From: an uncultured Gammaproteobacteria bacterium | GTDB lineage: Bacteria > Patescibacteriota > Patescibacteriia > Veblenbacterales > UBA10138 | Direction of reading: 5' to 3' | DNA: 64,000 bases | Assembly: GCA_964348825.1 (NCBI GenBank) | Contig: CAYGDX010000002.1 | Location: 80,609-144,608, forward strand | Shown here: positions 1 to 64,000 of the stretch, piece after piece | How the letters are laid out: every line of letters starts with the position of its first letter | How positions within the stretch are numbered: position 1 is the first letter of the stretch | Translations under genes and position numbers: made by a program | Notes under the pieces: model-generated | Databases searched by the model: none | What the model was told of the DNA's origin: nothing | What the model saw: only the letters and a program-made list of their open reading frames with translations

Positions 1-657
1 TGGTTGTTCAGATTTTAAATTCACTATAACTTTGTCTGCCACATACTCTGGCTCCATAAAATTTTCAAAACCCTCTGGATTTTTTTCCTCATACAAGCTA
101 GTTTTAATACCACCGGGATAAATAGAATAAATATTTACTTGGTTATCTTTATTTTCATTTCTTAAAGCGTCTATATAACCTCTAAGTGCCCATTTACTGG
201 CGGCATAAAGTTTCGCATTCTTGGCGCGGGTAGCATCAAGTGCAGCGCTAGATAAAATATTTATAATTATTCCACCATTATCTTTCATATAAGTTAATGC
301 TGTTCTAGATCCTAAAACACTGCCAAAAAAATTTACATCAAATATCTCATGAGCTTTATTCATATCAATATCTTCTTCTACCGAAAAAAATTTAAAAACA
401 CCAGCATTGTTTACCCAAATGTCTAGCCGTCCAAATTTTTCAACTGTAAATTTTGATAAATTTTTCAATTGACTCTCGTCACGTACATCTGCCACATAAG
501 ATACCACACCAATATCTTGAGCTGTTTGTTCAAGAATTGTTTTGTTGTTACTTGAAATTACAACATTAGCTTTTTCACTTTTAAACGCTTGAGCCAGTGC
601 TTTTCCCAACCCTTGGCTCCCGCCAGTTATTACAATTACTTTATTCTCTAAAATCAT
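1..657 (-). CDS. short-chain dehydrogenase/reductase (SDR) family oxidoreductase, C-terminus truncated by window edge
   Basis: Minus-strand ORF starts at ATG 657 and translates to MILENKVIVITGGSQGLGKALA... with the TGGxxGxG Rossmann motif typical of SDRs. It runs off the window start and is absent from the ORF track because it has no stop. Confidence 0.6.
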   Translation of the reverse strand, partial: MILENKVIVITGGSQGLGKALAQAFKSEKANVVISSNNKTILEQTAQDIGVVSYVADVRDESQLKNLSKFTVEKFGRLDIWVNNAGVFKFFSVEEDIDMNKAHEIFDVNFFGSVLGSRTALTYMKDNGGIIINILSSAALDATRAKNAKLYAASKWALRGYIDALRNENKDNQVNIYSIYPGGIKTSLYEEKNPEGFENFMEPEYVADKVIVNLKSEQP

Positions 658-799
658 AAGTTATTTATTTAAAGATAATGTATATTTTACACCTTAATTT
701 AATCCTATACTTATATCAACCTGTTGACAAATCCTGTGAACAAATTGTGTATTCAACTGACTTGCAGAATACCTTTAGGCGCGTTACTATAAACATACT

Positions 800-2188
800 A
801 TGAATCAGTCACAAGGTAACCAAACTTTAGACAAATTACCACCCCAAAATATTGAGGCGGAAAAGTCAACTTTAGGCGCGCTTTTAATTGATAAAGACGC
901 GGTGATTAAAATTGCCGATTTGCTTAATGCGGAAGATTTTTATTTAGATAGTCATGGTTATATTTTTGAAAGCATGCTGGCGCTTTATGAAGCGCGCACG
1001 CCGATTGATATTTTGTCAGTGGCGAGTCACCTACAAGAGCAAGGTCGCTTTGAAAAAACTGGCGGACATACTTATTTAACTGAGCTCACCAATGCAGTGC
1101 CAACCGCCAGTCACGTAGTTAGTTATGCTAAAATTGTCCAACGTAAAAGTACCCTACGAAAACTGCTCCGCGCCGCTTCCGAAATTACCGCGCTTGGTTA
1201 TCAAGAGGGTGAAGATGTAGAAAATATTATGGATAGCGCCGAGAAAGAATTATATGCTGTATCGCAAAAATATTACAAACAAAATTTTATTCCTATTAAA
1301 TCAGTTTTAAATGATGCTTTTGATAGAATCGATGAATTGCATCGCGAAGGCGGAAAAATTCGTGGCCTGCCAACTGGCTATAAAGATTTAGATAATTTGC
1401 TAGCCGGATTACAAAAATCCGATTTGGTTATTTTAGCGGCTCGCCCCAGCGTAGGTAAAACCTCACTCGCCCTTGATATTGCTAGAAACGTGGCAGTTAA
1501 CCAAAAAGTGCCGGTTGGAATTTTTTCACTTGAAATGTCTAAAGAGCAATTAGTCGATAGATTGCTTTGCGCGGAAGCTGGTGTAGATTTATGGCGTATG
1601 CGTACTGGTAAACTTTCAGAACGCGAAGATGATTTTCCGCGTATTGGTCATGCCATGGGTACACTTTCCGAAGCCCAAATTTTTATTGATGATTCCGCTA
1701 CCGCCAATGTAATGGAAATTCGTACTAAAGCCCGACGCCTGCAAAGCGAGCACGGCTTGGGTCTTATTATGGTTGACTATCTTCAACTTATGGAAGGCCG
1801 TAACACTGAAAACCGTGTTCAAGAAATTGCAGAAATTACTCGCGGACTCAAAGCTTTAGCCCGTGAATTAAATGTGCCAGTACTCGCCCTTTCCCAGCTT
1901 GCGCGTGCCGTAGAAATGAGTAAACCTGCCATTCCAAAACTAGCTCACCTGCGTGAATCTGGTTCTATTGAACAAGATGCCGATGTGGTATTATTTATTT
2001 ATCGGAAATCAGCTGATAAAAACTATCATCCGGATGATATTCCAAGTGAAGAAAAACACATTGCTGAAATTCATATTGCCAAGCACCGTAATGGTCCCAC
2101 TGGCATGGTGCGATTATTCTTTGACGAAAATCGTGTATCATTTAAAAATTTGGAAAGAGGTGCCAATATTCCACCACCAGCGGAGTAA
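800..2188 (+). CDS. dnaB: replicative DNA helicase DnaB
   Basis: 462 aa. DnaB N-domain, Walker A (AARPSVGKTSLALD), and RecA-like C-domain motifs (SLEMS, IMVDYLQLM, SQLAR). Confidence 0.9.
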   Translation: MNQSQGNQTLDKLPPQNIEAEKSTLGALLIDKDAVIKIADLLNAEDFYLDSHGYIFESMLALYEARTPIDILSVASHLQEQGRFEKTGGHTYLTELTNAVPTASHVVSYAKIVQRKSTLRKLLRAASEITALGYQEGEDVENIMDSAEKELYAVSQKYYKQNFIPIKSVLNDAFDRIDELHREGGKIRGLPTGYKDLDNLLAGLQKSDLVILAARPSVGKTSLALDIARNVAVNQKVPVGIFSLEMSKEQLVDRLLCAEAGVDLWRMRTGKLSEREDDFPRIGHAMGTLSEAQIFIDDSATANVMEIRTKARRLQSEHGLGLIMVDYLQLMEGRNTENRVQEIAEITRGLKALARELNVPVLALSQLARAVEMSKPAIPKLAHLRESGSIEQDADVVLFIYRKSADKNYHPDDIPSEEKHIAEIHIAKHRNGPTGMVRLFFDENRVSFKNLERGANIPPPAE

Positions 2189-2230
2189 ACTATTAATCAC
2201 TAGAACACTTAAACATTAAAACACTATAAC

Positions 2231-2599
2231 ATGGGCAGTTTAATTGAATTTAACGATACACTGCAAATTACTTCCGAGCAGGGCTTTCCGACGGAATTAG
2301 ATTTGGCAAAACATCAAATTAAGCCATTCACCGAGCAAGATTTTGCTGATAAAATTTTTGAATTTAAAAATAAACCAGATATGCGATTATATCACCCATC
2401 TCCAATTTGGGTATTTTTGGTGCATAATATAAATGGTAAATGGCTTTATTGGGGGCACGCACAAATTATTGAACAAACTATTCATGCTAATACTAAAACT
2501 ACTTCCGGAAAATTTACCATCTCTAAAATCTATCCGCCCGATTATCAAAAACAAATTAGTATATTTGAAACTGATCCAGATAAGCAGTACTTTCAATAA
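2231..2599 (+). CDS. hypothetical protein
   Basis: 122-aa ORF in the gap between dnaB and ybaB. No recognisable motif. Confidence 0.4.
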   Translation: MGSLIEFNDTLQITSEQGFPTELDLAKHQIKPFTEQDFADKIFEFKNKPDMRLYHPSPIWVFLVHNINGKWLYWGHAQIIEQTIHANTKTTSGKFTISKIYPPDYQKQISIFETDPDKQYFQ

Positions 2600-2723
2600 T
2601 TTTAAATTTTTGGGTTTGGGATTTAGGGCTTCGGATTTCGGATTTCTATAAATTACTTAACCAATCTCACAATATTCTCAAAATAACAAACATTATTTAA
2701 TATTAACCCCTACCTAATCAATT

Positions 2724-3029
2724 ATGTCCATGTTTTCTAAACTAAAAGAAATAAAAGACCTACGCGACCAAGCTAAAAAATTACAAGATTTATTGGCCGA
2801 CGAACATGTTGAAACTACCGCCGCTTGGAGTAAAGTAAAAATAAAAATGAGTGGTAACCAAGAAATAGAAACTGTAGAAATTGATCCAGAAATGTTAGCG
2901 GTAAATAAAAAATCAGAGCTTGAATCAGCTATCAAAGAAGCAGTAAACGACGCCAACAAAAAAGTGCAAAAACTTATGGCCGAGAAAATCCGTAAAGAAG
3001 GCGGTTTTAATATCCCAGGTATGAAGTAG
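2724..3029 (+). CDS. ybaB: YbaB/EbfC family nucleoid-associated protein
   Basis: 101 aa with the characteristic YbaB pattern (MFSKLKE...AQKLQ...VEIDPE...LMAE...GGFNIPGM). Canonical neighbour of recR. Confidence 0.8.
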   Translation: MSMFSKLKEIKDLRDQAKKLQDLLADEHVETTAAWSKVKIKMSGNQEIETVEIDPEMLAVNKKSELESAIKEAVNDANKKVQKLMAEKIRKEGGFNIPGMK

Positions 3030-3039
3030 CTCTAACATT

Positions 3040-3582
3040 ATGAACGAAATTGAAATAAAAATTCTCAATGTTAATCCCCGTCAAATCGAAACTAAATTAA
3101 AAAAATTGGGGGCTAAAAAAATATTTAAAGGCCGCTTGAAAGTTAAGTGGTTTGGCTTACCGCATTTAACTAATCCAAATAAACATCCGTGGTTTTTAAG
3201 AATTCGTACCACTAATAATAAATCAGGCGAAATAACATGGAAAAGTCGTCCCATAACCGTCGGCCTTAGTCGTAAACACCGAGAAATCAATTTACCAATT
3301 CCCAATCACGATTCAGCAGCTGATTTATTTTCAGCAATTGGTTTAAAAAAATATGCTTATCAAGAAAAAGATCGCACCTCTTGGAAGTTACAGGATTGGC
3401 AATTTGATTTAGATAAATATCCTAAAATACCACCTTATTTAGAAATTGAAGGACGTAGCGCTAAACATATTAATGAAGCCATAAAACTACTAGATTTAAC
3501 CGAACACAAAACCTCAGCCGAAGGTGAACGTATTTTAATTGCCAAAAAATACAAATTAAATTGGTTTGATATGCGTTTTTAA
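3040..3582 (+). CDS. CYTH-domain protein (CyaB/thiamine-triphosphatase-like triphosphate tunnel metalloenzyme)
   Basis: N-terminal EIEIKIL motif typical of CYTH, and a beta-rich ~180-aa protein. Confidence 0.55.
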   Translation: MNEIEIKILNVNPRQIETKLKKLGAKKIFKGRLKVKWFGLPHLTNPNKHPWFLRIRTTNNKSGEITWKSRPITVGLSRKHREINLPIPNHDSAADLFSAIGLKKYAYQEKDRTSWKLQDWQFDLDKYPKIPPYLEIEGRSAKHINEAIKLLDLTEHKTSAEGERILIAKKYKLNWFDMRF

Positions 3583-3593
3583 TATTAAATAAT

Positions 3594-4331
3594 ATGCGCG
3601 ATATTCCACCCCACTATCATACCCCTGAATCAAATCAGAATCCTGATTTGATAATTGACGAAACTATTAAACTAAAATTACAAGAACAATTTAATCAACT
3701 GCGATCAACTAAAATAAAAACCCCTGACTGGCTAACATTAGCCCAGTATACAGCCGACTTGAAACATTTGGGTTTATGGGAAATGGCTGAGCTAAATAAC
3801 AATGAAAAAGAACAAATTAAAAACACCCTAACTAATTTACGCACTAAACTTCCCCATCACCCAAGTATTGGAGAAACTGTTGATCTGACTCATTTATTAT
3901 ACAATGCTTACACTCTAAATATTGAATTAGAGCCATTAAACTCTGATGAACACGATATTTTAAGCACACTGCCTCAAAAAATAAGACAAAATCCTGCACA
4001 TCACGAGCAATTAGTTTATTTACAACAAATTAGTCGTTTATTAAATTGTCCAATTCGTGAATTACAATCTGCCAGTGATAATAAATTTATCCATCGAGCT
4101 ATTATTTCCAAATTAAATAAAAATGAAATAAGCGCTCCACAAGCTGTTGGACTGGTTGGTGAATTAGCCCGCTATGAAACTGATGCGACTAAAGAATTAC
4201 TAGATGAACCAATTTTGCAATCGACTTTAAACAAAACTATGACAACTTTAAACCGAACTAGGCAATCTGGAGATTACTTAACCTACGCCCATCTACTACC
4301 CGCCTTAAAACACATATCAGAGTTAAAATAA
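3594..4331 (+). CDS. hypothetical protein (predicted helical)
   Basis: 245-aa ORF with no recognisable motif. Confidence 0.4.
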   Translation: MRDIPPHYHTPESNQNPDLIIDETIKLKLQEQFNQLRSTKIKTPDWLTLAQYTADLKHLGLWEMAELNNNEKEQIKNTLTNLRTKLPHHPSIGETVDLTHLLYNAYTLNIELEPLNSDEHDILSTLPQKIRQNPAHHEQLVYLQQISRLLNCPIRELQSASDNKFIHRAIISKLNKNEISAPQAVGLVGELARYETDATKELLDEPILQSTLNKTMTTLNRTRQSGDYLTYAHLLPALKHISELK

Positions 4332-4373
4332 TTTTTGCTATTAACTATCCTATATTTGCCATTTGCTAAATAC

Positions 4374-4973
4374 ATGCCCCCTACTCCCCACGCTTTAGAA
4401 AAATTAATTAGAGAATTTACTCGCCTACCCGGTATCGGCCCTAAAACAGCCGAACGGTTAGTTTATCATTTGTTAAAACAACCAACTGAAGTATTGGAAT
4501 CTTTTGCCGCGAGTTTGCAGGCTGTAAAAAATGAAGTAGTAAAATGCGGGCAGTGTTTTTGTTTAACTGACCAAAACCCTTGCCAAATTTGTAGTAACCC
4601 TGAGCGCGACAAAACACTACTTTGTGTAGTAGCTGAAAGTCAAAATATTCCAATTTTAGAAAAAACTAGCGCCTACACTGGCTTATATCATGTACTCGGC
4701 GGCGTAATCAGTCCGCTGGAAGGTGTATCGCCCAATGAATTAACTATCAAAGAATTACTCACGCGACTTAAAAATAATAGTGTAAAGGAAATAATTTTAG
4801 CCCTTAATCCAGATGTTGATGGCGAAACTACTTCACTATATCTCGCCCAAAATTTAAAACCACTAGGCGTAAAAATTACTCGCCTCGCCCGCGGCCTACC
4901 CGCCGGCGCCGACCTAGAATACGCCGATGAAATAACTTTGGAAAATGCTATAACCTGTCGCCGCGAAATTTAA
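4374..4973 (+). CDS. recR: recombination protein RecR
   Basis: HhH motif (LPGIGPKTAERL), C4 zinc finger (CGQCFCLTDQNPCQIC), and a Toprim domain. Start placed at the internal Met (MPPTPHALEKL). The ORF track starts at 4335. Confidence 0.85.
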   Translation: MPPTPHALEKLIREFTRLPGIGPKTAERLVYHLLKQPTEVLESFAASLQAVKNEVVKCGQCFCLTDQNPCQICSNPERDKTLLCVVAESQNIPILEKTSAYTGLYHVLGGVISPLEGVSPNELTIKELLTRLKNNSVKEIILALNPDVDGETTSLYLAQNLKPLGVKITRLARGLPAGADLEYADEITLENAITCRREI

Positions 4974-5196
4974 ATTTTCATCACCCTTATGATATTTTGT
5001 CTTCCAATTGAACAATAAAATGAAGTGGACAGTTGAGTATATCCGCCTTTGCTTTTTAGCTACGGCGGATTATCATCTTAAAGTGGCGGACACTTTAACA
5101 ACGAATTACAAATTTAATCCTAGCAGGTAGTTGACTATTACTAATCTACTAAAAATGATTTCTACTTATCATTTTTAGTAGAAGATGATAAAAACA

Positions 5197-5225
5197 AACT
5201 CAGCTCCTAATAAGAGCTGAGTTTA
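5197..5225. terminator. bidirectional rho-independent terminator hairpin
   Basis: aaactcagctc-ctaataa-gagctgagttt is a perfect 11-bp stem, flanked by an A-run upstream and a T-rich run downstream. It lies downstream of recR (+) and rplU (-). Confidence 0.5.
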
Positions 5226-5248
5226 TAGTTCTTTTAATAACCCTGAAG

Positions 5249-5320
5249 TTATTCTTGAGCTGGGGTAGCAGGGCTTGTGCAAGTGCAAGGTTCGTTACCG
5301 CACGTAGGACAGATTTCCAT
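5249..5320 (-). CDS. possible small Cys-rich peptide (23 aa, MEICPTCGNEPCTCTSPATPAQE)
   Basis: ATG is preceded by a GAAAGG RBS-like sequence 8 nt upstream. It is followed by the 5197-5225 terminator. It is GC-rich relative to its surroundings and sits where rpmA (L27) would normally follow rplU. Confidence 0.25.
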   Translation of the reverse strand: MEICPTCGNEPCTCTSPATPAQE

Positions 5321-5397
5321 AAGCTATACCTTTCATCTATTCCCCAAAACTTTCGTTTTAAGGATAGAAATTTAAGGATAAATAAACAATCGATTAA

Positions 5398-5709
5398 TTA
5401 AGCAACCGAACTAACTTTCACTTCTGTGAACGGTTGACGATGACCATATTTCTTATGGTAACGCGACTTAGCTTTATAGTGCACCACCATTATCTTTTTA
5501 GCACGACCTTGTTTGGTAATATCAGCCTTAACTGCCATGGCCAAGCGTGGCTTACCAATTTCTACCTGCTCACCCGCTTCATCGGCTAACAGTAAAACAT
5601 CTTTAAATTCCATAGCTCCTTCAGCTAACATTTTTTCTACTTTAAGTGTCTCACCATCTTTTACAATATATTGTTTACCACCGGTTTTGATTACTGCAAT
5701 TTTTGACAT
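5398..5709 (-). CDS. rplU: 50S ribosomal protein L21
   Basis: 103 aa, beginning M..IAVIKTGGKQY as L21 does. Confidence 0.9.
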   Translation of the reverse strand: MSKIAVIKTGGKQYIVKDGETLKVEKMLAEGAMEFKDVLLLADEAGEQVEIGKPRLAMAVKADITKQGRAKKIMVVHYKAKSRYHKKYGHRQPFTEVKVSSVA

Positions 5710-5838
5710 AAATGTTTAAATCCTAAATTCTAAGCACGAAATCCTAAAAACTTCGTTTAACTCCGAACATAGTCGAAGGAATAATTAATATATGCTAAAT
5801 AAATAGCAAAATCTTACTATAAAATATTAGCTTATTTT

Positions 5839-6345
5839 CTACTTATTGTCAACCCCTGTTACCACATCACCCACTTTAACCTGATTTTGGGCCACCCAAC
5901 CAGCCGGCACTTCCAAAACCATATCCACTGACTCAAGTGGACGCACCCGGGCTGGCTCAGGAGCAGATGACGAGGGTGGTGGAATATTTTCATCTATTTC
6001 CACTATTTTATTTTGATTAATCCACAAAAAATCCAAAGCAAATTTCATATCTTTCATCCAAAATTCGCGCGGAGCAGATGAAGGAAAAATAAACAGCATA
6101 GCTGGGTCAACTTCACTTAATTTTTCACGACCTGATAACCCTTGCCGCCACTCATTCACTTCATCTGATATTTCTACTTTTAATAATACCTCACCGACCT
6201 TAATCTCACTTTTAATGCTTTCATAATTAATTACTATTTGACTACTACTATTATCAAATGTAATCAAGAAAAAAACCAAACCAAGTGTAATAGCTAGGCA
6301 TAAAACAATCGATAAAAATTTACGAGTTGACAAAGTTTTAATCAT
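5839..6345 (-). CDS. DUF192 family protein (COG1430)
   Basis: N-terminal TM/signal segment. Conserved DUF192 segments (AMLFIF, FWMKDMKFALD, VLEVPAG). Confidence 0.7.
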   Translation of the reverse strand: MIKTLSTRKFLSIVLCLAITLGLVFFLITFDNSSSQIVINYESIKSEIKVGEVLLKVEISDEVNEWRQGLSGREKLSEVDPAMLFIFPSSAPREFWMKDMKFALDFLWINQNKIVEIDENIPPPSSSAPEPARVRPLESVDMVLEVPAGWVAQNQVKVGDVVTGVDNK

Positions 6346-6357
6346 AATTTTAATTTA

Positions 6358-7425
6358 TTAAGCGCTCTTCCTATAAAACCAAAATATCATAAATATTATT
6401 ACTACACCAGCTACACCCAGCGCAATAATTTTACCAATCGTATTTAAAAATAAAGCACTTAAGCCAAAAACTAAACTAAAAAAATACAATAATAAAACCA
6501 CCTGCCTAGGCGACCAACCCAAAGCCAATAAACGATGATGCAAATGATTGGTGTCGGCCTGACTAATTGGCTTGTTATCAAGTAGTAAACGCTTGGTAAT
6601 CACCCATATCATATCTAAAATTGGCAAACCCATAATTAGTAGAGCTGTGGCGATTTTAGCGCCAGAAATAATTGCCAGCACCCCAAGCATAAAACCAATA
6701 AATAAACTACCACCCTCACCTAAAAAAATTTTAGCTGGTTGGAAGTTCCACACCAAAAATCCTAAAGCTGAACCGGCTAAAATCAAAGCCAATATTCCAA
6801 CGGATGGTTGATAAAAAGGTGTGAATTGAGTTAAACCAAAAATTATTAAACTACCAATTACACCTAAGCCAGTTACCAAACCATCTAAACCATCCATCAA
6901 TTTGGTGGTATACATCATACCTAAAAGCCAAATCAAAGCTACTGCACCGGAAATTAAACTTAAAGAATAATTAAGACCCAACCAATTAATTGTTACTGAC
7001 CAAAAATCTAAATTTATCACTCCGCCCCAAGGACTAGAAATTACTTTTGGACCAAGCCCTAAAAATACTACCACTAAAACTGCCAGTAGTGGGGCAATAA
7101 TTTGTCGCGCTGGTTTTAAATTATATTTATCATCAAAATAACCACCAACCATTATAATCAAGCCGCCTAAAATAATGGCGATTAAAGCGCACCAAGAAAT
7201 ATCCTTACCAACCACCCAATCAGTCAGCCAAGCTACTGCCAATGATACTACAGTAAAAGATAAAAAAATCGCCCCACCACCTAAGAGTGGTGTAGGCCTC
7301 AAATGTATTTTTCTCTCACTATTTGGATAATCAAGTATTTGATATTTTAAAGCCAAACGACGAACTAGTGGGGTTAGTAAAAGAGAAAGTATGAAGGCAA
7401 TAATGAATACTAGGGCGGATAACAT
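6358..7425 (-). CDS. glycosyltransferase family 4 polyprenyl-phosphate sugar-1-phosphate transferase (WecA/TagO-like; MraY superfamily)
   Basis: Multi-TM protein with DDxxN motif (GGYFDDKYNL), MDGLDGL, GEGGSLFIGF, and HLHHRLL (WecA-like HIHH). Not located in a mur/fts cluster. Confidence 0.75.
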   Translation of the reverse strand: MLSALVFIIAFILSLLLTPLVRRLALKYQILDYPNSERKIHLRPTPLLGGGAIFLSFTVVSLAVAWLTDWVVGKDISWCALIAIILGGLIIMVGGYFDDKYNLKPARQIIAPLLAVLVVVFLGLGPKVISSPWGGVINLDFWSVTINWLGLNYSLSLISGAVALIWLLGMMYTTKLMDGLDGLVTGLGVIGSLIIFGLTQFTPFYQPSVGILALILAGSALGFLVWNFQPAKIFLGEGGSLFIGFMLGVLAIISGAKIATALLIMGLPILDMIWVITKRLLLDNKPISQADTNHLHHRLLALGWSPRQVVLLLYFFSLVFGLSALFLNTIGKIIALGVAGVVIIFMIFWFYRKSA

Positions 7426-7579
7426 AAATTATTTAATTTTCTAATCTCCAATAACTAATTTCTAAAAATCCTAAAATTTATAATTTAAAATTCAATCTTG
7501 TGATTTGATACTTGGAAATTTATCAGAGATTGCTTCGCTTCACCCTTTGGAGCTTCGCTCGCAATGACATCATCTACTA

Positions 7580-7978
7580 CTACACATTCTTACTTCTATC
7601 CATCCAATCCTGTAAAATAAACATCGCCGCTAGTTCATCTTTGCCACGCACCGAGCTCCCCTGCCCCAAATGCAAGGCCTGCCGACTAGTAAGTCGCTCA
7701 TCTATCATTTCAACTGGAATATTTATTTGTTTTTTAAGCAAACCTACAAAACTATCTACCACTCTAGTTTGATCTGATTTATCACCTGATAAACTCATTG
7801 GGCTGCCAATAATAATTTTGGCAATATTTTCAGTGTTAATTAATTTGATTAATTCTTTAACTAAAGTTTCGTCAGATTCACGCGCCAAAACACCATGCGG
7901 TAAAGCAAGATTGACTTCAGTATCGCTAGTTGCAAGGCCGACTCTCTTTTCTCCGTAATCAATCGCGAGGAGTTTCAT
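7580..7978 (-). CDS. ruvX: Holliday-junction resolvase-like YqgF/RuvX
   Basis: MKLLAIDYGEKRVGLA... is the RNase H-like YqgF signature. Confidence 0.85.
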   Translation of the reverse strand: MKLLAIDYGEKRVGLATSDTEVNLALPHGVLARESDETLVKELIKLINTENIAKIIIGSPMSLSGDKSDQTRVVDSFVGLLKKQINIPVEMIDERLTSRQALHLGQGSSVRGKDELAAMFILQDWMDRSKNV

Positions 7979-7993
7979 AATTAGTTTAAAGTT

Positions 7994-8081
7994 TTACATT
8001 AGAACATTAAATCACCAGAACATAAAAACAAAAAAAATTTTAATTAATGCTCTAATGTTTAAGTGTTCTAATGTTTTAATG
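7994..8081. repeat. palindromic intergenic repeat, ctagaacac/gttctag family, copy R2
   Basis: acattagaacattaaatcaccagaacat...gctctaatgtttaagtgttctaatg is an imperfect inverted repeat shared with 7 other loci. Confidence 0.6.
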
Positions 8082-8145
8082 AATAAAATTTAGGATTTTT
8101 GAGAGATTGCCGCGTCGCTCGCCTTACTCGCTTCTCGCAATGACA

Positions 8146-8907
8146 TTATTGTGTTAACACTTCACATCCGTCATCCGTCACCGCCACCGTGTGCTCAAAA
8201 TGAGCTGACAAACTGCCATCCATTGTCGCTACTGTCCAATTATCATCCAATACTTTTACTTGCCAATCTCCAATATTAACCATTGGCTCAATCGCAATCA
8301 CCATACCAGATTTAAGTTTCATTCCTGCGCCTGCCTTACCAAAATTAGGTACAGCTGGTTCTTCGTGTACTGCATAACCTACGCCGTGACCCACTAAATC
8401 ACGTACAACAGAGAAGCCATTTTTCTCAATATAGCTTTGTATGGTAAAACCAATATCGCCCAAAGTCGCACCAGCCTTTACCCGCTTAATTGCCTCTACT
8501 AAAGAATCTCGGGCCACTTGAATTAATTTCACAGCAGGATCATCAATTTTACCAACTGGCACAGTAATCGCACTGTCAGTAAATAATCCTTGATAACAAC
8601 AGCCCAAATCCAAACCAATAATTTGTCCTGTTTTTAAAATAACAGAGGATTTGGGAATGCCGTGTACCACTTCTGAATCAACTGATGTACAAAGCGTAGC
8701 GGGGTATGGCGAGCTACCGTGCGTACTATAATTTAAAAATGACGGCTCAGCACCGGCTTCCCTTAATAATTTTTCAGCTAGCGCATTAAGCTCCAGAGTA
8801 GTTACACCTGGTTTTACCGCCGCCGCTACTTGTTTTAAAGTCGCGGCTAAAATACGCCCGCCAGCGTGCAATATTTTTATTTCTTCCGGAGTTTTGATTA
8901 AGTTCAT
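8146..8907 (-). CDS. map: type I methionine aminopeptidase
   Basis: 253 aa with the conserved pita-bread fold metal ligands (D, D, H, E, E) in MAP-I context. Confidence 0.9.
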   Translation of the reverse strand: MNLIKTPEEIKILHAGGRILAATLKQVAAAVKPGVTTLELNALAEKLLREAGAEPSFLNYSTHGSSPYPATLCTSVDSEVVHGIPKSSVILKTGQIIGLDLGCCYQGLFTDSAITVPVGKIDDPAVKLIQVARDSLVEAIKRVKAGATLGDIGFTIQSYIEKNGFSVVRDLVGHGVGYAVHEEPAVPNFGKAGAGMKLKSGMVIAIEPMVNIGDWQVKVLDDNWTVATMDGSLSAHFEHTVAVTDDGCEVLTQ

Positions 8908-8941
8908 TTTTTAGAAATTAGAAGTCATAATTTATTTATTT

Positions 8942-9110
8942 GTTACTTCTTTAGTAGAAGTAACCAAGAATCGCAGGCCACAGTCTTCGGGTTTGAACAG
9001 TGCTCGTCGGACTCACTGGCTCGGGCTATGCACAGCGACCACAGCACGCCCGAGCCGTACGCTCGTCCGACTTCCGCTCTGTACAAACCCTACGACGAGG
9101 CCGCACGACG
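8942..9110. repeat. GC-rich ~170-bp element with imperfect terminal inverted repeats (MITE-like), copy A, reverse orientation
   Basis: Shares terminal sequences cgggtttgaacagtgctcgtc / cgctctgtacaaaccctacgacgagg and an internal ggctcgggc...gcccgagcc stem with copies at 39120-39395 and 56888-57056. Inserted between adk and map. Confidence 0.55.
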
Positions 9111-9178
9111 TTTTGGGAATTGGGATTTGGAATTTATTTAGGATTTAGATATTAGTGATTAGTAATTAATGATTTTTA

Positions 9179-9826
9179 TTACAACCCCAAGGCCATCACA
9201 ATACTATACGTCACCTCACTAATCCCCGGCTGCCCATCTATCGAAAGCAACGCGCCTTTACCACGATAAAATTCAAGTAAGGGTTCAGTTAGTTTGTGAT
9301 AATCATTTAAACGGGCACGAATCGCTTCAGGTGTATCATCTTTTCTAACTTCTAAACTACCACCGCAAGCACACAAACCGTTAGTGGGTGGTGGATTAAA
9401 CTGTTGATGATAAACTGTTCCACATTTTACACAAGTAAGCCGTCCGCCAATTCGCTTAATAGCTACTTCGTCAGATAATTGTAAATATATAATTTTTGTA
9501 TCAGGATAAAACTTAAATAAAAATTCCGCCTGTGATAAATTACGCGGGAAGCCATCGAGCACAAAACCATTGTCAGCGTCATTTTGTTTTAAACGTTCGG
9601 ACACCACCTGATTAGTTATTTCATCTGGCACTAAAATACCATTATCTATCAGAGATTTAACTTTACTACCAAGCTCTGTGCCGCTAGCTACAGCGGCCCT
9701 AAATATACTACCTGTGGCAATATGTGGCACACCAGTCGCCTGTGCCAATACTTTAGCCTGTGTGCCCTTGCCACTGCCTTGCGGCCCTAATAATACGTAT
9801 TGTTTAGTGTTTAACATAACAAGCAT
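9179..9826 (-). CDS. adk: adenylate kinase (zinc-lid type)
   Basis: P-loop GPQGSGKGTQ, LDGFPR, and Cys4 lid (CVKCG...CACGG). Canonical position after secY. Confidence 0.9.
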   Translation of the reverse strand: MLVMLNTKQYVLLGPQGSGKGTQAKVLAQATGVPHIATGSIFRAAVASGTELGSKVKSLIDNGILVPDEITNQVVSERLKQNDADNGFVLDGFPRNLSQAEFLFKFYPDTKIIYLQLSDEVAIKRIGGRLTCVKCGTVYHQQFNPPPTNGLCACGGSLEVRKDDTPEAIRARLNDYHKLTEPLLEFYRGKGALLSIDGQPGISEVTYSIVMALGL

Positions 9827-9871
9827 ATCTTACCTAAAATCAATAAAAAAATCTAGCCCTTGTCTTATACT

Positions 9872-9944
9872 CACTAAAACCCTAGAACACTTAAACACTA
9901 GAACACATTTTGTTTTAATGATCTAGGGTTCTAGTGTTCTAATG
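9872..9944. repeat. palindromic intergenic repeat, ctagaacac family, copy R3
   Basis: ccctagaacacttaaacactagaacac...gatctagggttctagtgttctaatg. Confidence 0.6.
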
Positions 9945-10060
9945 AAAACTATTTTAACACTATTACCTTACTTTTACTTAACACATCTATATATTCCCCC
10001 AAAAAACAAACAGTGCTATAATAAAGTTGCTCTTAAACCTAACCATTAATTTTATAGTTT

Positions 10061-11143
10061 ATGAAGCATTTTAAAATCACACTCGGCCTAGTGTTTTTAA
10101 TGGCCGCGGCTCTCTGGCTAACTGTACCAAAAATCACTTTGGCGGCCAGCGCTGATATTACTCTAAAAGGAGTAACTTTAGTCGCTCCTCCAGTTACTAA
10201 CCCTCTAACCCCAGTAGTGAACGAAGACAATAATAGTTTTGTTGTAAAAGCGGCTGATGCTACTAATATTTTAGTAAACTACACTGATCAAAATCTCACA
10301 ATTACACCACCAGTGCTAGGCACAAAAATCACCGGCACGCCTAAATCATTGGTTAAATTAACTGATTGGCTAGCTGGCGAAACCTTAAATATTAAAGGCA
10401 CTGTTACGTCCTATAGCGCCGGTCAATTAGTAATCAAGGCCTCAGAAATTGAATATAAATCAGCCGGTGTATCCACCAAAACCTTAAAAGGTACGGTAGA
10501 AAGAAAAGATGGAAATACTTTATATGTAGCAGTTAAGGATGGAAAATCATATGAGGTAGTACAAATTGACAATGTTGGTGTTGCGGGCAGTGGAACAACT
10601 ATAACTCCCGTTTCTTTAGCTGATACCGTGCCTGGCCGAAGTGTTCAAGTTACTCAATTATGGCGCGTGGTGCCACCAGCTACCCAATTTACCTATATCA
10701 AAACCTCTACAGTTAAAGTTTTACCAGTAGCAAGTGCCTCTAGTGTAAATCGTTTGGTAAAAATAGTTTACTCTGCTTCTGCAACACCACCATACTCCAA
10801 TGCGGTTACATATTCTAATACTACTGTTCCTAATACCACTGAATTAGGATTATATCCTAAAAACAAATTATCAATTTATAATAGCACTGATAATAATTTG
10901 TATTTAATAACGAAGGCTGGCGACCCATTGGCAGTGGATGATGGTAAAAAATTAAAACCAAATCTTAAACCGAATAGTTATACCTTGATCCCAGCTAAAG
11001 GCACTAAAACATTCCAAGTGCCAGATAGTATATTCGCAACCGGTAGCACTGCTGGCACAACTGTGGATTTTACTCTGTCCTTAAATTCTAGCGGTTCAGG
11101 TCCAGAAGTTCTACCAGTTTCAGTACGTGTAACCAAACCTTAA
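10061..11143 (+). CDS. secreted Thr/Ser/Val-rich hypothetical protein (signal peptide, likely cell-surface)
   Basis: N-terminal signal peptide (MKHFKITLGLVFLMAAALWLTVPKITLAASA), then a low-complexity beta-rich sequence. Opposite strand to the ribosomal operon it interrupts. Confidence 0.5.
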   Translation: MKHFKITLGLVFLMAAALWLTVPKITLAASADITLKGVTLVAPPVTNPLTPVVNEDNNSFVVKAADATNILVNYTDQNLTITPPVLGTKITGTPKSLVKLTDWLAGETLNIKGTVTSYSAGQLVIKASEIEYKSAGVSTKTLKGTVERKDGNTLYVAVKDGKSYEVVQIDNVGVAGSGTTITPVSLADTVPGRSVQVTQLWRVVPPATQFTYIKTSTVKVLPVASASSVNRLVKIVYSASATPPYSNAVTYSNTTVPNTTELGLYPKNKLSIYNSTDNNLYLITKAGDPLAVDDGKKLKPNLKPNSYTLIPAKGTKTFQVPDSIFATGSTAGTTVDFTLSLNSSGSGPEVLPVSVRVTKP

Positions 11144-11164
11144 GTAAATCTAAGGTAAGCTAAA

Positions 11165-11200
11165 AACAACCCTAAGCTACGTCGAGGGGTTGTTTTTTAT
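11165..11200 (+). terminator. rho-independent terminator of the 10061-11143 gene
   Basis: aacaaccc-N14-gggttgtt stem followed by a T-run. Confidence 0.5.
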
Positions 11201-11261
11201 TAAAAATAAAAAGGTCGTCTCAAATTTTAAAAACGACCTCCAGACACTGAATGTATTTTAC

Positions 11262-12011
11262 TTACTTAAACACAACAATCTCATTATATTTTGTTGCCGG
11301 TTCAAGCAAAGTAATAATTTTTTTAATTATTTCTTCTGGTTCTAAAAAATGACCAAACCTCATTATAAATGCTCGTTTCATTATTTCTACACTTACACCT
11401 CTTACTTTTGCTCGTTCTGAGATCTGCTTTTCGATTCTTTCACCCTTTATTGGACCAGGGCATAGAGCATATGCGCGCACGTCAATATTTCTATTTTTAT
11501 TAACACTGCCATACTCTTTTATCTCTGCATTAATAGTTTTAGATAGCCCGTTTACACCATGTTTAGTTATAGAATATCCCACCCTTTCAGCATATCCATT
11601 CAAACCAGCATTTGAGCTAATGTCTATAATTCGACCAAACCCAAATTTAAGCATATTTGGTAAGGCATACTTAGCTAGGAGTGTTGGCGCCAAAACATTA
11701 GTGTAAAACATTTGTAAAATTTCATCTGAATATATTTCACCGATTGATTTTGTTGGACCAAAATCAGCTGCAGCATTAATAAGTATCGAAGCGCTACTGG
11801 CATATTTGACAGCAAAAGACTCAACAGCTACACAATTAGACAAATCTAAACTAACCGCGGTTACTGAACATTTTTTAGAGAGCTCCTTTTGTACTAAACT
11901 TAATCTTTGAACATCGCGACCGGTAATCACCAAATTATTTTCCGCGGCCACTAAATTTTTAGCCACCATTTTTCCGATACCAGAAGAAGCACCTGTAATA
12001 ACTACATTCAT
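11262..12011 (-). CDS. SDR family oxidoreductase
   Basis: TGASSGIGK glycine motif and a YxxxK-type active-site region. Inserted between secY and adk. Confidence 0.7.
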   Translation of the reverse strand: MNVVITGASSGIGKMVAKNLVAAENNLVITGRDVQRLSLVQKELSKKCSVTAVSLDLSNCVAVESFAVKYASSASILINAAADFGPTKSIGEIYSDEILQMFYTNVLAPTLLAKYALPNMLKFGFGRIIDISSNAGLNGYAERVGYSITKHGVNGLSKTINAEIKEYGSVNKNRNIDVRAYALCPGPIKGERIEKQISERAKVRGVSVEIMKRAFIMRFGHFLEPEEIIKKIITLLEPATKYNEIVVFK

Positions 12012-12182
12012 ATTGTTAATCTCCGATTTTTGTTTAATTTACGAATTTCACTTTATCTTATCATAAAAACACATTTTGTCAATAGTATAAATTTGACTAA
12101 AATTAGCACAAAAAAGCCAGATATAATCTGGCCTTAAAAAACTAATAACTATTGGCTAGTGGCTAGTGGCTAGGAACTACAA

Positions 12183-13466
12183 TTACAATTCATCATAATC
12201 TCTCATCACTAGTTGGGCGTTGATTTGACGAATAGTTTCAATTACCACCGACACTACGATAAGCACTGAAGTACCACCAATCACGAGCAACTGCGAACCA
12301 GTGGCGTTTTGAAGTAACATTGGCATTACCGCAATCAGCGATAAAAATACCGCGCCAGGAAGTACCACCCGATTCATAGTTTGACTTAAAAATTCTACGG
12401 TCGTGCGCCCAGGCCGAATGCCTGGAATAAAACCACCTTGCTTTTGTAAATTCTCGGCAATTTGTTCGGGCTTGAAAACCACGGCGGTATAAAAATAGGT
12501 AAAACCAAATACCAATATAAAATATAAAATAGAGTAAAGTGGATGAGTTGGTTGAAAAACATTAATCACCCATTGACCAACACTTTGTAGCCAAACGGCA
12601 CCCGACTTAACTAGAAATTGAGCAATGAGTGGTGGAAAGAAAATCACGGAAATAGCAAAGATAATTGGAATCACACCGGCTTGCAACAACCTAAGTGGCA
12701 AATGAGTAGAAGCGCCACCAGAAGTGCGTGGTCCGTGAATCATTCGGGCATATTGCACTGGAATATTGCGCTGGGCCTCATTCACCACCACCACACTAAC
12801 AACTGTAATCAAAACCACCGCTACAAATAAAATTATATTAAAAATTTGTGAAGCATCTGTAGTAGTTACCGCAATTTGTTGAATTTGTTGGGGTAACCCA
12901 GCAATGATACCAGCAAAAATAAGAAGCGAAATGCCATTACCAATCTTCCGCTCCGAAATAATTTCCCCGAGCCACATTAAAAATACTGTACCAGCCGTAA
13001 TAGTAAGCAAGCTCAAAACCAAATCAAAACCACCCAAGGCCCCCACAATTTTGCCACTCCCAGCATTACGTAAAATAGCAATAAAACTATAGGCCTGCAG
13101 AACCGCGAGTGGTACAGTTAAAATACGAGTGTATTGATTTATTTTATGTTGGCCAGCTTCACCTTCTTTAGAAATTTCTTCTAAACGCGGCACAATCATC
13201 GTTAAAAGTTGAACAATGATTGAAGCGGTGATATATGGACCAACGCCAAGCATTACAATAGAAAAATTTTCAAGTCCGCCACCAGAAAGTAAATTTAAAA
13301 AACCTAAAAATTGATTCGATGAAAAAAAGTTACGTAAAGCCAAAGCGTCCACTCCTGGAATTGGAATATGGGCCGCTAAACGAAAAATACCGAGCATTAA
13401 AACCACAAAAAGCAAGCTCTTGCGTAAGTCGGGTGTTTGCCAAATTTCTCGAAGTTTATCAAACAT
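12183..13466 (-). CDS. secY: preprotein translocase subunit SecY
   Basis: 427 aa, 10-TM SecY signature. Follows rplO. Confidence 0.9.
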   Translation of the reverse strand: MFDKLREIWQTPDLRKSLLFVVLMLGIFRLAAHIPIPGVDALALRNFFSSNQFLGFLNLLSGGGLENFSIVMLGVGPYITASIIVQLLTMIVPRLEEISKEGEAGQHKINQYTRILTVPLAVLQAYSFIAILRNAGSGKIVGALGGFDLVLSLLTITAGTVFLMWLGEIISERKIGNGISLLIFAGIIAGLPQQIQQIAVTTTDASQIFNIILFVAVVLITVVSVVVVNEAQRNIPVQYARMIHGPRTSGGASTHLPLRLLQAGVIPIIFAISVIFFPPLIAQFLVKSGAVWLQSVGQWVINVFQPTHPLYSILYFILVFGFTYFYTAVVFKPEQIAENLQKQGGFIPGIRPGRTTVEFLSQTMNRVVLPGAVFLSLIAVMPMLLQNATGSQLLVIGGTSVLIVVSVVIETIRQINAQLVMRDYDEL

Positions 13467-13536
13467 AAAATTTTAAATCCGAAATCCGAAGCACTAAATC
13501 CGAAATTTTCGTATTTCGAATTTCGATATTCGAATT

Positions 13537-13983
13537 TTAACTAACTAATTCCACCTTTCCACCTGCGCTCTCAACTGCTTTAACCGCACCCTTGCTTGCC
13601 GCTTGCACCATTACGGTTAAATTAGCTGGCGCCTTACCCTGCCCAATCAATTTGACTGCTAAGTTGGCTTTATCAATTAAATCGTGCTTTTTTAATAACT
13701 TAGCATTAACTTTTACTCCAGCTGAAAACACTGCGAGATCGGCTACATACACTATTTGCATTTTATCATACTCACTCTTAAACCCGCGAACTTTTGGCAA
13801 ACGAGTAACAAAATGCTTAACTCCAAATTGAACCAAACCCTTACGCCCACCTTGACGCGCGCGCTGACCTTTAATACCACGAGTTGAATAAGCGCCATGA
13901 CCAGAACCAAGCCCTCTACCCAAACGCTTACGACGATGATGAGAACCTTTATTTGGTTTAATTGTATGGAGAGAAAGTGTCAT
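13537..13983 (-). CDS. rplO: 50S ribosomal protein L15
   Basis: Gly/Arg-rich N-terminus typical of L15. Position between rpsE and secY with no L30 gene. Confidence 0.9.
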   Translation of the reverse strand: MTLSLHTIKPNKGSHHRRKRLGRGLGSGHGAYSTRGIKGQRARQGGRKGLVQFGVKHFVTRLPKVRGFKSEYDKMQIVYVADLAVFSAGVKVNAKLLKKHDLIDKANLAVKLIGQGKAPANLTVMVQAASKGAVKAVESAGGKVELVS

Positions 13984-14114
13984 AAAAGTTTAAATCCTAA
14001 ATTCTAATTTCTAAATCCTAAATAAATTTTGAAAATTTTAAAATTGAAAATTTATTGAAAATTGTAAATTGATAATTGAAAATTTTAATTAATTTTTACT
14101 CTAAACTCTTACTC

Positions 14115-14660
14115 TTACTTAACTAACTTGAAACTAGCGAAGGCCTTAAGTACGGCGCGCACATTATTTACTTTATTGTTACTACCTAAAATTTTACTTA
14201 CCACATTTGGTACACCAGCGGCCTCCAGTACTACTCGCACCGGACCGCCCGCAATAATACCAGTACCAACTGGAGCTGGCTTAAGCATTACTTCAGCACT
14301 TTTATATTTTACTGTAATTTGATGAGGAATTGTAGCCCCGCGTAGTGGCGCAATTATCAAACTTTTGCGAGCACGAGCGGCAGCTTTATCAACTGCTAAA
14401 CTCACATCGGCACCCTTGGCAAGCCCCATACCAACCTTACCTTTATGATTACCCACAATCACAAGGGCACGAAAACGCATACGCTTACCACCCGCCATCA
14501 CGCGAGTAACTCGGGCGAGTTCCAAAACTTTTTGATCAAATTCGTCGTCAACTCGCGCACGATTGCCACCACGCCCGCCACCCCGTGAACCACCACGCCC
14601 GCCCGTACCAAAACGAGTTTGTGTCTGTGATTGTGATTTTGTACTTGCTTCCATATTCAT
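14115..14660 (-). CDS. rpsE: 30S ribosomal protein S5 (with RGG-rich N-terminal extension)
   Basis: S5 dsRBD and C-domain motifs, plus a GRGGSRGGGRGG N-terminal extension. Confidence 0.9.
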   Translation of the reverse strand: MNMEASTKSQSQTQTRFGTGGRGGSRGGGRGGNRARVDDEFDQKVLELARVTRVMAGGKRMRFRALVIVGNHKGKVGMGLAKGADVSLAVDKAAARARKSLIIAPLRGATIPHQITVKYKSAEVMLKPAPVGTGIIAGGPVRVVLEAAGVPNVVSKILGSNNKVNNVRAVLKAFASFKLVK

Positions 14661-14682
14661 AGTTTTAGTTATTAGTTCAAAG

Positions 14683-14763
14683 TTTCATTAGAACACTAGA
14701 GCATTAGAACACTTTATCAATTTTTTGTTTTTATGTTCTAGTGATTTAATGTTCTAATGAAAT
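14683..14763. repeat. palindromic intergenic repeat, ctagaacac family, copy R4 (between rpsE and rplR)
   Basis: Nearly identical to copy R6 at 19682-19760. Confidence 0.6.
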
Positions 14764-14767
14764 TAAC

Positions 14768-15127
14768 TTAAAATATTAAACCTGCTTCGCGAGCCGACTC
14801 AGCCAAAGCTTTCACCCGACCGTGATAAGCTACTCCACCACGATCAAATACTACTTCTTTAACTCCCTTACTTTGTGCTTTATCACCAATTAACTTACCA
14901 ACCTTACTTGCTATTTCTACTGGAGTTTTACCTTTTTTATCACCCGCAACTAATTCTTTATCGCAAGCTCCCACCAGTGTTTTACCAATTTCATCATTAA
15001 TCACTTGGGCGGTAATGTGTTTTAAACTACGAAAAACCACCAAACGCGGACGTAAAGTTGTACCAGTCAAACGAGACCGAATTCGGCCTTTTCTTTTTTC
15101 TCTTGAACTGCGAATATCTTTTGACAT
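14768..15127 (-). CDS. rplR: 50S ribosomal protein L18
   Basis: Homology pattern and operon position. Confidence 0.9.
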
Positions 15128-15154
15128 ATAATTAAAATCCTAAATCCTAAAAAA

Positions 15155-15712
15155 TTATTTAGCGCCGGCTGATTTTACAACCTTACCAGCTTTACGACGA
15201 ATAATTTCATCGGCATATTTAATACCCTTACCTTTGTATGGCTCTGGTTCTTTAAGTAGTCTAATTTCAGCCGCCACCTGACCAACTTGTTCTTTGGAAG
15301 CGCCAGAAATTGCGATAAACATATTTTTTTCAACCACCGCCTTAACTCCAACTGGTAAATTATAACGAACAGGATGAGAAAATCCTAAATTAAGCACCAA
15401 AGTATTACCTTCTAACGCAACCTTAAAGCCAATACCAGATAATTCTAATTTTTTAGTAAACCCCTCACTTACACCTTTAATGGCGTTGGCTACCAATTGA
15501 CGAGCCAACCCCCAAGCCGCCCGTGCCTTACTACTATCCAACTCACTAATAGTTATTTTAATTACAGAATCAGCCTGCTCAACTTTAACAAATTTTGGTA
15601 AAGTCACTCGCACTTTACCTTGTGGACCTTGCGCCAAAAAAACACGAGCTGCTTCTTCAGCTAAAGATGTACCGGTTGGAATATTAATTGGTAGTTTACC
15701 TAAACGAGACAT
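15155..15712 (-). CDS. rplF: 50S ribosomal protein L6
   Basis: Homology pattern and operon position. Confidence 0.9.
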   Translation of the reverse strand: MSRLGKLPINIPTGTSLAEEAARVFLAQGPQGKVRVTLPKFVKVEQADSVIKITISELDSSKARAAWGLARQLVANAIKGVSEGFTKKLELSGIGFKVALEGNTLVLNLGFSHPVRYNLPVGVKAVVEKNMFIAISGASKEQVGQVAAEIRLLKEPEPYKGKGIKYADEIIRRKAGKVVKSAGAK

Positions 15713-15753
15713 AATATTTAAAATCTTAATATCTAAATCCGAAATCCTAAAAA

Positions 15754-16140
15754 TTAAAAAATTTCACAAAGCACTTCACCACCTAAAGATTTTTTCTTAG
15801 CTTCTTTGTTAGTCATTAACCCTTGTGAAGTAGAAACCACTGCTATTCCCAAACCTGACAAAACATTAGGCAGTTCCGCCGCCTTAACATAAAGTCTGCG
15901 CCCTGGCTTACTAATTCTTTTGATTCCCTTAATCTTTGATTGACCATTTTGATATGACAATTCCAAAACTAAATTACGATATGGATCAGCGGCTTCTGAC
16001 ACTTTGGCTACATAACCTTCGCGCGCCAAAACATCAGCTAATTTAGCCTTAAGGGTAGAGTATGGTACTGAAACTTGCACTTTGCGAGCTAAAGCACCAT
16101 TTCTGATACGTGTAAGCATGTCACTAATTGGATCGGTCAT
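15754..16140 (-). CDS. rpsH: 30S ribosomal protein S8
   Basis: Homology pattern and operon position. Confidence 0.9.
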   Translation of the reverse strand: MTDPISDMLTRIRNGALARKVQVSVPYSTLKAKLADVLAREGYVAKVSEAADPYRNLVLELSYQNGQSKIKGIKRISKPGRRLYVKAAELPNVLSGLGIAVVSTSQGLMTNKEAKKKSLGGEVLCEIF

Positions 16141-16243
16141 AATATAAATTTATAACTATTAGTTCTTAGTTCCTAGCCACTAGTTCCTAATCATCAGTTC
16201 TACTCAACTCAAGAACTAGGAACTATTGGCTAGTGGCTTAATA

Positions 16244-16438
16244 TTACCAACTGGCCTTTCTAATACCAGGAATTTCTCCATTGTTAGCCAGTTCCCTAAA
16301 GCAAATACGACACATATTAAAATCTCTCATATAACCATGTTTGCGACCACAACGCCAACAACGTCTAACTATCCGTGTTGAATACTTGGCATTAGTAAGT
16401 GAGTTAAAACTTTTTATTTCTTGAACTTTGGTAGACAT
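16244..16438 (-). CDS. rpsZ: 30S ribosomal protein S14 type Z (zinc-binding)
   Basis: 64 aa with CWRCGRK...CRIC zinc motif. Located between rplE and rpsH. Confidence 0.9.
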
Positions 16439-16485
16439 AAGTATTTAAATTCTAAATCCGAAATCCTAAAAAAATAATTTAAAAA

Positions 16486-17037
16486 TTAATTAGCAAAAGG
16501 AAAACCTAATAATTCAAACAAACGACGACCTAATTTCTGTGAACGAGCATTGGTGGTAATAACCACCTCCAAACCATGTAAACTTTCAATTTCATCTGAT
16601 TTAATTTCTGGAAAAACTGTATGCTCACGAAAACCAAGTGATAAATTACCTTGTTTATCAACTGACTTAATTGATAACCCACGAAAATCACGCACTCGCG
16701 GGAAAGTAACACGTAGTAATTTAGTTAGGAATTCGTTCATCCGTGCGCCGCGCATTGTTACTACCACACCAACTGCCATACCTTCACGAATTTTAAAATT
16801 CGAAATTGATTTACGAGCCAATGCGAGTACTGGTTTTTGACCAGTAATACGTTCTAAAGTTTTTACCACTACTTCTTGTGCTTTGGTATCTTTTTTAGAA
16901 GCATTGAGGCCAACATTTATTACTACTTTCATTAAGCGAGGCACGGCTAAACTATTAGTTAAACCAAACTCTGACTTAAGGCTCGGTACTACCACCTGCT
17001 TATAAACTTCCATTAAATTTTTAGATGTTTGATTCAT
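16486..17037 (-). CDS. rplE: 50S ribosomal protein L5
   Basis: Homology pattern and operon position. Confidence 0.9.
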   Translation of the reverse strand: MNQTSKNLMEVYKQVVVPSLKSEFGLTNSLAVPRLMKVVINVGLNASKKDTKAQEVVVKTLERITGQKPVLALARKSISNFKIREGMAVGVVVTMRGARMNEFLTKLLRVTFPRVRDFRGLSIKSVDKQGNLSLGFREHTVFPEIKSDEIESLHGLEVVITTNARSQKLGRRLFELLGFPFAN

Positions 17038-17093
17038 AAATAGTTATTAGTTTGAAATTTTCGAATTTCGATATTAGAATTTCGAATTTTTAA

Positions 17094-17408
17094 TTATAAT
17101 ACCCCGCCACACTTATGACAAGTACGAGATTTAATTCCTTCGCTATTAATTTTAAAACGTGGACGACAATTTTTTCCGCATTGTGGACAAACAATCGCTA
17201 ACTTACTAAGTTTAAGTGGCGCTGCAAATTGCACACGATTACCAGTACGACCCGCCTGCCCAGTACGCAAATGTTTGAAACGTAAATTAATACCTTCCAC
17301 TACTGCGAGATCAAGGGCAGGAAAAACTTGTGTCACTTTCCCCTGCTTACCCAAATCACGGCCAGCCAACACTTTTACCAAATCATTTTTTTTAATTTTA
17401 AGTGCCAT
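17094..17408 (-). CDS. rplX: 50S ribosomal protein L24 with C-terminal Cys4 zinc-ribbon-like tail
   Basis: KOW motif N-terminus. The C-terminus carries CPQCGKNC...CHKCGG. Confidence 0.85.
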   Translation of the reverse strand: MALKIKKNDLVKVLAGRDLGKQGKVTQVFPALDLAVVEGINLRFKHLRTGQAGRTGNRVQFAAPLKLSKLAIVCPQCGKNCRPRFKINSEGIKSRTCHKCGGVL

Positions 17409-17444
17409 ATAATATAAAATTCGAAATCAGAAATCCTAAAAAAA

Positions 17445-17816
17445 TTATAAAACCTCAGGAGCTAAAGAAATAATCTTTTGAAAACCACCAGCCCGTAGTT
17501 CACGAGCCACTGGTCCAAATACACGAGTACCTTTTGGTTCTTTGGTTTTTTTATCAATCAACACTACCGCATTATCATCAAATCTGATATAAGAGCCGTC
17601 AACTCTGCGAGTTTCTTTATGAGTTCGTACGAGCACCGCATGCAGAACTTCACTTTTTTTAACCATACCATGTGGCTCAGCCTCTTTCACTACTACAGTA
17701 ATAATATCACCTAAGTAGCCATAACGTTTTTGATAACCACCTAAAACTCTAATACACTGCACCTTTTTGGCACCGGTATTATCAGCTACTTTTAACATTG
17801 ATCTAAGTTGAACCAT
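17445..17816 (-). CDS. rplN: 50S ribosomal protein L14
   Basis: Homology pattern. First gene of the spc unit. Confidence 0.9.
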
Positions 17817-17857
17817 AAAATCTTCAGATTTTACCCCGAGCCAAGTCGAGGGGTGAT
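17817..17857 (-). promoter_or_regulatory. conserved structured 5' leader motif immediately upstream of rplN
   Basis: On the mRNA strand: ACCCCUCGACUUGGCUCGGGGUAAAAUCUGAAGAUUUUAUG. A near-identical motif lies upstream of rpsC (19587-19630). Confidence 0.45.
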
Positions 17858-17867
17858 TAAAAAACTG

Positions 17868-18125
17868 TTAAACCTTATTTAAAATACGAAAACGCTTAGT
17901 ACGTGAACGCGGAGCGCAAGCTTCAATTTCAACTTTATCACCTAATTTAGAAATATTTTTTGCATCATCGACTGCAAAACGCTTGGAAACTACAAAACGC
18001 TTTTTGTATTTAGGATGAACTTTCACAATTTCAACCCGAACCACGCGGGTTTGTGGCATTTTATCTGACACTACCACACCGGTTAAGCGTCTATATTGTG
18101 GCTCAGTTTTAACAGGTTGAATCAT
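17868..18125 (-). CDS. rpsQ: 30S ribosomal protein S17
   Basis: Homology pattern and position. Confidence 0.9.
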   Translation of the reverse strand: MIQPVKTEPQYRRLTGVVVSDKMPQTRVVRVEIVKVHPKYKKRFVVSKRFAVDDAKNISKLGDKVEIEACAPRSRTKRFRILNKV

Positions 18126-18149
18126 AAAAATTAATTCTAAATTCTAAAA

Positions 18150-18344
18150 TTATTTATTTTTGGAAATTAAAGTCAAAAGTTGCGCGACTTGTTGTCTAAC
18201 TTTTCGTATTGCCCTAACATCTTTTAAATCTTGTCGTGCGATTCTTGATTTAAGTGTAGCTAATTCTTGTCGCGCTTCACTTAATTTATTAGTCAATTCT
18301 GTTTTATTTAAATTTAGTAAATCTTTAAACTTTGGAGTTGGCAT
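18150..18344 (-). CDS. rpmC: 50S ribosomal protein L29
   Basis: Homology pattern and position. Confidence 0.85.
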   Translation of the reverse strand: MPTPKFKDLLNLNKTELTNKLSEARQELATLKSRIARQDLKDVRAIRKVRQQVAQLLTLISKNK

Positions 18345-18360
18345 AAATTTGATTATTAGA

Positions 18361-18450
18361 TTACATTAGAACATTAGATCACTAGAACATAAAAGCAAAA
18401 TTTTATAAGTTGTTTCAATGTTCTAGTGTTCTAGTGTTTAAATGTTCTTA
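18361..18450. repeat. palindromic intergenic repeat, ctagaacac family, copy R5 (between rpmC and rplP)
   Basis: ttacattagaacattagatcactagaacat...caatgttctagtgttctagtg. Confidence 0.6.
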
Positions 18451-18459
18451 CTGAATAAT

Positions 18460-18870
18460 TTACTGTTTAGTTATAAAAATAGTAGCGACTGGTAATTTAT
18501 GTTTGGCAAGCCTAAGGGCTGAAGCAGCTAACGCTTGTGGTACACCATCTATTTCAAATAAAATCGTACCTGGTTTAACTGGAGCAACATAATGATCCAC
18601 AGCACCCTTACCACCACCCATACGAATTTCATTACCTTTTACCGATACTGATTTATCAGGGAATACTCGAATCCAAACTTTACCCCTGCGTTGTAAATGA
18701 CCGGTAATAGCCCGACGTGAAGCTTCTAACTGACGTGATGTTAGCCAACCAGCCTCAGTCGCTTTTAATCCAAAACCACCAAAATTAAGTTCGGTTTTAC
18801 GAGTCGCCCGACCCTTAATTTGGTCACCGCGTTGCTGTTTTCGATATTTTACTTTTTTAGGTAACAACAT
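18460..18870 (-). CDS. rplP: 50S ribosomal protein L16
   Basis: Homology pattern and position. Confidence 0.9.
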   Translation of the reverse strand: MLLPKKVKYRKQQRGDQIKGRATRKTELNFGGFGLKATEAGWLTSRQLEASRRAITGHLQRRGKVWIRVFPDKSVSVKGNEIRMGGGKGAVDHYVAPVKPGTILFEIDGVPQALAASALRLAKHKLPVATIFITKQ

Positions 18871-18905
18871 AAAGTTTAAAATCCTAAATCTTACAAAACA
18901 ATGAA

Positions 18906-19586
18906 TTAATTCTTACCCGAATTACTTGATTGGCTAGCGGTATCATGCGGTGAACCAAAGAATTCTCCTTTATTAATCCAAACTTTTATTCCTAAACCAC
19001 CATAGGTCATTTGCGCTTTTGTTCTAGCATAATCTACCTCAGCTCTAATAGTATGAAGTGGCACTGTGCCAACCGTTAATTTTTCACTCCGCGCAATTTC
19101 TGAGCCATTCAAACGACCACCAATCATTACTTTTACTCCGAGTGCTCCCGCCTTCATTACTTGATCAATCGCTTGTTTCATCACCCTACGGAAAGGCAAT
19201 CTTTTTTCAAGTTCCAGCGCCATTGCCTCTGCTACTACTTCAGCTGATAACATTGGGTTAGCTATTTCTTGAATGTTAAGTTTGACATTTTTCTCGCCAG
19301 TTGAAAAATCAGCTTTAATTTTCTTTTTTAATTCTTCAGCCTGAGCACCACTGCGACCAATCACGAGCCCTGGCTTAGCAGTAAAAATTGTTACTGTTAA
19401 ACTAGAAGCGCCACGCTCTACTTCAATTCGTGATACGGAAGCACCGCGTAATTGTTTTTTTAAAAAACGACGTAATTTTACATCTTGCTCAAGTAATTTA
19501 GCGTATGATTTACGCGCAAACCATTTGGAGCGCCAGCTGTAAACTGTGCCGAGGCGAAAACTTGTTGGATGAACTTTCTGTCCCAT
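18906..19586 (-). CDS. rpsC: 30S ribosomal protein S3
   Basis: KH domain plus S3 C-domain. Confidence 0.9.
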   Translation of the reverse strand: MGQKVHPTSFRLGTVYSWRSKWFARKSYAKLLEQDVKLRRFLKKQLRGASVSRIEVERGASSLTVTIFTAKPGLVIGRSGAQAEELKKKIKADFSTGEKNVKLNIQEIANPMLSAEVVAEAMALELEKRLPFRRVMKQAIDQVMKAGALGVKVMIGGRLNGSEIARSEKLTVGTVPLHTIRAEVDYARTKAQMTYGGLGIKVWINKGEFFGSPHDTASQSSNSGKN

Positions 19587-19630
19587 AAAATCTTTAGATT
19601 TTACCCCGAGCTAAAGTCGAGGGGTTACTT
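19587..19630 (-). promoter_or_regulatory. conserved structured 5' leader motif immediately upstream of rpsC (second copy)
   Basis: mRNA strand: ACCCCUCGACUUUAGCUCGGGGUAAAAUCUAAAGAUUUUAUG. Same motif as upstream of rplN. Confidence 0.45.
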
Positions 19631-19681
19631 GTAAAATTTAACTTGAAACTCTAAATTTAATTGTTAGTTCTTAGTTCTATG

Positions 19682-19760
19682 TTTCACTAGAACACTAGAG
19701 CATTAGAACACTTTATCAATTTTTTGTTTTTATGTTCTAGTGATTTAATGTTCTAGTGAA
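19682..19760. repeat. palindromic intergenic repeat, ctagaacac family, copy R6 (between rpsC and rplV)
   Basis: Nearly identical to R4. Confidence 0.6.
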
Positions 19761-19761
19761 C

Positions 19762-20118
19762 TTAATTTTTAGGCGTTTTTTTAGGAGCTTCATTGCTTAA
19801 AACCACATTAATATGGCAAGTTGGTTTACGTATTGGTGTCGCTCGTCCTTGCGCTCGTGGTGTAAATCTTTTAAGCACTGGGCCTTGTCCAACTGTAATA
19901 GTTTTTATCCACCACTCACCTTCTTTGCTTTGACTTTTAACCTCAGCATTGGCTTGAGCTGATTTAATTAATTTAAAAACTGCTCGAGCCGAAGTTTTTG
20001 GTAAATAACTAAGCTTAAGTAAGGCGGTAGACACTTTATGTCCGCGCACAGTATCAATCACCAACTTAACTTTATTGGGTGATTGCCGTAAGTAACTTAA
20101 TTTGGCTGTACTTTCCAT
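19762..20118 (-). CDS. rplV: 50S ribosomal protein L22
   Basis: Homology pattern and position. Confidence 0.9.
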   Translation of the reverse strand: MESTAKLSYLRQSPNKVKLVIDTVRGHKVSTALLKLSYLPKTSARAVFKLIKSAQANAEVKSQSKEGEWWIKTITVGQGPVLKRFTPRAQGRATPIRKPTCHINVVLSNEAPKKTPKN

Positions 20119-20126
20119 AAAATAAA

Positions 20127-20474
20127 TTATTTAGCTTTAGGTTTTTCAGGTGCGGCTTGAGTAGCTTTAGCTTTATCAGCTTCAGCACTAGCCGCAGCCG
20201 CAGCTTGTTCACGCGCCATTTTGCCGCCATGACCAGTAAATTTACGAGTTGGTGAAAATTCTCCAAGTTTGTGCCCAACCATATTTTCTACCACTATAAC
20301 AGGTAAATGATTTTTACCATTATGCACACCAAATGTAAATCCAATCATTTCAGGTGTAATAGTTGAATCACGCGACCAAGTTTTAATTGGTGTTTTGTCA
20401 CCAACTTTAACTTTACTCATTTTTTTGAGTAACGATGGGTCAACAAATGGTCCTTTTTTCAAACTACGTGACAT
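20127..20474 (-). CDS. rpsS: 30S ribosomal protein S19 (Ala/Lys-rich C-terminal extension)
   Basis: S19 core plus a ~25-aa AK-rich tail. Confidence 0.9.
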
Positions 20475-20528
20475 AAAATTTTAAATCCTAAATTCTAAAT
20501 TCGAAATCCTAAATAATTAAAAATAAAC

Positions 20529-21365
20529 TTAAACTCGTTTCGGACGACGGGAAACTATAAATTTGTTCGAAGATTTATTAACAGAACGTGTTGGCACACC
20601 TAAAGCTGGTTTACCCCACGGTGTTTTTGGATGTTTCATACCAATTGGATTGTGACCTTCACCGCCACCATGTGGGTGATCAACCGGATTCATTGCTTTA
20701 CCGCGAACACTGGGGCGAAAGCCTTGGTGACGTCTCCGACCGGCTGTACCTAAACGTACATTTAAATGGTCTATATTACAAACTTGACCAATGGTAGCCG
20801 AACAATTATCTGACACTAATCTAATTTCACCTGAAGGCATTTTAAGACGAGCAAAACCTGCTTCGACTGACATCACTAAAATTTGACTACCCGCTGATTT
20901 GGCGATCATTCCGCCATCACCCGGTGTAAGTTCTACATCATGTACTGCAAGTCCAGCTGGCACGTGTTTCAATAATAAACGATTACCACAAGTTGCCGTA
21001 ATTACTTCACGACTTGATAAAACTTCCATACCCACCTTTAACCCTTCGGGTGCAATAATATAGGTTTTAACACCATCTCTATACTGAAGTAAGGCTAAAT
21101 TAGCTGTACGTTGTGGATCATAACTTATGGCAATAACCGAAGCCTTCATATCATACTTATTACGCTTTGAATCCACAATACGCAATAACCGTTTAGCCCC
21201 ACCACCACGATGTCGCACTGTAATTTTACCTTGATTGTTGCGTCCGGCTGATTTACTTTGGCCTTTTACCAAACTTTTAACCACAGCATTCTTTGAAATA
21301 CCGCGCACCAAAACACTGGCGTGACGCCGTCCGGGAGTTGTAGGTTGGTATAATTTAATCGCCAT
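20529..21365 (-). CDS. rplB: 50S ribosomal protein L2
   Basis: Homology pattern and position. Confidence 0.95.
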
Positions 21366-21383
21366 AGAATTTAAATCCTAAAA

Positions 21384-21749
21384 TTATTTACTGATTGCAT
21401 TTAAAGCTAAAGTTTGACCAGGAGCAAGTCGAGCAATAATGTGCACTCGTCTCGCACGCCGACCAGATTGTCTACCACGTCGTACAATTTTACCTGGCAA
21501 ATTAATTCTATTCAAACCAACCACTCGTACTCCAAAACGTGATTCAATTGCTTTTTTAACTGTTAATTTATTAATATTAGGTCTAACTGCAAACATATAT
21601 TGCCCTTGCGCCTCAAGTTGACTAGCTTTTTCGGACAGCACAGGTGTAAGCAATAAAGTCATATCGGTTTTAATACTTTTAACCGCTGGGCTGACTTTAG
21701 TATTAACCGCCTTTGTATTGTCGGTTGATTTTTTAGGAAATAGTGACAT
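21384..21749 (-). CDS. rplW: 50S ribosomal protein L23 (N-terminal extension)
   Basis: Homology pattern and position. Confidence 0.85.
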   Translation of the reverse strand: MSLFPKKSTDNTKAVNTKVSPAVKSIKTDMTLLLTPVLSEKASQLEAQGQYMFAVRPNINKLTVKKAIESRFGVRVVGLNRINLPGKIVRRGRQSGRRARRVHIIARLAPGQTLALNAISK

Positions 21750-21770
21750 AATATTTAAAAATCCGAAATT

Positions 21771-22439
21771 CTAAAGTTTATTTTTTCCAACTTTTAAATT
21801 TTTTAAGCAATTGGTAACCAATTCAGTTAAAGAACTTTCAGAAATTAACAAACTTTGATTTTGTAAACCAGAATAAGCTGTAAAAGCAGTTAAAGGAGCG
21901 CAAGTTAATTTTGGTAAATTACGAAAAGCTAGTGCGGTATTTTTTTCTTGACTCGATAGTAAAAGTAAAGCTGACTTACCGGCGCGCACTTTTAAATTTT
22001 TAAGCCATGAAGACGCTACTTTTGTCTTTGATACCTCTGGCCAAACTTCCACGGCGGTAACTTTACCTGATTTCAAATAATCAGCCAGCACCATAGCGCG
22101 AGCTTGGCTACGCAAACTTTCTGGCGTGCGTTTTACATAATTACGATCTTTTCGTGGACCAAATACCACACCACCACCCACCCAAATCGGTGAACGAGTA
22201 GAACCATGGCGAGCGCGGCCTGTACCTTTTTGTTTCCATGGTTTTCTACCACCGCCCGATACTTCACCACGAGTTTTAGTATGAGCAGTGCCGGCCCTAG
22301 CGCCTGAAGCATCACCTACTACCACTTGATGAACTAAGCTTTTATTAATTTTTAAAGACAATAACGCTTCCGGCAAAGGTATTTCTTTAACTACCTCGCC
22401 TTGAATATTATAAATTGATAAAACCTTTACTTCACTCAT
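21771..22439 (-). CDS. rplD: 50S ribosomal protein L4
   Basis: Homology pattern and position. Confidence 0.9.
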
Positions 22440-22443
22440 AAAA

Positions 22444-23064
22444 TTATTTACCTATTTCGTTTTGTAAATAAATTAAACCATTACGTGCACCAGGTACAGC
22501 ACCTTTTACCATTATTTCATTTAATTCTGGATTAACTCCCATAATTTCCAAATTATGAACTGTTACTTTATCAACACCCATATGACCAGCCATTCTTTTG
22601 CCTTTCATCACATGTTGTTTACCACCAGCACCGATACTTCCTGGCATACGTAATTGATCTTTATGGCCATGAGTGGAAGGATGACCATGGAAACCGTGAC
22701 GCTTAACTACACCTTGAAAACCACGCCCTTTGGAAATACCTTGCACCAAAACCTTATCACCCACTTTAAACTGAGTAACATCAAATTTCTGACCAATTGT
22801 TAAATCTTTAATTTCAATTTTAAATTCACGCAAATAACGAACGGAAGTTACCCCAGCTGATTTAATATGTCCTAAAATTGCTTGCTTAGTATGACGAAGT
22901 TTACCAAAACCAAGTTGTACTGATTCATACCCATCGCGCTCAACAGTTTTTATTTGTGTCACCACAGAAGGCTCAGCTTTCAAAACTGTTACTGGCACCA
23001 CTGTGCCATCAGCCAAGAAAACTTGCGTCATATTTTGTTTTATAGCTAGTAAAATCTGAGACAT
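22444..23064 (-). CDS. rplC: 50S ribosomal protein L3
   Basis: Homology pattern and position. Confidence 0.9.
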   Translation of the reverse strand: MSQILLAIKQNMTQVFLADGTVVPVTVLKAEPSVVTQIKTVERDGYESVQLGFGKLRHTKQAILGHIKSAGVTSVRYLREFKIEIKDLTIGQKFDVTQFKVGDKVLVQGISKGRGFQGVVKRHGFHGHPSTHGHKDQLRMPGSIGAGGKQHVMKGKRMAGHMGVDKVTVHNLEIMGVNPELNEIMVKGAVPGARNGLIYLQNEIGK

Positions 23065-23317
23065 ATAATCTTAAATCCTAAATCCGAATATCTAAATCCT
23101 AAAAATTAAAATGAAACAAAAAACCGCTTTACCAAACCCTAAACTACAATACAACTAAGGTAAAACGGTTTCATAATAATGTTAGTATAGTTTAGAAATA
23201 GTGAAATAAATATCCTTAAAACAATTTAACCGGTTTTATTGGTCTAGCTCTAAAGCTACCGACATAAGCCCAAATTAAGTTGTTTTTATAGGCGTTTTTA
23301 AGCGCTTGTATACCTTA

Positions 23318-23686
23318 CTACATTTTAATTTCCACGTCAACCCCAGCTGGTAAATTAAGATTAGTAAGGGCTTCGATGGTTTTAGCTTGCGGATCTAGAA
23401 TATCTAATAATCTTTTGTGGATTCTCATTTCATATTGTTCACGCGAATTCTTATCAATGAATGAGGATCGATTCACTGTGTAACGAGTTTTTTCAGTTGG
23501 GAGTGGAATTGGTCCCACCACCCGAGCACCACTACGGAGCGCGGTTTCCAAAATCGTACGCATAGCCTGATCAATAATTCTATGATCATAAGCTCGAATG
23601 CGAATACGCAATTTAGCCTTACCCTCTTCTTCTTTGGTGACTACTTTAACATCTGTTGTAGCGGCGCTACTTTTTCTCGTTGCCAT
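23318..23686 (-). CDS. rpsJ: 30S ribosomal protein S10 (N-terminal extension)
   Basis: S10 core ([15 protein letters not shown]...). Confidence 0.9.
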
Positions 23687-23707
23687 AGTAGAATAATTTG
23701 TTAAAAA

Positions 23708-24928
23708 TTATTTAATAATCTTACTAACCACACCAGCTCCCACGGTGCGTCCGCCTTCGCGAATCGCAAAGCGTTGCTTTTCTTCCAAAGCCACTGGAGA
23801 AATCAATTTAACTTGGAAATTAACTTTGTCACCAGGCATTACCATTTCTACACCTTCAGCCAAAATCACTTCGCCAGTTACATCGGTAGTACGGATATAA
23901 AATTGTGGTTTATAACCCTTAAGAAATGGGGTATGACGGCCGCCTTCTTCTTTGGTCAAAACATAAGCCTCAGCTTCAAATTCGGTATGAGGTGTAACTG
24001 ATCCTGGTTTAGCCACCACTTGACCACGCTCAACATCATCTTTTTTAAGTCCACGAAGCAAGAGTCCAGCATTATCGCCTGCTCGACCTTCATCAAGTTG
24101 TTTGTTAAACATTTCAATACCTGTAATAACAGTTTTTTGGGTTGGTTTTAAGCCAACAATTTCTACTTCTTCGTTGATTTTAATAATACCTCTTTCAATA
24201 CGTCCAGTAATCACTGTACCACGACCTTCAATTGAGAAAATATCTTCAATTGGCATTAAGAATGGCTTTTCGGTTTCACGTACTGGCTCAGGAATATATT
24301 CATCTAAGGCCTTTACCAAATCAAGTACTGGTTGCAAAGCTGGATCATCTTTTTTACCAGCAGCAGCTGCTTCTAAAGCTTTAAGAGCCGACCCACGGAT
24401 AATAGGTGTTTTATCGCCTGGGAAATCATATTTCTTTAATAAATCGCGAACTTCTTCTTCCACCAAATCAACCAAATCTTTGTCATCTACCATATCTACT
24501 TTATTCAAAAAGACCACAATGTAAGGCACACCAACTTGGCGAGCGAGCAAAATGTGTTCACGAGTTTGAGGCATTGGACCATCAGCGGCCGAAACAACCA
24601 AAATAGCACCGTCCATTTGCGCGGCACCAGTAATCATGTTTTTTACATAATCAGCGTGACCTGGACAATCCACGTGGGCATAATGACGATTAGCTGATTC
24701 ATATTCCACGTGAGCGGTATTGATAGTGATACCACGAGCTTTTTCTTCTGGCGCGTTGTCAATTTGGTCAATTGACTTGTTTTGGGCTGTAAAACCAGAT
24801 ACGCTAAGCACTTGTAAAAGCGCGGCGGTCAAAGTGGTTTTGCCATGGTCAACGTGGCCAATTGTGCCGACATTGATGTGCGGCTTATTACGTTCAAACT
24901 TGTCTGCCATATGATTATTATTCTCCAT
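23708..24928 (-). CDS. tuf: elongation factor Tu
   Basis: [15 protein letters not shown], and NKVD G-motifs. 406 aa. Confidence 0.95.
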
Positions 24929-25109
24929 TACCCGACAGTCCTAAAATGGACTTGCTCGGGCTAACGCTTTAACTAATAATAGCCAATTAGTTAAGCAGAT
25001 TAATTAGATAAATATTAAAAAATTTAATGTTAATTATGTGTTAATTATGTGCGAAATTTATTTTAGCACGATACTGAATTCTTGGCAAGTGCTACCCCTA
25101 AAACTACCT

Positions 25110-25403
25110 TTATTCAATCGGCTCGGGGAAAAATTGGTCGTCATCGGAGAGGCCGGAAGGCATTGGATCAACCGCCTCCACTATTTGATTAGCTTTTGTC
25201 ATTTGACCAAACGGTAAACTTTGTTCGGTTGAATTTTTAACAACTTTTTGGTTATTTACTACTCCGCCTGATTTTTCACTAGTTAATTTTTCGTATTCTT
25301 GAAGTGGCACTAATACCACTGCCTCACCCGAAGGCAGGATGACCACAAACTTTTCAGGACGAGAGGATAGGCGGGAAATTGTGGTAAGTAGTGTGTCGGA
25401 CAT
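25110..25403 (-). CDS. Phd/YefM antitoxin-fold protein (orphan, no adjacent toxin)
   Basis: TISRLSSRPEKFVVILPSGEAVVLVPLQEYEKL matches the Phd/YefM N-terminal signature. Inserted between fusA and tuf. Confidence 0.5.
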   Translation of the reverse strand: MSDTLLTTISRLSSRPEKFVVILPSGEAVVLVPLQEYEKLTSEKSGGVVNNQKVVKNSTEQSLPFGQMTKANQIVEAVDPMPSGLSDDDQFFPEPIE

Positions 25404-25673
25404 AAATGTAATTTAAAATTTCTAATCTCTAATCACTAATTTCTAAAAATGACTAAAGTATTTAATTCACAAATCCCAAAATCCAATCCCCAAAACTCTT
25501 ACTCCATACTCTTACTAAAATATTAGGATTTGGGTCTTGGGGATTTTTTAATAATTACCTGCCTGCCGGTAGGCAGGGAAATTAGTCATTAGTGATTTTG
25601 AAAGATTACTTCGTCCCCCTCGACTCGGCTCGGCTCGGGATCATCGCAATGACAACCATTGTTTAATTAAATA

Positions 25674-27758
25674 TTATTCCTTCTTCTCTTTCTGTCCCAT
25701 AATTGTTTCCGCCACGTGACGCGGTACTTCAGAATAACGTTCAAATTCCATAGTATAGCTCGCTCGGCCTTGGGTCATTGAACGAAGCGCCGTAGCATAG
25801 CCAAACATTTCACCAAGTGGTACTGAAGCCTCAATCACCCTGAGTCCAATTCTTTCGCGTACTTCTTTAATCTGACCACGCTTAGAATTCATATCACCAA
25901 TTACATCACCCATATAATTTTCTGGCGTAACTACTTCCACTTTCATAATTGGCTCTAAGATAACTGGACCAGCTTGCTTACAGGCCGCTTGGAAAGCCAT
26001 TGAACCCGCAATTTTAAAGGCCTGTTCCGAAGAGTCAACATCGTGATATGAACCATCGTATACTGTGGCCACCACATCAACTACCGGATAACCAGCTAGC
26101 ACCCCATTATCAAGTGAGGCCTTAATACCTTTTTCAATTGCCGGAATAAATTCGCGAGGGATACTACCGCCCTTTACTTCATCTAAGAATTCAAAGCCTT
26201 TAGCACTTTCCGTTTGTGGTGATACTTTTATCCAACAATGGCCGTATTGACCATGGCCACCAGTTTGCCTAATATATTTACCTTCGGCTTTAGCTTCACG
26301 AGTAATAGTTTCTTTATAAGCCACTTGTGGTTGACCAACATTAGCTTCCACTTTAAATTCACGACGCATACGATCAACAATAATATCTAAATGCAATTCC
26401 CCCATCCCCCAAATAATAAGCTGTCCAGTTTCTTCGTTAGAACGCACGCGGAAAGTTGGGTCTTCTTCGGCCAATTTTTGCAAAGCCACGCCCATTTTTT
26501 CTTGATCAACTTTAGTTTTTGGTTCAATCGCGAGCGAAATAACTGGTTCAGGGAAAACAATTGATTCAAGTAGTACTGGGTGATCAGGATCACATAATGT
26601 ATTACCAGTGGTGGTAACTTTTAATCCCACTGCCGCGGCAATTTCACCAGCATAAACTTCTGACACATCTTCGCGAGTGTTGGCATGAAGTCGCACAATT
26701 CTACTAATGCGTTCTTTTTCACCATTGGAAGCATTCAAAACATAAGAACCGGCTTGCAAAGTTCCTGAATAAACTCGAAAGAAAGCAAGTTTACCTACAA
26801 AAGGATCTGAAGTAATTTTAAAAGCTAGGGCCGTAAAAGGCGCGGTATCAGAGGGTGGTCGTTCGAGCACTGCACCGGTTTTTACGTCATTGGCTTTTAC
26901 TGGCGGCACATCGAGTGGTGATGGTAAATAATCCACAATCGCATCTAGTAAAAATTGCAAACCTTTATTTTTTAAAGCTGAGCCACAAAATACTGGCACA
27001 ATTTTATTGGCGATTACTGCTTTTCTAAGTACCCGCTTTAAATCAGGAATCGGAATTTCTTTACCTTCCAAATAATTCTGAAGCATAGTGTCATCGTGCT
27101 CAGCAATCGCTTCAATTAATTTATGGCGATACTCTTCCACTTTCTCTTTCATATCAGCTGGTACATCGGTTTCTTCCCATTCTTTACCTAAATCATCTTT
27201 ATAAATAATAGCGCGACGAGTAAATAAATCAACCAAACCAGTGAATGTTTCGGCCGCGCCAATTGGTAATTGTAAAGGATGAGCATTTTTAGTCAGTCGT
27301 TCGTAAATTGAATCCATGTCGGCATAAAAATTTGCGCCCATACGATCCATTTTATTTATAAAAGCTAAGCGTGGTACACCGTAATCATCAGCGTAACGCC
27401 AATTAGTTTCTGATTGTGGTTCTACTCCAGCTACGCCATCAAAAATCACGGCCGCACCATCGAGTACGCGCAGTGACCTTTTAACTTCCACTGTAAAATC
27501 AATATGGCCTGGGGTATCAATCAAATTCATGCGCGTATCTTTCCAAAAACAAGTAGTAGCGGCGGCAGTAATGGTGATACCGCGTTCTTTTTCTTGTTCC
27601 ATCCAATCCATAGTGGCTTCACCTTCGTGCACTTCGCCAATCTTATGTTTTTTGCCAGTATAAAAAAGAATGCGCTCGGAAACTGTAGTTTTTCCAGCGT
27701 CAATGTGAGCAATAATACCGAAATTACGAGTGTGTTCTAAAGAATATTCACGAGGCAT
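25674..27758 (-). CDS. fusA: elongation factor G
   Basis: G-domain [14 protein letters not shown], and NKMD. True start at the internal Met (MPREYSLEH). The ORF track's upstream extension to 27878 looks spurious. Confidence 0.9.
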
Positions 27759-28006
27759 AGTTTGAAATCCTAAATCCGAATATCGAAATTCTAAATAAAA
27801 AATAAAACTTATTTTATAAAAAATCCAAAATGTTCTGAATCTAGAAGCTAGAATTTCGAAGTTAGATAAGTACAGCACTAATTCTAGATTCTAACTTCCC
27901 TGCCTGCCGGCAGGCAGGTATATTCTAGATTCGAGACAAATATTATTCATCTAACATTAAATCACGACGTTAAAATCATCAGTGAGTGATCACCTTGGTG
28001 AATAAC

Positions 28007-28474
28007 TTACGCAAAATGAGCAAAAGCCCGATTCGCTTCCGCCATACGATGCACATCTTGTTTCTTACGAATCGCTTCACCTTCGTTTTGTGAAGCCAGC
28101 ACTAATTCATCAGCCAACTTTTGATGCATTGGACGGCCTTTTTTGGCTTGTGCCGCTTCAATTAACCAGCGTGAAGCCAAAGCCTGTTTACGTTCACCAC
28201 GCACTTCCATTGGCACTTGATAATTAGCACCACCTACCCGGCGGCCTTTTACTTCCACCTGTGGGGCGGCATTTTTCATAGCCAAATCAAATACATCGCG
28301 TGGATCTTGCTTGGTTTTTTCAGCAATCAAATCAAAGGCCTGATAAACAATTTTTCGGGCCACGGTTTTCTTACCGCGTTGCATAATGCGGTTAATAAAT
28401 TTAGCCACCACCACGCTTTGGTAGCGTGGGTCGGGTAAAATTTCATGTTTGGGAGTTTTTTTCTTACCGCGCAT
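28007..28474 (-). CDS. rpsG: 30S ribosomal protein S7
   Basis: Homology pattern and position in the str operon. Confidence 0.9.
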
Positions 28475-28647
28475 AAGTTTACTTAGATTATTACTTAAAT
28501 ATCATTCTTAGCTGTCATTCCCGCGCAGGCGGGAATCTAGAAAATAATGTTTAAAATCCGAATATCGAAATCCAAAATTTTCGAATTTAGTGCTTTCGGT
28601 CTTCGTAGTCGTGACTACTACGACGAAGTAGACTCGAATTTCGGATT

Positions 28648-29067
28648 TTAACTGGTCGGTTTCTTCATACCGTACTTAGAACGACTCTTTTTTCGTTTAT
28701 CTACCCCACTAGTATCAAACACACCTCTCACAATATGATAACGCACACCTGGTAAATCTTTTACCCGACCACCACGGATTAAAACAATCGAGTGTTCTTG
28801 TAAATTATGACCAATCCCCGGAATATAAGCGGTAACTTCCATACCATTTGATAAACGCACCCGAGCAATTTTTCTGAGAGCTGAGTTTGGTTTTTTAGGA
28901 GTGGTGGTAGTAACTTTTACACACACGCCACGCTTAAAAGAACTACCTTGTGGTAGCATGGTTCGTTTTCTGATTAAAGTATTAAAAACCGGCTGAAGGG
29001 CTGGTGTTTTTGACTTTACTTTTTCAGAGGAACGACCTTTTCTCATTAATTGGCTAATTGTTGGCAT
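28648..29067 (-). CDS. rpsL: 30S ribosomal protein S12
   Basis: Conserved [10 protein letters not shown] motif. Confidence 0.95.
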
Positions 29068-29228
29068 AAAACTTTAAATCCTAAATTCAAAACTCTAAAT
29101 TCTAAAAAAATTAATTATTTAAAACCCTTGGCTACTAAAACCAAGGACTAGGAACTAGTGGCTAGTTACTAGTGGCTTAAACATTTCGCCACTTGATAGT
29201 AACAGTTGAACTTACTTTCGTCAAGACC

Positions 29229-29879
29229 TTAAGTTCCAAACAATAAATATGGCCCAGCTGGCCCAGTTGCCCAAAGTAAAAGAGTGGTTATTACCGGTAC
29301 CAACCAAGATGATAAAAATAGTAAAAAGAATAACAAAATAAGCCAACCATACTGATCAAACAAAACCTTAACTTTATAAAATCTATCAGGTAAAATAGTA
29401 TAAAATATATGAGAACCATCCAGCGGTGGAATTGGCACTAAATTAAATACCGCTAGCGCTAAATTAGCATAAACTACTACCGTCAAAAGCTGAGAAAATC
29501 CACTAAGCGGCATAAAACGAACTACGGTTCCTAAGGCAAAAGCTAAAATTAAATTTGCTAGTGGCCCCGCCGCACCAACCGCCGCGCTCCCCCACTTTGG
29601 CCATTTTAGAGCCAATGGGTTAAATGGCACGGGCTTTGCATAAGCAAATAAAAAAGCACCATGAGTAGCAATCGAAAGAAAAATCGGCAAAATCAAAGTG
29701 CCCATTAAATCAATATGGGGAATGGGGTTTAAAGTTAATCGACCCATTCTCTCAGGTGTTGGGTCGCCTAATCTATCTGCCGCCCAAGCATGAGCAAATT
29801 CATGTAGAACCGCCGAAGGGATAATAACTAAAATAAAAAATATAAGTTGAAAAAATGGCATACTCTTGACTTTAAACAC
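29229..29879 (-). CDS. site-2 protease family (peptidase M50) membrane metalloprotease
   Basis: HEFAHA (HExxH) in TM1 and a multi-TM topology typical of small SpoIVFB-like M50 proteins. Confidence 0.7.
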   Translation of the reverse strand: MFKVKSMPFFQLIFFILVIIPSAVLHEFAHAWAADRLGDPTPERMGRLTLNPIPHIDLMGTLILPIFLSIATHGAFLFAYAKPVPFNPLALKWPKWGSAAVGAAGPLANLILAFALGTVVRFMPLSGFSQLLTVVVYANLALAVFNLVPIPPLDGSHIFYTILPDRFYKVKVLFDQYGWLILLFFLLFLSSWLVPVITTLLLWATGPAGPYLLFGT

Positions 29880-30109
29880 TATTATGATACTATTAAAAAG
29901 CTGATTTGGCTAGTTTTGTATTACAGAACGTCATTCTCGCGGAGGCGGGAATCCAAAGACAAATTGCCACGAATCTAGAAGCTAGAATATAGAATCTCGA
30001 TAAGTACAGTACTAATTCTAGATTCTAACTTCTATATTCTAAATTCGAGACACAACCTATTTATATTTAACCACTAAATTGATTTAAAATCTTATCACTT
30101 CTCAAACTT

Positions 30110-30283
30110 ATGTCTAGATTATGCGATAAATGCGACCGTGGCTACAACAAAGCCCTGTCTCGCTCCCACTCCAATATCAAAACCCTCAAGCGTCAGTACG
30201 TGAACTTGCAAACCAAAGTGGTAGCTGGCAAACGTTTGCGTATTTGTACTAATTGTATCAAAACCTTAGCCAAAGCTGTTTAA
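30110..30283 (+). CDS. rpmB: 50S ribosomal protein L28 (zinc-binding form)
   Basis: 57 aa, MSRLCDKCDRGYNKALSRSHSNIKTLKRQYVNLQTKVVAGKRLRICTNCIKTLAKAV. Below the ORF-track size cutoff. Confidence 0.8.
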   Translation: MSRLCDKCDRGYNKALSRSHSNIKTLKRQYVNLQTKVVAGKRLRICTNCIKTLAKAV

Positions 30284-30424
30284 TGTTTATTAACAAGATA
30301 AACTAAAAATCGACCTGAGATATATTAGGTTGATTTTTTGTTTGACAAAATATCAACAAGTAGTAAACTATATTAAATTATAAATAAAAAACAATTCAAT
30401 AAAAATCAACAATGAGAGTACAAA

Positions 30425-31282
30425 ATGAAATTTTCTTTAACAATATTACTATTAAGCCTTGGGAAAATACTATTAATATTTGGATTTATTTTATCCTTCG
30501 CTTACGTATTTAACCACGAATATTATCCACAAGACCTTAATCCTTGGCTTATACCTATAAGCTCAACTTTAATATTTTGGTTAGGGGCATTGCTTTTGAA
30601 CTATCATATCAACAGCATCTTACCAAATACAAAAACTCCGGGCGGTCTTTTTATTAAAGTACTTGACTGGGGCATGGGTTTAATTCTACTGCTAATAGGA
30701 TTCATTAATAACATGACATTCTCATCGAGTATCACACATGAATTAATTCAGATGTTTGATGGTCTTTACTTAACTGCACTAGCAACAGCAACAACCTATT
30801 CTATTGTCCGTGTATTCTTCTTGTCACGCTGGCTAAACTATCGTGAAGTGCCTAATGAAAAAATAATCCAATATGGAGTCTCGTATGCGGAATTTCTCAT
30901 TCTACCAGGACAAAAATTTTTCTTTATGCCCACTATGCTATGGTGGAGTAAACTAAAAATCATTTCCAGCACACAAAGCACAAACACTGTTAAAATAAGA
31001 AAAATTCCCTGTGGAAGTGGAAAAATATCTTTTGATATTAGTGCCGAATTTCAAATTAAAAATGCTAATCAAAGTAATGTACCTCCAAAAGTTGTAAGAA
31101 CTGAAAATTTAGATGATTTTATAGATGCAACTAGTAATTTCTTATCGTCAATAATTTATACCGCAAAATTTTCTTCCGAAGAACATTTGATGGGGGTAGT
31201 AAAAAATAGACTATCAGAATATGGCCAGGGTGGTTATATACCACTTGAGATTAAAAAAATTATTTTTGAAAAAATATTCTAA
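30425..31282 (+). CDS. hypothetical membrane protein
   Basis: Several N-terminal TM helices. No recognisable motif. Confidence 0.45.
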   Translation: MKFSLTILLLSLGKILLIFGFILSFAYVFNHEYYPQDLNPWLIPISSTLIFWLGALLLNYHINSILPNTKTPGGLFIKVLDWGMGLILLLIGFINNMTFSSSITHELIQMFDGLYLTALATATTYSIVRVFFLSRWLNYREVPNEKIIQYGVSYAEFLILPGQKFFFMPTMLWWSKLKIISSTQSTNTVKIRKIPCGSGKISFDISAEFQIKNANQSNVPPKVVRTENLDDFIDATSNFLSSIIYTAKFSSEEHLMGVVKNRLSEYGQGGYIPLEIKKIIFEKIF

Positions 31283-31406
31283 AAATACAATTTTAAAACC
31301 TACTACACCAAGGTAGTAGGTTTTTTATTATTAATAATAATCATGATGACACTGGTCAGGAATAAAAAATGATGCTAAAATCTTGTAGTAATAAAACCAC
31401 TTTGGT

Positions 31407-31481
31407 CGGGGTGTAGTGTACCGGTAACATGCACCCTTGGGGTGGGTGTGATAGAGGGTTCGACTCCCTCCACCCCGACCA
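31407..31481 (+). tRNA. tRNA-Pro (anticodon GGG), CCA encoded
   Basis: Cloverleaf folds by hand: C1:G72 acceptor pair (Pro-specific in bacteria), anticodon loop UUGGGGU with G37, T-loop GGGTTCGACTCCC, discriminator A, 3' CCA. Confidence 0.75.
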
Positions 31482-31984
31482 AAGTGGTTTTTATTTATAG
31501 TACAATATTGTCTGCTATAAATTGCAAGTTGTTGGTTGTGACAACTAAAAAGCCCCATCCGAGCTTGATACAAATTGGAATCCCTGCTTATCAAGTGGGC
31601 AAGCCGCGGGTAGCGCTATAAAAAGCCAATTTATTTTTTGCCTTTTATTCGCTAACCTCGCGCTCGCGAGCCGCTGGGTATGTTCTCCGTTTGCATCCTA
31701 AAACGCAAACTATCTGAACTCCCAAAACAACAAGGTTGTAGAAATCAATTGGGTATCAAGCTAATTGGATAGAGCTATTTTCATTATACACCTAAAAATA
31801 TCCTATATAAACCTTAAAAAATATTAATTTAGCTAATTTTAGCCAAATTTTTATCCACAATCCCATATCTTAGCCAAAAATACCACCCACCAAAACTATA
31901 AATAATTTTTTAATAAATACTAATTTATGAAGTTGATTAAAAATTTTATAATTCCAATCAACCTCATGATAAATATTTATTAAT

Positions 31985-33196
31985 TTACAAAGACAATTTT
32001 TCTGCTATATAATCAACGTCTTTATCTCCCCGACCCGACAAGTTAACTATTACTACTTCACTATTTAACAAAGTCGGGGCCATTTTAATAATATATGCAA
32101 CAGCGTGGGAACTTTCTAACGCTGGAATTATTCCTTCTACTTTAGATAATTGCTGAAAAGCATCAATTGCTTCTTGATCGCTGACTGTAACATATTTTAC
32201 TCTTCCATTTTCTAATAAATCAGCGTGAATAGGCCCAACACCTGGATAATCTAAACCAGAAGCTATTGAATGAACCGGTAGTGGCTCTCCTTTATCATTT
32301 TGTAATAAATAAGTATACATGCCATGAATTGTGCCGGGCTTGCCTTTTGTTAAAGTGGCGGCATGTTCACCAGGTTTAAAACTACGCCCACTTGGCTCTA
32401 CTCCGATCATTTTTACATCATCATCTAAAAATTCGTTAAACAAACCAATTGCATTTGACCCGCCGCCCACACAAGCAACTAAATAATCGGGCAAACGATT
32501 TATTAATTCTAATATCTGTTTTCTGGCTTCACGGCCAACTATTGATTGAAAATCTCTTATCATCATAGGATAAGGGTGCGGCCCTACTACAGAACCAATA
32601 GCAAAAAACGTATCCTTATAATTCTGCAAGTAAGAAGCAAAAGCACTATCCACTGCGTCTTTTAAAGATCTCCCACCTTGATCAACCGGAACCACCTTAG
32701 CACCTAAAAGTTTCATACGAATAACATTGGGGTGCTGTTTGGCGATATCAATTGTTCCCATGTGAATTTCACAATCTAATCCCATAATTGCCGCAGCAGT
32801 AGCCACAGCTACACCATGTTGGCCAGCGCCAGTTTCAGCTAAAAGTTTTTTCTTTCCCATACGTTTAGCCAATAACGCTTCGCCTAAAGTATGATTTATT
32901 TTATGCGCACCAGTATGATTTAAATCTTCACGCTTAAAATAAATCTTCGCTCCCCCCAATTGCTCACTTAAACGCTTAGCAAAATATAGTGGCGAAGGTC
33001 TACCCACATAAGTACTCAAAAGTAATTTGAATTCATTTTGAAGACTTAAATCATTTTTAAACTCTTGATATGCTTCGGTTACTTCATCTAGAGCTAGTTT
33101 TAATTCTGGTGGAATAAATTGCCCGCCATATTTACCAAAGTATCCTTGACTATTAGGTAAAAATTTAAGTGATTCTTTTTTTTGATTGTTAAACAT
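31985..33196 (-). CDS. trpB: tryptophan synthase beta chain, stand-alone TrpB2-type
   Basis: PLP-enzyme motifs ([16 protein letters not shown]). 403 aa with a TrpB2-like N-extension. No other trp genes nearby. Confidence 0.8.
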
Positions 33197-33249
33197 AAAA
33201 TAAAATTAATAATAAAAAACTATAACCAAAGCCGCCAACAATAAGTGGC

Positions 33250-33345
33250 TTTATTTAAAAAACTGTAACGACGAAAAAATAAATTATTCATAATAAAACA
33301 CCTTCCACTTAAAAGTAAAAGGTGTGAATTTAAGATTTATTAATA
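33250..33345 (-). promoter_or_regulatory. attenuator-like leader upstream of trpB with mutually exclusive hairpins
   Basis: On the mRNA: AAAGGUGUG...CACACCUUU...AAGGUGUU followed by a U-run. The middle segment can pair either upstream (antiterminator-like) or downstream (terminator). Confidence 0.4.
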
Positions 33346-33404
33346 ATAAAACTACCCACACCTTTCGATTGGGTACCACCAATTTAATTTTAATTGATAA
33401 ATAA

Positions 33405-33725
33405 TCATACCTTAATTTTACTTAAAACTTTTTTAAACCCACCTGATTTACTATATTTCAATTCCCGCGCACCGCGACTTATGGTAGCTACTGCCACACC
33501 TAATCGATCACTCACTTCACGTATCGATAAACCTTTACAAAGTAATTTTACGATTTGCCAACGCAACGATAATTCGTTGTACTCTTTTGGCGTTAATAAA
33601 TCAGACAAAAAACTTTCTAGTTCCACTGTCGAAGAAAAATTACTTAACAAATTAGTAATTTCTCGACGAAATAACTCTTGTTTATATGATTGATTTTTAA
33701 CTAATTCTCTTCTACTCATACACAA
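33405..33725 (-). CDS. TrpR-like YerC/YecD family DNA-binding protein
   Basis: LTPKEYNELSLRWQIVKLL...GLSIREVSDRLGVAVATISRGAREL fits the Trp_repressor/YerC family. Immediately upstream of trpB on the same strand. Confidence 0.7.
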   Translation of the reverse strand: MCMSRRELVKNQSYKQELFRREITNLLSNFSSTVELESFLSDLLTPKEYNELSLRWQIVKLLCKGLSIREVSDRLGVAVATISRGARELKYSKSGGFKKVLSKIKV

Positions 33726-33761
33726 ACTTTAAATAATACATAGTTAATTATATTATTATCA

Positions 33762-33777
33762 CTGTACTAGTACAGTA
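33762..33777. promoter_or_regulatory. perfect 16-bp palindrome ACTGTACTAGTACAGT (trp-operator-like ACTAGT half-sites) upstream of the yerC-like gene
   Basis: Lies about 40 bp upstream of the regulator start. Contains GTACTAGTAC, resembling TrpR operator half-sites. Confidence 0.45.
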
Positions 33778-33939
33778 GCATGGGAACTTTAATAAGTCAA
33801 ACAATAATTGTGGATAATACTAATACCTAACTTAATTAAACAATTCTATCAACCAATAAGTTATAATCCACTTAAATAAAAACAACGGCCAATACATTTT
33901 TACCAGAAGTGATATTTTATTAAATTTACTAAACAAAAT

Positions 33940-33970
33940 AAAAAAGGCAATCAGAGATCAATTGCCTTAA
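33940..33970 (-). terminator. rho-independent terminator after the small-ORF cluster
   Basis: aaggcaat-N9-attgcctt stem followed on the minus strand by a U-run. Confidence 0.45.
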
Positions 33971-34003
33971 AAGATTATGTTAATTATTTTTGTTTTAAAA
34001 ATA

Positions 34004-34192
34004 TTACTCAATGTAGGGTCGAAATTGTTCCAGATAATATTCATCATCAAGTAAATCATTTGCATTAACGATCAACGCGCGGCTTGGGTTACAACAGATA
34101 CAAAAATTTCCCAATTGTTGTCGATCGTTACTACTGTATCCCCTTCCACTTTCCGGACATTTCCATTCTTCATTTGGAGATTTAATGCTCAT
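34004..34192 (-). CDS. small Cys-containing hypothetical protein (62 aa; CPESG...CICC)
   Basis: ORF, last of three tightly packed minus-strand small ORFs. Confidence 0.4.
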   Translation of the reverse strand: MSIKSPNEEWKCPESGRGYSSNDRQQLGNFCICCNPSRALIVNANDLLDDEYYLEQFRPYIE

Positions 34193-34208
34193 TACTTTCT
34201 CCTTTTTA

Positions 34209-34520
34209 TTACATATGAATTGTTAACTCTTCGCGGTGTACTTGCGGTTGTAATAATACAGGTGATTTTAATGACGATAAATTAAACAAATCTTCACTCG
34301 TTCTTATTGTTTGTTCGTCTATTTCATCATCTTCTGCAATTAGTGGCTGGTGTTTGTGGGTGCAAGCCGATCCAAAAATACCACCCAACCTACTCGTATC
34401 AAAACCTTGAAAGAAAAAACTACACCCTTGATGTAAACATAAAGTAATATTTTTTTCTTTATCAAAGGCAACCGAATGGCCTAAAATTCCACCTATTTTT
34501 TGATATCTCTTTTCTTCCAT
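34209..34520 (-). CDS. hypothetical protein with Cys/His cluster (103 aa)
   Basis: ORF. The stop abuts the upstream ORF (34522). Confidence 0.4.
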   Translation of the reverse strand: MEEKRYQKIGGILGHSVAFDKEKNITLCLHQGCSFFFQGFDTSRLGGIFGSACTHKHQPLIAEDDEIDEQTIRTSEDLFNLSSLKSPVLLQPQVHREELTIHM

Positions 34521-34521
34521 A

Positions 34522-34710
34522 CTATTCTGCCCCCTCCTGATCAGAATCAGGAAAAGTTTGTTTTGGTGGTTGAGGTGGTAATTCAGATTTTAGATCTAAA
34601 TCATCACCTGATGTATTGTTATAATGTTTCATAAAGTTTTCCTTTTGTTTTTTTTGGTTTTTAATTTTACTAATTAAATTGTTAAAAAACTGTTTTGGTA
34701 AAAAATTCAA
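34522..34710 (-). CDS. small hypothetical protein with acidic Pro-rich tail (62 aa, or 36 aa from internal Met)
   Basis: ORF, preceded by a hairpin at 34716-34746. Confidence 0.35.
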   Translation of the reverse strand: MNFLPKQFFNNLISKIKNQKKQKENFMKHYNNTSGDDLDLKSELPPQPPKQTFPDSDQEGAE

Positions 34711-34974
34711 CCACTCTTAGACAAGAGCGGTTGAAGGTAATTTTGAATTTATAATTATGCTTAATTTATACCTCGTCGCTCATTTTTGTGAATATCAAGA
34801 ATCAAACCATAAATCATGGCTTGCTTGACTACGAGCGGATTGATATTAAAACTTTGCATATCTAAAATAGAGATTAACATAAATAAAAAAATATGTAAAG
34901 CTCAAACTTATCCACAGAATAAAATAAAAAAGAGATGATACGCACCACCTCTTTTTAAAAATTATTTTTATTCC

Positions 34975-36048
34975 TTACCCAAGCCCGAGCACCTTTACCA
35001 TTTGCTTCACTAGCGAAACTACAATCGGTGGTGGTAGCAAACTATAACTATCTACTCCCGCATCATCTTTAATAGTCCAACGCGATTCTTTCACTATTAC
35101 TTTACCGCCCTCGCCCATTTCATAATCATAGCCCGGTGTAATTTCATAATCATTCACGCTTGCCTCACCTTCCTCAACTGGAATAGCATTGCGCAAATAA
35201 ATTTTCGGAATACCATGAAGCCCTAAAAGCTGTTGCATAATTTTATCATCCATTTCCAAACGCTCACGAATTGGATCAATACCTAAATTATCACCTTCTT
35301 TAGGCACCATTCGCGCACCGGCGCAAACCGGATTATCACATTTCAAGTAAAATTCCTTAGTTGCTTCATCGTACCCAGCATCTTTGGTCGCCATTAATTT
35401 TAAGTTGCGTGGTGTTTTACAAAGTGGACAAATCACGCGGTACTTAATGCGCTCGTTAATTACCGTATTAGGTAAGCTAATAAAAACCAGAAAATCTGGA
35501 TCCTCGCGGTAGCCAATTATTTCTTTAAGGAATAAAGCGTAGCTCACTTGATCCATAGCGCGTGGAAAACCATCAATAAAAATGGCTTGCTTAGGGCGCT
35601 TGGAAATTTCGTATTTAATTAAAGTTAAAATAAGTTCAGATGATACGAGTTTAGATTGACTGCGACCTAAAATAAGATCAATGGTTTCTTCTGGTGAATG
35701 AAAGCCACGATAATTATTTTTAATAAACTCTACCAACTCTTTCTGACCCTCAGGTGTTTCTACTAAATGATGTGCGTCGCGCACGATATCGCCCACTGAC
35801 AAATGACCGACATTACTTGCGCCCACCGCTTCCATAAATAATTTAGAATATGTACCCTTGCCGGAATTTTTTTTACCCAAGAGGAAAGCGACAAAAGTTT
35901 TACCTTCATCTAAATATTTTTTGATAAGCTTAAGCTCGGCACCCATTTTCAAATCAAAATAATCCCGTCGGCTTTTCGGATCATTCAAATCAAATCGCGG
36001 ACTACCTTCTAACTTCGTCTTAAAAACTGGAAAATTATTCAAATCCAT
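34975..36048 (-). CDS. long adenylate-kinase-fold NMP kinase paralog with N- and C-terminal extensions
   Basis: P-loop GKKNSGKGT, NMP-binding VGDIVRDA, IDGFPR, and Cys4 lid (CPLCK...CDNPVCAG), plus ~55-aa N-terminal and ~100-aa C-terminal extra regions. Confidence 0.65.
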   Translation of the reverse strand: MDLNNFPVFKTKLEGSPRFDLNDPKSRRDYFDLKMGAELKLIKKYLDEGKTFVAFLLGKKNSGKGTYSKLFMEAVGASNVGHLSVGDIVRDAHHLVETPEGQKELVEFIKNNYRGFHSPEETIDLILGRSQSKLVSSELILTLIKYEISKRPKQAIFIDGFPRAMDQVSYALFLKEIIGYREDPDFLVFISLPNTVINERIKYRVICPLCKTPRNLKLMATKDAGYDEATKEFYLKCDNPVCAGARMVPKEGDNLGIDPIRERLEMDDKIMQQLLGLHGIPKIYLRNAIPVEEGEASVNDYEITPGYDYEMGEGGKVIVKESRWTIKDDAGVDSYSLLPPPIVVSLVKQMVKVLGLG

Positions 36049-36154
36049 AAATATTAGTTAAAAATAAAAATACTTAGCGTTTATATGTTAACATAAAATA
36101 AATAAAAAGCAAGCGGTGAATTTTCACCGCTTGAATATTGTTTAGAATGTTTAT

Positions 36155-36514
36155 TCACCCCTTACGTATGGCAAGAACTTTATTAAGAGCTTCTCTTACT
36201 GTTTGTTCATTAAAATTACCACGTTGTAAATATGGCATAGCCCCGGGCGGATTACTATCCACATCCATAAAAATAACTTGCGCTCTTTCTTCATTCAAAC
36301 GTAAAGCGTATTCGGTAATCCATTCCGGTTGACCTTCTCTAGTAGAACAAATAACAACATCGAACTCTTGTTTAGTGTGAATAACCGATTCTACTTTAAA
36401 AGGATCATCACAAAATGTTACCGCGTGCCCTAATTTTTTATTTAATACCGTTTGAGCTGTTTCTCGCCATTGTTGTTTTTCTTCAAGAAATAATATTTTT
36501 AAACTTTTATTCAT
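36155..36514 (-). CDS. degenerate CheY-like receiver (pseudo-receiver) domain protein
   Basis: Receiver-like beta-alpha pattern (KILFLEE, DVVICS), but the phospho-acceptor Asp positions are substituted. Confidence 0.4.
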   Translation of the reverse strand: MNKSLKILFLEEKQQWRETAQTVLNKKLGHAVTFCDDPFKVESVIHTKQEFDVVICSTREGQPEWITEYALRLNEERAQVIFMDVDSNPPGAMPYLQRGNFNEQTVREALNKVLAIRKG

Positions 36515-36591
36515 TATTTTACCTTTGTTGTTTATTTTGATTATTTTTGATTTTGTTATTTTTTAAAGTTTATCTAACAATTAAACTAAAG

Positions 36592-37452
36592 TCAACGCCT
36601 CACCCATACCTCCCCATTACTCTTAAACCTAATATCCCCTTCTTCATCTGTCCGCAAAACATTTGGGATTAAGTTTTTCAAACGCTCCACAACTTCTTGA
36701 TGTGGATGGCCATAGCGATTACCACTACCCACTGGAATTATGGCGTAGTCCGGTGCCACCGCTTTTAAAAATTCTGGGCTAGATGACGTGCGGCTACCTT
36801 GATGCGCTACTTTTAAAATTTGAGATTTAACATTATAACCCGCGGCTAAAATTGCGCCTTCATTTTTTACTGGCGTATCGCCCGTAAATAAAACTGAAGT
36901 TTTGCCATAATTCACGCGATTCATAATTGACGTATCATTCAGCTCCCCTACTTTTTGCCCTTCATAAGAAAATGGTGGCCAAAATACATCCATTGTTACG
37001 CCACCAGCAAATTTTATCAGCTGACCTTGCTGTGGGCTAATCACGGAAATTTTTTTATCTTTTATAATTCGTAAAAATTCCAAATACTCCGGCGTAGTGT
37101 GTAGTGCGCCAGTCAGCATTACTTGCTTCACTTCATAGCGATTTAGTATATGAACGAGCCCAGTTACGTGGTCGGCGTGCGGATGCGATAAAATCATTAA
37201 ATCAATCGTACGCTCGTACCAAGGTAAAATTTGCCCTAATTTTCTAAGTATACCCCGATCCGGCCCACCATCTATTAAAATTACTTGCCCCGCCGGCGTA
37301 CGCACTACATGAGCATCACCTTGACCAACATCAATAAAAGTGAGCTGGAGATATTTGTTTTGTGATTGTTGGTAGAAAAATATAGATAACAAAACAATAA
37401 CGATTGCTATGGCGAGATATAAAAATCTTCTTGAAATTATAAATTTTATCAT
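36592..37452 (-). CDS. ComEC C-terminal metallo-beta-lactamase domain protein (split from ComEC), N-terminal TM anchor
   Basis: HPHADHVTG (HxHxDH) MBL motif. Lies directly downstream of the ComEC membrane-domain gene. Confidence 0.7.
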   Translation of the reverse strand: MIKFIISRRFLYLAIAIVIVLLSIFFYQQSQNKYLQLTFIDVGQGDAHVVRTPAGQVILIDGGPDRGILRKLGQILPWYERTIDLMILSHPHADHVTGLVHILNRYEVKQVMLTGALHTTPEYLEFLRIIKDKKISVISPQQGQLIKFAGGVTMDVFWPPFSYEGQKVGELNDTSIMNRVNYGKTSVLFTGDTPVKNEGAILAAGYNVKSQILKVAHQGSRTSSSPEFLKAVAPDYAIIPVGSGNRYGHPHQEVVERLKNLIPNVLRTDEEGDIRFKSNGEVWVRR

Positions 37453-37672
37453 GATAATTTTTGCAAATATCTAATTTCTAATCACTAATTTCTAAAAATG
37501 ACTAATATCTAATAACTAAATTTTGGGGATTGGGTTTTGGGATTTTTTAGAAATTAGTCCGCCAGCTGGTGGATTAGTCATTAGTGATTTATTATTTCTG
37601 GATTCCCGCCTACGCGGGAATGACAACTACTATAACTCTTACCTGCCTCGCCGGCAGGCAGGATCTCCACTC

Positions 37673-39091
37673 TTATTTATCCGCCGATGAGGCGCGACTC
37701 TTACTTAATATCCACTTCCCTCCTATTATATAGATTATTATCACCACCAGCCACACCCAAATTGATCCGCCAACTTGTGCATTAGGTAACTGCCCAAACC
37801 ATTCCACAATAAAAACAATATAAGCTAGGGCGAAAGTTGAAAGCCAAATTGCCATAGCGCCCAAAAGTGGCCACGTTGCTACTACCGTTGTAATTAAACC
37901 TAAAATAAATACGGTGGCAACTACCGGCCCCACTAATAAATTTACCACCACACTAACGAGCGACACTTGATCTAAGCGTAATAAAATAATGGGCAAAGTA
38001 ACAAGTGTAGCCGAAATAGTTTGTAAAAAAATTTCTTTTAAATTTATTAGGTCAGGTAATTTTTTAAAAATATTTTCAAGTTTTGGTGCCAGTACTGTTA
38101 AGCCAATCATAGCGGCAAAGGAAAGTTCAAATCCTAAATCTAAAATCAAACGTGGATCAAATAAAAGCATCGTGGCTGCCGCACCAAGTAAAATATTCCA
38201 CGGTTCACTTTTCCGACCTACTAAATGCCCAAATTGAATTAACGATGCCATAATACCAGCGCGCAGTACCGCTGGCTCTGCGCCAGTAAAAACCACAAAC
38301 AAAGCAATTAAACTAATTACCACTATACTTGCTTGCCTGCGCCATAAACCTATTCCTAAAAATAAATAAAATAAAATTTGACTAAGCACCATTACATTAA
38401 AGCCCGACACTGCTAAAATATGTGAGGTGCCAGTGGTGCGGAAACTTTGCAATAAATCTTTGGGTAATCCAGCATCGTCACCCCACAGCATTCCAGTGAG
38501 TAAAGAAGCGTATGGTTCAGCTAAATTTGATTTGATAGTTACCCCAGCTAAATCACGAGCTTGAAGTAAAGTACGTTTTAAACTCCATTTGCCATCACTT
38601 AGGAAAGATAAATCAGGAAAAGCACATTCGCGATAAATATTTTTTAAACGATAATAATCAGCGGTAATTTCGGTTACATTTTTACAACGCACTTTTATCT
38701 CTTGCCCAAAATAAAATTCAGGAAATGGTTTAGTAGTCAATTGAATTTTACCAACACTAAAACCAGGTGACGATACCACATAACGAATTATTTTATCACC
38801 CGCTCGCGGCGCCGCTATAATTTCCGCTGTAAATTCACGTGGACCAACAAAAATATCAGCTGGCGGAGCAATAGGTAAATATAAAGCCCGCCACCAAAGT
38901 ATAGTTGCGGCCAGTAATCCTAAAATAAAAAGCTGGCGTGGTGCCAGCTTTAAACTCATAAAAATTATAGCGGTGATTATTAGCAATACCCACCACCAAC
39001 TTAAATTATAAAACGACCACCAGTTGAATAATAACGCGCCGACTATAATTCCTATGGCTGCAGTGCGGAATATAATAGAAGGATGATGCAT
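37673..39091 (-). CDS. comEC: ComEC/Rec2 DNA internalisation channel, membrane portion (DUF4131 + competence domain)
   Basis: 472 aa polytopic membrane protein with the ComEC competence-domain pattern. Lacks the C-terminal MBL domain, which is encoded separately. Confidence 0.7.
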   Translation of the reverse strand: MHHPSIIFRTAAIGIIVGALLFNWWSFYNLSWWWVLLIITAIIFMSLKLAPRQLFILGLLAATILWWRALYLPIAPPADIFVGPREFTAEIIAAPRAGDKIIRYVVSSPGFSVGKIQLTTKPFPEFYFGQEIKVRCKNVTEITADYYRLKNIYRECAFPDLSFLSDGKWSLKRTLLQARDLAGVTIKSNLAEPYASLLTGMLWGDDAGLPKDLLQSFRTTGTSHILAVSGFNVMVLSQILFYLFLGIGLWRRQASIVVISLIALFVVFTGAEPAVLRAGIMASLIQFGHLVGRKSEPWNILLGAAATMLLFDPRLILDLGFELSFAAMIGLTVLAPKLENIFKKLPDLINLKEIFLQTISATLVTLPIILLRLDQVSLVSVVVNLLVGPVVATVFILGLITTVVATWPLLGAMAIWLSTFALAYIVFIVEWFGQLPNAQVGGSIWVWLVVIIIYIIGGKWILSKSRASSADK

Positions 39092-39119
39092 AATGTTTAA
39101 ATCCCAATTTTAGACGTTG

Positions 39120-39395
39120 TGCCGCCCTGTCGTAGGGTTTGTACAGAGCGCAAGGCAAACGAGCTTTAGGTCAGGCCGTGTTTGTGGTCGCTTGGCACCC
39201 GCCTGCCGAAGCTGTTTCCCCAAGTTAACGTACGATGATTAGTATACTTTAGTTAATTATTAGAAATACTGAAACCAAGTTGGGCTAGCGGCGGGCAGGT
39301 AGCCCAAGCCAGCTTGTTTGACGAGCACTGTTCAAACCCGGAGACCGAAGCGGCGATTTTGTGTTACTTTATAAAAAGTAACAAAATAAAAACTA
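39120..39395. repeat. GC-rich TIR element (MITE-like), copy B (longer, with internal insert)
   Basis: Shares cgtcgtagggtttgtacagagcg...gacgagcactgttcaaacccggagaccgaagcggcgattttgtgttactttataaaaagtaac with copies A and C. Confidence 0.55.
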
Positions 39396-39448
39396 ATCTT
39401 AATTTACTAGATTCCCGCCTCCGCGGGAATGACAACCTATTATGACTC

Positions 39449-40553
39449 TTACTTACCAGCCACTTGCCTCAACCTCGCCTCAATAAACTCTATCAACTTA
39501 CCCTCAAGCACACTGTCGGGATCATTTGATTCAAATCCCGTGCGATGATCTTTCACCAACTTATATGGATGTAAAACATACGAACGCGCTTGATTGCCCC
39601 ACTCAGCACTTTTAAATTCACCACGCAACTTTTTCTTATCACTTTGTAATTTATCTTCAGCCAATTGCCAAAGTTTAGCGCGTAGATATTTCATAGCTTG
39701 TTCTTTATTTTGCATTTGTGAACGCTCATTTTGACATTGTACTGTGATACCAGTAGGAATGTGCACAATGCGCACGGCAGAATAAGTTGTGTTCACCGAC
39801 TGCCCGCCATGCCCACCCGACATAAAAGTATCAACCCGTAAATCTTTAGGATCAATTTCCACTGCCGCTGTATCAGGTAATTCTGGTAAAACTTCTACCA
39901 GAACAAATGAAGTATGACGCATTTTTTCGGCATCAAATGGAGAAATGCGCACCAACCGATGCACACCCGCTTCGCATTTTAAATATCCATAAGCCAGTCG
40001 CCCTGAAATTTTCAGTAAACAACTTTTTATACCAGCTTCCTGCCCACGAGATTCATCTAAAATCTCTACGTGCCACTTCTGCTCGTCACAAAAACGTAAA
40101 TACATTCGCCGCAGCATTTCAGCCCAATCTTGCGCGTCGGTACCACCAGCCCCAGCATGAATGGAAAGCAAAGCACTGACTTCGTCATATTCCCCGCCTA
40201 GAAGTTTTTTAAATTCCAACACTTCTAAACGCTTAAGTAAATCGGTATAAACTTTTTCAATTTCCTCGCGCAAAGAAACTAAACCATCGGTTTGGTCAGC
40301 ACTAGCCAATTCTAAAACTTCGGCCACCTCTTTAGTGAGTGACTCAAAAGATATTAAATCTTTTTGCAACGAATCGTGGGTACTAGAAATTTCCCGCGCC
40401 TGATTTTGATCCGCCCAAAAATCAGAAGCCGACATAGCTATTTCCAGCGCCGCAATTTTAGCTTTAAGACCGTTTGGGTCAAAGCCACCTCCCCGCCTCA
40501 AGGACACGGGATTCAAGCGCCTTAAGGTTACGAACTAAATCTGCTTCATGCAT
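39449..40553 (-). CDS. prfB: peptide chain release factor 2, with programmed +1 ribosomal frameshift
   Basis: GGQ and SPF motifs. ORF0 (MHEADLVRNLKALESRVLEAGRWL) ends at CUU UGA C at 40478-40484, preceded by an SD-like GGGAGGUGG. The +1 frame continues as LDPNGLKAKIAALE... Confidence 0.9.
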
Positions 40554-40779
40554 ACCCAGAATATCAACTTGGCTACGCCAAAATAAAGCGTAGAAAAGTT
40601 AGTAGTTAATGATTAAATAATAATTTAAGATGAATAACATATTCTCAAGCCAGTTTGGCGAAAGCTTTAAGCCAAGTTGTATTACTGAGCATATAGTTTG
40701 ATGATAATGGAAAAATGTAAAAAAATAAAGGATCGCCTGTTTTCACAAACGACCCTTCTAAAATTTACGTTAACGACAA

Positions 40780-41484
40780 TTAGTCGTCACTTGAACTACC
40801 TTTATTCCCCATAATCCTGAGTAGAGTGATAAACAAGTTTATCACATCTAAGTAGATAGCAAGCGCACAATCAACCGCATTATCCATTGTGTGCGGTAAT
40901 CGTACTGCACGATTCCAATCATATATAATGTACAGTGAAAATAATATAGCCGCACCGTACTCAATGTAAGGCATGTACCATATTGATTCACTAACACCAA
41001 TCGCGGCCATAACAGCTTGCCCAAAACGAACAAACACTAAAGCCAGCAACGCTCCAAACAAATATATACCCCAACTTTCGAGGGATTTTGGTACCATTAT
41101 ACCTATGATTGACGTAACAAGTGTTACGCCCATTGTGGCCATCAAAGCAGTGATTACGACACCGGTTTGGTGCATAGCCACAGTTGGACCGGTAATAATT
41201 CCTAGACCGACCACTACCATGGTGTATCCGAGAAGTGATACAAACCAATTATTACTTTTCAATGTTATGAATATACCAATAATTGGAATGCCCAAACCAA
41301 TAATTAATACTGGCCAAATACTTTCCGGATGCCATGACATAGTAAACCATGCCAATATACCGGAAACCACTAAACCGTAAACTGTGAAGCCACACACCGC
41401 CGCTACATATACTCCAAGTGACATGGTGTTTTGACCGCCCTTGTCAGCGCGATCCCAAACCGAACTTCCTAAACTACTACCCAT
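40780..41484 (-). CDS. Bax inhibitor-1/YccA family membrane protein
   Basis: 7-TM protein with the C-terminal signature ...AIYLDVINLFITLLRIMG. Confidence 0.7.
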   Translation of the reverse strand: MGSSLGSSVWDRADKGGQNTMSLGVYVAAVCGFTVYGLVVSGILAWFTMSWHPESIWPVLIIGLGIPIIGIFITLKSNNWFVSLLGYTMVVVGLGIITGPTVAMHQTGVVITALMATMGVTLVTSIIGIMVPKSLESWGIYLFGALLALVFVRFGQAVMAAIGVSESIWYMPYIEYGAAILFSLYIIYDWNRAVRLPHTMDNAVDCALAIYLDVINLFITLLRIMGNKGSSSDD

Positions 41485-41542
41485 TGTATTTCCTCATTAT
41501 ATTATTTTTTTAATTTGTGAATTGTGTTTGATTATTTAAAAT

Positions 41543-41917
41543 TTAATGACTTTTTCTTTTTCCAAACTTAAAACCACCAAGCATAAACCGCAAAGCGACT
41601 AATAATATTCCGATTGATAGAAGTGGTGCTATTGCACTTTGATCTACGAATAATGCGTAAGCAACTATTCCTAAACCCAGAGTAATTAGAATATTTTTTG
41701 GTTTTTTTATAAATGCTTTTAAAGCTTCCCAAATTTCGGGAAGTAAAAAACCAATTACTGAAACGCCAACTACCCATTCCCATCCGACTACAAAACCTGT
41801 TAGTAAACTTAACGGCCAAGGAATAAGAAGTAACCATTTGCGCGGTCGGGCTGGAATTTTGTTATACATTCGGCATAAGAATGCCGTGCCAAGTGGCAAC
41901 AACAACAATATCTCCAT
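41543..41917 (-). CDS. hypothetical membrane protein
   Basis: 124-aa ORF with 3-4 TM helices. Confidence 0.4.
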   Translation of the reverse strand: MEILLLLPLGTAFLCRMYNKIPARPRKWLLLIPWPLSLLTGFVVGWEWVVGVSVIGFLLPEIWEALKAFIKKPKNILITLGLGIVAYALFVDQSAIAPLLSIGILLVALRFMLGGFKFGKRKSH

Positions 41918-42126
41918 TATTTTCTCTTTCTATATGTGTGATTCAAATTGTTAAAGAACATAATATAATAGCGTATTTTGATAGCTTTGTCAATGGTTAT
42001 GTAACAAAAATACATCAAATTTGGCTAACATTTGAGTAAATAAACTACAAAATTGATATTTTTGAGAGATTGCTTCGCTTCGCCCTTTTGGGCTTCGCTC
42101 GCAATGACATTTTGCTCGCCTACTCA

Positions 42127-42822
42127 CTACTTGCTACTAGCTATTTGCTCCGTGCTAACTTCAGTGGAAGTTTTAAGCCACCGCACTCCCAAATAAGCCA
42201 GTGGAGTTTCAATAATTGAAAAAAATATTTTAAGTAACCAGTACGGCAAAATCAGCGCCACCATTTTACTTAAATCATAAGCGGGTGTGACTAAATAAAA
42301 TGCCACAAAAATAAATACCGTGGTATCAACCAGCTGACTAATAAAATTAGATAAATTGGTGCGTAGCCAAAATAATTTATTAGCCCACATCTGCCGCATT
42401 TTATTAAACACTAAAACATCGAGAAATTCACTTAAAGCAAAAGCGGTTAAACTAGCTAAAATAATCCGCAGTGAATTGCCAAACACACTTTGATAGGCCT
42501 CATTGTTATGATAAAAACTAGCCGATGGTAAAATTCTCGCCACATATACCATTACAAATAAAAAAATTAAAACATAAAGTCCACTGCGCACAAAATTACG
42601 CGCCCGTTCCTTACCTACTACTTCACTCACTACATCATTTATCACAAAAGTTATTGGGAGGGCCAAAATCCCCACTGAAGTTGCTACACCAAAAATAGTA
42701 ATTAATTTACTACCCAATAACTCAGCGGCCACTACCGCCGCAATATATATGGCCAGTAAATAATCCAAACGCTGATCAAGTTTTAACATAAGATTTTTTG
42801 TAATTAAGAAGTAAGGTACCAC
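42127..42822 (-). CDS. VUT-family transporter (YhhQ / queuosine-precursor transporter family, DUF165)
   Basis: Matches YhhQ across the conserved C-half (ASLTAFALSEFLDVLVFNKMRQ...LRTNLSNFISQLVDTTVFIFVAF). The start probably lies at a downstream Met, as the track's start overlaps the upstream gene. Confidence 0.7.
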   Translation of the reverse strand: MVPYFLITKNLMLKLDQRLDYLLAIYIAAVVAAELLGSKLITIFGVATSVGILALPITFVINDVVSEVVGKERARNFVRSGLYVLIFLFVMVYVARILPSASFYHNNEAYQSVFGNSLRIILASLTAFALSEFLDVLVFNKMRQMWANKLFWLRTNLSNFISQLVDTTVFIFVAFYLVTPAYDLSKMVALILPYWLLKIFFSIIETPLAYLGVRWLKTSTEVSTEQIASSK

Positions 42823-43303
42823 GCTTATTTAAACGCTTCACACTCAAGAGCACAAAACTACGCGTGGGTATGAGTTTATTAAACAATGGTAAACCATTAC
42901 CAAAAATCAATGGTTCAATGGTTAATTGAATTTCATCGATTTTATTTTTTAGTAAGAACCAATTATAAACTTCGGTGCCACCTAGCACGGCTATTTTAAA
43001 ATATTTATATTTTTTTAACACGCTAAATAAATTAACCTTAGCTGGATTAACATAAATCACATTGCCGCGCTCTACTAAAATATCGTACCGGCGCGTAAAC
43101 ACAATACAATTTCTATTTACCAGTCGATCCTTAACTAACTTAAAAGTATTAGCACCAATAATTATAACATCGCACTTATCCATTTCAGCGTGCAAATAAT
43201 CTTTGTCTTCCGGGCTTCCCCAATCGCTAATATGATTTTTACGCTTAGCAATTTTACCATCAATCGTAACGACCGCGAGAAGAGTAAAATATAGTTGTTT
43301 CAT
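42776..43303 (-). CDS. dihydrofolate-reductase-family protein (RibD C-terminal domain-like reductase)
   Basis: TIDGKIA...SDWGSPEDKDYLH...CDVIIIGANTF...AVLGGTEVYNWFL...IEPLIFGNGLPLF...LLNYK fits RibD_C/DHFR-like proteins. Confidence 0.65.
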   Translation of the reverse strand: MKQLYFTLLAVVTIDGKIAKRKNHISDWGSPEDKDYLHAEMDKCDVIIIGANTFKLVKDRLVNRNCIVFTRRYDILVERGNVIYVNPAKVNLFSVLKKYKYFKIAVLGGTEVYNWFLLKNKIDEIQLTIEPLIFGNGLPLFNKLIPTRSFVLLSVKRLNKRGTLLLNYKKSYVKT

Positions 43304-44022
43304 AATTTTTTTTCAAAAACTTTAAGAAGTGATGCATAAATATCATCACCATCTGGAATTATTAAATCGGCCGCGAAATTTTCATCACTAAAAACAATAC
43401 TAGGCACATTTTTTATAATGGCGAGTGGTGTTTGCTCATTGCCCTCACCCATTACAAGAACTGCGGCGGCGGCTAAAGCATCGGGTATATTTACGGTGGT
43501 CATTTTTAATTTCCGTCCAAAAATATCAGGGCTACCCCGATAATCATAGAGTGGTTTAAAACCAGAAAATGCAATTGATATGCCAATCACACCCCAGCGC
43601 ATTGGTATAGTATGACTATCAGAAATTATAACGCCTAAATTTTTCAAGTGATCTCGCTTTTTTAAATACTGACCAATCTCGCGGGCCGCCGCTGTTGGAT
43701 TATTGGGCCACAAAATATAATAACCATCGGCATTGCTTTCATCAATACCAGCATTTGGTATTAGAGTATTTAATTTTATGGTAATAGCTACACCCGCTGT
43801 ATTACAACTGGGTGGTAAATATTTTTCGGCTTCACTTTTAACTAAATCTTCTTTCACTGCTTCACTTATTAAAACACAACGACCTTGGTGAATACTAACA
43901 ACTTTTGAAGTAACTACTACAATATCACCCTCGGCAAGTTCCGGTAAAGCTGAATCTAAAACTTCATATAAATTATCTTGAGGTGGTTTTAAAACACGAG
44001 TTTTAATAGGATAAATATTCAT
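43300..44022 (-). CDS. CofE-like gamma-glutamyl ligase (F420-0:glutamyl ligase family; FolC2-type)
   Basis: GDIVVVTSKVVSIHQGRCV and IISDSHTIPMRWGVIGISIAFSGFKPLYDYRG match CofE-family motifs. A 4-nt overlap with the downstream DHFR-like gene suggests an operon. Confidence 0.6.
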   Translation of the reverse strand: MNIYPIKTRVLKPPQDNLYEVLDSALPELAEGDIVVVTSKVVSIHQGRCVLISEAVKEDLVKSEAEKYLPPSCNTAGVAITIKLNTLIPNAGIDESNADGYYILWPNNPTAAAREIGQYLKKRDHLKNLGVIISDSHTIPMRWGVIGISIAFSGFKPLYDYRGSPDIFGRKLKMTTVNIPDALAAAAVLVMGEGNEQTPLAIIKNVPSIVFSDENFAADLIIPDGDDIYASLLKVFEKKL

Positions 44023-44267
44023 AAAATAAAACTAGCCAATTAAAGTCGGCTAGTTTTTAAAATTGAAAATAAAAAATAGCCGTTAATCACAAACGGCAGA
44101 ACCCGTACTTAAAACTACTAAGAAATATAATTTACCATTAACGTGTATCATGGCTTTATATTAGTTGGTTAAGTCAATATCGTCAATAGTTGACAAAATC
44201 ACCCCTCAAGCGTAAGTTAATGACGTAATAAATAAAATAAATAATTCGCAAAATCGTAACTTAATAA

Positions 44268-45548
<1,281 letters not shown>

Positions 45549-45579
45549 TCAAAAGTCAAATAAAAATAACGAACTGCCT

Positions 45580-45610
45580 AACGGATTAACATCAGTTAAT
45601 CCGTTTTTTA
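45580..45610 (+). terminator. rho-independent terminator of purA
   Basis: aacggattaac-atcag-ttaatccgtt perfect stem followed by TTTTTT. Confidence 0.6.
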
Positions 45611-45670
45611 TATATCAATAAAATAAAAAACGTCTGATTGCTAACCAGACGCTTCAAGATAAAGATTATT

Positions 45671-46240
45671 TTAATTATTTTTTACCACTTGAATAAACGG
45701 TAATTTTATTTGATCAATAATATCTTCAGATTTTATAGAATTATCAATTTTTTTACCAATTACCCGCCACAATTCCTCTGCTATCTTTTTTAAATTAACA
45801 CTATCAACGACAACCAGTGACGCTCCTGATATTTTAGGTAAATAATGAAGTTTAGCTTCAGCACTGTTATCATTATAAAGTAACACCGTCCATTTAGTTT
45901 TATCCACCTGATCCAACTCGTCTTGCTGAATAATAAATTTAACATCTACTAAATGGCAAGCATAATTTCCACCCAATACCGTAGATATTACTCTAACATC
46001 ATTACTACTGTAATTAGCCATCGCTGATTTTTGAAAAGGTAACAACTGGTTGTCATTCATATCATTACAACAAAGCGTCATACCAATATTACTATCAAAA
46101 AGATAAATATTGATGCCGTACTTTAAAAAAACCAAATGCCGAGTAATTTCTACTGGCGGATTATTTTTTACACCTAAAAACACTATGGAAATTTTATCTA
46201 ACAAATTAAAGAGCACTGTGGATGTCATTTTGTTGTTCAT
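45671..46240 (-). CDS. hypothetical protein
   Basis: 189-aa ORF with no recognisable motif. A terminator-like hairpin lies downstream at ~45620-45650. Confidence 0.4.
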   Translation of the reverse strand: MNNKMTSTVLFNLLDKISIVFLGVKNNPPVEITRHLVFLKYGINIYLFDSNIGMTLCCNDMNDNQLLPFQKSAMANYSSNDVRVISTVLGGNYACHLVDVKFIIQQDELDQVDKTKWTVLLYNDNSAEAKLHYLPKISGASLVVVDSVNLKKIAEELWRVIGKKIDNSIKSEDIIDQIKLPFIQVVKNN

Positions 46241-46451
46241 TAATATTTTCCTTTTATTTTAATTACTTGTTGAACAATTTTTTGATTTTATTTTCCTTAC
46301 TGTACCAAGTCCGCCCCAATCGGTCAAATAGCCAACGGCTTGATTTTATTCTATAATGAGAGTAAATTACATGGCACACTGCTTTTAATAATCAACCAAC
46401 CAATATACTTAATAACCCCACTTCGCCCTCGGGGCTTCGCGGGGCAAGCAT

Positions 46452-48959
46452 ATGGAAAACATTTTATCTAAATTCACCACTCACTATCAAAAAGTTTTAG
46501 GCACGGCTTTTAAACAAGCGGCGCTAAGTCGCCGCGTAAGTATTGAAGCGGCTGATTTGTTGGTGGCTCTAATATGTGAAAAAGGATCTTTGGCCTGCGA
46601 AATTTTGGAAAAACATCATATTACTTTATCTACCTTGCAAGAAAAGTTAGGCCTAGTTGCGGGCGATTTACCAAATACTCATTTGGAAACAGATGTACTA
46701 CAAGATCTTTTAGCCGAGCGATTAACTCCAACTGTTAAAAATATTATTGAAAAATCAGTGCTGACCGCTTGGCAACACCAGCATCATTATATTGGTTCCG
46801 AACATTTGCTATTTGCCTTAGTAAATTCCGATGAAGTAGAAGTGCGTGCGCTGTGGACCAGCTTGGGCACGGAATTAAAAAATATAAAATCTCAATTATC
46901 ATCGTTGCTTAAAAGCACTTCAAAATTTCCTGATCTGACTGAGGCCTTTATGGTTGATGAATTAGGTCGCGAAGAAAAACAATTAAAAGAAAAAACTCCA
47001 GCGCTTGATTTTTTCTGTACTGACCTAACGAGTCGTGAAATGCAAAATAAAATTGATCCGGTGGTGGGGCGCGAGCGAGAAATCGGCCGCTTAATAAATA
47101 TTCTAGCGCGGCGTACTAAAAATAATCCCCTACTCTTAGGCGATCCAGGGGTTGGTAAAACTGCAATTGTAGAAGGACTAGCTAAAAGAATTGCCGAAGG
47201 CGTAGTGCCAGAATTTTTGCAAGATAAAAAAATATTCGCCCTTGATTTAGGGTTGGTAGTGGCTGGCACAATGTACCGCGGTGAATTTGAAGGCCGACTT
47301 AAACAAATTTTAGATGAGTTAAAAGCTAATCCAGAAATTATTTTATTTATTGATGAAATTCATACTATCATTGGTACGGGTAGTGCTCCTGGCACGCTAG
47401 ATCTCGCTAATATGCTAAAACCAGCTCTGGCCAAAGGTTTAATTCGTTGTATTGGCGCGACTACTCAAGAAGAATATAAAAAATCCATTGAATCCGATGC
47501 GGCGTTGGAGCGACGTTTCCAAGTGGTACAAGTATTAGAACCAAGCCCTGAAGAAACGATTGAAGTACTAAAAGGTTTACGACACGCTTACGAAACTTTT
47601 CATCAAGTACAAATTACCGACGAAGCAATTATTGCCGCTGTGCAAATGTCGGAACGGTATTTACCAGAAAAATTTTTACCTGACAAGGCCATTGATTTAT
47701 TAGATGAAGCCGCTTCGTTTTTAAAAACTAAAAATAATATCGGTGGCACCGCGCGTCTTGAGAGAGAATTAAAAGAGCAATTAAAAAAATTAATGGCCGA
47801 CAAGGAAATAGCCATCAAGCAAGAAAATTTTGATTTAGCTACCACTCACCAATTGAACGAAAAAAATATTTTACACGAACTAAAAACCTTAAATCAAGCT
47901 AAATTGATGAATGTTAAAGAAATATTTGGTACAATCGCCCGAGCTGATGTCGCTCAAATTATCAATCAAATTACTGGCGTACCGGCCTCTGAACTTGAGG
48001 CCGAAGGTAAAACCAAGCTAGTTAATTTAGAATCAATTTTAAACAGTCGAGTGATTGGACAAAACCAAGCGGTAGCACAAATAACACAAGTAGTAAAACG
48101 CGCCCGGCTAGGCCTTGGCAACACCAACAAACCAATCGGCTCATTTTTGTTTCTTGGCCCCTCTGGTGTTGGTAAAACAGAACTAGCCAAACTCATTGCT
48201 GAAATTGCGTTTGAAGATAAAGAGGCTTTAGTGCGCCTTGATATGTCGGAATTTGCCGAAAGTTTTAATATCTCCAAAATGATTGGCGCGCCCGCTGGCT
48301 ACGTGGGCTACAAAGAATCAAACAAGTTAACTGATCAAGTGCGCCGTAAACCAAGCACGGTAGTTTTATTTGATGAAATTGAAAAAGCTCATCCTGATAT
48401 TTTTAATCTGCTTCTCCAAATTTTAGATGAGGGACATTTAACTGATGCGGCTGGTAAAAAAGTAAATTTTAAAAATACTTTAATAATAATGACTTCTAAT
48501 TTGGGGCTGGCTGAAACTCAAAACCAAGGCCGACTTGGTTTTGGTGGTAGTAGTCAAACTTCTGGCAACGACACTGATAACTGGGCTGAAACAAAAGTAC
48601 GATTGCTTAGTGAAGTTAAAAAATTCTTTAAGCCCGAATTTCTAAATCGCTTAGAAGGCACTATAATTTTTAATCCACTGGGAATTAATGAACTTGCTAA
48701 AATAGTAGAATTGCAAGTGGCGGAAATAAATGACCGCTTACTCAAACAAAAAATTAATTGTAAATTAACTTTGGCGCGTGGGGTGGCTATAGCCGCAGCC
48801 AAACTCACTTACTCGCCCGACGAAGGCGCCCGCGCTCTAAAACGCTTCTTACAAACTGAAGTGGAAGATAGACTGAGCGAAAAGTTATTAGTTAGTGATA
48901 AATTACCGAGCAAAATTACAATTAAAGTTAAAAACGGGAAAGTGGAACTGGGTAGTTAA
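46452..48959 (+). CDS. clpC: Clp/Hsp100 family AAA+ ATPase (ClpC-like, two nucleotide-binding domains)
   Basis: Clp N-domain repeats. D1 Walker A (GDPGVGKTAIVEGLA) and D2 Walker A (GPSGVGKTELAK), plus sensor motifs. The middle domain is short. Confidence 0.8.
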   Translation: MENILSKFTTHYQKVLGTAFKQAALSRRVSIEAADLLVALICEKGSLACEILEKHHITLSTLQEKLGLVAGDLPNTHLETDVLQDLLAERLTPTVKNIIEKSVLTAWQHQHHYIGSEHLLFALVNSDEVEVRALWTSLGTELKNIKSQLSSLLKSTSKFPDLTEAFMVDELGREEKQLKEKTPALDFFCTDLTSREMQNKIDPVVGREREIGRLINILARRTKNNPLLLGDPGVGKTAIVEGLAKRIAEGVVPEFLQDKKIFALDLGLVVAGTMYRGEFEGRLKQILDELKANPEIILFIDEIHTIIGTGSAPGTLDLANMLKPALAKGLIRCIGATTQEEYKKSIESDAALERRFQVVQVLEPSPEETIEVLKGLRHAYETFHQVQITDEAIIAAVQMSERYLPEKFLPDKAIDLLDEAASFLKTKNNIGGTARLERELKEQLKKLMADKEIAIKQENFDLATTHQLNEKNILHELKTLNQAKLMNVKEIFGTIARADVAQIINQITGVPASELEAEGKTKLVNLESILNSRVIGQNQAVAQITQVVKRARLGLGNTNKPIGSFLFLGPSGVGKTELAKLIAEIAFEDKEALVRLDMSEFAESFNISKMIGAPAGYVGYKESNKLTDQVRRKPSTVVLFDEIEKAHPDIFNLLLQILDEGHLTDAAGKKVNFKNTLIIMTSNLGLAETQNQGRLGFGGSSQTSGNDTDNWAETKVRLLSEVKKFFKPEFLNRLEGTIIFNPLGINELAKIVELQVAEINDRLLKQKINCKLTLARGVAIAAAKLTYSPDEGARALKRFLQTEVEDRLSEKLLVSDKLPSKITIKVKNGKVELGS

Positions 48960-48969
48960 GTAAGACTCT

Positions 48970-49052
48970 TCACTAGAACATTAGATCACTAGATCATAAG
49001 AACAAAAAGTTTTTTATTAATAATGTTCTAATGTTTAAATGTTTTAGTGTTC
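48970..49052. repeat. palindromic intergenic repeat, ctagaacac family, copy R7
   Basis: Near-exact reverse complement of copy R8 (57640-57727). Confidence 0.6.
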
Positions 49053-49136
49053 AATAAATAATACTTGGGATTTAAACAATTTGGATTTATTTAGGATTTA
49101 GATATTCGGATTTAGAATTTTAAATAAAACGCCCTT

Positions 49137-49883
49137 GTGTCTACCCTTGATTCAGAAATCAAACCATCAAAATTAAAATCCACTTTAAATTGGCTCACCG
49201 ACGCTCTTTTTCCCCGCCGTTGCCTCAAATGTGGCTACTTTGACACTTGGTTGTGTTTCAAATGTTTATCTGAACTGCAATTTAAACGCCAACTCCACTG
49301 TCCAGCTTGTACTATAGCTACGACGATTGGTGAATTTTGTAATAATTGTAAAACAAGTCATTTTTTAAATGGTGTGTGGAGCGCTCAACCTTATGGCAAT
49401 AAATTAATCAAACAGTTAATCCACGATTTAAAATTTGAATACATTTCCGAAATTGCGGATCACTTAGGACATTTAATGGTGGTAGCCTTGCAAACCTTTA
49501 CTCTACCACCCGCTTGGCACGCTATTCCAAAAGATAAATGGCAACTAGTACCCATTCCACTGGCAAATAATCGCCTGCGTAAGCGTGGTTATAATCAGGC
49601 ACTGAAACTTTCAGAAAAAGTAAGTGCAGAAATGAATTTAGAAATAATAGAAATTTTAGAGCGTACACGCGACACTTTACAACAAAGCAAGCTAGCGCCA
49701 GAATTAAAAAATACCAATCTTAAAAATGCTTTTCAAATTAAATCCGGAATAAATTTGAATGGCGGCGCTTTTATATTAGTCGATGATGTGTATACTTCCG
49801 GCGCTACTTTAGAAGAAGCGGCGCGAATTCTAAAACAAGCGGGAGCGAGCGAAGTATGGGGCCTAACCGCGGCGTATGGATAA
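49137..49883 (+). CDS. comFC: ComF family protein (ComFC, phosphoribosyltransferase domain plus N-terminal zinc finger)
   Basis: CxxC...CxxC N-terminus and the PRTase motif FILVDDVYTSGATLEEA. Apparent GTG start. Confidence 0.75.
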   Translation: MSTLDSEIKPSKLKSTLNWLTDALFPRRCLKCGYFDTWLCFKCLSELQFKRQLHCPACTIATTIGEFCNNCKTSHFLNGVWSAQPYGNKLIKQLIHDLKFEYISEIADHLGHLMVVALQTFTLPPAWHAIPKDKWQLVPIPLANNRLRKRGYNQALKLSEKVSAEMNLEIIEILERTRDTLQQSKLAPELKNTNLKNAFQIKSGINLNGGAFILVDDVYTSGATLEEAARILKQAGASEVWGLTAAYG

Positions 49884-49894
49884 AATTATTTATT

Positions 49895-49932
49895 AAAAAA
49901 TATCTCAATGGTTTATCATTGAGATATTTTTT
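49895..49932 (+). terminator. rho-independent terminator of comFC
   Basis: 16-bp perfect inverted repeat aaaaaatatctcaatg/cattgagatatttttt. Confidence 0.55.
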
Positions 49933-49934
49933 AA

Positions 49935-50040
49935 TTCGGAGAGAGTGGGATTTTCTTTCAGACCTGGGTTGTCTGGCGCTTCGCGCATCAGACAACCCTT
50001 CAAATCCCACCGCGAGTCAAGCAATTGACTCGCTTATTAA
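49935..50040. repeat. structured region carrying a 20-nt duplicate of the tRNA-Ser(GCU) 3' end plus internal long hairpins (tRNA-fragment/att-like remnant)
   Basis: ttcggagagagtgggatttt (49935-49954) matches the 50051-50070 end of the genuine tRNA. Internal gtgggattt/aaatcccac and gggttgtctg/cagacaaccc stems. Confidence 0.45.
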
Positions 50041-50052
50041 ATTAAATTAATT

Positions 50053-50139
50053 CGGAGAGAGTGGGATTTGAACCCACGGGACCTCTTACGAGGTCACAGG
50101 TTAGCAACCTGTTGCCTTAGACCGCTCGGCCACCTCTCC
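50053..50139 (-). tRNA. tRNA-Ser (anticodon GCU), no encoded CCA
   Basis: Hand-folded: acceptor GGAGAGG/TCTCTCC, anticodon loop UUGCUAA, long variable arm, T-loop GGTTCAAATCC, discriminator G. Confidence 0.8.
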
Positions 50140-50157
50140 ACGATTTATTTTTATAAC

Positions 50158-50248
50158 TGGCGGAGGCGGGAGGATTCGAACCCCCGATACCCTTTTGGGG
50201 TATAGCAGTTTTCAAGACTGCCGCCATCAACCACTCGGCCACGCCTCC
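50158..50248 (-). tRNA. tRNA-Ser (anticodon UGA), CCA encoded
   Basis: Acceptor GGAGGCG/CGCCTCC, anticodon loop CUUGAAA, long variable arm, T-loop GGTTCGAATCC, discriminator G, plus CCA. Confidence 0.8.
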
Positions 50249-50377
50249 AATATGATATAAAATTGCTACCTCAGTATAGCCAGCAAATAACAAAATGTCA
50301 ATTATATAAATAAAAAAGCCAAAGCGGTAAATTGCCTTGGCATTATTCTTATTTTTTAATTTACTGAACAGAAGGTA

Positions 50378-51958
50378 TTACGCTTCAGAATCAGACAATG
50401 CTCCGATGTTTTTGAGCAACTCCAGGAGGTAGTTCCAGAATTTTTCAACCGAAGCGATATCAACATTTTCGTCAGGTGTATGTACCTTTACCATAGTTGG
50501 ACCGAAGGAAATAATATCTGCGCCCGGGAACATTTTATAGAACACTGCGCACGCGAGACCAGCGTGAATTGTTTTCACAGGAGGTTCAACCCCGTAGAGA
50601 TCTTGGTACGTCTTCACTGCGGTTTGGAGCAGTGGGGTATCATAATGAGGTTCCCATGCCGGGTATCGGTTGCCAATTTCTGCAATCGCGCCTACTCCTT
50701 CAATCATCTCAATGATCTTGAACTGAATATCGTCCATATCCGATTCTACTGAACTCCGGAACATGCAAGTAACTAAGAACTTGCCATCACCCACATTCAG
50801 AATGCCGACATTATTTGATGTTTGGACTAAGTCTTGATTGTTGGGATCCATAGCGATAACCCCATTTGGAAGTGCTTCAATTAATTCCAGCACTGCAGTT
50901 TGACCGGCTTCGTCAATTACCTGTTCATTGGAGCTTAAACCCAGGTCTTCTAAAGTGATCTGCATATCCGGTTCAATCTGCTGGTACAACGTATTGATTG
51001 TAGCTATCAACTCTTCCAATCGTGTCTTAGCATTGTTGAGCTGATCAATCGGAATTAGCAGTAGAACTTCAGCTTCACGGGGAATGGCGTTCATTTTGTT
51101 GCCGGCTTTGATGGTAATGATTTGGAAGTTGAATTCACTTAACGCTGACAAAATTTCACTGAGCAATTTGATAGCGTTGGCGTGACCAAGATGAATTTCC
51201 AAACCGGAATGACCACCTTTAAGACTCTGAATCGTTAAACGACATTTCTGCATATCAGAGTTCGAGGGGACGTATATTATAGTGCCGGTACCATTTATCC
51301 TGCCACCGCCAGCGCAGCCAAAATAAAGCTCACCCTCCTCTTCTGAATCAAGGTTGATGAAAGTCTTACTCTTGAACATGTTGGGATCCAAGGCTGATGC
51401 ACCATCAAAACCAACTTCCTCTTTTGTCGTAAAGAGCAACTCCAGGGGACCGTGTTCAATTTCTTTACTCGTCATGATTGCCAGCATGGTTGCGACACCA
51501 ATACCGTTATCAGCACCCAGGGTGGTACCGTTTGCACTTAACTTACCGCCATCAATTACGAGTTGAATTGGTTCGGTCATAAAATCATGTCTGCTATCTT
51601 TCAACTTTTCGCATACCATGTCGAGGTGTCCCTGCAGACAGACCGAAGGTCTGTTTTCAAAGCCCGGTGTAGCAGGTACATATACTACTACATTGTTATT
51701 TTTATCGCGAACAGCTATGAATCCTTCTTTTTTGGCGAGCTTGTACACAAAATTGGCAACCTCGTCTTCGTCTCCGGATCCACGTGGAATATTGCTGATT
51801 TCTGCAAAATATTCCCATAGTCTTTCGGGTTTTAGACCGATAACTAAATCATGGTTATTCTGTAATGTATTCAAGGTAAATCTCCTTAATTTATTGTTTT
51901 TATAATTTATTAATTGGTAAAGAATTATTTTTATTTTAGAGCTTTTATTATACGCCAC
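50378..51958 (-). CDS. pepD: aminoacyl-histidine (Xaa-His) dipeptidase, peptidase M20C
   Basis: PepD-like pattern (HLDMV, GTTLGADNGIG, EEVG) at ~485-aa core length. The track's N-terminal extension is probably not translated. Visibly higher GC than neighbouring genes. Confidence 0.75.
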   Translation of the reverse strand: MAYNKSSKIKIILYQLINYKNNKLRRFTLNTLQNNHDLVIGLKPERLWEYFAEISNIPRGSGDEDEVANFVYKLAKKEGFIAVRDKNNNVVVYVPATPGFENRPSVCLQGHLDMVCEKLKDSRHDFMTEPIQLVIDGGKLSANGTTLGADNGIGVATMLAIMTSKEIEHGPLELLFTTKEEVGFDGASALDPNMFKSKTFINLDSEEEGELYFGCAGGGRINGTGTIIYVPSNSDMQKCRLTIQSLKGGHSGLEIHLGHANAIKLLSEILSALSEFNFQIITIKAGNKMNAIPREAEVLLLIPIDQLNNAKTRLEELIATINTLYQQIEPDMQITLEDLGLSSNEQVIDEAGQTAVLELIEALPNGVIAMDPNNQDLVQTSNNVGILNVGDGKFLVTCMFRSSVESDMDDIQFKIIEMIEGVGAIAEIGNRYPAWEPHYDTPLLQTAVKTYQDLYGVEPPVKTIHAGLACAVFYKMFPGADIISFGPTMVKVHTPDENVDIASVEKFWNYLLELLKNIGALSDSEA

Positions 51959-52118
51959 CTTACCATAATATCTTTAGCAAGTCAACTAACTAATTACTTT
52001 ATAACTTCGTATTACATAACTCAATCATACTGTCCAAAATCACCTATCTTCTATGATAGGTGATTTTGTTATATGATGACAATGGATGCAATAAACTTTA
52101 TTTTCTAATAATAAATCT

Positions 52119-52856
52119 ATGTCTATTAAAAATAAAGTCGCCATTGTTACTGGCGCGGGACGAGGTATTGGTAAGGGTATTGCCTTGGCTATGGCCAAAG
52201 AGGGTTATAGCGTAGTGGTATCGGATATTAATCAAACTGATGCCGAAGCTGTTACCAATGAAATAAAAGAATTGAGAGTGAAAGCTATTAGTATAATTTG
52301 CGATGTATCAAAAAAATTAGAGGTTGAAGAATTATTTAAACAAACTGTGGAACAATTTGGTGGTGTTGATGTACTAGTAAACAATGCCGGCATTTATCCT
52401 TTTATTTCTTTTGCTAATATGACCGAGGCCGATTGGGATAAAGTTTTAGACGTAAATTTAAAAAGTATTTTCTTAACTTCGCAAATCGCCACTAAAATCA
52501 TGCCCGCAGGTGGCCGAATAATTAATATTTCCTCTATCGCCTCCTTAGTTGGTTTTGAAGGATTGGTTCACTACTGCGCTTCTAAAGGCGGAATTAATGG
52601 ATTAACCCGAGCTTTAGCTTTGGAGCTCGCACCTAAAAAAATTACAGTTAATGTAGTAGCACCGGGCGCGATTAATACCCCGGGCGCCAACCAAACTGAC
52701 CAAACAATTTTAAAACAAACTATTGCCATGGTTCCTTTGGCCAGAATGGGTGAACCAGAAGATATTGCCAACGCTGTGGTATTTTTAGCTGATCAAAAAT
52801 CAAGCTACATTACCGGCCAAGTACTAGTAGTGGATGGCGGCTGGACATTAAGATAA
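52119..52856 (+). CDS. SDR family oxidoreductase (FabG-like 3-oxoacyl-ACP reductase family)
   Basis: TGAGRGIGKGIA, NNAG, and YxxxK (YCASKGG) motifs. Confidence 0.75.
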   Translation: MSIKNKVAIVTGAGRGIGKGIALAMAKEGYSVVVSDINQTDAEAVTNEIKELRVKAISIICDVSKKLEVEELFKQTVEQFGGVDVLVNNAGIYPFISFANMTEADWDKVLDVNLKSIFLTSQIATKIMPAGGRIINISSIASLVGFEGLVHYCASKGGINGLTRALALELAPKKITVNVVAPGAINTPGANQTDQTILKQTIAMVPLARMGEPEDIANAVVFLADQKSSYITGQVLVVDGGWTLR

Positions 52857-52929
52857 TTAATAATCAAAAATAAAAACACCCTGAGATTATGGAAGGGTGT
52901 TTTTATTTTTGATAAATTGTTCCTTAAAA

Positions 52930-53409
52930 TTACCATCCCCAACCCATCATTCCCCCGTGACCACGACCACCCATCATCTTCATCATCCCCTTACCTTTTT
53001 TACCATTAAACTTTGTGCTATCAATTTGCTTTTGCATAATTTGCAAACGCTTATCAGCTTGGCTTTGAGTAATTACACCCTTATCTACTAAAGTTTGAAT
53101 TTGCGTTTTCATTTGTGCTAATTTAACTTCTTTCATTTTGGCTTGTAGTTGCTCGGCAGTAATACCCTTTTCTTTTATTAACTCTGGTATAGTTTTACCT
53201 TGCGCCCACGCCTCTTTAACATCAACTACGCTCATACCCAGTAAATCAGCTTGCTGTTGAAACATAGCTTGATGACTCGTAACAATTTGTTCAGGTGTAG
53301 CACCTCTAAATCCACCACCAAAACCGGCTTGAGCTATGCCACCAAATCCTAAATACAAACTAAGCGCCACTACTGGCAAAGCCACATAAATTACTGATTT
53401 ATACTTCAT
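52930..53409 (-). CDS. periplasmic LTXXQ-motif (CpxP/Spy/ZraP-like) protein with Met/Gly/His-rich C-terminus
   Basis: Signal peptide, helical Q-rich body with ITAEQ / VITQSQ (LTXXQ-like) motifs, and a GKGMMKMMGGRGHGGMMGWGW tail. Confidence 0.5.
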   Translation of the reverse strand: MKYKSVIYVALPVVALSLYLGFGGIAQAGFGGGFRGATPEQIVTSHQAMFQQQADLLGMSVVDVKEAWAQGKTIPELIKEKGITAEQLQAKMKEVKLAQMKTQIQTLVDKGVITQSQADKRLQIMQKQIDSTKFNGKKGKGMMKMMGGRGHGGMMGWGW

Positions 53410-53560
53410 ATTTTATATCATTAATATTAAAATACTGTCATTTGTACTTCATAACAGTAGTCAGACAAAGTGATGGGCAGAGCCGAAAATTATTAATTAT
53501 TAACAACTTCCGGCTCTGTATGCTTGTCATCACATTTATTAATACGTTAAAAGATAAAAT

Positions 53561-54379
53561 TTATTTCATTTCGCCAAATGGTGGCGGCGGACGCAAACCC
53601 CGACGACCTGGCCCAACACCGGGCATCATTGGCGGTGGCATCATATCAAATTCGCCATTTATAATATGCACACCCAGCGCTTTAATTTCTTCTTCATTCT
53701 TTTTACCCATCACTACCACCATATCGCCAACTTTAAATTCAGCTATTTCCGGACGATTGGTTTGCCCATCAACAATCACTTTAATCAAATCGTCAGCTGA
53801 TTCATCTTTAAGATAAAAACCGTCTTGAGTAATTTCATAAATTACACCTCGCTCAATATTAGGCCGATGCGGTCGACCAAACTGACGATAAAATCCACCG
53901 GCTGGCGCTGACAAACGATTGGTCCGTGACTCACGCCATAAATTATTATGAAACGAAGTGCGTGCCACCAAACTACCACCTACCAAAGCTAGTAAAACTA
54001 CACCAAAAAGTGAATAAACTACTGGCCGACGATAAGCAAACGAATAACGCCTGACTAAAATTTCTAAAATTATAAAACAAATTAAAGCCAGAATAATAAG
54101 CACCCAAGGCAGGGCAAATAAAAATTCAAACCAACCGCGAGCGCCAAAAGCTGGTGTAAACCAAGCCCCACTTTGCCGTAATATAAAAATAATAAAACTA
54201 ATAAAATATACGAGTGCGAGTAAAATTACAGCTACCCCCAGCGCCCCTAAAGTCGCTTCTAAAATAAATTGCCACTTCGGACGCATTAATACTCGACCAT
54301 TTTTAATGGCTGACATTACTTTTTCGGATATATTTATATTTTCTGATTGGTGATTAAGTTGGGACATAAGTTTTATCAA
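53561..54379 (-). CDS. putative anti-sigma factor (3-TM membrane protein with Met/Pro-rich C-terminal tail)
   Basis: Overlaps the 3' end of the ECF sigma gene by 26 nt. Short cytoplasmic N-terminus, TM helices, extracytoplasmic domain. Assignment is by context only. Confidence 0.4.
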   Translation of the reverse strand: MIKLMSQLNHQSENINISEKVMSAIKNGRVLMRPKWQFILEATLGALGVAVILLALVYFISFIIFILRQSGAWFTPAFGARGWFEFLFALPWVLIILALICFIILEILVRRYSFAYRRPVVYSLFGVVLLALVGGSLVARTSFHNNLWRESRTNRLSAPAGGFYRQFGRPHRPNIERGVIYEITQDGFYLKDESADDLIKVIVDGQTNRPEIAEFKVGDMVVVMGKKNEEEIKALGVHIINGEFDMMPPPMMPGVGPGRRGLRPPPPFGEMK

Positions 54380-54947
54380 TTTTATTAATTATTTTTTTTA
54401 ATATCTCCTTACCGCGCCTAAGTCGTATACCAACAGTGGAAGTCGGTAATTGTAAAATTTCAGCAATAGTTTTGTAATCTAATTCTTCATAAAAATAAAG
54501 CAACATTGGTTCACGATATTTTGGATCAAGCGCGCCAAGTGATTTATCCATCATACTTTTTAATTCTTGTTGATTTATACTATCATCAGTTTTACCACGA
54601 GCGGATAAAAATGGTAGCAGTACATCAAGCTCAAACGGCAGTATTACTTGCCGCCATTTTTGCCGCAGTTCATTAACAAATTCATTGTGCGCAATGCGAT
54701 ACAACCAAGGAGAAAAGCGACGCGTAGCATCAAAACTTTTTAAATTAGTGTAGGCCTTAATAAAAACTTCCTGTACCAAATCCTCAATATCCGCCTGACT
54801 ATTTAAAAATTTATGACCATAACGAAGTAGCTTGGCTTGATATCTTTCCATAAGCAGGCGAAATAGCTCCACTTCGCCCTGTTGCACGCGAATAGCTACA
54901 TCCTCGTCAGTTAATTGGGTATTATCCATACATCTATTATTATACAA
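54354..54947 (-). CDS. ECF-type sigma-70 family RNA polymerase sigma factor
   Basis: Region 2 (DLVQEVFIKAY...PWLYRIAHNE) and region 4 HTH (YKTIAEILQLPTSTVGIRLRRGKE). Confidence 0.8.
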   Translation of the reverse strand: MYNNRCMDNTQLTDEDVAIRVQQGEVELFRLLMERYQAKLLRYGHKFLNSQADIEDLVQEVFIKAYTNLKSFDATRRFSPWLYRIAHNEFVNELRQKWRQVILPFELDVLLPFLSARGKTDDSINQQELKSMMDKSLGALDPKYREPMLLYFYEELDYKTIAEILQLPTSTVGIRLRRGKEILKKIINKIDKTYVPT

Positions 54948-55058
54948 CTAAACTGGCTTTTTATTTCATCTAGGTTGACAAAAATACTGTTTGGAGTTAA
55001 AGTATTAAAAAATAAATCAAAATTAAAAAACAAAATTATTCACTATTCTGGAGTTAAA

Positions 55059-55517
55059 ATGAAACTCTCTATAATTGTACCTTCAAAAAAATGGCCCAAT
55101 AAAAATCGCTATGACATCTGCCAGATTATTTCCCTCTTGTTAAATAAACCAGTGATATTTTTAAGGCATGAATTAATGGAAGTGGTTAAAGATGAAAAAA
55201 AAGAACAACAAAAAAAAATTACCTTCTTGATTATGAAGGGCAATGAAACTGACAAACAAACCATAATCACTCAAAGTGGGTTAGAAGTATCGCCGGTTGA
55301 TGGACAGATGATTTTGATTACAGCCAAACACACTCATCCATCAATTCCACCTTTTCGAGAATACATTGAACAAATCAGAGGAATAGTTAATTTATTGGTT
55401 TTCCCGATTGCACAAACCAACCTGCAATGCGATGAACCATCTTATCTCGGTTGTTTTGGTGGATCAACTGAATTTGACCTTTTATCTAAGAACGGTTTTA
55501 TTGCTGAAATCGTTTGA
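55059..55517 (+). CDS. hypothetical protein
   Basis: ORF with a GGAG RBS 5 nt upstream of the internal Met (MKLSIIV). The track start at 54915 is probably an artefact. Divergent from the sigma operon. Confidence 0.4.
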   Translation: MKLSIIVPSKKWPNKNRYDICQIISLLLNKPVIFLRHELMEVVKDEKKEQQKKITFLIMKGNETDKQTIITQSGLEVSPVDGQMILITAKHTHPSIPPFREYIEQIRGIVNLLVFPIAQTNLQCDEPSYLGCFGGSTEFDLLSKNGFIAEIV

Positions 55518-55593
55518 AATTCTAAATAGACCTAAATGTTCACAAAGTCGCGCACCAATCAATTCGGACGCGACTTTTTTATTTTCTTAAAAT

Positions 55594-56787
55594 TTACCGA
55601 CGACCACGAAAGGGGCGTCTTGGCGCACTGCCACGTGGGACATCTCTTTCCACATAAGCACTAGCTCGCGCGGGTGGCAAAACTGGCAATTTAGAAAGTG
55701 GTAAAGCCAAACGAATTAACCTTTCAATGCCTTGCACATCACTTTTTTGGTCAGGCGTGGCAAAAGAAATCGCATGACCAATTTGCCCAGCCCGGCCAGT
55801 ACGACCAATGCGGTGGACATAATCTTCTGGACTCTCTGGTAGATCATAATTCAAAACTAGTTCAATACCTTTGACATCTATCCCCCGCGCCGCAATATCA
55901 GTGGCTACCAAAATTCTATATTTACCATTACGAAAACCATTCATCGCTTCTATTCTTTGACCAAGTGAACGATTAGAATGTATTTCTACTGCACTGTGCC
56001 CGAGCGCGCGTATAATTACAGCAATTTTTTTAGCGCCAAATTTAGTACGCGAGAAAATTAAAATTGAACCACGATATTCATTTAATATTTTCTCAAGTAA
56101 TCGCGGCTTATCATTTTTCTGCACACAATAAAGCTCTTGCGTAACCTTATCAATAGTGGTGCCGGGCGGAGCAATTTCCACCCGCAGTGGTAATTTCATA
56201 TGTGATTGTGCCAGTGCTACAATATCGCGCGGCATAGTAGCAGAAAAAAGCAGTGTTTGCCTGTCTTTGGGCACGGCTTGAACTATTTTTTTAAGTTGCG
56301 GTGCAAACCCCATATCAAGCATTCGATCAGCTTCATCGAGCACCAATATTCCCACACTACTAAGTGAAATAGATTTTTGTTCTAAATGATCAATAATTCG
56401 CCCCGGTGTACCAATAATAATATAAGGATTTTTTTGCAAAGCGTAAATTTGACGATTGATTGATTCGCCACCAATTATTACTTCGGCCCGAATTTTAAGT
56501 GGCCAACCAATTTTTTGCAGTGTTTCGTGCACTTGAAAAGCCAATTCACGAGTAGGCAAAACTACCAAGCCGTATTTACCATTTAAAGCCGCTTGGATTA
56601 AAGGGATGCCAAAAGCTAAGGTTTTTCCGGTACCAGTTTGAGCAATACCAATAAGATCCTTACCATCTAAGGCTGGTGGAATAGATTTTTCCTGAATTGG
56701 AGTCGGAACTGTGAAATTAAGCTTATCAAGTATGGCCAAAATGTTTGGCGCGATTCCAAGATTATAAAAACCAGATGTTGTATTCAT
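55594..56787 (-). CDS. DEAD-box ATP-dependent RNA helicase (RG-rich C-tail)
   Basis: Q-motif, AQTGTGKT, PTRELA, DEAD, SAT, and HRIGRTGRAG. Confidence 0.9.
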   Translation of the reverse strand: MNTTSGFYNLGIAPNILAILDKLNFTVPTPIQEKSIPPALDGKDLIGIAQTGTGKTLAFGIPLIQAALNGKYGLVVLPTRELAFQVHETLQKIGWPLKIRAEVIIGGESINRQIYALQKNPYIIIGTPGRIIDHLEQKSISLSSVGILVLDEADRMLDMGFAPQLKKIVQAVPKDRQTLLFSATMPRDIVALAQSHMKLPLRVEIAPPGTTIDKVTQELYCVQKNDKPRLLEKILNEYRGSILIFSRTKFGAKKIAVIIRALGHSAVEIHSNRSLGQRIEAMNGFRNGKYRILVATDIAARGIDVKGIELVLNYDLPESPEDYVHRIGRTGRAGQIGHAISFATPDQKSDVQGIERLIRLALPLSKLPVLPPARASAYVERDVPRGSAPRRPFRGRR

Positions 56788-56887
56788 GCCGCCACTATAA
56801 CACAGTTAGTGAAAATAAGATAGTGACGTTTAAATCCGAAATACGAATATCGAAATCCGAAATAAATCCCAATGACAAAAATCCAAA

Positions 56888-57056
56888 AGTTGTGCGGCCT
56901 CGTCGTAGGGTTTGTACAGAGCGGAAGTTCCGCGAATGTCCGGCTCGGGCGTGTTTGTGGTCGCTTGGCATAGCTTGAGCCAGATCGTTTGACGAGCACT
57001 GTTCAAACCCGGAGACCGAGGCGGCGATTTTGTGTTACTTTATAAAAAGTAACAAA
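56888..57056. repeat. GC-rich TIR element (MITE-like), copy C
   Basis: cctcgtcgtagggtttgtacagagcgg...gacgagcactgttcaaacccggagaccgaggcggcgattttgtgttactttataaaaagtaac. Confidence 0.55.
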
Positions 57057-57080
57057 GAAAAAAATGGAGGGTAATAAATT

Positions 57081-57527
57081 TTAATTTCCAAAAATATTCT
57101 TCACCCAATCTTGCCAACCACCACCTTGTTCAGCCTCCCACCATTGCCAAAAAACTACCGGCTTAATTACCTTCACACCGTCCCATTCCCCCACTTCTAA
57201 TAAATGCCTGTCTTCCGTAATTAAAAATTGCGCTCTACCCCCGACCGCCGCGTCTAATAATTTGTGATCTTCGGGATCTTCGAGCATCGCCGGCACCAGC
57301 TCGGGCTCTACCTTCTCCGCTGAATTTAAAAATGCTAAAATTTCTTGCTTAAAAATTTGATCTTTAACTAAACGCTTTACTATTAATTCATTTTCCCGTC
57401 GCACTTGATGAGAAATCAGGGCTTTAATTTTTCCGAGTTTTACCAAATCTAAAATCCGCTGGGGGTAACTGCCTGCACCCTTTTGCGCATTTATTAAAAC
57501 ATTGGTATCTAAAACTACTCGAAGCAT
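57081..57527 (-). CDS. PIN-domain protein (VapC-like nuclease fold) with Trp-rich C-terminal extension
   Basis: VVLDTNVLI start. Acidic catalytic residues (D, E, D) appear in PIN spacing. No adjacent antitoxin ORF. Confidence 0.6.
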   Translation of the reverse strand: MLRVVLDTNVLINAQKGAGSYPQRILDLVKLGKIKALISHQVRRENELIVKRLVKDQIFKQEILAFLNSAEKVEPELVPAMLEDPEDHKLLDAAVGGRAQFLITEDRHLLEVGEWDGVKVIKPVVFWQWWEAEQGGGWQDWVKNIFGN

Positions 57528-57639
57528 ATAAAAAGTATAGTAAATTTCTACTATTTGCGAAAGTCCTAAAATAAGCTAAAGTAAAGGCGGGATGGTGGTT
57601 AAATCCGAAGCCCTAAATCCGAAATCCTAAAAAACTGAC

Positions 57640-57727
57640 ATTAAAACACTAGAACATTTAAACATTAGAACATTATTAATAAAAAACTTTTTGTTCTTAT
57701 GATCTAGTGATTTAATGTTCTAGTGAA
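57640..57727. repeat. palindromic intergenic repeat, ctagaacac family, copy R8
   Basis: Reverse complement of R7. Confidence 0.6.
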
Positions 57728-57756
57728 AACCTATTACAATTAATACAATACAATCT

Positions 57757-58818
57757 ATGTCTCTTCAAGTCGGTATTGTTGGCCTACCTAATGTAGGTAA
57801 ATCAACCTTGTTTAAAGCTCTTACTCGTAAGCAAGTAGTGATTGAAAATTATCCTTTTGCCACCATTGATCCCAATGTTGGTGTGGTGGAAGTGCCTGAT
57901 CCACGCTTACAAAAATTATCGGATATTTCAAAATCCGCTAAAATTGTACCAACCTCCATTGAATTTGTAGATATTGCTGGCTTAGTTAAAAACGCCCACC
58001 AAGGTGAAGGTTTGGGCAATCAATTCCTCGCCAACATCCGTGAGGTAGATGCAATTGTACAAGTAGTACGTTCATTTGCTGACCCTAATATTATTCATGT
58101 ACACGGCACGGTTGACCCACAAAGTGACGCTGAAGTAATAAATCTGGAACTGGTGATGGCCGATTTATCTATGGTGCAAAAAAAATTATCTGGCCTCAGA
58201 CCAAAACTTAAAACCGGTCAAGATAAATCAGCCGCTAAGCAAATTGTTATTTTAGAAAAAGTTGAAGCCCATTTAAAAACCGGTGAACCAGCTCGTACAC
58301 TCACTTGGCACGAAGATGAATTACCACTTGTTCGTGAACAACAACTTTTAACCGCCAAACCGTTGTTATATGTAATTAACTCGGATGAAAATCTACCCGC
58401 TACACCCTACCCACTACACCCTAATATTGCAATCTCTGCCAAACTAGAGGCCGAACTGGCTGACCTTCCGCCAGCCGAAGCTAATAATCTTTTACTGGAG
58501 CTTGGCCTTAAAGAAAGTGGACTTGATAAATTAATTCACGCTAGTTATAAACTTTTAAATTTAGTTACATTTTTTACCACCGGCCCCGAGGAATCACGAG
58601 CTTGGACTATTCACAGTGGAGATAAGGCACCACGAGCGGCCGGCGTAATTCACACTGATTTTGAACATGGCTTTATCCGCGCTGAAGTAATTTCTTACGA
58701 TGATTTTGTAAATTTTGCTGGCGAAGCTGGCGCCCGCGAACACGGCAAACTTCGAGTGGAGGGCAAGGAATATGTAATGCATGATGGCGATATTTGTCAT
58801 TTTAGATTTAGCGTCTAA
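57757..58818 (+). CDS. ychF: ribosome-binding ATPase YchF (Obg-like)
   Basis: GIVGLPNVGKSTLF P-loop, and a TGS domain C-terminus. Confidence 0.9.
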   Translation: MSLQVGIVGLPNVGKSTLFKALTRKQVVIENYPFATIDPNVGVVEVPDPRLQKLSDISKSAKIVPTSIEFVDIAGLVKNAHQGEGLGNQFLANIREVDAIVQVVRSFADPNIIHVHGTVDPQSDAEVINLELVMADLSMVQKKLSGLRPKLKTGQDKSAAKQIVILEKVEAHLKTGEPARTLTWHEDELPLVREQQLLTAKPLLYVINSDENLPATPYPLHPNIAISAKLEAELADLPPAEANNLLLELGLKESGLDKLIHASYKLLNLVTFFTTGPEESRAWTIHSGDKAPRAAGVIHTDFEHGFIRAEVISYDDFVNFAGEAGAREHGKLRVEGKEYVMHDGDICHFRFSV

Positions 58819-58946
58819 TTTAAATCCGAAATCCGAGTCTACTTCGTCGTAGTAGTCACGACTACGAAGACCGAAAGCACTAAATCCGAAAAATTTTCGA
58901 ATTTCGGATTTCGATATTCGAATTTTATAAAATTACTATTACTCAA

Positions 58947-59696
58947 ATGCCTTATCATCTTCCCGAACTATTAGATTACCCAATCACTCATGCTTTTTCC
59001 ACTAAGGAAGATGGTAATATGTCCTTCAAATGGGGTGAAGAGAAAATAGTTAAACAAAATCGTGCTAATTTTTTTACTGAACTTAAAATCAATCCCCTAT
59101 TTTGTGTCACGAGTGAACTTATACACGGTGATAAAATTATCCGCGTAACTAAAAAAGATGCCGGGCACGGCGTACTAAATAATGATTATCAAATCCAAGC
59201 TGATGGATTAATCACCAATGAGTTAGGCTTAAATTTATTTCAGGTAGTAGCCGATTGCTTACCAATACTTTTTTACGATCCGGCAAATAAAGCAATTGGA
59301 CTAGCCCACGCGGGTTGGCGCGGAACATCACAAAATATTGCTGGAAAAACCATTGCGGCCTTAGTCCACGAATTTAAAACTAAACCCGCTGATTTAATTG
59401 TGGGCCTGGGGCCAAGTATTCACAAATGCTGTTTTTCTTACCCCGAAGCCAAACAAGAATCAATGCCTGATTGGCAACCGTTTATTAATAAACAAGTAGA
59501 TAAACAAACTCATGTTAACAATGTGGGTTATAATTTATGGCAACTAACTTCAGCTGGTGTAGAACAAGAAAATATTTTTATGAGTGAATTTTGCACCGCG
59601 CATTCTGGAAAATTCTTTTCACATTATGTAGATATAAAAAACAAAACTCCCGAAACGCGCTTTGTGGCCTTAATCGGCCTACCCCCAGACAACTAA
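58947..59696 (+). CDS. pgeF: YfiH/PgeF family purine nucleoside phosphorylase / polyphenol oxidase (DUF152)
   Basis: ADCLPILFYDP...GLAHAGWRG signature. Confidence 0.8.
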   Translation: MPYHLPELLDYPITHAFSTKEDGNMSFKWGEEKIVKQNRANFFTELKINPLFCVTSELIHGDKIIRVTKKDAGHGVLNNDYQIQADGLITNELGLNLFQVVADCLPILFYDPANKAIGLAHAGWRGTSQNIAGKTIAALVHEFKTKPADLIVGLGPSIHKCCFSYPEAKQESMPDWQPFINKQVDKQTHVNNVGYNLWQLTSAGVEQENIFMSEFCTAHSGKFFSHYVDIKNKTPETRFVALIGLPPDN

Positions 59697-59791
59697 ACGT
59701 TTCTATTACCTAGCACCAATGTGTTAACACATTGGTACAGAGAGTATTAAAAATAAAAGGTGCCGGATTTTTGACACCTTTATAACTATGA

Positions 59792-60088
59792 TTACTCCAA
59801 GATTATTCTACGGTCGAATTTTCCTTTTTCCGTCGCTTTTTTTTCTTTGATAATTTTGACTGTTTGATTATCAAATTTCTTATAGCTGATAATTGTTTCT
59901 ACAACTTCAATTATATCAGCTAATTCTTCTATAGTTTCATCTTTTACAAATTCATTACACTCCTCCAGTAATTTATCTTTTAGTTTTTGCCAATATTCAT
60001 CCTCACTAGCAATATGTGTTAGTGGTTGACCACCTTTTTGAAGAATCAATTCTGGAATTTTATCTCTCACTAATTTATTATATATCAT
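59792..60088 (-). CDS. MazG-like nucleotide pyrophosphohydrolase domain protein
   Basis: KLVRDKIPE...EExxE...ELADIIE pattern of the MazG/HisE all-alpha NTP-PPase. Confidence 0.55.
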   Translation of the reverse strand: MIYNKLVRDKIPELILQKGGQPLTHIASEDEYWQKLKDKLLEECNEFVKDETIEELADIIEVVETIISYKKFDNQTVKIIKEKKATEKGKFDRRIILE

Positions 60089-60107
60089 ATTCTTTCCTAC
60101 GTTATAA

Positions 60108-60575
60108 TCATTCCAACAACCAACTAAAATAATTTCCTAATAATTCCGGAAATAGCCTTGGTAAGCCAGTAGCCAAGGTAGCCACATAAAAAGCCATACA
60201 AACGTAAGCAATTTTTTTATGTCGCCCTTGTTTTGCCTTAAGTCCACTATATTTGGTTAGCAGTAAAGTTAATAAAATAACATAACCAACTGCCACGCTG
60301 ATATGTAACCAAAAAAACCAATTATGTGACGAACGTCCGATATTCATAGCATAAGCCTCAGTAACCAGCACTGACATAAATGTAGCAGTTGCCACCCAAC
60401 GAGCTAATGAACGATGGATTTTTATAATTTTTTCTTCATCTACTCCTTTTTCAGATAACCGATTGTGACGAATTTGGCGTATTCTTTTGCCATAACCAGC
60501 GGTTAATGACAAAAGCACTAGAGTAATGAAAAAAGATACTGCCACTAGTAAGCGCATAAAAAATGCATTTTCCAT
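60108..60575 (-). CDS. hypothetical membrane protein (4 TM)
   Basis: 155-aa ORF with four TM helices. Confidence 0.4.
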   Translation of the reverse strand: MENAFFMRLLVAVSFFITLVLLSLTAGYGKRIRQIRHNRLSEKGVDEEKIIKIHRSLARWVATATFMSVLVTEAYAMNIGRSSHNWFFWLHISVAVGYVILLTLLLTKYSGLKAKQGRHKKIAYVCMAFYVATLATGLPRLFPELLGNYFSWLLE

Positions 60576-60726
60576 ATATTTTCCTTTTAAAAGTTCAATG
60601 TTTGTGTAATTTATCTGTTGGTTACACCTTATTAAAAAAATACACGTTTGTCAAACGTGCAAGGTAAAATATGTTTTATAATCTTCTGGATTCCCCTTTT
60701 CAGGGGAATGACAACGGCTAGAATCC

Positions 60727-61776
60727 TCACTTTATAAAGCTCGCTTCCCGCGCTACTTGCATCGCTTGTTTAATTTCATCTAAACTTAGTACATTATTTT
60801 CAAGTAATAACTCTATTTCTTTTTTCATATTGGTACGCAATAAAAATGGACCGTCGGTATTTATTGTATAGCGTACGCCAAACTTCTTAAATTTAGCTAA
60901 AATTTCTCGCAAGTGATCCCAACTATTCACGGCATTGGTTTGAATATTGGAAGATGGGCAAATTTCAAGCACTGTACCAGCGGCTGCTAACTCTGTCATC
61001 AGACCTTCATCTTTCGCGGCTTGCACGCCATGGCCGATTCGCTCTGGATTAATATCTCGCAACACCTGCCTTAAACTTTCCGGCCCTGTGGCATCGGTTT
61101 CGCCAGTATGTACTGTAATGCCAAGCCCCCGCTCGCGCGCTTCGGCAAATAATTTTACGTAACGACCAAAATCTTTATCATTTTCAAAAGTATGCTTTTC
61201 TGGCCCCGCAATATCTATACCTACTACCCCCCATTTAAAATAATGCATGGCTTTGCGCACAATAATTTCATTAAGCTCAAAAGGAAATTCTCGCGCCAAA
61301 CAAAAAATAAGTCCAGCTTTCACACTATAATCTAAAATCGCCTTATCCATACCATGCACCGCCGCCTGTATAATATGATCCAAATCCATTTCGCCACCCT
61401 TATTACGCTTCATTGGGTTAAACCTAAGTTCAATTTTTGAAACATTAGACGAACGATATTCTTTGGAGATAATTTCGTAAATACAACGTTCAATCGCTTC
61501 GGGTGATGATTGAATTTTTTCCGTCCACTGGTGCATAATTTCCACATAGTCATTTAAATTTTTTACATTTTCTGAACTAGCAGTAATTAATTTCCAAAAA
61601 TCCCAATAAGTTTTGGCCGGCAATTTCATACCATGTTTATGCGCAATTTCCCACATAATATGCGGCGCCACCGCACCACCGACGTGAATATGTAAATCAA
61701 CTAATTCTTCCTGTAAACGATTTTTAAAATGAATCATACTAAGTAAGAGTATAAAATATAAACAAACAAGAGCCAA
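60727..61776 (-). CDS. add: adenosine deaminase family protein
   Basis: HIHVGG (HxH), HTGE, and TINTDGP (SLNTDDP-like) metal/catalytic motifs. True start probably at the internal Met. Confidence 0.8.
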   Translation of the reverse strand: MALVCLYFILLLSMIHFKNRLQEELVDLHIHVGGAVAPHIMWEIAHKHGMKLPAKTYWDFWKLITASSENVKNLNDYVEIMHQWTEKIQSSPEAIERCIYEIISKEYRSSNVSKIELRFNPMKRNKGGEMDLDHIIQAAVHGMDKAILDYSVKAGLIFCLAREFPFELNEIIVRKAMHYFKWGVVGIDIAGPEKHTFENDKDFGRYVKLFAEARERGLGITVHTGETDATGPESLRQVLRDINPERIGHGVQAAKDEGLMTELAAAGTVLEICPSSNIQTNAVNSWDHLREILAKFKKFGVRYTINTDGPFLLRTNMKKEIELLLENNVLSLDEIKQAMQVAREASFIK

Positions 61777-61869
61777 AGTGGCTCCTTATCACTTTTATGT
61801 AGTTTAACAAAAAAATAAAATTGGGGCAAACTGAAGGTCTTGCGGAGATCATTAGGTCTCTCTACGAGA

Positions 61870-63102
61870 TTAAATCTTCTCCAGCGCCACAATCTCCCGC
61901 ACCACATGTTGATTGGGGCGAGAGTAAGTTAAAATATTATTTGACATAAGCCAACTGGCTGGCGCTGTTTCTGGTAAAATATTTTTTAACTTAAAACTAT
62001 ATTTAGTAAGTTCTGATTCTAAATTTAATCTAATTACTTCATTACCTAATCGGAAGCTTGGCCAAACCATCACCACCCGACCACTTGATACAAGTAAATC
62101 TGAAAAAACTTTTAAAACTCGGATATAAAATTCTGTTAATTCTTTTTGAATTTTAATAATATCAGCTTTAGTTTCACGACCACGAAGAGCCGGGCCTAAA
62201 TACGGCTCAGTAACTATCACATCAAACGAACCCGTACCAAACTTACTTGGTAAATCAAAAATATCTGATTGCAAAATTCTTACAGTCGTGGTTAATAACG
62301 GATTATTTTTTTTCAACCACTGCCAATTTGTTTCAGAATCTTTTATGGCTTGAACGCTTATATCTGAGCCAGTTAAATTTTTGTAGCCCAAAATCGCAGC
62401 TTCTTGCAAAACTGTGCCTGAACCACAAAAAGAGTCCAAAATTTTATCGGTTTCAGAAGCGCCTGATAAATTTATCATCATGCGTGCCAGTTTAGGCGGC
62501 AACATACCTGATTTAGAATCACGACTGGGACGACCAAAATCTCTCGCCCCCCACTCTTCAAACGATTGCACCCAAATCGTTCGACCGACCAATAATTTTC
62601 CACGTGCAGGAATAATAATAAATTCAAAGCCACTGGTAATTAATAATTTGTTTTTTGCCACTACCACCGAAGATAACTGCGGTTCACGCGAAACCACCAA
62701 ACGTGCACGACGACCACTTTCTTTAATTAAATACTTTAAATGCAAGCCAACTTTATTAAGCCACGGCAATTTAACATCATAAGTGCTAAAACCTAGATAA
62801 CACGGTCCATCAGTTCGCTTTAAATGTTCTAAAATAAAATCGCCAAAAACTTCTTGATTAGAATCAACCTCACCTAAAACCTCCGCCACCTTGACCGTAC
62901 CAGCTAGTTTATCTATTATTCCCTTACTTAAATCCGCCTCAACTACGGCATATAATTGAGTAATATTCAACCAATTGTGATTTATTTTAAAAGAATATAG
63001 AACCAAGGAAATTTCTGCTACCGACAAAATTGGCTCTCGACCTAAAATAAAAATGTATTTCATAATTACATTATACCTATTAATCAACTTAAACTGAAAC
63101 AA
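61870..63102 (-). CDS. THUMP-domain RNA (guanine-N2) methyltransferase, Trm11/Trm14/TrmN-like
   Basis: THUMP-like N-half. MTase motif I DSFCGSGTVLQEA, motif IV VTEPY, and GMLPPKLARMMINLS. Confidence 0.55.
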   Translation of the reverse strand: MFQFKLINRYNVIMKYIFILGREPILSVAEISLVLYSFKINHNWLNITQLYAVVEADLSKGIIDKLAGTVKVAEVLGEVDSNQEVFGDFILEHLKRTDGPCYLGFSTYDVKLPWLNKVGLHLKYLIKESGRRARLVVSREPQLSSVVVAKNKLLITSGFEFIIIPARGKLLVGRTIWVQSFEEWGARDFGRPSRDSKSGMLPPKLARMMINLSGASETDKILDSFCGSGTVLQEAAILGYKNLTGSDISVQAIKDSETNWQWLKKNNPLLTTTVRILQSDIFDLPSKFGTGSFDVIVTEPYLGPALRGRETKADIIKIQKELTEFYIRVLKVFSDLLVSSGRVVMVWPSFRLGNEVIRLNLESELTKYSFKLKNILPETAPASWLMSNNILTYSRPNQHVVREIVALEKI

Positions 63103-63217
63103 TAATCCTACTTTACCTAAAAAACCACTAAAATGCTACAATACATCTAACGTTGATACAATCAATTCAACTAAATTAAATCGTTCTTTTACATCACAAA
63201 AAATATAAAGGTAATTT

Positions 63218-64000
63218 ATGTTCTTATATAAAAATCAAATAGAAGTGCTTAAAACTATAGATCCAAGAATTAAAGCGATGATACAAAAACACGTAGCTCA
63301 AAAAAAAATATGGGGACCTAGTAATTTACTCCCAATTGAAGATCTCCCCAATACACTCGAAAAACTAAGGCTCTATGCCGCTAGTTTGCCAAACGAACTT
63401 AAAATTGTATTGTTTATGAATTTACTAACCGAAGAGGGTCTGCCCATGTTTGTAAGGGTTCTTGGTCTTAGCTTAGAACAAACATTGTCAGTATTAAGTG
63501 AGTGGCTTGCATTGTGGACAGCTGAAGAAGAATGCCACGGAGCTATACTTACTCGTTATGCTACTCTAACTAACATCTTTAATATGGAAAAACTTGAAAA
63601 TCACTTGTTTGAATATTTAAAAACTGGTTACAATCCTAAATGGGCCTATCAACCATTTGCTACAGTAGCTTACACAATTATGCAAGAAAGAGCTACACAA
63701 GTATCACATGCTAGTGTAGCAAAGCAAGTTGGAGAATATGATCCACTACTCCAAAAAATTCTAGGCACTATAGCGCGTGATGAACAATTACACTATAATT
63801 TCTATCTTGATTTATACAAAGAAATTATTAAGTTAGAACCCAATGAGGCCTTACTTGTCGCAAGTCAAATGTGGCAATTTATTGAAATGCCAGGAGCTTC
63901 GCAAGCTAATTTTAAAAATTTTGCTCAAGTCGCTAGCCAATTAAGAATTTATAGTTTAATACAATATAAGGAAATTGTAGAAAAGGTTATACAAGAGTTA
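63218..64000 (+). CDS. acyl-ACP desaturase-like diiron (ferritin-like) protein, C-terminus beyond window
   Basis: ATG with AAAGG RBS. The two diiron motifs EEECHG and ARDEQLHY resemble the EENRHG / DExRH of soluble acyl-ACP desaturases. The open frame runs to the window end. Confidence 0.5.
   Translation, partial: MFLYKNQIEVLKTIDPRIKAMIQKHVAQKKIWGPSNLLPIEDLPNTLEKLRLYAASLPNELKIVLFMNLLTEEGLPMFVRVLGLSLEQTLSVLSEWLALWTAEEECHGAILTRYATLTNIFNMEKLENHLFEYLKTGYNPKWAYQPFATVAYTIMQERATQVSHASVAKQVGEYDPLLQKILGTIARDEQLHYNFYLDLYKEIIKLEPNEALLVASQMWQFIEMPGASQANFKNFAQVASQLRIYSLIQYKEIVEKVIQEL

Follow-up and report, generated by a model that had tools for sequence, protein, structure and literature searches.

Octamer-array hairpins between genes of a Patescibacteria genome share their termini with a PF05635 gene cassette

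A scan for octamer arrays found seven palindromic elements plus a half copy in the stretch of DNA analysed here, a window of 64,000 nt. An element is approximately 80 bp long and consists of two arms of three to five tandem octamers, CAYTAGAA at the 5' side and TTCTARTG at the 3' side, with an AT-rich loop between them. CTAG recurs repeatedly at a spacing of 8 bp, but the CAYTAGAA arrays are interspersed with degenerate CAYTWAAW units, and about half of the octamers lack CTAG (e.g., CATTAGAA and CATTAAAT). The copies had been proposed in the original prediction, and all eight are present at essentially the predicted coordinates, both in the octamer scan and in the period-8 arrays called independently by Tandem Repeats Finder, the exceptions being a period of 16 for 14728-14759 and 19727-19758 and the lack of a row for 7997-8020. 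The inverted-repeat description was correct in that the elements are palindromic and form sub-families, and is refined here to tandem arrays whose arms are 76-86% complementary.

The half copy is a solo 5'-type arm on the forward strand (2198-2229; octamers CACTAGAA CACTTAAA CATTAAAA CACTATAA), which begins 9 nt past the stop codon of dnaB (DnaB by Pfam) and continues in phase to the ATG of the ORF at 2231-2599. The first full element (7997-8081) lies between the stop of map (M24 peptidase) and the start of ruvX, and a variant with CCCTAGAA units (9872-9944) separates adk from a 360-aa ORF that is oriented divergently to it. Three copies lie inside the S10/spc ribosomal-protein operon. A sub-family B element (14686-14759) fills the gap from rplR (L18) to rpsE (S5), its conserved 3' tail GAAACTTTGAACTAATAACTAAAACT being followed by the ATG, a sub-family C element (18364-18444) fills the gap from rplP (L16) to rpmC (L29), and a second sub-family B element (19685-19758), upstream of rpsC (S3), starts 3 nt past the stop codon of rplV (L22). 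These flanking genes were named by Pfam on contig L001, which is identical to the window, confirming that the copies separate ribosomal genes. The last two elements belong to sub-family A; one (48971-49049) is situated 11 nt past the stop of a clpB/C-like gene, upstream of a comF-like gene, and the other (57639-57725) lies in reverse orientation between the divergently oriented ychF and a PIN-domain gene. The predicted near-identity of the two sub-family B copies (94% over 102 nt) and the near-exact reverse complementarity of the two sub-family A copies (97.6% over 83 nt in reverse orientation) were both borne out.

The arrays are in large excess over chance. For CTAGAACA, 15 occurrences were counted where 1.26 would be expected, and for the two-octamer pattern CAYTAGAWCAYTAGAWCA, allowing up to three mismatches, 45 where 0.61 would be expected, with 44 of the 45 matches inside the eight copies. 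The octamer-array scan found 15 arms in the real sequence and zero to one in each of 20 shuffles. The density of ORF-less copies in the window is approximately 1 per 8.5 kb, and elements span entire stop-to-start gaps between genes, in either orientation. Of 29 copies, none was found between convergent genes. That such a density is unexpected in a streamlined genome needs the context of several other intergenic word-array families. The intergenic DNA of this genome abounds in word arrays with units of 7-8 nt and in small GC hairpins, and the lineage also carries a separate, genuine MITE with terminal inverted repeats (TIRs) and a 3-bp duplication.

The stems are AT-rich, and the predicted folding energies of the elements range from -20.5 to -29.4 kcal/mol (z-scores -3.5 to -7.8), the element at 7997-8081 reaching -29.4 kcal/mol with a z-score of -7.6. 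A scan for intrinsic terminators gave no sites inside any element, and the hairpins carry no U-tract at their 3' side. A promoter scan returned nothing promoter-like inside any element and one weak site overlapping the edge of 18364-18444. At the Rfam gathering score, tRNAs were the only matches and no element was matched; in a relaxed scan of 14600-19850, the three elements appeared as sub-threshold chance matches to miRNA-precursor hairpins. No rRNA was found in the window or in 19 loci of the sister genome, all copies lie between protein-coding genes, and there is no rnc gene within the window. As for the suggested hairpin role, the folds are strong, and the elements could serve as intra-operon RNA processing or protein-binding sites.

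As predicted, the family is dispersed. At least 24 further copies were found in the pieces analysed of the sister Patescibacteria MAG H52-bin160_1 (~89% gene identity to the window), bringing the number of full copies in both to 31, and the family is also present in another contig, from samples that contain the sequence of the window. Over ~100 nt including the loop, copies at non-orthologous sites share 94-99% identity, and since ORF-less copies have loops in common, they multiply as ORF-less units. Sites common to both genomes are L16/L29, L18/S5, map/ruvX, adk/360-aa ORF and PIN/ychF. The L22/S3 site is filled only in the window, the orthologous site in the sister MAG being empty, whereas L4/L23, L2/S19 and L6/L18 are filled only in the sister, so that the S10/spc operon has one window-only versus three sister-only sites. 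This gain or loss of elements indicates that the family is, or recently was, mobile. In four comparisons of filled and empty sites no target-site duplication was visible, the sites being too diverged for a clean test; because filled and empty sites differ over the entire spacer, clean insertion boundaries are not definable.

Identity to the sister orthologue is 97.6% for 7997-8081, 100% for 9872-9944 and 14686-14759, 98.8% for 18364-18444 and 98.9% for 57639-57725. Taken together, 396 of 400 positions are identical in these five shared copies, compared with 88.9% for eleven flanking genes as a whole and 77.7% for their third codon positions, and other intergenic DNA is mostly unalignable between the two genomes. 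An identity of 99% versus ~78% at synonymous-like sites indicates that the elements are under constraint, and excludes neutrality. Thus, the original alternatives, recent mobility or selection, both find support. The loops and the mismatched arm positions are almost fully conserved as well, which, from the sequence comparison, points to sequence-specific recognition rather than to a generic hairpin.

The termini of the elements recur around a gene. Both in the sister MAG and in a contig (L174) attributed, from shared samples and 88% identity, to the organism of the window, a 119-aa PF05635/TIGR02436 gene (23S-rRNA-IVS protein family) has these same inverted arrays of octamers on its two sides. 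The L174 protein, P0002, matches TIGR02436 and PDB 2GSC and is 88% identical to its sister-MAG counterpart; its gene lies between pilB and pilT. The source samples, ERR3094292 and ERZ27247817, also contain the sequence of the window. The 5' flank reads CATAATAA CATTAGAT CACTAGAA CATTAGAA C-ATG and the 3' flank TAG TTAATG TTTAAGTG TTCTAATG TTTTAATG. Full cassettes with the PF05635 ORF inside the stem-loop were found at L174 3896-4255 and L035 7329-7688, and have a CA-type array up to the ATG and a complementary TG-type array from the stop onward, with CAYTAGAA as the word in this lineage. Sub-family A matches the left arm of the cassette up to the ATG, and then the final 8 nt of the ORF and the right arm (30/35 and 39/48 positions for 48971-49049, 29/35 and 41/49 for 57639-57725), and so aligns as a cassette with its ORF deleted. 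PF05635 genes adjoin word arrays in L035, L015, L020, L011, L017, L077, L026 and L033, the match in L035 and L015 being partly by construction, because these two were retrieved through the word pattern. The window itself has no PF05635 gene, and in some cassette-bearing genomes (L178) no ORF-less copies were found within 20 kb.

The generality of this arrangement was surveyed in 80 metagenome loci picked by protein similarity only. Long flanks were available for 69 loci, of which 45 fitted best to a period of 8 and 20 to a period of 7; the two arms had the same period in 61, and the median number of units per arm was ~4.3, with a modal arm length of 4-5 units and occasional long arrays of 10-15 units. 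An upstream/downstream inverted score of at least 16 was obtained for 50 of 73 loci and for none of 75 controls. The words are unrelated to CAYTAGAA at other loci, with the same period, and co-vary between the arms of a locus, so that complementarity is higher within than across loci (median 18 versus 8, p = 3e-19). The arm mismatches of 60 cassettes comprise 111 G.U and 110 A.C on the sense strand, without strand bias; together with the 76-86% complementarity of the window arms, this indicates that pairing alone does not look selected. The STRR heptamer arrays of cyanobacteria (reportedly described by Mazel et al. in 1990) likewise are intergenic tandem repeats of 7-nt words, have no assigned function and come in several families within one genome, but these belong to another phylum, the period here is mostly 8, and we know of no description of STRR arrays that are paired in inverted orientation on the two sides of a PF05635 gene.

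We consider the repeats to be probably, if by a modest measure, ORF-less ('mini') copies of a small IVS-like hairpin cassette with a PF05635 gene. Upon transcription of the operon, the arms would fold into an imperfect stem of 25-30 bp that RNase III-type processing could cut, which would split or insulate adjacent cistrons without terminating transcription, so that the elements would behave within mRNA operons as intervening sequences (IVSs) do in 23S rRNA. In Coxiella, the IVS encodes a member of the S23p family, which includes the PF05635 proteins and whose function has been called unknown; tandem heptamers precede the ATG, the terminal stem measures 28 bp, and the IVS is excised by RNase III (PMC4990558). 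Like the cassettes, the 23S rRNA IVSs of Coxiella burnetii and Leptospira place a PF05635-family ORF in the loop of a long inverted-repeat stem, have 7-nt tandem repeats up to the ATG, and show a poor or absent Shine-Dalgarno sequence (PMC4990558). Short ORF-less versions also exist in rRNA, and CPR rRNA genes contain 23S_rRNA_IVP ORFs together with many short ORF-less insertions (PMC11270868). The rRNA IVSs are regarded as selfish, with an unexplained means of spread, and their stem is cut by RNase III, whereas for the elements described here we only infer such cleavage. In contrast to rRNA IVSs, the latter lie between ribosomal-protein, pilus and housekeeping operon genes instead of in rRNA helices, their arms consist of 4-5 regularly arrayed octamers, and the ORF-less copies are numerous and almost invariant between sister species.

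A possible but less probable explanation is that the arrays are binding sites, on DNA or RNA, for the four-helix-bundle protein encoded by the cassette. Each subunit of the pentamer (the PDB 2GSC ring) would read one 7-8-nt word, with 4-5 words per arm, and the ORF-less palindromes would form a regulon or scaffold of sites, and not mainly RNase III substrates. The evolutionary origin is compatible with the cassette reading, and the difference lies only in how the elements work. Strict word periodicity in a conserved frame, the modal 4-5 units per arm, the solo arm at 2198-2229 and the lack of G.U excess over A.C agree with such sites, as does the conservation of loops and mismatched positions, which extends to 9872-9944, a copy without a close paralogue to convert from. 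Moreover, PF05635 paralogues pair with differing words, and ORF-less occurrences of these words are present in the window as well. P0002 pairs with CAYTAGAA, the second PF05635 gene of L174 with AAATCCT heptamers, of which the window has 18 tandem sites, the L077 paralogue with CTAGCCA/CTAGTTC, and the L026 gene with GTAAGAG. Same-word arrays recur near cassettes at 7 of 74 loci, compared to 3 of 222 cross-controls. However, simple co-inheritance of the cassette also predicts protein-word pairing, the pairing in L035 and L015 carries the retrieval effect mentioned above, long arrays of 10-15 units exist, and to our knowledge nucleic-acid binding specificity has never been demonstrated for the PF05635 family.

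The original assignment to a REP/MITE-like class was not supported. A REP/REPIN family moved by a RAYT (Y1 HUH) transposase, or a MITE moved in trans by a DDE transposase, would account for inverted doublets, solo arms, intergenic location, sub-families and presence/absence polymorphism, and the lack of a visible target-site duplication at those diverged sites fits the IS200/IS605-RAYT type. REPINs, reportedly described with their RAYTs by Bertels and Rainey in 2011, likewise are high-copy intergenic inverted doublets with decayed singlets and with one partner gene flanked by the repeat; they leave no target-site duplication, and none was visible here at the diverged sites compared. But the arms here are direct tandem words and not self-complementary REP hairpins, Pfam transposase or RAYT families gave 0 matches among ~60 annotated window ORFs (several of which matched nothing), and the sole longer element found with both termini, which is not visible within the window, codes for a four-helix-bundle protein in which no catalytic motifs are known. 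The genuine MITE of this lineage looks quite different. We regard this explanation as unlikely. Correia elements of Neisseria, with their 26-bp TIRs and TA duplication, are similar as ~100-bp palindromic repeats within operons, transcribed as hairpins that are processed by RNase III and alter expression of neighbours, but they have neither word periodicity nor an ORF-bearing form.

It is very unlikely that the arrays are tandem promoter operators for a regulator with an 8-bp register, such as the Trp repressor and MetJ, which bind boxes recurring every 8 bp. The CTAG spacing, the absence from convergent gaps and a TrpR-family gene in the window (PF01371, 33405-33725) would fit, but a different sequence, a perfect operator-like palindrome (ACTGTACTAGTACAGT, 33761-33776), belongs to this gene, CTAG is missing from about half of the units, copies sit within the ribosomal-protein operon in both orientations immediately past stop codons, the promoter scan gave no site within an element and one weak site at the edge of 18364-18444, and cassettes elsewhere have unrelated words of equal period. 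Least probable of all is that the elements act as intrinsic terminators or as attenuators, or that they are neutral low-complexity DNA from slippage, since the strong hairpins past stop codons lack U-tracts and terminator-scan sites, occur three times in an essential co-transcribed operon and never at convergent ends, and the AT-rich tandem words, however slippage-prone, are conserved far beyond third codon positions.

The cassette reading links a protein family without assigned function to a dispersed and unusually conserved repeat. More speculatively, each PF05635 paralogue may be a sequence-specific reader of its own 7-8-nt tandem word, one word per pentamer subunit, with its gene inside a palindrome of that word and the dispersed ORF-less palindromes and half-arrays as genome-wide sites. 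A number of these pairs (with the words CAYTAGAA, AAATCCT, CTAGCCA and GTAAGAG) might jointly organise operon expression or processing in these CPR genomes. If true, a function would thereby be assigned to the IVS/S23p/Avd-like family.

The palindromic repeat family put forward in the original prediction is real, as CTAGAACA occurs 15 times in the window compared to 1.26 occurrences expected from shuffles. The two-octamer pattern CAYTAGAWCAYTAGAWCA, allowing up to 3 mismatches, gave 45 window matches against 0.61 expected, and all except one fell within the eight places listed in that prediction. Read from the sequence, the elements turned out to be more regular than had been described: each arm consists of 3-5 tandem octamers with the unit CAYTAGAA, including degenerate versions such as CATTAAAT and CACTTAAA, and the 5' array is followed by an AT-rich loop of ~10-30 nt and an inverted array of TTCTARTG. 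An octamer-array scan found 15 arms, forming seven inverted pairs and one solo arm (2198-2229), compared to 0-1 in 20 shuffles, and Tandem Repeats Finder reported a period of 8 at the copies, with a period of 16 for two arms and no row for one arm. Complementarity between arms is only 76-86%, and all window elements fold into a long imperfect hairpin (-20.5 to -29.4 kcal/mol, z -3.5 to -7.8). The claimed relationships between copies also held: those starting at 14686 and 19685 are near-identical (94% over 102 nt), and those at 48971 and 57639 are near-exact reverse complements (97.6% identity in reverse orientation). Likewise, copies do part the ribosomal genes L18/S5, L16/L29, and L22/S3; the gene names are from Pfam matches on contig L001, whose identity to the window is 100%.

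A 195,841-bp metagenome contig contains the window in reverse complement, and the sister metagenome-assembled genome (MAG) H52-bin160_1, hereafter H52, and other related genomes found are labeled Patescibacteria (CPR). The S10/spc ribosomal operon was identified by Pfam, with no L30 gene called between S5 and L15, and the element neighbors are housekeeping genes (dnaB, ruvX, map, adk, a clpB/C-like, a comF-like and a PIN-domain gene, and ychF). The copy set comprised 31 full copies, 7 from the window and 24 from H52; in 29 cases, genes were callable on both sides. The gap was co-directional in 25/29 cases, divergent in 4/29, and convergent in none. An element usually starts a few to some tens of nt past the upstream stop codon and ends some tens of nt ahead of the next start codon, thus it often takes up the larger part of the gap between genes. 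Elements are found in either orientation relative to transcription. All six copies of sub-family B (that of 14686 and 19685) in the ribosomal operon are sense; since three B copies elsewhere are antisense and sub-family A (that of 48971 and 57639) is mixed, a general orientation rule was dropped.

Copies that lack a gene (ORF-less) both turn over and remain almost invariant. H52 represents a sister species: overall identity across eleven flanking genes is 88.9%, compared to 77.7% at third codon positions. Both genomes carry the L16/L29 and L18/S5 copies, the L22/S3 copy has no H52 counterpart, and at L4/L23, L2/S19, and L6/L18 copies are present in H52 alone, with only short spacers in the window. 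Filled sites lack the TTTAGGATTTAAAnnTTT-ATG start module that is usual in the window genome, and no target-site duplication was visible between filled and empty sites, where the whole stop-to-start spacer is too diverged. The five shared copies are identical at 396/400 positions, which exceeds the second-codon-position identity of most of the compared flanking genes, and other intergenic DNA is mostly unalignable between the two genomes. Copy 9872-9944 is 100% conserved and has no close paralogue, so conversion among copies cannot account for its conservation. Non-orthologous copies group into sub-families with common loops, with 94-99% identity across ~100 nt, and because this near-identity includes the loops, the unit that multiplies is the ORF-less one. 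At one H52 locus (L090 1260-1400, compared with window 18330-18940), the rpsC stop is followed by an octamer element and rpmC, and rplP (L16) is absent, reflecting either a true relocation or deletion or an assembly artifact. Distinct from these elements is a MITE of classical appearance, ~140 bp long with terminal inverted repeats of ~23 nt, which is present at window 40552-40692 and at fetched loci L022 (6127-6252), L035 (3555-3698), L038, L067, L090, and L006, and at the site matching window 9815, H52 carries an extra ~126-bp insertion with similar terminal repeats and a duplicated ATA. The terminal inverted repeats and site duplication of this MITE contrast with the octamer elements.

When ORFs near arrays in several MAGs were clustered, one small protein family recurred beside them. 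This family is PF05635 (23S rRNA intervening-sequence protein; bAvd matched weakly) and TIGR02436 'four helix bundle protein', and it matches the pentameric XCC0516 structure (PDB 2GSC). In H52 (L035), a PF05635 gene lies between inverted CAYTAGAA arrays, with the 5' array in phase into the ATG. A database search yielded a protein (P0002) that is 88% identical to the L035 protein and is encoded between pilB and pilT (locus L174) on contigs from ERR3094292 and ERZ27247817, and the same samples hold sequence identical to the window. The 5' flank of its gene reads CATAATAA CATTAGAT CACTAGAA CATTAGAA C-ATG, and the 3' flank TAG TTAATG TTTAAGTG TTCTAATG TTTTAATG. The left arm of this cassette up to the ATG matches sub-family A at 30/35 (48971) and 29/35 (57639) positions, and the right arm together with the final 8 nt of the ORF does so at 39/48 and 41/49, respectively. 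Since sub-family A aligns to both cassette ends, it looks like a cassette from which the ORF was deleted between two ACA triplets. We consider it probable that the elements derive from a PF05635 cassette. The same PF05635 sub-family recurs in CPR type IV pilus/pseudopilin operons (L174, L101, L107, L116, L118, L124, and the context of P0077), in the pilB-pilT gap, after pilC, or between apparently pilin-like genes, with L101-L124 judged by eye only, and this position seems conserved rather than random.

The link between gene and arrays was surveyed in 80 metagenome loci, for which protein similarity (51-62% identity) was the sole selection criterion. A six-sequence protein alignment proved too diverse as locus-search query and was dropped. 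Nearly all of the 40 loci printed have a CA-type array up to the ATG and a complementary TG-type array from the stop codon, with words that vary by locus (CATTTTAA, CAAGAAAT, CGTGAAG, CACGAGA, and others). For the loci with 120-nt flanks, the best period was 8 in 45/69 and 7 in 20/69, the period was common to both arms in 61/69, and the median was ~4.3 units per arm. Inverted complementarity of the two flanks reached at least 16 in 50/73 loci versus 0/75 control pairs, and it was locus-specific (median 18 own versus 8 cross-locus, p = 3e-19). Additional same-word arrays lay nearby in 7/74 loci versus 3/222 cross-controls, and no same-word ORF-less arrays were found in 20 kb of two further PF05635-cassette genomes.

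A three-octamer pattern scan of species-representative genomes found the same palindromes, loops included, on many H52 contigs, and related octamer palindromes with different words, e.g., CATGGGAG, in other Patescibacteria MAGs. Matches in unrelated phyla (Bacteroidota, Gammaproteobacteria, and others) were mainly simple microsatellites of (CATTAGAA)n or (CACTAGAA)n, four of which adjoin PF05635 genes; such genes adjoin arrays in Chryseobacterium, Dokdonia, a Victivallales MAG, and a gammaproteobacterial MAG. In viral contigs the pattern matched just five stretches, with giant-virus MAG contigs accounting for three. A more distant CPR MAG, JAHISB01, has a ribosomal operon with other word arrays at other junctions (L018 547-700, 1880-1951, and 2342-2464; L064 2247-2381), consisting of TATTAGA and GTGTATC heptamers and an CATGGGAG/TTCTAATG octamer palindrome between L3 and L4. 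As these junctions differ from those in the window, positional conservation was dropped.

The elements appear to be a variant of IVS-like hairpin cassettes, one that lives in the mRNA operons of a CPR bacterium. Published features of the Coxiella 23S rRNA intervening sequence (IVS) fit this picture: an ORF that belongs, like PF05635 proteins, to the S23p family, tandem heptamers right before the ATG, a 28-bp terminal stem, and excision by RNase III (PMC4990558). In CPR rRNA genes, 23S_rRNA_IVP ORFs and many short ORF-less insertions have been described (PMC11270868), and IVP genes are also reported to lie between cas genes (PMC3936711). A literature search found no paper on word arrays around PF05635 genes in operons, or on these words. 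By analogy with IVSs, the most economical mechanism would be processing of element-containing operon transcripts by RNase III, and we lean slightly towards the full explanation that includes such processing. Selection at the RNA level was dropped as an argument, since arm mismatches in 60 cassettes were equally often G.U (111) and A.C (110).

The main rival mechanism, which we regard as possible yet rather unlikely, is that the elements are bound by the cognate four-helix-bundle protein. The lack of a G.U over A.C bias, the limited arm complementarity, and the equal conservation of loops and mismatches in shared copies argue for sequence-specific recognition, for which the cassette's own pentameric protein is the obvious candidate reader. 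Moreover, other paralogues carry other words that are also present ORF-less in the window. A second PF05635 gene on L174 (6878-7246, within 6800-7284) is flanked by AAATCCK heptamers (AAATCCT) in inverted orientation, and the window has 18 tandem sites of this word (reverse complement AGGATTT), some palindromic and many directly upstream of start codons as TTTAGGATTTAAAnnTTT-ATG, with arrays at 13475-13530, 13991-14023, 15135-15151, 20476-20514, 23067-23103, 29075-29106, 57600-57631, and 58822-58925. In H52, a PF05635 paralogue (L077 7050-7560) that shares 33% identity with the octamer-associated one lies within inverted CTAGCCA/CTAGTTC heptamer arrays, which occur in the window at 12149-12173, 16141-16243, and 29145-29177, including a palindrome between S8 and S14. 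However, co-inheritance yields the same protein-word pattern, and for this reason the protein-word model stays hypothetical.

The window contains further repeats. Word-array palindromes at 29965-30052 and 37455-37558, with GAATCTA/AATTCTA heptamers and ACTAATTTCTAA-type words facing TTTGGGGATT, both adjoin small GC hairpins. Three families of small GC-rich hairpins are present, GAGAGATTGC...GCAATGAC(A), ATTCCC-N8-GGGAAT, and CCTGCCTGCCGGYAGGCAGG, with coordinates in three groups (7540-7579, 8101-8144, 25600-25653, and 42064-42108; 28517-28536, 29940-29968, 37602-37621, 39411-39430, and 60690-60709; 25558-25577 and 27899-27918). The ATTCCC-N8-GGGAAT pattern is the same as that of Neisseria dRS3. 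A GC-rich repeat of ~190 nt is found three or more times in long intergenic gaps (8958-9150, 56849-57040 on the minus strand, and 39099-39369), its copies sharing 77-80% identity, and a stretch in H52 (L009 1000-1150) looks similar to it. Rfam gave no match to this repeat at gathering score; it may represent a structured RNA or a further mobile element.

Other readings of the octamer elements were set aside. TrpR/MetJ-style operators would be in line with a TrpR-family gene in the window (33405-33725, minus strand; PF01371, E 9e-20), located upstream of a PLP-dependent enzyme gene. However, this gene has a perfect 16-bp palindrome in its promoter region, ACTGTACTAGTACAGT at 33761-33776, which is probably its own operator, CTAG is absent from half of the octamers, and the five scanned elements contain no promoter-like site. 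Over 7000-21000, which includes five of the eight copies, promoter and terminator scans detected no within-element site above background, and one weak promoter-like site overlapped the edge of 18364-18444. An extended -10-like TGnTCTAAT seen by eye in the TG arms was rejected because of unconvincing -35 spacing and inconsistent orientation relative to genes. Visual inspection also picked out an IHF-like site, TATCAAttttTTG, which was confined to the sub-family B loop and was judged to be chance. Rfam returned only tRNAs at gathering score, and miRNA-hairpin matches in a relaxed scan of 14600-19850 were attributed to chance. A REP/RAYT system or DDE-type MITE is opposed by arms that are not REP hairpins and by a partner gene that is not a transposase. 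No duplication was visible at the diverged filled and empty sites, and the ~60 annotated window ORFs, several of which have no Pfam match, gave no match to a transposase, integrase, or RAYT family. These ORFs gave no RNase III match either. Intrinsic terminators do not fit, as there is no U-tract and the copies lie inside operons, with none at convergent ends. Neutral low-complexity DNA is excluded by the conservation of shared copies.

The question of where rRNA IVSs and their S23p/IVP ORF come from, and what they are for, dates back to the early 1990s. What is added here is a cassette with an ORF between inverted word arrays in ordinary operons of CPR bacteria and some other phyla, which appears to shed its ORF to become a multiplying hairpin repeat, and whose retained copies are conserved beyond the second codon positions of most compared flanking genes, ribosomal-protein genes among them. 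The IVS problem thereby becomes directly testable on a single small protein, a defined 8-nt word, and a single operon. It is also a warning for annotation, since much of the 'intergenic filler' of reduced genomes may be structured and under selection.

Follow-up and report, generated by a model that had tools for sequence, protein, structure and literature searches.

Here, we describe a family of GC-rich repeats of ~175 bp, which we name E and which is restricted to a single narrow lineage of Patescibacteria with tiny genomes. Most likely, these are non-autonomous, noncoding mobile repeats specific to that lineage, whose mobilization probably depends on the recognition of a hairpin. E is a new family of the familiar MITE/REPIN/ERIC-like kind and not a known RNA gene.

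Copies and distribution of E

The sequence-only reading had placed three GC-rich copies of a repeat in the window—i.e., the whole 64,000-nt stretch of DNA analyzed—and all three were recovered there by the family profile (E = 1e-50 to 1e-53; Table 1), with blocks of 22 nt and 18–21 nt that match exactly among them. The profile search of the window gave no match besides these copies, c1, c2, and c3. Further copies do exist outside it. One, situated 3 kb before the window, brings the count to four copies in ~80 kb, and the Hainich H52 Patescibacteria MAG, the only sister organism sampled, contains at least 14 (12 exact-block and two profile matches). Several of the matches in this MAG lie at contig ends. 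The total is thus at least 18 copies across two genomes, every one of them intergenic. E is 172–180 bp long, or 194–278 bp when nested inserts are present, and the GC content of its palindromic cores (60–63%) is indeed far above that of the window (37.4%). Reading frames within E are unconserved, with a 1-nt indel and insertions of 19–20 nt shifting the internal frames.

No copy of E was found in 56 kb of relatives whose Map is 63–66% identical, or in JGI metagenomes, IMG/VR, plasmids, phages, or Escherichia coli genomes. Membership in a known noncoding RNA family had also been considered from the sequence; when the window was searched with the Rfam covariance models, however, the matches at the gathering threshold were three tRNAs only, and a search of c3 at E values up to 10 gave only chance matches, in the AT-rich flank.

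Table 1. Positions of the E copies in the window, their structural parts, and adjoining repeats
Feature	Position	Strand	Remarks
E copy c1	8939..9114	-	profile match E = 3e-53; between adk (9179-9826, -) and map (8146-8907, -), same orientation as both
E copy c2	39111..39386	+	profile match E = 2e-50; carries 102-nt nested insert; between comEC start (39091, -) and prfB stop (39449, -), antisense to both
E copy c3	56884..57056	+	profile match E = 2e-53; flanked by the start of the DEAD-box helicase gene (56787, -) and the stop of the PIN gene (57081, -), on the opposite strand from both
AAATCC(N)AAAT array	9115..9165	-	adjoins 5' end of c1; target context, outside E
TTTAAATCCCAATTTTAGAC motif	39092..39110	+	between comEC start codon and 5' end of c2
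AAATCC-type array	56830..56883	+	adjoins 5' end of c3; same type kept in empty orthologous spacer
Nested 102-nt insert of c2	39198..39299	+	in apical loop
Separate dispersed hairpin repeat GGATTCCCGCCTCCGCGGGAATGACA	39409..39434	+	25 nt after c2
P1 of c3	56893-56899 with 57020-57026	+	
P1b of c3	56902-56904 with 57014-57016	+	
P2 of c3	56908-56922 with 56996-57010	+	
P3 of c3	56927-56937 with 56983-56993	+	
P4 of c3	56942-56950 with 56973-56981	+	
Apical loop of c3	56951-56972	+	
AT hairpin of c3	57034-57053	+	
P2 of c1	9076-9090 with 8989-9003	-	
AT hairpin of c1	8942-8964	-	
AT hairpin of c2	39363-39382	+	

Filled and empty sites

Two orthologous spacers are filled and empty reciprocally, in opposite directions in the two genomes, and E is therefore mobile. 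Thus, the spacer downstream of recA contains E and is 460 nt long in the H52 organism, but lacks E and is 216 nt long in the window genome. Conversely, the spacer between the PIN and DEAD-box genes is occupied in the window genome (c3; 293 nt) and free of E in the H52 organism (158 nt); the flanks are conserved in both cases. The proposal that one copy had been inserted between adk and map was likewise borne out, with a spacer of 271 nt in the window genome compared to 12, -4, and 1 nt in three relatives. Copies of E occupy differing, non-orthologous intergenic sites in either orientation. At both empty sites, divergence or replacement of the AT-rich spacer has blurred the exact boundaries of insertion.

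The sequence-only reading had pointed to an aaatcccaa flank shared by all copies as a candidate target-site duplication. This motif does adjoin the copies, but only on their 5' side, where it is one unit of the AAATCC(N)AAAT arrays that recur across the window, in no fewer than 14 of its intergenic regions. Because it belongs to so widespread an array, and arrays of this type are also present at both empty orthologous sites, it is not a target-site duplication. When 15 copies were scanned for copy-specific duplications of 2–9 nt at 16 x 26 boundary offsets, none of 3 nt or more emerged in 3,328 boundary/length combinations; the best case was a dinucleotide in 5 of the 15 copies, with 1.6 expected. 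Insertion of E may duplicate a fixed A-rich target.

Other repeats are nested in E or accompany it. The extra segment of ~100 bp noted earlier in c2 is an insert of 102 nt, whose AT-rich interior is closed by CCCGCCTGCCG...CGGCGGGCAGG, the termini of a 20-nt mini-palindrome family. The same insert is also carried by the sister-genome copy L009 at a different locus (87% identity over 327 nt), and the insert-bearing variant thus occupies unrelated loci in both genomes. All four positions of nested insertion in E are within loops. The arrangement of E followed by the GGATTCCCGCCTCCGCGGGAATGACA hairpin is found in c2 and in the sister-genome copies L004, L009, and L013c, while the empty ortholog at the recA site has neither E nor this hairpin.

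Fold and covariation

The bulk of E is an imperfect, GC-rich palindrome of ~130 nt with ~40 base pairs, which forms one rod of five helices (P1, P1b, P2, P3, and P4). Its internal loops, such as GUA opposite GAA/GGA, and its 22-nt apical loop are conserved and invariant in sequence. On the 3' side, the palindrome is followed by a small 9-bp AT hairpin and then an A-run; read on both strands, this hairpin has a T-run before it and an A-run after it.

The ggctcgggc/gcccgagcc stem and the gttac...gtaac hairpin that had been recognized by eye are real and covary across the copies of E. Overall, 94.8% of stem cells were paired and 18 pairs had changed on both sides, whereas 0 of 500 shuffles was as good and slid controls reached 26–43%. 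Base pairing in E is therefore maintained through compensatory change, although such change could instead arise without selection, by repair between the arms of a DNA hairpin. The closest copies of E across the two genomes are 87–92% identical, compared to 52–57% at the four-fold degenerate positions in four orthologs, recA and efp among them. There is also a weak strand bias, with 11 G-U versus 4 A-C combinations among the variable pairs of the E strand, which is also the better-folding strand in 11 of 14 copies.

Conservation far above neutral, together with the apical loop and the non-Watson–Crick internal loops, would also fit a functional RNA. It could be argued that E is a set of multicopy structured small-RNA genes, with the E strand giving a rod RNA of ~150–175 nt that has a function of its own, e.g., protein binding via the invariant P2 helix and apical loop, and with genomic spread being secondary. 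Such an RNA would be new, as nothing in Rfam matches it, and the strong covariation, the strand bias, and the restriction of nested insertions to loops all speak for it. We nevertheless regard this explanation as quite unlikely. The three window copies have no conserved sigma-70-like promoter upstream, although promoters of Patescibacteria may differ, and no terminator-like site at their ends. Upstream flanks vary among copies, generic arrays aside, and several copies are located 19–36 nt away from the start codon of a divergent gene, or immediately follow an operon gene, which leaves little room for signals of their own. Moreover, the family is present in two sister genomes only, with the next relatives lacking E, its positions have turned over completely between the two, and copies tolerate insertions of 20 nt and 102 nt. 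Of the structured noncoding RNA family envisaged in the sequence-only reading, the maintained base pairing thus stands, while a dedicated RNA gene is unsupported by any Rfam family, conserved promoter or terminator, or fixed orientation to the neighboring genes.

The ends of E

The segments previously described as terminal inverted repeats, gggtttgtacag and ctgttcaaaccc, are in fact the two sides of the internal helix P2, which lies within two further helices and has the AT hairpin beyond it. The conserved element runs ~45 nt past the 3' arm (AT hairpin plus A-run), so that E is asymmetric, and this tail never occurs without E. The inverted repeats of E, which make up helices P1–P2 of the palindrome, are therefore not terminal.

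This anatomy bears on whether E is a classical MITE, i.e., a DDE insertion sequence shortened by deletion, which is cut and pasted via terminal inverted repeats and leaves target-site duplications. The arms do form an imperfect inverted repeat of ~33 nt (TGCCGCC...GGGTTTGTACAGAGCG versus CGAGCACTGTTCAAACCC...GGCGGCGA), its segments are the most invariant of the element, as transposase-binding sites would be, and E shares with MITEs the features of being small, ORF-free, multicopy, intergenic, and mobile (PMC3184786). Against this, the tail extends beyond the arm, direct repeats of at least 3 nt that would be specific to single copies were not found, and the interior is fully paired and covarying, which a transposase binding the ends would not need; in addition, no parent insertion sequence was seen in the ~150 kb read. 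A classical MITE is accordingly an improbable identity for E. What holds of the earlier MITE-like label is the mobility, as seen in the dispersed copies, their reciprocal presence and absence, the nested repeats, and the unrelated neighbors; what does not hold is the MITE anatomy, since the repeats are internal, the element is asymmetric, and copy-specific duplications are lacking at the boundaries tested.

Gene neighbors

The gene upstream of E is divergent in nine copies and co-directional in four, while the gene downstream is convergent in 9 of 13 copies and co-directional in four; two copies lie between convergent gene ends. The neighbors (adk/map, comEC/prfB, helicase/PIN, Dus, NUDIX, glycosyltransferase, pilin, CCA enzyme, MFS transporter, KsgA, and PGI) are unrelated housekeeping genes with nothing in common. 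A cis-regulatory RNA such as a riboswitch or leader does not fit, as E is found in both orientations and with no functionally related set of genes. An intrinsic terminator-like repeat of the SPRITE type does not fit either, the scan having found no compact GC hairpin plus U-run at the ends of E.

That E is kept by the host as a cis element shaping the expression of flanking genes—an insulator, terminator, or mRNA-stability hairpin, as with SPRITE or the effect of ERIC on mRNA decay—might be suggested by its intergenic position in all cases, the frequent convergent gene end downstream, the A-tract before P1 (CAAAAG) and U-rich tract after it (GAUUUUGUG or GAUUCUUGG), and the unavoidable read-through in adk–E–map and prfB–E–comEC, but it is highly improbable given the empty terminator scan, a hairpin ~10 times the length of a terminator stem, the occurrence in both orientations and also within an essential operon, and orthologous spacers of the sister genome that manage without E, and it would leave the conservation of the AT hairpin tail and apical loop unexplained.

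Comparison with known systems

E resembles REP/REPIN elements in being non-autonomous, GC-rich, extragenic, and palindromic, with two inverted arms that form a long hairpin, in having many copies per genome without target-site duplication or classical terminal repeats, and in constituting a narrow, lineage-specific, and persistent family. The window genome also has REP-looking 20-nt GC palindromes, and the GTAG at the foot of helix P2 presumably resembles the REP motif. In contrast to REP/REPIN elements, which are mobilized by RAYT (Y1) transposases (PMC3116915, PMC3337134), E is longer, its ~130-nt palindrome being extended on one side by the 45-nt tail with the AT hairpin, shows the conserved apical loop of 22 nt, and resides in a Patescibacteria lineage. 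A REPIN system has a single-copy RAYT gene in the same genome, usually with the repeats on its flanks; for E, no RAYT gene was seen among 40 ORFs and the Pfam lists of six loci. Our full-text literature search returned no report of REP/REPIN-like repeats for the phylum Patescibacteria.

The ERIC/IRU elements of Enterobacteriaceae, at about 127 bp (PMC3184786), are of similar size to E and share the imperfect palindrome, the strictly intergenic position in either orientation, frequent cotranscription with neighbors, variants with internal insertions, and a hairpin that can act on mRNA. However, E has no sequence similarity to ERIC, has a 3' AT hairpin, and lacks the terminal inverted repeats, duplications, and flanking TA reported for ERIC-type elements (PMC3184786). 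Correia/NEMIS, RUP, and other classical MITEs (PMC3184786, PMC10969869) are similarly small, ORF-free, multicopy, and intergenic, form a long hairpin, and differ between related genomes in their presence at a given site. Tests of E for the two hallmarks of such MITEs, terminal inverted repeats and target-site duplications, were negative, and no cognate insertion sequence is known for it.

With IS200/IS605-derived palindrome-associated elements (PATEs), the likeness is mechanistic only. The ends of E are unlike, with hairpins near each and no duplication or terminal repeat, and the bias of the wobble pairs would be in keeping with a strand-specific mechanism that acts on single strands; in contrast to PATEs, no TnpA/TnpB gene was seen for E in the ~150 kb read, and no conserved target tetranucleotide is definable. 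Rickettsia palindromic elements (RPEs) are reported to insert in frame into protein-coding genes, whereas all copies of E seen are intergenic. The two have in common that they are palindromic repeats of similar size (about 105–146 bp for RPEs; PMC3184786) spreading in a small, reduced genome.

A model for the spread of E

In the model that we favor, of a mobile palindromic repeat, an enzyme encoded elsewhere in the genome would copy or move E. Since E has neither terminal inverted repeats nor a target-site duplication, its ends are unlike, and its wobble pairs favor one strand, this enzyme would most likely read a folded single strand, as in REP/REPIN–RAYT or IS200/IS605-type systems, rather than perform DDE cut-and-paste. 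Insertion would occur preferentially beside the AAATCC-type arrays that fill the intergenic spacers of this lineage. Operon read-through, e.g., across adk–E–map, would yield a transcript with the same rod, which could alter mRNA processing, an effect that would be a by-product and not the reason for which E exists. In ~150 kb of the two genomes, we saw neither a transposase nor a Y1 enzyme of the RAYT type, a reverse transcriptase, or any parent or cognate insertion sequence with the ends of E, and Y1_Tnp had no match among the 40 ORFs scanned (20 from the window and 20 from the MAG) or in the six Pfam lists.

Beyond selfish DNA, there is a small chance that E, as RNA or as single-stranded DNA, is a structured element with an activity of its own; it could be, for example, the recognition scaffold of a hairpin-dependent mobilization system in Patescibacteria or a domesticated multicopy RNA with a host protein as its partner. 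Such a reading would fit a conservation that is extreme when compared to neutral sites, an apical loop that does not vary, and insertions that are limited to loops. If true, E would be without a described precedent in the streamlined genomes of the candidate phyla radiation.

Copies of E in the window and in a sister genome

The three stretches singled out by the sequence-only reading are clear homologues of one another, and a repeat finder links them (I3-I5, I10, D14). They are copies of a GC-rich palindromic repeat of ~175 bp, here called E, lying between adk and map (copy 1), between comEC and prfB (copy 2), and between a PIN-domain gene and a DEAD-box helicase gene (copy 3). We searched with an nhmmer profile of the family, E being oriented as in copies 2 and 3; the three copies were matched at E-values of 1e-50 to 1e-53, and no other match was found within the 64-kb window. 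The reported GC excess was borne out, the palindromic cores having 60-63% GC vs. 37.4% for the window, and the extra internal segment of copy 2 proved to be a 102-nt insert at 39198-39299. The sequence-only reading had correctly spotted a real feature.

Copies beyond these three do exist. A fourth in the window organism, with a cation ATPase gene on one side and a small ORF on the other, has AGCGCG in place of AGAGCG, a nested mini-palindrome, and a variant 3' arm of helix P1, CCCTATACCTGCGCGGCGA, as in one sister-genome copy. When one genome per GTDB species was scanned for the exact pattern, 12 matches were obtained, all in a single Patescibacteria MAG from Hainich (H52-bin160_1, the H52 organism), while two further matches in unrelated bacteria were due to chance; a profile search of contig stretches from this MAG added two more copies. 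A JGI metagenome scan gave five matches, all by chance, on contigs of 47-65% GC, and none came from an IMG/VR viral scan or from BLAST searches of plasmids, phages, and E. coli genomes. No E was found in 56 kb from three relatives either, and a full-text literature search returned no report of such repeats in Patescibacteria. Judging by the RecA cluster, sampling of this clade amounts to the window organism (ENA assembly ERZ27247837) and the H52 organism alone; RecA identity falls to 81% in the next relative, and the closest Map homologs of the window organism reach only 63-66%.

Features located in the window and in the compared loci (L-numbers); positions without a prefix are in the window
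Feature	Location	Strand	Remarks
E copy 1, conserved span	8939-9114	-	profile match
E copy 2, conserved span	39111-39386	+	profile match
E copy 3, conserved span	56884-57056	+	profile match
E, fourth copy	L025:6037-6220		profile match; ~3.1 kb before window position 1
AAATCC(T/G/C)AAAT arrays	5701-5768, 13458-13516, 13975-14042, 15704-15765, 20466-20533, 23056-23123, 27750-27815, 29059-29126, 56817-56882, 57599-57645, and others		7-nt period
20-nt GC palindrome CCTGCCTGCCGGYAGGCAGG, stand-alone	25558-25577, 27899-27918, 37642-37662		
Dispersed hairpin (T)CTGGATTCCCGC-loop-GCGGGAATGACA	28517-28536, 37602-37621, 39411-39430, 60690-60709		also at nine places in the MAG loci
AT-rich palindromic repeats	48969-49051 and 57645-57727; 14665-14769 and 19664-19768; 7979-8088, 9864-9947, 18346-18455		80-105 nt
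Conserved stretch upstream of DEAD-box helicase, CTATCTTATTTTCACTAACTGTGTTATAGTGGCGGC	56788-56826; L032:9962-10000; L031:614-652		38 nt

E folds into a rod with conserved pairing

E starts ~8-10 nt 5' of GC(C/G)GCC and ends past a hairpin, GTTAC...GTAAC, and an A-run. Its first ~130 nt are one long imperfect palindrome, whose consensus fold has five helices, P1 (7 bp), P1b (3 bp), P2 (11 bp + 2 bp; gggtttgtacag/ctgttcaaaccc), P3 (~8 bp), and P4 (9 bp). This rod is capped by a conserved 22-nt apical loop, CGTGTYTGTGGTCGCTNNGCATAG, and followed by the 9-bp AT hairpin. The motif pair that had been taken for terminal inverted copies is thus the internal helix P2.

On the question of covariation, pairing is kept well above the level of shuffles in an alignment of 14 full E copies from which nested inserts had been taken out. 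Standard pairs filled 94.8% of stem cells, vs. 88.3 ± 0.6% in shuffles, and both sides had changed in 18 pairs, vs. 8.4 ± 1.8; neither value was reached in any of 500 shuffles. When the 3' partners were slid by 1-3 columns, pairing dropped to 26-43%. Covariation is heavy in P3 and P4; P2 is almost invariant in sequence, with GTATTTG/CAAATAC replacing GGGTTTG/CAAACCC in one copy, and the AT hairpin varies as GTTAC/GTAAC, CCAC/GTGG, and CTAC/GTAG. Among variable pairs, the E strand has 11 G-U vs. 4 A-C, and it out-folds its complement in 11 of the 14 copies, a weak sign that one strand matters.

Conserved pairing and this strand sign would also sit with genuine sRNA genes present in multiple copies. 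At the E ends of the three window copies, neither a sigma-70-like promoter nor a terminator-like site was found, and Rfam 15 gave no match at the gathering threshold, nor any on copy 3 at E-values up to 10, which rules out a known RNA family; we regard the sRNA reading as unlikely. Protein-coding or small toxin ORF identities were rejected, since a 1-nt indel and inserts of 19-20 nt disrupt the frames and the base changes are of the compensatory, not the synonymous, kind. Also rejected were a tRNA-like element (ARAGORN finds none), a guide-RNA-like element (no hypervariable unpaired segment; the stems hold the variation), and an integron attC or retron (no nearby integrase or reverse transcriptase; copies dispersed in both orientations).

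Filled and empty sites show that E moves

RecA and EF-P are 97% identical between the window and H52 organisms, and four-fold sites only 52-57%, silent sites being saturated. The spacer downstream of recA is 460 nt in the H52 organism, where it contains an E with the big insert and a second hairpin repeat, vs. 216 nt and no E in the window organism. Conversely, the spacer between the PIN and DEAD-box helicase genes is 293 nt in the window, where it holds copy 3, vs. 158 nt and no E in the H52 organism; E is absent there from a third relative too. The adk-map spacer measures 271 nt here vs. 12, -4, and 1 nt in three relatives, in agreement with the proposal that a copy had been inserted inside the secY-adk-map unit. 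E is therefore mobile. Window copies are 87-92% identical to the nearest copy in the other genome vs. 76-85% to another window copy, and the insert-bearing variant occupies loci that are unrelated between the two genomes, which indicates that the family kept moving or was exchanged. Compared with the four-fold sites, E is far better conserved than neutral DNA.

No copy-specific direct repeat flanks E at any boundary tested. The aaatcccaa flank, offered as a possible target-site duplication, is indeed present, on the 5' side only, but it is one repeat unit of the AAATCC(N)AAAT arrays, which occur in 14 or more intergenic regions of the window. Both empty orthologous sites hold such arrays, adjoining the position of the E 5' end in the filled site, so the arrays are target context, neither part of E nor a duplication; their distribution, the boundary scan, and the empty sites rule the duplication out. 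The junctions are not placed to the base because the AT-rich spacers at the empty sites have diverged too far. The AT hairpin was likewise rejected as a pre-existing target or terminator: it never occurs without E in the window or related loci, and its T-run and A-run lie on the wrong sides. Of the original alternatives, MITE or structured RNA, half holds: E is a mobile repeat, but it fails both defining tests of a classical MITE, an identity we consider improbable, slightly more so than an sRNA family.

Gene context and neighboring repeats

The neighbors of E are unrelated housekeeping genes. By ORF-based assignment, 9 copies have a divergent gene upstream and 4 a co-directional one; downstream, 9 face a convergent gene and 4 a co-directional one. 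Convergent gene ends enclose two copies. A host-maintained insulator or terminator element, with no terminator-like site at the E ends, we think very improbable. The ~150 kb available from the two genomes showed neither a transposase nor a reverse transcriptase.

Several other small repeats occur in the intergenic DNA of this lineage, which they and E make into a mosaic. The 20-nt palindrome, whose stand-alone copies look like REP elements, is also nested in E copies, where it takes up three different loop positions, and its termini are those of the 102-nt insert; all four insertion points within E (4/4) fall in loops of the fold. After four E copies, a dispersed hairpin, GGATTCCCGC...GCGGGAATGACA, lies ~25 nt further on. 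This hairpin, often found at that distance downstream of E, has a loop of 4 nt in most copies and of 34-36 nt in others. The AT-rich palindromic repeats, which occur in the sister genome too, have CACTAGAACA-type 8-mers around an AAAAAG/CTTTTT center; one arm pair shows 98% complementarity over 83 nt, and a different pair of copies 93% identity over 105 nt. The AAATCC-type arrays fill many intergenic spacers, also in the sister genome, and on the sense strand read TTTAGGATTTAAA(N5-6)ATG immediately 5' of many start codons; they may be a candidate leader, ribosome-binding context, or protein-binding site.

Three further observations concern individual loci. The 38 nt 5' of the DEAD-box helicase start are identical in the window and H52 organisms despite saturated silent sites and the lack of E in the H52 spacer, and nearly so in a third organism; they probably represent a conserved leader or promoter. 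The secY-adk interval (9827-12182) holds a short-chain dehydrogenase gene and an opposite-strand 360-aa ORF that matches no Pfam entry; in one relative this interval has a single opposite-strand ORF, in another none. In the sister genome, leucyl-tRNA synthetase (L007:228-3134) carries a NUDIX domain inside the enzyme (residues 402-521).

Discussion

The best-supported reading, which we hold to be probable, is that E is a non-autonomous palindromic mobile repeat. Recognition of a folded single strand is a property of REP/REPIN-RAYT and IS200/IS605 elements. E has no terminal repeats, no duplication, and two different ends, and these features, with the weak wobble-pair strand bias and the restriction of nested insertions to loops, favor an enzyme that would recognize a folded single strand of E rather than a cut-and-paste transposase; we propose such an enzyme tentatively, as a possibility somewhat short of an even chance.

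E lies outside every family put to the test, and Rfam has no model for it; membership of the REPIN type would hinge on a RAYT gene. Other phyla are well known to carry small palindromic repeats between their genes, and E adds a new family to this known kind of element; it introduces no new principle. The genomes of Patescibacteria are small, with genes usually tightly packed. Spacers between ribosomal-protein genes (window 12000-24000; L020) average ~68 nt in this lineage vs. ~10 nt in relatives L022 and L023 (Map 63-66% identical), i.e., ~7x longer, and these spacers are filled by several short-repeat families, of which E is the largest. Intergenic DNA has been expanded in this lineage by modules of short repeats, an unusual trait in a streamlined genome. 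E breaks MAG assemblies, because many copies lie at contig ends, and is a useful strain-typing marker. The family offers a tangible example of small mobile DNA that is active in a genome both reduced and probably symbiotic, and a natural entry point toward the enzyme that moves it.

Follow-up and report, generated by a model that had tools for sequence, protein, structure and literature searches.

Tandem tryptophan codons in a predicted leader-peptide attenuator between a trpR-like gene and a lone trpB of an uncultured bacterium

Introduction

How might an uncultured bacterium, probably of the candidate phyla, control a gene for the beta subunit of tryptophan synthase (trpB) that directly follows a gene of the Trp-repressor family? 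The question was raised by a locus within the window, that is, the whole 64,000-nucleotide stretch of DNA analysed here, for which a preliminary description based on the letters alone had proposed tryptophan salvage under double control. To our knowledge, gene regulation in reduced-genome uncultured bacteria is almost unstudied, and a search of the literature on stand-alone trpB or TrpR in CPR, Patescibacteria and Saccharibacteria found nothing relevant. The region is probably a single autoregulated trpR–trpL–trpB operon that serves indole salvage and is subject to both repression and attenuation, a reading that rests on sequence analysis. Its components follow textbook Escherichia coli logic; the arrangement and the lineage are new.

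Results and discussion

Layout of the locus

The trpR-like gene and trpB were found co-oriented on the minus strand and separated by a spacer of exactly 208 nt (33197–33404), both as previously described. Sequencing runs ERR3094292 and ERR3094302 were also found to contain this locus. The coordinates of all features are collected in Table 1.

Table 1. Features of the trpR–trpL–trpB region, in window coordinates and in the order of minus-strand transcription.
Feature	Positions	Strand	Remarks
Terminator-like hairpin and T-run	33934..33968	-	AAGGCAATTGATCTCTGATTGCCTT + TTTTATTTTG; end of upstream gene
Putative promoter	33772..33800	-	-35 TTGACT (33800-33795), 17-nt spacer, -10 TACTGT (33777-33772); TGC (TGn) before -10
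Operator candidate	33761..33776	.	Perfect 16-bp palindrome ACTGTACTAGTACAGT; conserved 12-bp core TGTACTAGTACA (33763-33774)
trpR-like repressor gene	33405..33719	-	104 aa from ATG; alternative TTG start at 33725
Leader peptide ORF (trpL)	33352..33408	-	MIIYQLKLNWWYPIERCG and stop, 18 codons; ATG overlaps trpR TGA stop (ATGA)
Segment 1	33367..33375	-	UACCCAAUC; pairs with 3' part of segment 2 (1:2 hairpin, -9.2 kcal/mol)
Segment 2	33352..33366	-	GAAAGGUGUGGGUAG; 5' strand of antiterminator; last bases are the leader stop codon
Segment 3	33315..33328	-	UUCACACCUUUUAC; common to antiterminator (2:3, -17.1 kcal/mol) and terminator (3:4)
Segment 4 and U-rich tail	33290..33310	-	AAGUGGAAGGUGU (33310-33298); UUUAUUAU (33297-33290)
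Second small ORF	33220..33291	-	MNNLFFRRYSFLNKATYCWRLWL and stop; two Trp codons; overlaps second hairpin (33252-33228)
trpB, canonical tryptophan synthase beta (TrpB1)	31985..33196	-	403 aa, 0 Trp residues
Inverted repeat just 3' of trpB stop	31927..31967	-	Without clear T-run

A canonical beta subunit encoded by a lone trpB

The trpB product had been labelled as TrpB2-type, an identity that was rejected on the basis of the NCBIfam scores: it reached 567.9 against the trpB model TIGR00263 (cut-off 392.45; profile positions 1–384 of 385), compared with 184.2 and 189.4 against the TrpB2 models TIGR01415 (cut-off 518.85) and NF009057 (cut-off 366), respectively. The protein is 48% identical to E. 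coli TrpB and is free of tryptophan, which makes up 1.1% of the residues in the long ORFs of the window. Searches with the E. coli proteins using tblastn yielded no trpA, trpC, trpD or trpE homologue within the 64-kb window (best E value 0.47), in agreement with the earlier account.

Enzymes of the canonical TrpB1 type normally work in a complex with TrpA, which activates them. The window enzyme resembles the stand-alone TrpB2 salvage enzymes as a beta-type enzyme encoded with no trpA nearby and presumably acting on free indole, but differs from them in its type. TrpB would make tryptophan from scavenged indole and serine; the absence of trpA, C, D, E and F applies to the 64 kb covered, out of a contig of at least 353 kb. 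Of the indole-salvage reading put forward previously, the placement of a Trp repressor and attenuator before a lone trpB is supported both in silico and by comparison with related loci, whereas the assignment of the enzyme to TrpB2 had to be abandoned.

Nature of the regulator

The regulator matched the Trp_repressor family of Pfam (PF01371) with 71 bits over residues 23–103, against a gathering score of 27. The label YerC/YecD given to it in the preliminary description was not sustained, as the score against the TrpR equivalog model TIGR01321 (47.9, cut-off 67.25) exceeded that against the YerC/YecD model TIGR02531 (31.7, cut-off 42.2), although both remained below their cut-offs; three relatives (P0003, L016 and L051) scored 47–51 with TIGR01321. 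Alignment to the E. coli TrpR chains revealed that, in E. coli TrpR numbering, the ligand-pocket and DNA-reading residues T44, P45, R54, I57, V58, R69, A80, T81, R84 and G85 were kept, and that the changes were I79V, T83S, S86A, S88E and K72S. Judged by these residues, the regulator is TrpR-like, not YerC-like, in both its pocket and its DNA-reading elements.

HisR/YerC proteins carry a tyrosine instead of R69 and have other residues where TrpR has its Trp pocket (PMC9413887). Bacillus subtilis YerC, once counted with its family among proteins of no established function, has since been described as the histidine repressor HisR, which controls his genes through a different operator with the consensus cacTTTAn6TAAAgtg (PMC9413887), so this part of the preliminary description is outdated. 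Autoregulation is frequent among the genes for HisR, some of which open the very operon that HisR controls (PMC9413887). The window protein shares with HisR the PF01371 family, a similar size and a palindromic operator, but is set apart by its TrpR residues, its TrpR-like operator and its linkage to a trp gene.

One alternative is that the regulator belongs to the YerC/HisR type, or is another TrpR-family protein that does not respond to tryptophan, so that it senses a different ligand and adjoins trpB incidentally. This would fit the score below the TrpR equivalog cut-off and the best sequence match in the PDB, namely 3frw (E = 1.6e-6), a 'putative Trp repressor' of the YerC/HisR group, with E. 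coli TrpR marginally behind (5.5e-6). We regard this possibility as very improbable, given the higher score of the TrpR model, the retention of R69 and of the LTP...R...IV pocket residues that HisR replaces (PMC9413887), and an operator core, TGTACT/AGTACA, that is of the TrpR type and unlike the HisR consensus. Moreover, the HisR motif had no site near the regulator gene and matched the window at chance level (4 matches versus 6.6 expected), and homologues of the regulator head trp operons in many loci. A YerC/HisR identity proper was rejected on the scores, the residues and the operator type.

Operator and promoter

The palindrome reported upstream of the regulator is present and perfect over 16 bp, but its position was off by one nucleotide (33761–33776 instead of 33762–33777). 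It ends 41 nt 5' of the trpR-like ATG and shares positions with the -10 element and with the likely start of transcription, so binding of TrpR would repress trpR itself together with everything downstream. The -10 hexamer is weak, with matches at three of six positions, which explains why TTGACT-17-TACTGT, the putative promoter of the unit by its sequence and position, was not listed by the promoter scan; the same layout, as TTGACT-17-TATTGT, was found in locus L001.

Six perfect 16-bp palindromes occur in the window, so palindromy is not special per se. The core GTACTAGTAC, by comparison, has a single occurrence in the window and none in 100 shuffles, and the exact 10-mer appeared 14 times in ~330 kb of related loci, each time within ~170 bp of a trpR homologue and flanked by T and A at all 11 distinct sites. 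Operators of TrpR proper were defined by two GNACT half-sites spaced 8 bp apart (TGTACTnGTnnACnAGTACA type), a pattern that recovered the real E. coli trp operator as a control. The best GNACT-N8-AGTNC match at the window operator comprised six of eight positions: in contrast to the E. coli operator, there is one central GTACTAGTAC with weak outer half-sites, which are degenerate here but clear in relatives, and full sites were present beside trpR in L002, L023, L036, L038, L040, L050, L051 and L058. The proposal of an E. coli-like operator next to the regulator gained support in silico from the conservation of its core beside trpR homologues.

A leader ORF and alternative RNA folds

A feature that had escaped the preliminary description is the trpL ORF, which carries tandem Trp codons, UGG UGG, as codons 10 and 11 (33381–33376). 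No obvious Shine–Dalgarno sequence precedes it, and its translation is therefore assumed to depend on coupling to trpR. The three complementary segments followed by a U-run that had been noted in the spacer were confirmed, with a terminator-like 3:4 hairpin (33325–33298; 12 pairs, -14.6 kcal/mol) followed by an interrupted tail, UUUAUUAU. Segment 1 lies within the footprint of a ribosome stalled on the Trp codons, and segment 2 would be masked by a ribosome that has reached the leader stop codon, the last triplet of this segment.

The free RNA folded into 1:2 plus 3:4, the latter being the terminator. With a ribosome stalled at UGG-UGG simulated by masking, the 2:3 pairing formed and none of the 12 terminator pairs remained, whereas masking for a ribosome positioned on the leader stop left all 12 in place. 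The antiterminator was stronger than in shuffled sequences (z = -5.0), and the whole spacer also folded better than its shuffles (z = -3.15). The attenuator suggested earlier is thus supported in silico, through a leader with consecutive tryptophans (WW) and a choice between terminator and antiterminator set by ribosome position, and the leader is predicted by folding to be a ribosome-mediated trp attenuator.

The spacer might alternatively act as a protein- or tRNA-sensing RNA, such as a T-box, a TRAP-type element or another riboswitch, with no leader peptide involved. An alternative terminator and antiterminator are indeed present, and GGUGGUACC bears a superficial resemblance to the T-box core. 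This explanation is nevertheless extremely unlikely. No Rfam family reached its gathering score in the window, and none, including Trp_leader and T-box, was found even at E <= 10 in positions 33100–34000; GGUGGUACC is the pair of Trp codons and starts 24 nt past the trpR stop, which leaves no room for a Stem I/specifier domain; a (G/U)AG repeat array of the TRAP type is absent; and the sole shared element 5' of the antiterminator in relatives is an ORF with in-frame UGG-UGG, the rest being different. A T-box or other known RNA family was rejected on the empty Rfam search and the identity of GGUGGUACC.

Leaders in related loci

Among 48 non-redundant loci, 14 had a WW leader ORF 3' of trpR, an approximately 8-fold enrichment over a background of 3.7% (p = 1.2e-9), and the reverse strand, taken as a control, had 0. 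In six loci, the start of the ORF falls between -8 and +1 nt relative to the trpR stop. Conservation of the leader hairpins in relatives had been set beforehand as a test; the same terminator/antiterminator geometry was seen in 11 loci with unrelated terminator sequences (mean antiterminator z = -3.1). The terminators of L001 and L016 were set by hand, as the automatic picks there were wrong hairpins. A three-sequence leader alignment displayed conservation of UAUUGGUGG, GAAGG and the terminator, with too few sequences for meaningful covariation, and the evidence for the leader was taken from per-locus folding with shuffle controls instead.

These relatives also bear on whether the locus consists of two independent genes, with the hairpin and U-run at 33325–33290 as a plain trpR terminator, a promoter of trpB's own within the final 95 nt before trpB, and a fortuitous WW ORF. 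Minus-strand promoter-like matches were found at 33319–33290 and at 33238–33209, the latter between the terminator and trpB, from where trpB might be transcribed independently. In Chlamydia trachomatis, an alternative trpBA promoter lies in the trpR–trpB intergenic region (PMC7755916), and locus L001 has trpR, leader and terminator but no trpB. Such promoter-like matches, however, occur at about shuffle frequency (16 versus 12.4 ± 4.4), and no copy of the operator was found in the spacer. A plain terminator would need neither a WW leader nor an antiterminator, and the former is enriched 3' of trpR homologues while the latter is far beyond chance and placed so that ribosome position sets the fold. 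Two independent genes are thus unlikely, and a single operon is preferred.

Proposed mechanism

For this single operon, tryptophan would act at two levels, a scheme shared with the E. coli trp operon except that the repressor gene here belongs to the operon itself. At the first, Trp-bound TrpR would occupy the palindrome and repress initiation. At the second, as modelled in silico, ribosomes ending trpR would re-initiate at the overlapping ATG of the 18-codon leader. If Trp-tRNA were scarce, the ribosome would stall at UGG-UGG and cover segment 1, so that the 2:3 antiterminator could form and RNA polymerase continue into trpB. If Trp-tRNA were plentiful, the ribosome would proceed to the UAG stop and cover segment 2, whereupon the 3:4 terminator would form and transcripts would stop before trpB. 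The likely output is a stand-alone, Trp-free TrpB that converts scavenged indole and serine to tryptophan.

Comparison with known systems

The locus has in common with the E. coli trp operon a TrpR-family repressor, a candidate operator based on ACTAGT/GNACT elements that overlaps the -10 region, a small leader ORF containing tandem Trp codons, and four RNA segments (1:2, 2:3 and 3:4) with an intrinsic terminator and an identical predicted response to ribosome position. It differs in that trpR, which is unlinked in E. coli, opens the operon under its control and has its stop overlapped by the leader, so that trpL follows trpR rather than lying directly 3' of the promoter, and in that trpB is the sole structural gene. 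Nor did the Rfam search detect any resemblance in sequence between this leader and the Trp_leader family of enterobacteria.

The order of trpR, intergenic regulatory region and trpB is also that of C. trachomatis trpRBA, which is autoregulated from a TrpR-controlled promoter 5' of trpR and serves indole salvage (PMC7755916). The chlamydial operon retains trpA, a gene found neither in the window nor in L002 or L016. The annotated chlamydial TrpL, of 59 aa and with Trp codons that do not follow one another, is unvalidated and was predicted to be a poor attenuator; attenuation falls instead to YtgR, acting in trans, and a separate promoter lies within the intergenic region (PMC7755916). By contrast, the leader predicted for the window is a short WW peptide with coupling to trpR, and its predicted terminator/antiterminator pair is clean, which would make the locus a clean natural counterpart to trpRBA with its doubtful leader peptide. 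E. coli-style two-tier control of tryptophan, by repressor and predicted leader-peptide attenuation, would thus extend to reduced-genome uncultured bacteria, in a compact layout with a leader peptide predicted to be translationally coupled to the repressor gene. In metabolic terms, tryptophan is predicted to be obtained from environmental or host-derived indole by a single enzyme.

Varied genes behind the same module

The linkage of the regulator to trpB was examined by comparison: a homologous regulator precedes a lone trpB, with no trpA, in L002 and L016, and elsewhere heads trpE-G-D-C-(F)-B operons. In L019, a true TrpB2 (TrpB2 score 632.6) follows the module of TrpR and WW leader. We tentatively suggest that TrpR and its coupled WW-leader attenuator may form a portable 'tryptophan-sensing cassette' of candidate-phyla and other uncultured bacteria, although this is a possibility to which we give somewhat less than even weight. 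The proposed cargo would be lone TrpB1 (this window, L002 and L016), TrpB2 (L019), whole trpE-to-B operons (L051, L055 and L028) or small proteins of unknown family (L001, L017/L018/L022, L021 and L040). The occurrence of the sensor before such small proteins provides a guilt-by-association lead to tryptophan-related functions; if the cassette reading were true, the unknown cargo would represent new functions in tryptophan acquisition or Trp starvation, and a lone TrpB1 would be enough for indole salvage where the rest of the pathway has been lost.

Other elements of the region

Further operator sites or regulon members in the window were discarded, as TGTACTAGTACA matches with one or two mismatches were at chance level (5 versus 2.1 ± 1.5); one mismatched match, at 52370, falls within an ORF. 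The second small ORF of the spacer is not present in L002, and its standing as a real element is uncertain. The inverted repeat just 3' of the trpB stop may be the 3' end of the unit, and the hairpin with T-run that ends the upstream gene forms its 5' border.

Gene unit and identity of its products

Regulator homologues were gathered from genomes and metagenomes. The closest relatives among the fetched loci (numbered L) came almost entirely from candidate-phyla metagenome-assembled genomes (Patescibacteria, Peregrinibacteria). In the window (G+C 33–40%), a hairpin ends the gene preceding trpR, so the trpR/trpB pair looks like a separate unit. The gene pair with its palindrome and leader hairpins is a real and non-random observation, and the main idea of the preliminary description, control of this unit by tryptophan, holds. 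The ORF that runs antisense to trpR is almost certainly no gene but the shadow of an AT-rich coding region.

Coordinates of features in and around the trpR–trpB unit
Feature	Position	Strand	Details
Terminator-like hairpin	33968-33934	minus	ends preceding small gene, upstream of trpR
Palindrome ACTGTACTAGTACAGT	33776-33761		perfect, 16 bp
trpR-like gene	ATG 33719 to stop 33405	minus	104 aa; Pfam Trp_repressor, 71 bits
Antisense ORF	33394-33693	plus	99 aa
Leader ORF	ATG from 33408; stop 33354-33352	minus	encodes MIIYQLKLNWWYPIERCG; ATG overlaps trpR TGA stop (ATGA)
Tandem Trp codons	33381-33376	minus	UGG-UGG of leader ORF
Terminator (segments 3:4)	33325-33298		followed by U-run
Second small ORF, MNNLFFRRYSFLNKATYCWRLWL*	33220-33291	minus	starts in terminator U-run; two Trp codons
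Second stable hairpin	33228-33252		25 nt 5' of trpB ATG
trpB (PLP enzyme)	33196-31985	minus	403 aa; 208-nt spacer from trpR
tRNA-Pro(GGG)	31407-31481		just past trpB

The regulator, initially labelled YerC-like, is better described from its sequence as TrpR-like. It scored 47.9 with the TrpR model versus 31.7 with the YerC/YecD model, each under its own cut-off, and alignment to E. coli TrpR structures showed that T44, P45, R54, I57, V58, R69, A80, T81, R84 and G85 are retained. Bacillus subtilis YerC is now described as the histidine repressor HisR, in which the ligand pocket is replaced, Tyr takes the place of TrpR R69, and the operator is cacTTTAn6TAAAgtg (PMC9413887); no site with this motif was found near the regulator gene. 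The YerC label was accordingly dropped.

By the same kind of comparison, the enzyme is a canonical TrpB1 and not the TrpB2 previously proposed: it scored 567.9 bits with TIGR00263 (cut-off 392) and 184 and 189 with the TrpB2 models, far under their cut-offs, and shares 48% of its residues with E. coli TrpB. It contains no Trp among its 403 residues, against 1.1% Trp in the long ORFs of the window. Since no trpA, trpC, trpD or trpE was found in the 64-kb window and homologues of the regulator lie in a trp-linked context, the output is best read as indole salvage carried out by a lone TrpB1, assuming nothing contrary in the genome beyond 64 kb and TrpB1 activity without TrpA.

Predicted leader peptide and attenuator

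The three complementary leader segments first described are real, and the decisive leader ORF with tandem Trp codons (WW) had been overlooked. The leader RNA was folded with ribosome footprints masked, and three states were compared. The free RNA was predicted to form the 1:2 hairpin and the 3:4 terminator. A ribosome stalled on the tandem Trp codons would hide segment 1, and the minimum-free-energy structure is then the 2:3 antiterminator (–19.4 kcal/mol; 0/12 terminator pairs); with the ribosome at the leader stop codon, segment 2 would be hidden and the terminator returns. The antiterminator far exceeded in strength those formed after the upstream segment had been shuffled (z = –5.0); none of 300 shuffles equalled it.

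A short WW or WWW ORF followed trpR in 14 of 48 non-redundant loci (p = 1.2e-9); control stretches elsewhere in these loci gave a rate of 3.7%, and the reverse strand gave 0. In six loci the leader starts –8 to +1 nt from the trpR stop codon, which suggests that its translational coupling to trpR is conserved. A hairpin with a U-run lies 22–42 nt past the leader stop codon in 11 loci. With the ribosome at WW, the 3'-end segment of the leader ORF was predicted to pair with the terminator 5' arm in all 11; with the ribosome at the stop codon, this pairing was lost in 10, L016 retaining 5/6. The sequences involved are unrelated across lineages, and the antiterminator z was negative at every locus (mean –3.1). 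In the three closest loci, UAUUGGUGG, segment 2 GAAGG and the terminator are conserved, with a few compensatory changes.

At L017, L018 and L022, a G+C-rich hairpin begins at the second Trp codon itself (e.g. UGGUGGCUGGUCUAAAACCAGCC), in a geometry more compact than, and different from, that of the window. The second small ORF of the window overlaps the second stable hairpin; it is missing from L002, the closest trpB locus, and so may be due to chance or represent a window-specific extra layer of control.

Candidate operator and promoter

The palindrome is a perfect 16-bp repeat as reported, its coordinates having been one base off. By itself it is unremarkable because the window holds six such palindromes. 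GTACTAGTAC occurs once in the window and in none of 100 shuffles. Related loci totalling ~330 kb contain 14 exact copies of this 10-mer, each no more than ~170 bp away from a trpR homologue and placed either 5' of trpR or in the interval that separates it from the leader. Flanking T and A were present at 11/11 distinct sites, giving the core TGTACTAGTACA. The E. coli TrpR half-site rule GNACT-N8-AGTNC (as cited in PMC9413887) recovers the true E. coli trp operator; full sites occur in many relatives, often as two overlapping by 8 bp, and the outer half-sites in the window are degenerate (best match 6/8). The palindrome overlaps the –10 element of a putative TTGACT-17-TACTGT promoter, a layout shared with L001. 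The natural reading is that TrpR bound there would occlude the promoter and repress the unit, including trpR itself.

In Nomurabacteria and Paceibacterota loci (L016 4327-4450, L021 4340-4365, L014 3601-3640), the operator lies 3' of trpR, immediately next to the ATG of the leader (GTACTAGTACATG...); L016 carries the 26-bp operator-plus-ATG block twice, 87 bp apart. These positions suggest a separate TrpR-controlled promoter for leader and trpB, with possibly a leaderless leader-peptide mRNA.

Neither a WW leader nor an exact GTACTAGTAC core was found at L006–L011, L020, L043 and L045 (Peribacteria/Peregrinibacteria), where the trpR homologue lies directly 5' of trpE-G-D-C-(F)-B; these loci may have a diverged operator and no attenuator.

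Relation to known systems

The proposed mechanism is the one by which TrpR and trpL control the trp operon of E. coli, and the genes are ordered as in the trpRBA operon of Chlamydia trachomatis. The leader peptide annotated in that operon is an atypical, unvalidated one, and attenuation there occurs in trans through YtgR (PMC7755916). By sequence, the present locus belongs to neither the Trp_leader nor the T-box family of Rfam, and no description of such an arrangement in candidate-phyla bacteria was found in the literature searched. The proposed regulation is of a well-known kind in a new arrangement.

Variable cargo behind the regulator

The same regulator family precedes different genes at different loci, and this module with variable cargo is the aspect most worth following. 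The cargo comprises trpE-G-D-C-(F)-B operons at several loci (Peribacteria, Peregrinibacteria, Saccharibacteria and others), trpB alone at L002 and L016 (TrpB 86% and 70% identical, respectively), a true TrpB2 at L019 (TIGR01415, 632.6 bits), and small proteins without a Pfam match at several loci. The trp-gene context is independent evidence that links the regulator family with tryptophan. The TrpR–TrpB2 pairing first ascribed to the window occurs instead in L019 (4001-5910), where operator-like GAACTAGTAC, a WW leader, a terminator and the TrpB2 gene come in this order after the trpR homologue.

L001 6001-8400 (= L005; MAG DeMMO2_23, JAGVEX010000009.1) is a relative in synteny with the window, sharing its upstream genes (ComEC, metallo-beta-lactamase-fold, ADK-like). 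It retains operator, trpR, WW leader and terminator and lacks trpB; two ORFs without assigned identity (108 and 105 aa) follow the terminator, then tRNA-Pro(GGG), whose relative orientation is opposite in the window. The slot 3' of the leader therefore looks variable.

Directly after the trpR homologue and WW leader, L017 (4416-4919), L018 (4430-4762) and L022 (4420-4797) encode small proteins rich in Cys that are homologous to one another (blastp E 2e-13 to 4e-7) and lack a Pfam match. Behind the same module, L014 (3794-5934) encodes a 315-aa uncharacterised protein and a DAO-family FAD oxidoreductase, and L021 (4492-5899) an 85–99-aa uncharacterised protein followed by PRPP synthetase; the downstream genes of L014 and L021 are candidates for further Trp-regulated cargo.

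What the first reader, a model, noticed from the sequence alone, without database searches (positions are those of the whole stretch)
34004..39091. Split ComEC - pseudo-receiver - long adenylate-kinase-like - small Cys-protein operon: candidate DNA-uptake / nucleotide-salvage module
Seen in the sequence: six co-oriented minus-strand genes. These are the ComEC membrane channel (37673-39091), a separately encoded ComEC MBL nuclease domain with its own TM anchor (36592-37452), a degenerate CheY-like receiver (36155-36514), an unusually long adenylate-kinase-fold NMP kinase with a Cys4 lid plus ~55-aa N-terminal and ~100-aa C-terminal extra regions (34975-36048), and three tightly packed small ORFs, two of them Cys/His-rich (34004-34710), ending at a terminator at 33940-33970. 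The gap between the two ComEC parts is filled by palindromic repeats. Established knowledge: the ComEC MBL domain degrades one strand of incoming DNA to nucleotides, and NMP kinases rephosphorylate (d)NMPs. Inference: this may be a dedicated module coupling DNA import, strand degradation and rephosphorylation of released dNMPs in an organism that probably lacks de novo nucleotide synthesis, with the small Cys proteins and pseudo-receiver as uncharacterised accessory or regulatory parts. A canonical adk already exists at 9179-9826, so the long paralog is not the housekeeping enzyme.
Basis: partly seen in the sequence, partly recalled or inferred. Interest (0 to 1): 0.78.

Follow-up and report, generated by a model that had tools for sequence, protein, structure and literature searches.

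The report
Split ComEC beside conserved long kinase
The genes are real and the DNA-uptake protein ComEC lies next to an unusually long, very highly conserved adenylate-kinase-like enzyme in many ultra-small (Patescibacteria) bacteria. The evidence points to an old housekeeping gene neighbourhood, not a dedicated machine that recycles nucleotides from imported DNA.

Summary

**What holds up**
- The ComEC split is a conserved gene fission. In 29 related species the channel and the membrane-anchored MBL nuclease are separate ORFs, 20 of them overlapping by a few bases, and none is fused.
- The 119-aa protein has a receiver fold but no acceptor Asp, and it is almost an orphan.
- The 357-aa kinase belongs to a Patescibacteria-wide family with 55-85% identity and dN/dS 0.015. 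All adenylate-kinase catalytic motifs and a Cys4 lid are present, plus three insertions.
- Among 53 species loci with enough flank, ComEC lies upstream on the same strand in 32. An AspRS-type class II aminoacyl-tRNA synthetase gene (called AspRS here) lies directly upstream in 25. Both occur in 6 and neither in 2.

**What does not**
- Here the kinase sits between two strong terminator-like hairpins.
- The small ORFs and the pseudo-receiver are confined to this lineage.
- The MBL nuclease faces outward.
- A Saccharibacterium transforms with ComEC but has no long kinase.

**Verdict**
The linkage is real, but a dedicated uptake-and-rephosphorylation module is not supported. I read the kinase as an essential housekeeping NMP kinase, possibly covering the gmk/cmk/tmk genes reported as poorly represented in Parcubacteria.

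The parts
37673..39091 (-). ComEC N-terminal half (472 aa): membrane channel / Competence domain, preceded by a likely OB-fold region
   Evidence: Pfam PF03772 E 5e-52, residues 201-460. TIGR00360 scores 100 bits against a cutoff of 36.5. It is a separate ~485-aa ORF in 36 related loci.
37453..37672 (.). 220-bp spacer between the two ComEC halves. It holds REP-like palindromes (about 37595-37665) and three AT-rich direct repeats (37466-37519).
   Evidence: RNA fold of 37590-37670 gives -33.8 kcal/mol, z -4.7. In relatives the two ORFs usually overlap by about 4 nt, so the spacer is an insertion specific to this lineage.
36592..37452 (-). ComEC C-terminal half (286 aa): N-terminal TM anchor plus MBL nuclease domain (SHPHADH motif)
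   Evidence: Lactamase_B E 1.7e-14. Aligns to TIGR00361 positions 409-663. It is a separate ~286-aa ORF with a basic-then-hydrophobic N-terminus in 35 loci.
36155..36514 (-). Pseudo-receiver (119 aa): CheY-like fold, no phospho-acceptor Asp, lineage-specific
   Evidence: AF2 pLDDT 87 with (beta-alpha)5 topology. PDB hits are receivers. Pfam 13.3 bits against a cutoff of 30.2. hhalign against true neighbouring receivers gives probability 2%. Only two relatives among billions of proteins. dN/dS 0.17.
36110..36133 (-). Terminator-like hairpin plus U-run between the pseudo-receiver and the kinase
   Evidence: Fold energy -16.3 kcal/mol, z -6.0. Conserved in L001 while the flanking spacer diverges.
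34975..36048 (-). Long adenylate-kinase-family NMP kinase (357 aa) with a Cys4 lid and three insertions
   Evidence: dN/dS 0.015.
34927..34956 (-). Terminator-like hairpin plus U-run directly after the kinase stop codon
   Evidence: Fold energy -12.8 kcal/mol, z -4.9. 93% identical in L001; the two differences, both T to C, fall in the 3' half of the stem.
34633..34974 (-). Conserved non-coding stretch (candidate small RNA or leader) ending in a hairpin at 34735-34706 plus a U-run
   Evidence: 90-94% identity to L001 without indels, while neighbouring dS is about 0.5 and the adjacent sORF1 is 51% identical. Fold z -4.9. No Rfam match.
34522..34632 (-). sORF1 (36 aa from ATG 34632): acidic and proline-rich, fast evolving
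   Evidence: RBS plus ATG. The same ATG opens a 46-aa ORF in L001 that ends 3 nt before sORF2. Called as a gene in L081 and L082.
34209..34520 (-). sORF2 (103 aa, Cys/His-rich), orphan
   Evidence: dN/dS 0.11 against L001. No other homologue in 5.8 billion proteins.
34004..34192 (-). sORF3 (62 aa, Cys-rich), orphan
   Evidence: The ORF is kept in L001 at 83% amino-acid identity, dN/dS 0.32.
33944..33968 (-). Terminator-like hairpin after sORF3
   Evidence: Fold energy -9.6 kcal/mol, z -3.4.

Best explanation
This is a stretch of the conserved housekeeping gene string that lies upstream of the str/S10/spc ribosomal operons in a Patescibacteria genome. It is not a dedicated DNA-uptake and salvage operon.

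**Components**
1. ComEC carries an ancient gene fission. One ORF encodes the OB region and the channel. The next encodes the last TM helix plus the MBL nuclease. The two are normally translationally coupled; here a REP-like insertion separates them.
2. A variable slot follows. In this lineage it holds an orphan pseudo-receiver.
3. Next comes a Patescibacteria-specific long adenylate-kinase-family enzyme under extreme purifying selection. Here it has its own flanking terminators.
4. A lineage-specific insert follows: a conserved non-coding element and three orphan small ORFs.

**How the kinase most likely works (inferred)**
It is a cytoplasmic NTP:NMP phosphotransferase with a Zn-lid that serves general nucleotide homeostasis.

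**Why ComEC is next to it (inferred)**
The adjacency most likely descends from an ancestral comEC(N)-comEC(C)-AspRS-kinase-(NUDIX) arrangement. Different lineages kept different parts of it. That may give co-expression, but it does not imply direct handover of ComEC nuclease products.
For: **Family and constraint**
- 3947 hits. The top 120 are all 323-367 aa and 62-85% identical to the query (100% for its own cluster).
- 460 species genomes encode a relative.
- dN/dS is 0.015, against 0.17-0.25 for the neighbouring genes.
- In the same loci the kinase is 55-81% identical while ComEC is 24-55%.

**Catalytic motifs and fold**
- The P-loop GKKNSGKGT, GD..R, DGFPR..DQ, the lid Arg residues and Cys207/210/237/242 are invariant. 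They align to the window's own Adk and to B. subtilis Adk.
- The fold is adenylate kinase.

**Synteny**
- Upstream gene counts and tree order.
- Independent gene calls with Pfam labels agree.
- The kinase is followed by M50-rpsL-rpsG-fusA in several loci, and by the same genes about 5 kb downstream in the window.

**Transcription units**: internal terminators, conserved in L001.

**Lineage-specific parts**.

**Topology and genetics from the literature**: PMC13539106 and PMC10633639.
Against: - ComEC-kinase linkage in 60% of loci, kept while the intervening gene changes (none, AspRS, PPIase, receiver or orphan), is more persistent than the prfB-ComEC or kinase-rpsL adjacencies. This could reflect selection for a functional link.
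- MBL-kinase gaps of -37 to +5 nt in several lineages indicate true co-transcription there.
- A NUDIX gene often follows the kinase, in 21 of 67 loci, which hints at a nucleotide-metabolism theme.
- No enzymology or expression data exist.
- Terminator function is inferred from sequence only.
- The ancestral gene order is inferred from a distance tree of one protein.
Confidence: 0.6

Rival explanations
1. One reading: a dedicated module in which ComEC imports DNA, its MBL domain degrades one strand, and the long kinase rephosphorylates the released dNMPs. The pseudo-receiver and the Cys-rich small proteins act as accessory parts.
For: - ComEC lies upstream on the same strand in 32 of 53 loci across deep lineages.
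- Overlapping or near-zero MBL-kinase gaps occur in some lineages.
- NUDIX is a frequent downstream neighbour.
- CPR bacteria lack de novo nucleotide synthesis, and DNA scavenging has been proposed for them (PMC6744442).
- From my own knowledge: the B. subtilis comE operon also carries a nucleotide-metabolism gene, comEB (dCMP deaminase).
Against: - 21 of 53 loci have no ComEC detected within 5 kb upstream on the same strand, and the kinase is as tightly tied to the AspRS-type gene.
- Terminators bracket the kinase here.
- The proposed accessory genes are orphans.
- The MBL nuclease is periplasmic (PMC13539106).
- comEC is non-essential in S. epibionticum, which transforms without a long kinase (PMC10633639).
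- The kinase evolves like a core enzyme while ComEC evolves fast.
Confidence: 0.17
2. The long kinase is a non-orthologous replacement, or a broad-specificity phosphotransfer hub, for NMP kinases missing from Parcubacteria-type Patescibacteria (gmk, cmk, tmk). Alternatively it is an NDP/NTP interconverting enzyme in RNA-fed nucleotide and energy metabolism. On this reading the ComEC neighbour is incidental. This is compatible with the best explanation and refines the kinase's role.
For: - Nelson & Stegen noted that cmk, gmk and tmk are poorly represented in Parcubacteria while adk is well represented, and they suggested a broad-specificity kinase (PMC4508563).
- Gmk is absent from the cultured Microgenomatia strain OT8, where Adk/Cmk-type phosphotransfer is proposed to be central (bioRxiv 10.64898/2026.06.21.733656).
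- S. epibionticum has cmk and gmk, and only one Adk-type kinase is listed for it.
- The family is extremely conserved and sits among translation genes.
- The insertions fall in the NMP-binding domain and in the loop that binds the donor base in Adk, judged and from known Adk structure. This step is inference.
Against: - The residues that read adenine in Adk are kept: Gln after DGFPR (Q167) and the KLV-type loop. That favours AMP/dAMP as acceptor.
- I could not survey any genome with the long kinase for gmk, cmk or tmk.
- The complementary pattern rests on one genome and one older literature statement.
Confidence: 0.3
3. The ComEC split is an assembly or frameshift artefact, or a decaying pseudogene.
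For: A 220-bp repeat-filled gap separates the halves in this window.
Against: - There are two ORFs in all 29 loci where both halves are adjacent, 20 of them overlapping by a few nt, and none is fused.
- The MBL ORFs all begin with their own basic-then-hydrophobic anchor.
- The MBL motif is intact and dN/dS is 0.25.
- The same arrangement appears in independent assemblies.
Confidence: 0.02

Closest known systems
Bacterial adenylate kinase with Zn-binding Cys4 lid (for example B. subtilis Adk, PDB 1p3j/2osb; Pfam PF00406)
   Same: Same fold (Foldseek E about 1e-9 to 1e-10). The P-loop, GD..R, DGFPR..Q, lid arginines and four lid cysteines are all present.
   Different: - 357 aa instead of about 215.
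- Only 20-26% identity.
- A ~50-aa N-terminal extension with a long helix, a ~25-aa insertion in the NMP-binding domain (invariant Y113-R114-G115-x-H117), a longer lid, and a ~50-aa beta insertion before the last helix.
- Below every NCBIfam adk cutoff.
- Coexists with a canonical adk at 9179-9826.
Canonical single-chain ComEC/Rec2 (TIGR00361; cryo-EM structure in PMC13539106)
   Same: The Competence channel domain and an MBL nuclease domain with the HxHxDH motif are both present. Together the two proteins cover the model in order, positions 126-364 and 409-663.
   Different: It is encoded as two polypeptides, split before the last TM helix. This is conserved across many Patescibacteria. PMC6744442 noted that the fused form is essentially absent in CPR. 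In this window a REP-like insertion also uncouples the two ORFs.
B. subtilis comE operon (comEA-comEB-comEC), where a dCMP deaminase gene sits in a DNA-uptake operon (from my own knowledge)
   Same: A nucleotide-metabolism enzyme gene is persistently adjacent to comEC.
   Different: The enzyme differs (NMP kinase rather than deaminase) and the order differs (downstream of comEC). The association is not universal here, and comEA is not seen in these loci.
Single-domain CheY-like response-regulator receivers (PF00072)
   Same: The 119-aa protein has the (beta-alpha)5 receiver fold. Genuine receivers occupy the same slot in front of the kinase in L008, L063, L065, L073 and L078.
   Different: There is no acceptor Asp at the end of beta3 (VVICS), helix 4 is replaced by a loop, it scores below the Pfam threshold, and no sequence relationship to those receivers is detectable.

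Membership tests
Adenylate kinase / NMP kinase family (PF00406) | Pfam gathering score reached | tested here: met
   50 bits against a cutoff of 26.8.
Adenylate kinase / NMP kinase family (PF00406) | Walker A P-loop, NMP-site GD..R and DGFPR, lid and C-terminal arginines | tested here: met
   These columns are invariant in 28 sequences and align to the window's Adk and to B. subtilis Adk.
Adenylate kinase / NMP kinase family (PF00406) | Adk three-domain fold (CORE, NMP-binding, LID) | tested here: met
   AF2 pLDDT 86. The top 50 PDB hits listed (the full listing) are all adenylate kinases, including AK2/AK3/AK4 isoforms.
Canonical housekeeping Adk (NCBIfam adk equivalogs, TIGR01351) | Score above the curated equivalog or subfamily cutoff | tested here: not met
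   Best score is 69.8 bits against a cutoff of 168, and all 20 or so adk models are below cutoff. A separate canonical adk lies at 9179-9826.
Adenylate kinase / NMP kinase family (PF00406) | ATP:NMP phosphotransferase activity and substrate range | not testable with these tools
   Needs enzymology.
ComEC/Rec2 | Competence (channel) domain | tested here: met
   PF03772 E 5e-52 and TIGR00360 above cutoff.
ComEC/Rec2 | MBL nuclease domain with metal-binding HxHxDH motif | tested here: met
   Lactamase_B above cutoff. SHPHADH is present in the translation. Aligns to TIGR00361 positions 409-663.
ComEC/Rec2 | Single polypeptide reaching the full-length equivalog cutoff (TIGR00361, 190 bits) | tested here: not met
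   99.9 and 133 bits for the two halves separately. The split is conserved in 29 loci.
ComEC/Rec2 | N-terminal OB fold (DUF4131) | tested here: inconclusive
   No PF13567 hit for the window protein at E <= 0.1. The counterpart in L085 carries DUF4131.
Response-regulator receiver (PF00072) | Receiver fold | tested here: met
Response-regulator receiver (PF00072) | Phospho-acceptor Asp at the end of beta3, and the Pfam score threshold | tested here: not met
   Beta3 ends in VVICS, with C56 and S57 invariant in three homologues. Pfam score is 13.3 against a cutoff of 30.2.
Single operon / dedicated module | No internal terminators, and all parts conserved together in relatives | tested here: not met
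   Three internal terminator-like hairpins. The receiver-like gene and the small ORFs occur only in L001. ComEC is linked in 32 of 53 loci.

The most novel reading that the evidence does not exclude
The long Adk-like enzyme is the missing nucleotide kinase of Parcubacteria-type Patescibacteria. It would be a broad-specificity or non-adenylate (GMP/CMP/dTMP, or NDP-interconverting) phosphotransferase whose insertions remodel the acceptor and donor base pockets. It would be kept in an ancestral operon with comEC and the AspRS-type gene because nucleic-acid-derived nucleotides are this group's only nucleotide source. That would explain the absence of gmk, cmk and tmk noted in 2015.
Probability: 0.3. 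Interest if true: 0.65.

Novelty: new variant of a known kind. Interest (0 to 1): 0.42.

Why it matters
Patescibacteria cannot make nucleotides. How they obtain and re-energise them is an open question, with DNA scavenging through ComEC and, more recently, feeding on host RNA both proposed.

A phylum-wide second adenylate-kinase-like enzyme under near-absolute purifying selection is an obvious, cheap biochemical target for that question. It has remodelled substrate pockets and sits persistently beside comEC, the AspRS-type gene and NUDIX.

The conserved two-gene ComEC also shows where the protein tolerates fission: before the last TM helix, leaving a separately anchored periplasmic nuclease. 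That is useful for structural work on DNA uptake.

If the kinase turns out to be an ordinary second Adk, the finding reduces to a synteny note.

Tried and rejected
- **Frameshift or assembly artefact for the ComEC split.** Rejected: two ORFs in all 29 comparable loci.
- **Homology of the 119-aa protein to the true receivers that sit before the kinase in other lineages.** hhalign gave probability 2%. Only the fold links them.
- **TTG-34710 start for sORF1.** Rejected in favour of ATG 34632. My first dN/dS run wrongly suggested sORF1 was broken in L001, because the nucleotide alignment shifted frame. Direct translation shows a 46-aa ORF.
- **Rfam for the conserved non-coding stretch.** Nothing. 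It is not found in other loci.
- **A 39-aa ORF inside that stretch** (window about 34879-34760; L001 2030-2149). It differs at 5 of 39 residues with few nucleotide changes, so there is no sign of protein-level constraint.
- **Homologue searches for the pseudo-receiver and sORF2.** Essentially orphans. P0125 is low-complexity noise.
- **AFDB fold search.** Unavailable.
- **Gene inventory.** I could not survey a whole genome for gmk, cmk, tmk or pyrH. None turned up among the window ORFs I scanned, but about half of the window's ORFs were not scanned.

Full report
**1. Observation**

- 37673-39091 is a Competence-domain protein (PF03772, E 5e-52).
- 36592-37452 is an MBL protein that aligns to positions 409-663 of the full-length ComEC model TIGR00361. 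The first protein covers positions 126-364.
- The MBL protein has an intact SHPHADH motif and begins MIKFIISRR followed by a hydrophobic helix.
- 34975-36048 reaches the Pfam ADK threshold but none of the NCBIfam adk cutoffs.
- A canonical 215-aa adk next to map lies at 9179-9826.
- The 220-bp gap between the ComEC halves carries palindromes that recur elsewhere in the window.
- A terminator-like hairpin sits at 33968-33944.

Two caveats apply. Nearly every ORF between 5.4 and 44 kb is on the minus strand, which includes the S10/spc/str ribosomal operons, so co-orientation carries no weight. All three are stronger than the accepted 'end' terminator at -9.6.

**2. The ComEC split is real and old**

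A scan of one genome per species found 460 genomes with a relative of the kinase, and 80 loci were retrieved. ORF calling and clustering on those loci gave these results.
- ComEC appears as a ~485-aa channel ORF followed by a ~286-aa MBL ORF in 29 loci where both are adjacent.
- In 20 of these the ORFs overlap, typically by 4 nt. None is fused; the longest channel ORF is 610 aa.
- Every MBL ORF starts with its own basic-then-hydrophobic anchor.

[quoted passage not shown] The fission therefore falls before the last TM helix and leaves the nuclease outside the cytoplasm. The outward orientation here is my inference from the positive-inside rule.

[quoted passage not shown] The adjacent, translationally coupled MBL gene explains where the domain went. 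The window is unusual only in having REP-like elements inserted between the halves.

**3. The kinase**

*Size and conservation of the family*
- The 357-aa protein has 3947 relatives at E <= 1e-5. The best 120 are 323-367 aa (all but one truncated entry 353-367) and 62-85% identical to the query over the full length, 100% for its own cluster. Sources name them 'nucleoside monophosphate kinase' from Doudnabacteria, Liptonbacteria, Paceibacterota and others.
- Against the sister species L001 its dN/dS is 0.015 (dS 0.56). The values are 0.25 for the MBL gene and 0.17 for the receiver-like gene.
- Across the same loci the kinase keeps 55-81% identity while ComEC keeps 24-55%.

*Catalytic equipment*
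- The P-loop (GKKNSGKGT), GD..R, DGFPR..DQ, the lid arginines, four lid cysteines and the C-terminal arginines are invariant.
- They align with the window's own Adk (hhalign probability 96.6) and with B. subtilis Adk.

*Structure*
- The AlphaFold model (pLDDT 86) matches adenylate kinases in the PDB at 20-26% identity.
- The extra length has four sources: an N-terminal ~50 aa with a long helix, a ~25-aa insertion in the NMP-binding domain with invariant Y113-R114-G115-x-H117, a longer lid, and a ~50-aa beta insertion (288-337) between the last core strand and the last helix.
- The protein has no signal peptide or TM segment, so I take it to be cytoplasmic.
- The Gln after DGFPR and the KLV-type loop, which read adenine in Adk, are retained. 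The last insertion sits where Adk binds the donor base. Both points rest on established Adk structure, and their consequences here are inference.

**4. Is the kinase tied to ComEC?**

Among the 53 loci with at least 4.5 kb upstream:
- 32 have ComEC upstream on the same strand within 5 kb.
- 25 have a ~472-aa class II aminoacyl-tRNA synthetase directly upstream (tRNA-synt_2 plus anticodon OB). I call it AspRS from motifs I recognise; Pfam covers the D, K and N enzymes.
- 6 have both, in the order ComEC(N)-ComEC(C)-AspRS-kinase.
- Only 2 have neither.

On a distance tree of the kinases these states are interleaved. The gene between ComEC and the kinase varies: none, AspRS, a cyclophilin, a genuine receiver, or the orphan seen here. 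Gaps between the MBL gene and the kinase are as small as -37 to +5 nt in some lineages. Gaps between AspRS and the kinase are often -16 to +10 nt.

A NUDIX gene lies within 3 kb downstream, on either strand, in 21 of 67 loci. A TrpR-like gene, a release factor gene and the M50-rpsL-rpsG-fusA block also recur downstream. Independent gene calls with precomputed Pfam labels agree.

The linkage is therefore real and more persistent than prfB-ComEC, but it is not obligatory, and the AspRS link is equally tight. The simplest reading is an ancestral comEC-AspRS-kinase-(NUDIX) string at the head of the translation-gene region, differentially eroded.

**5. Why the 'uptake plus rephosphorylation module' is not supported**

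a. In this genome and its sister species, conserved terminator-like hairpins bracket the kinase.
b. The proposed accessory parts are lineage-specific. The receiver-like protein and sORF2/sORF3 occur only in L001 among the 80 loci. They have one or two relatives, or none, in billions of proteins.
c. The nuclease is extracytoplasmic, so its products are not delivered to a cytoplasmic kinase.
d. In Southlakia epibionticum comEC is dispensable for growth and required for transformation, and the authors argue against a nucleotide-acquisition role (PMC10633639). Its gene table lists a single 183-aa Adk-type kinase plus cmk and gmk, and no long kinase.

The idea that CPR scavenge DNA for nucleotides is already in the literature (PMC6744442), so only the kinase link would be new.

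**6. What the kinase may be doing**

Nelson and Stegen found it 'puzzling' that Parcubacteria largely lack cmk, gmk and tmk while adk is well represented. They suggested a broad-specificity kinase (PMC4508563). A 2026 preprint reports that a cultured Microgenomatia strain lacks Gmk and lives on host RNA, with PNPase and Adk/Cmk-type phosphotransfer (10.64898/2026.06.21.733656).

A second, remodelled and extremely conserved Adk-family enzyme in these groups is a natural candidate for the missing activities, or for NDP/NTP interconversion. I give this about 0.3. The retained adenine-reading residues argue for AMP/dAMP, and I could not survey any whole genome for these genes.

**7. The other parts**

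*The 119-aa protein.* It is a true gene (dN/dS 0.17). Its confident model has the (beta-alpha)5 receiver fold. It lacks the acceptor Asp (beta3 ends VVICS) and helix 4. It shows no sequence relationship to the genuine receivers that occupy the same slot in L008, L063, L065, L073 and L078. 'Pseudo-receiver' is a fair label.

*The small ORFs.*
- sORF2 (dN/dS 0.11) looks like a real orphan gene under purifying selection. sORF3 (dN/dS 0.32, few substitutions) is kept as an ORF but the test is weaker.
- sORF1 probably starts at ATG 34632. It is open in both species (36 and 46 aa) but only 51% identical.

*The non-coding stretch.* The 340 nt between the kinase stop and that ATG are 90-94% identical between the two species, without indels. 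Neighbouring synonymous sites have dS about 0.5. The stretch contains the two hairpins and folds well (z -4.9). It has no Rfam match. With only two sequences I could not test it further.

**8. Verdict**

The most valuable residue is the Patescibacteria-wide long Adk-like kinase and its persistent comEC/AspRS/NUDIX neighbourhood, together with the conserved two-gene ComEC. Both are new variants of known kinds. Interest is moderate at 0.42, and would rise if the kinase proves to be the missing NMP kinase of these organisms.

Noticed in passing
window 34633-34974 (minus strand); L001 1937-2277: A non-coding stretch 90-94% identical between two species, without indels, where neighbouring synonymous sites have dS about 0.5. 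It is bounded by two terminator-like hairpins (34956-34927 and 34735-34706) and has no Rfam match. It may be a small RNA, or a leader or attenuator for the small ORFs.
   Followed up: partly
window 25558, 27899, 28518, 29934, 37603, about 37640-37665, 39412: Two families of GC-rich REP-like palindromes (TTCCCGC-N4-GCGGGAA and CCTGCCTGCCGG..AGGCAGG) are scattered through this AT-rich window. They give spurious ORF translations such as LDSRLRGNDN. One pair has been inserted between the two ComEC halves.
   Followed up: partly
window 49137-49883 (+): A ComFC-type protein (double zinc ribbon plus phosphoribosyltransferase domain) lies about 10 kb from comEC on the other strand, so the competence genes are not clustered.
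   Followed up: no
window 31985-33196 and 33405-33725 (minus strand): A stand-alone TrpB (PALP) gene sits beside a TrpR-like repressor gene. This pair is absent at the syntenic place in L001. A TrpR-like gene also recurs downstream of the kinase in several distant loci (L002, L010, L013, L015, L018, L087).
   Followed up: partly
window 44280-45548 (+); L081 501-1769: An adenylosuccinate synthase (purA) gene occurs in an organism expected to lack de novo purine synthesis. It lies near F420-ligase-like, RibD_C and Vut_1 (queuosine-precursor transporter) genes.
   Followed up: no
related loci, e.g. L086 7123-7569, L087 7080-8248: A NUDIX hydrolase gene lies within 3 kb downstream of the long kinase, on either strand, in 21 of 67 loci, sometimes in two copies.
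   Followed up: partly
L003, L014, L017, L027, L033, L044: In these loci (two labelled Doudnabacteria; the others carry non-specific or unreliable taxon labels) only the ComEC channel ORF was found next to the kinase, with no MBL ORF within 5 kb upstream. The nuclease half may be elsewhere in the genome or lost.
   Followed up: no
window 37466-37519: Three AT-rich 16-nt direct repeats (AATATCTAATTTCTAA and variants) lie immediately upstream of the MBL start codon. L001 has a different short-repeat insertion (TTCTTGATTC and variants) upstream of its kinase.
   Followed up: no
related loci, cluster c4 (e.g. L086 7566-8282): A short (~240 aa) release-factor-like gene (PCRF plus RF-1 domains, 32-40% identical to the window's prfB) lies on the opposite strand downstream of the kinase in many AspRS-linked loci.
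   Followed up: no
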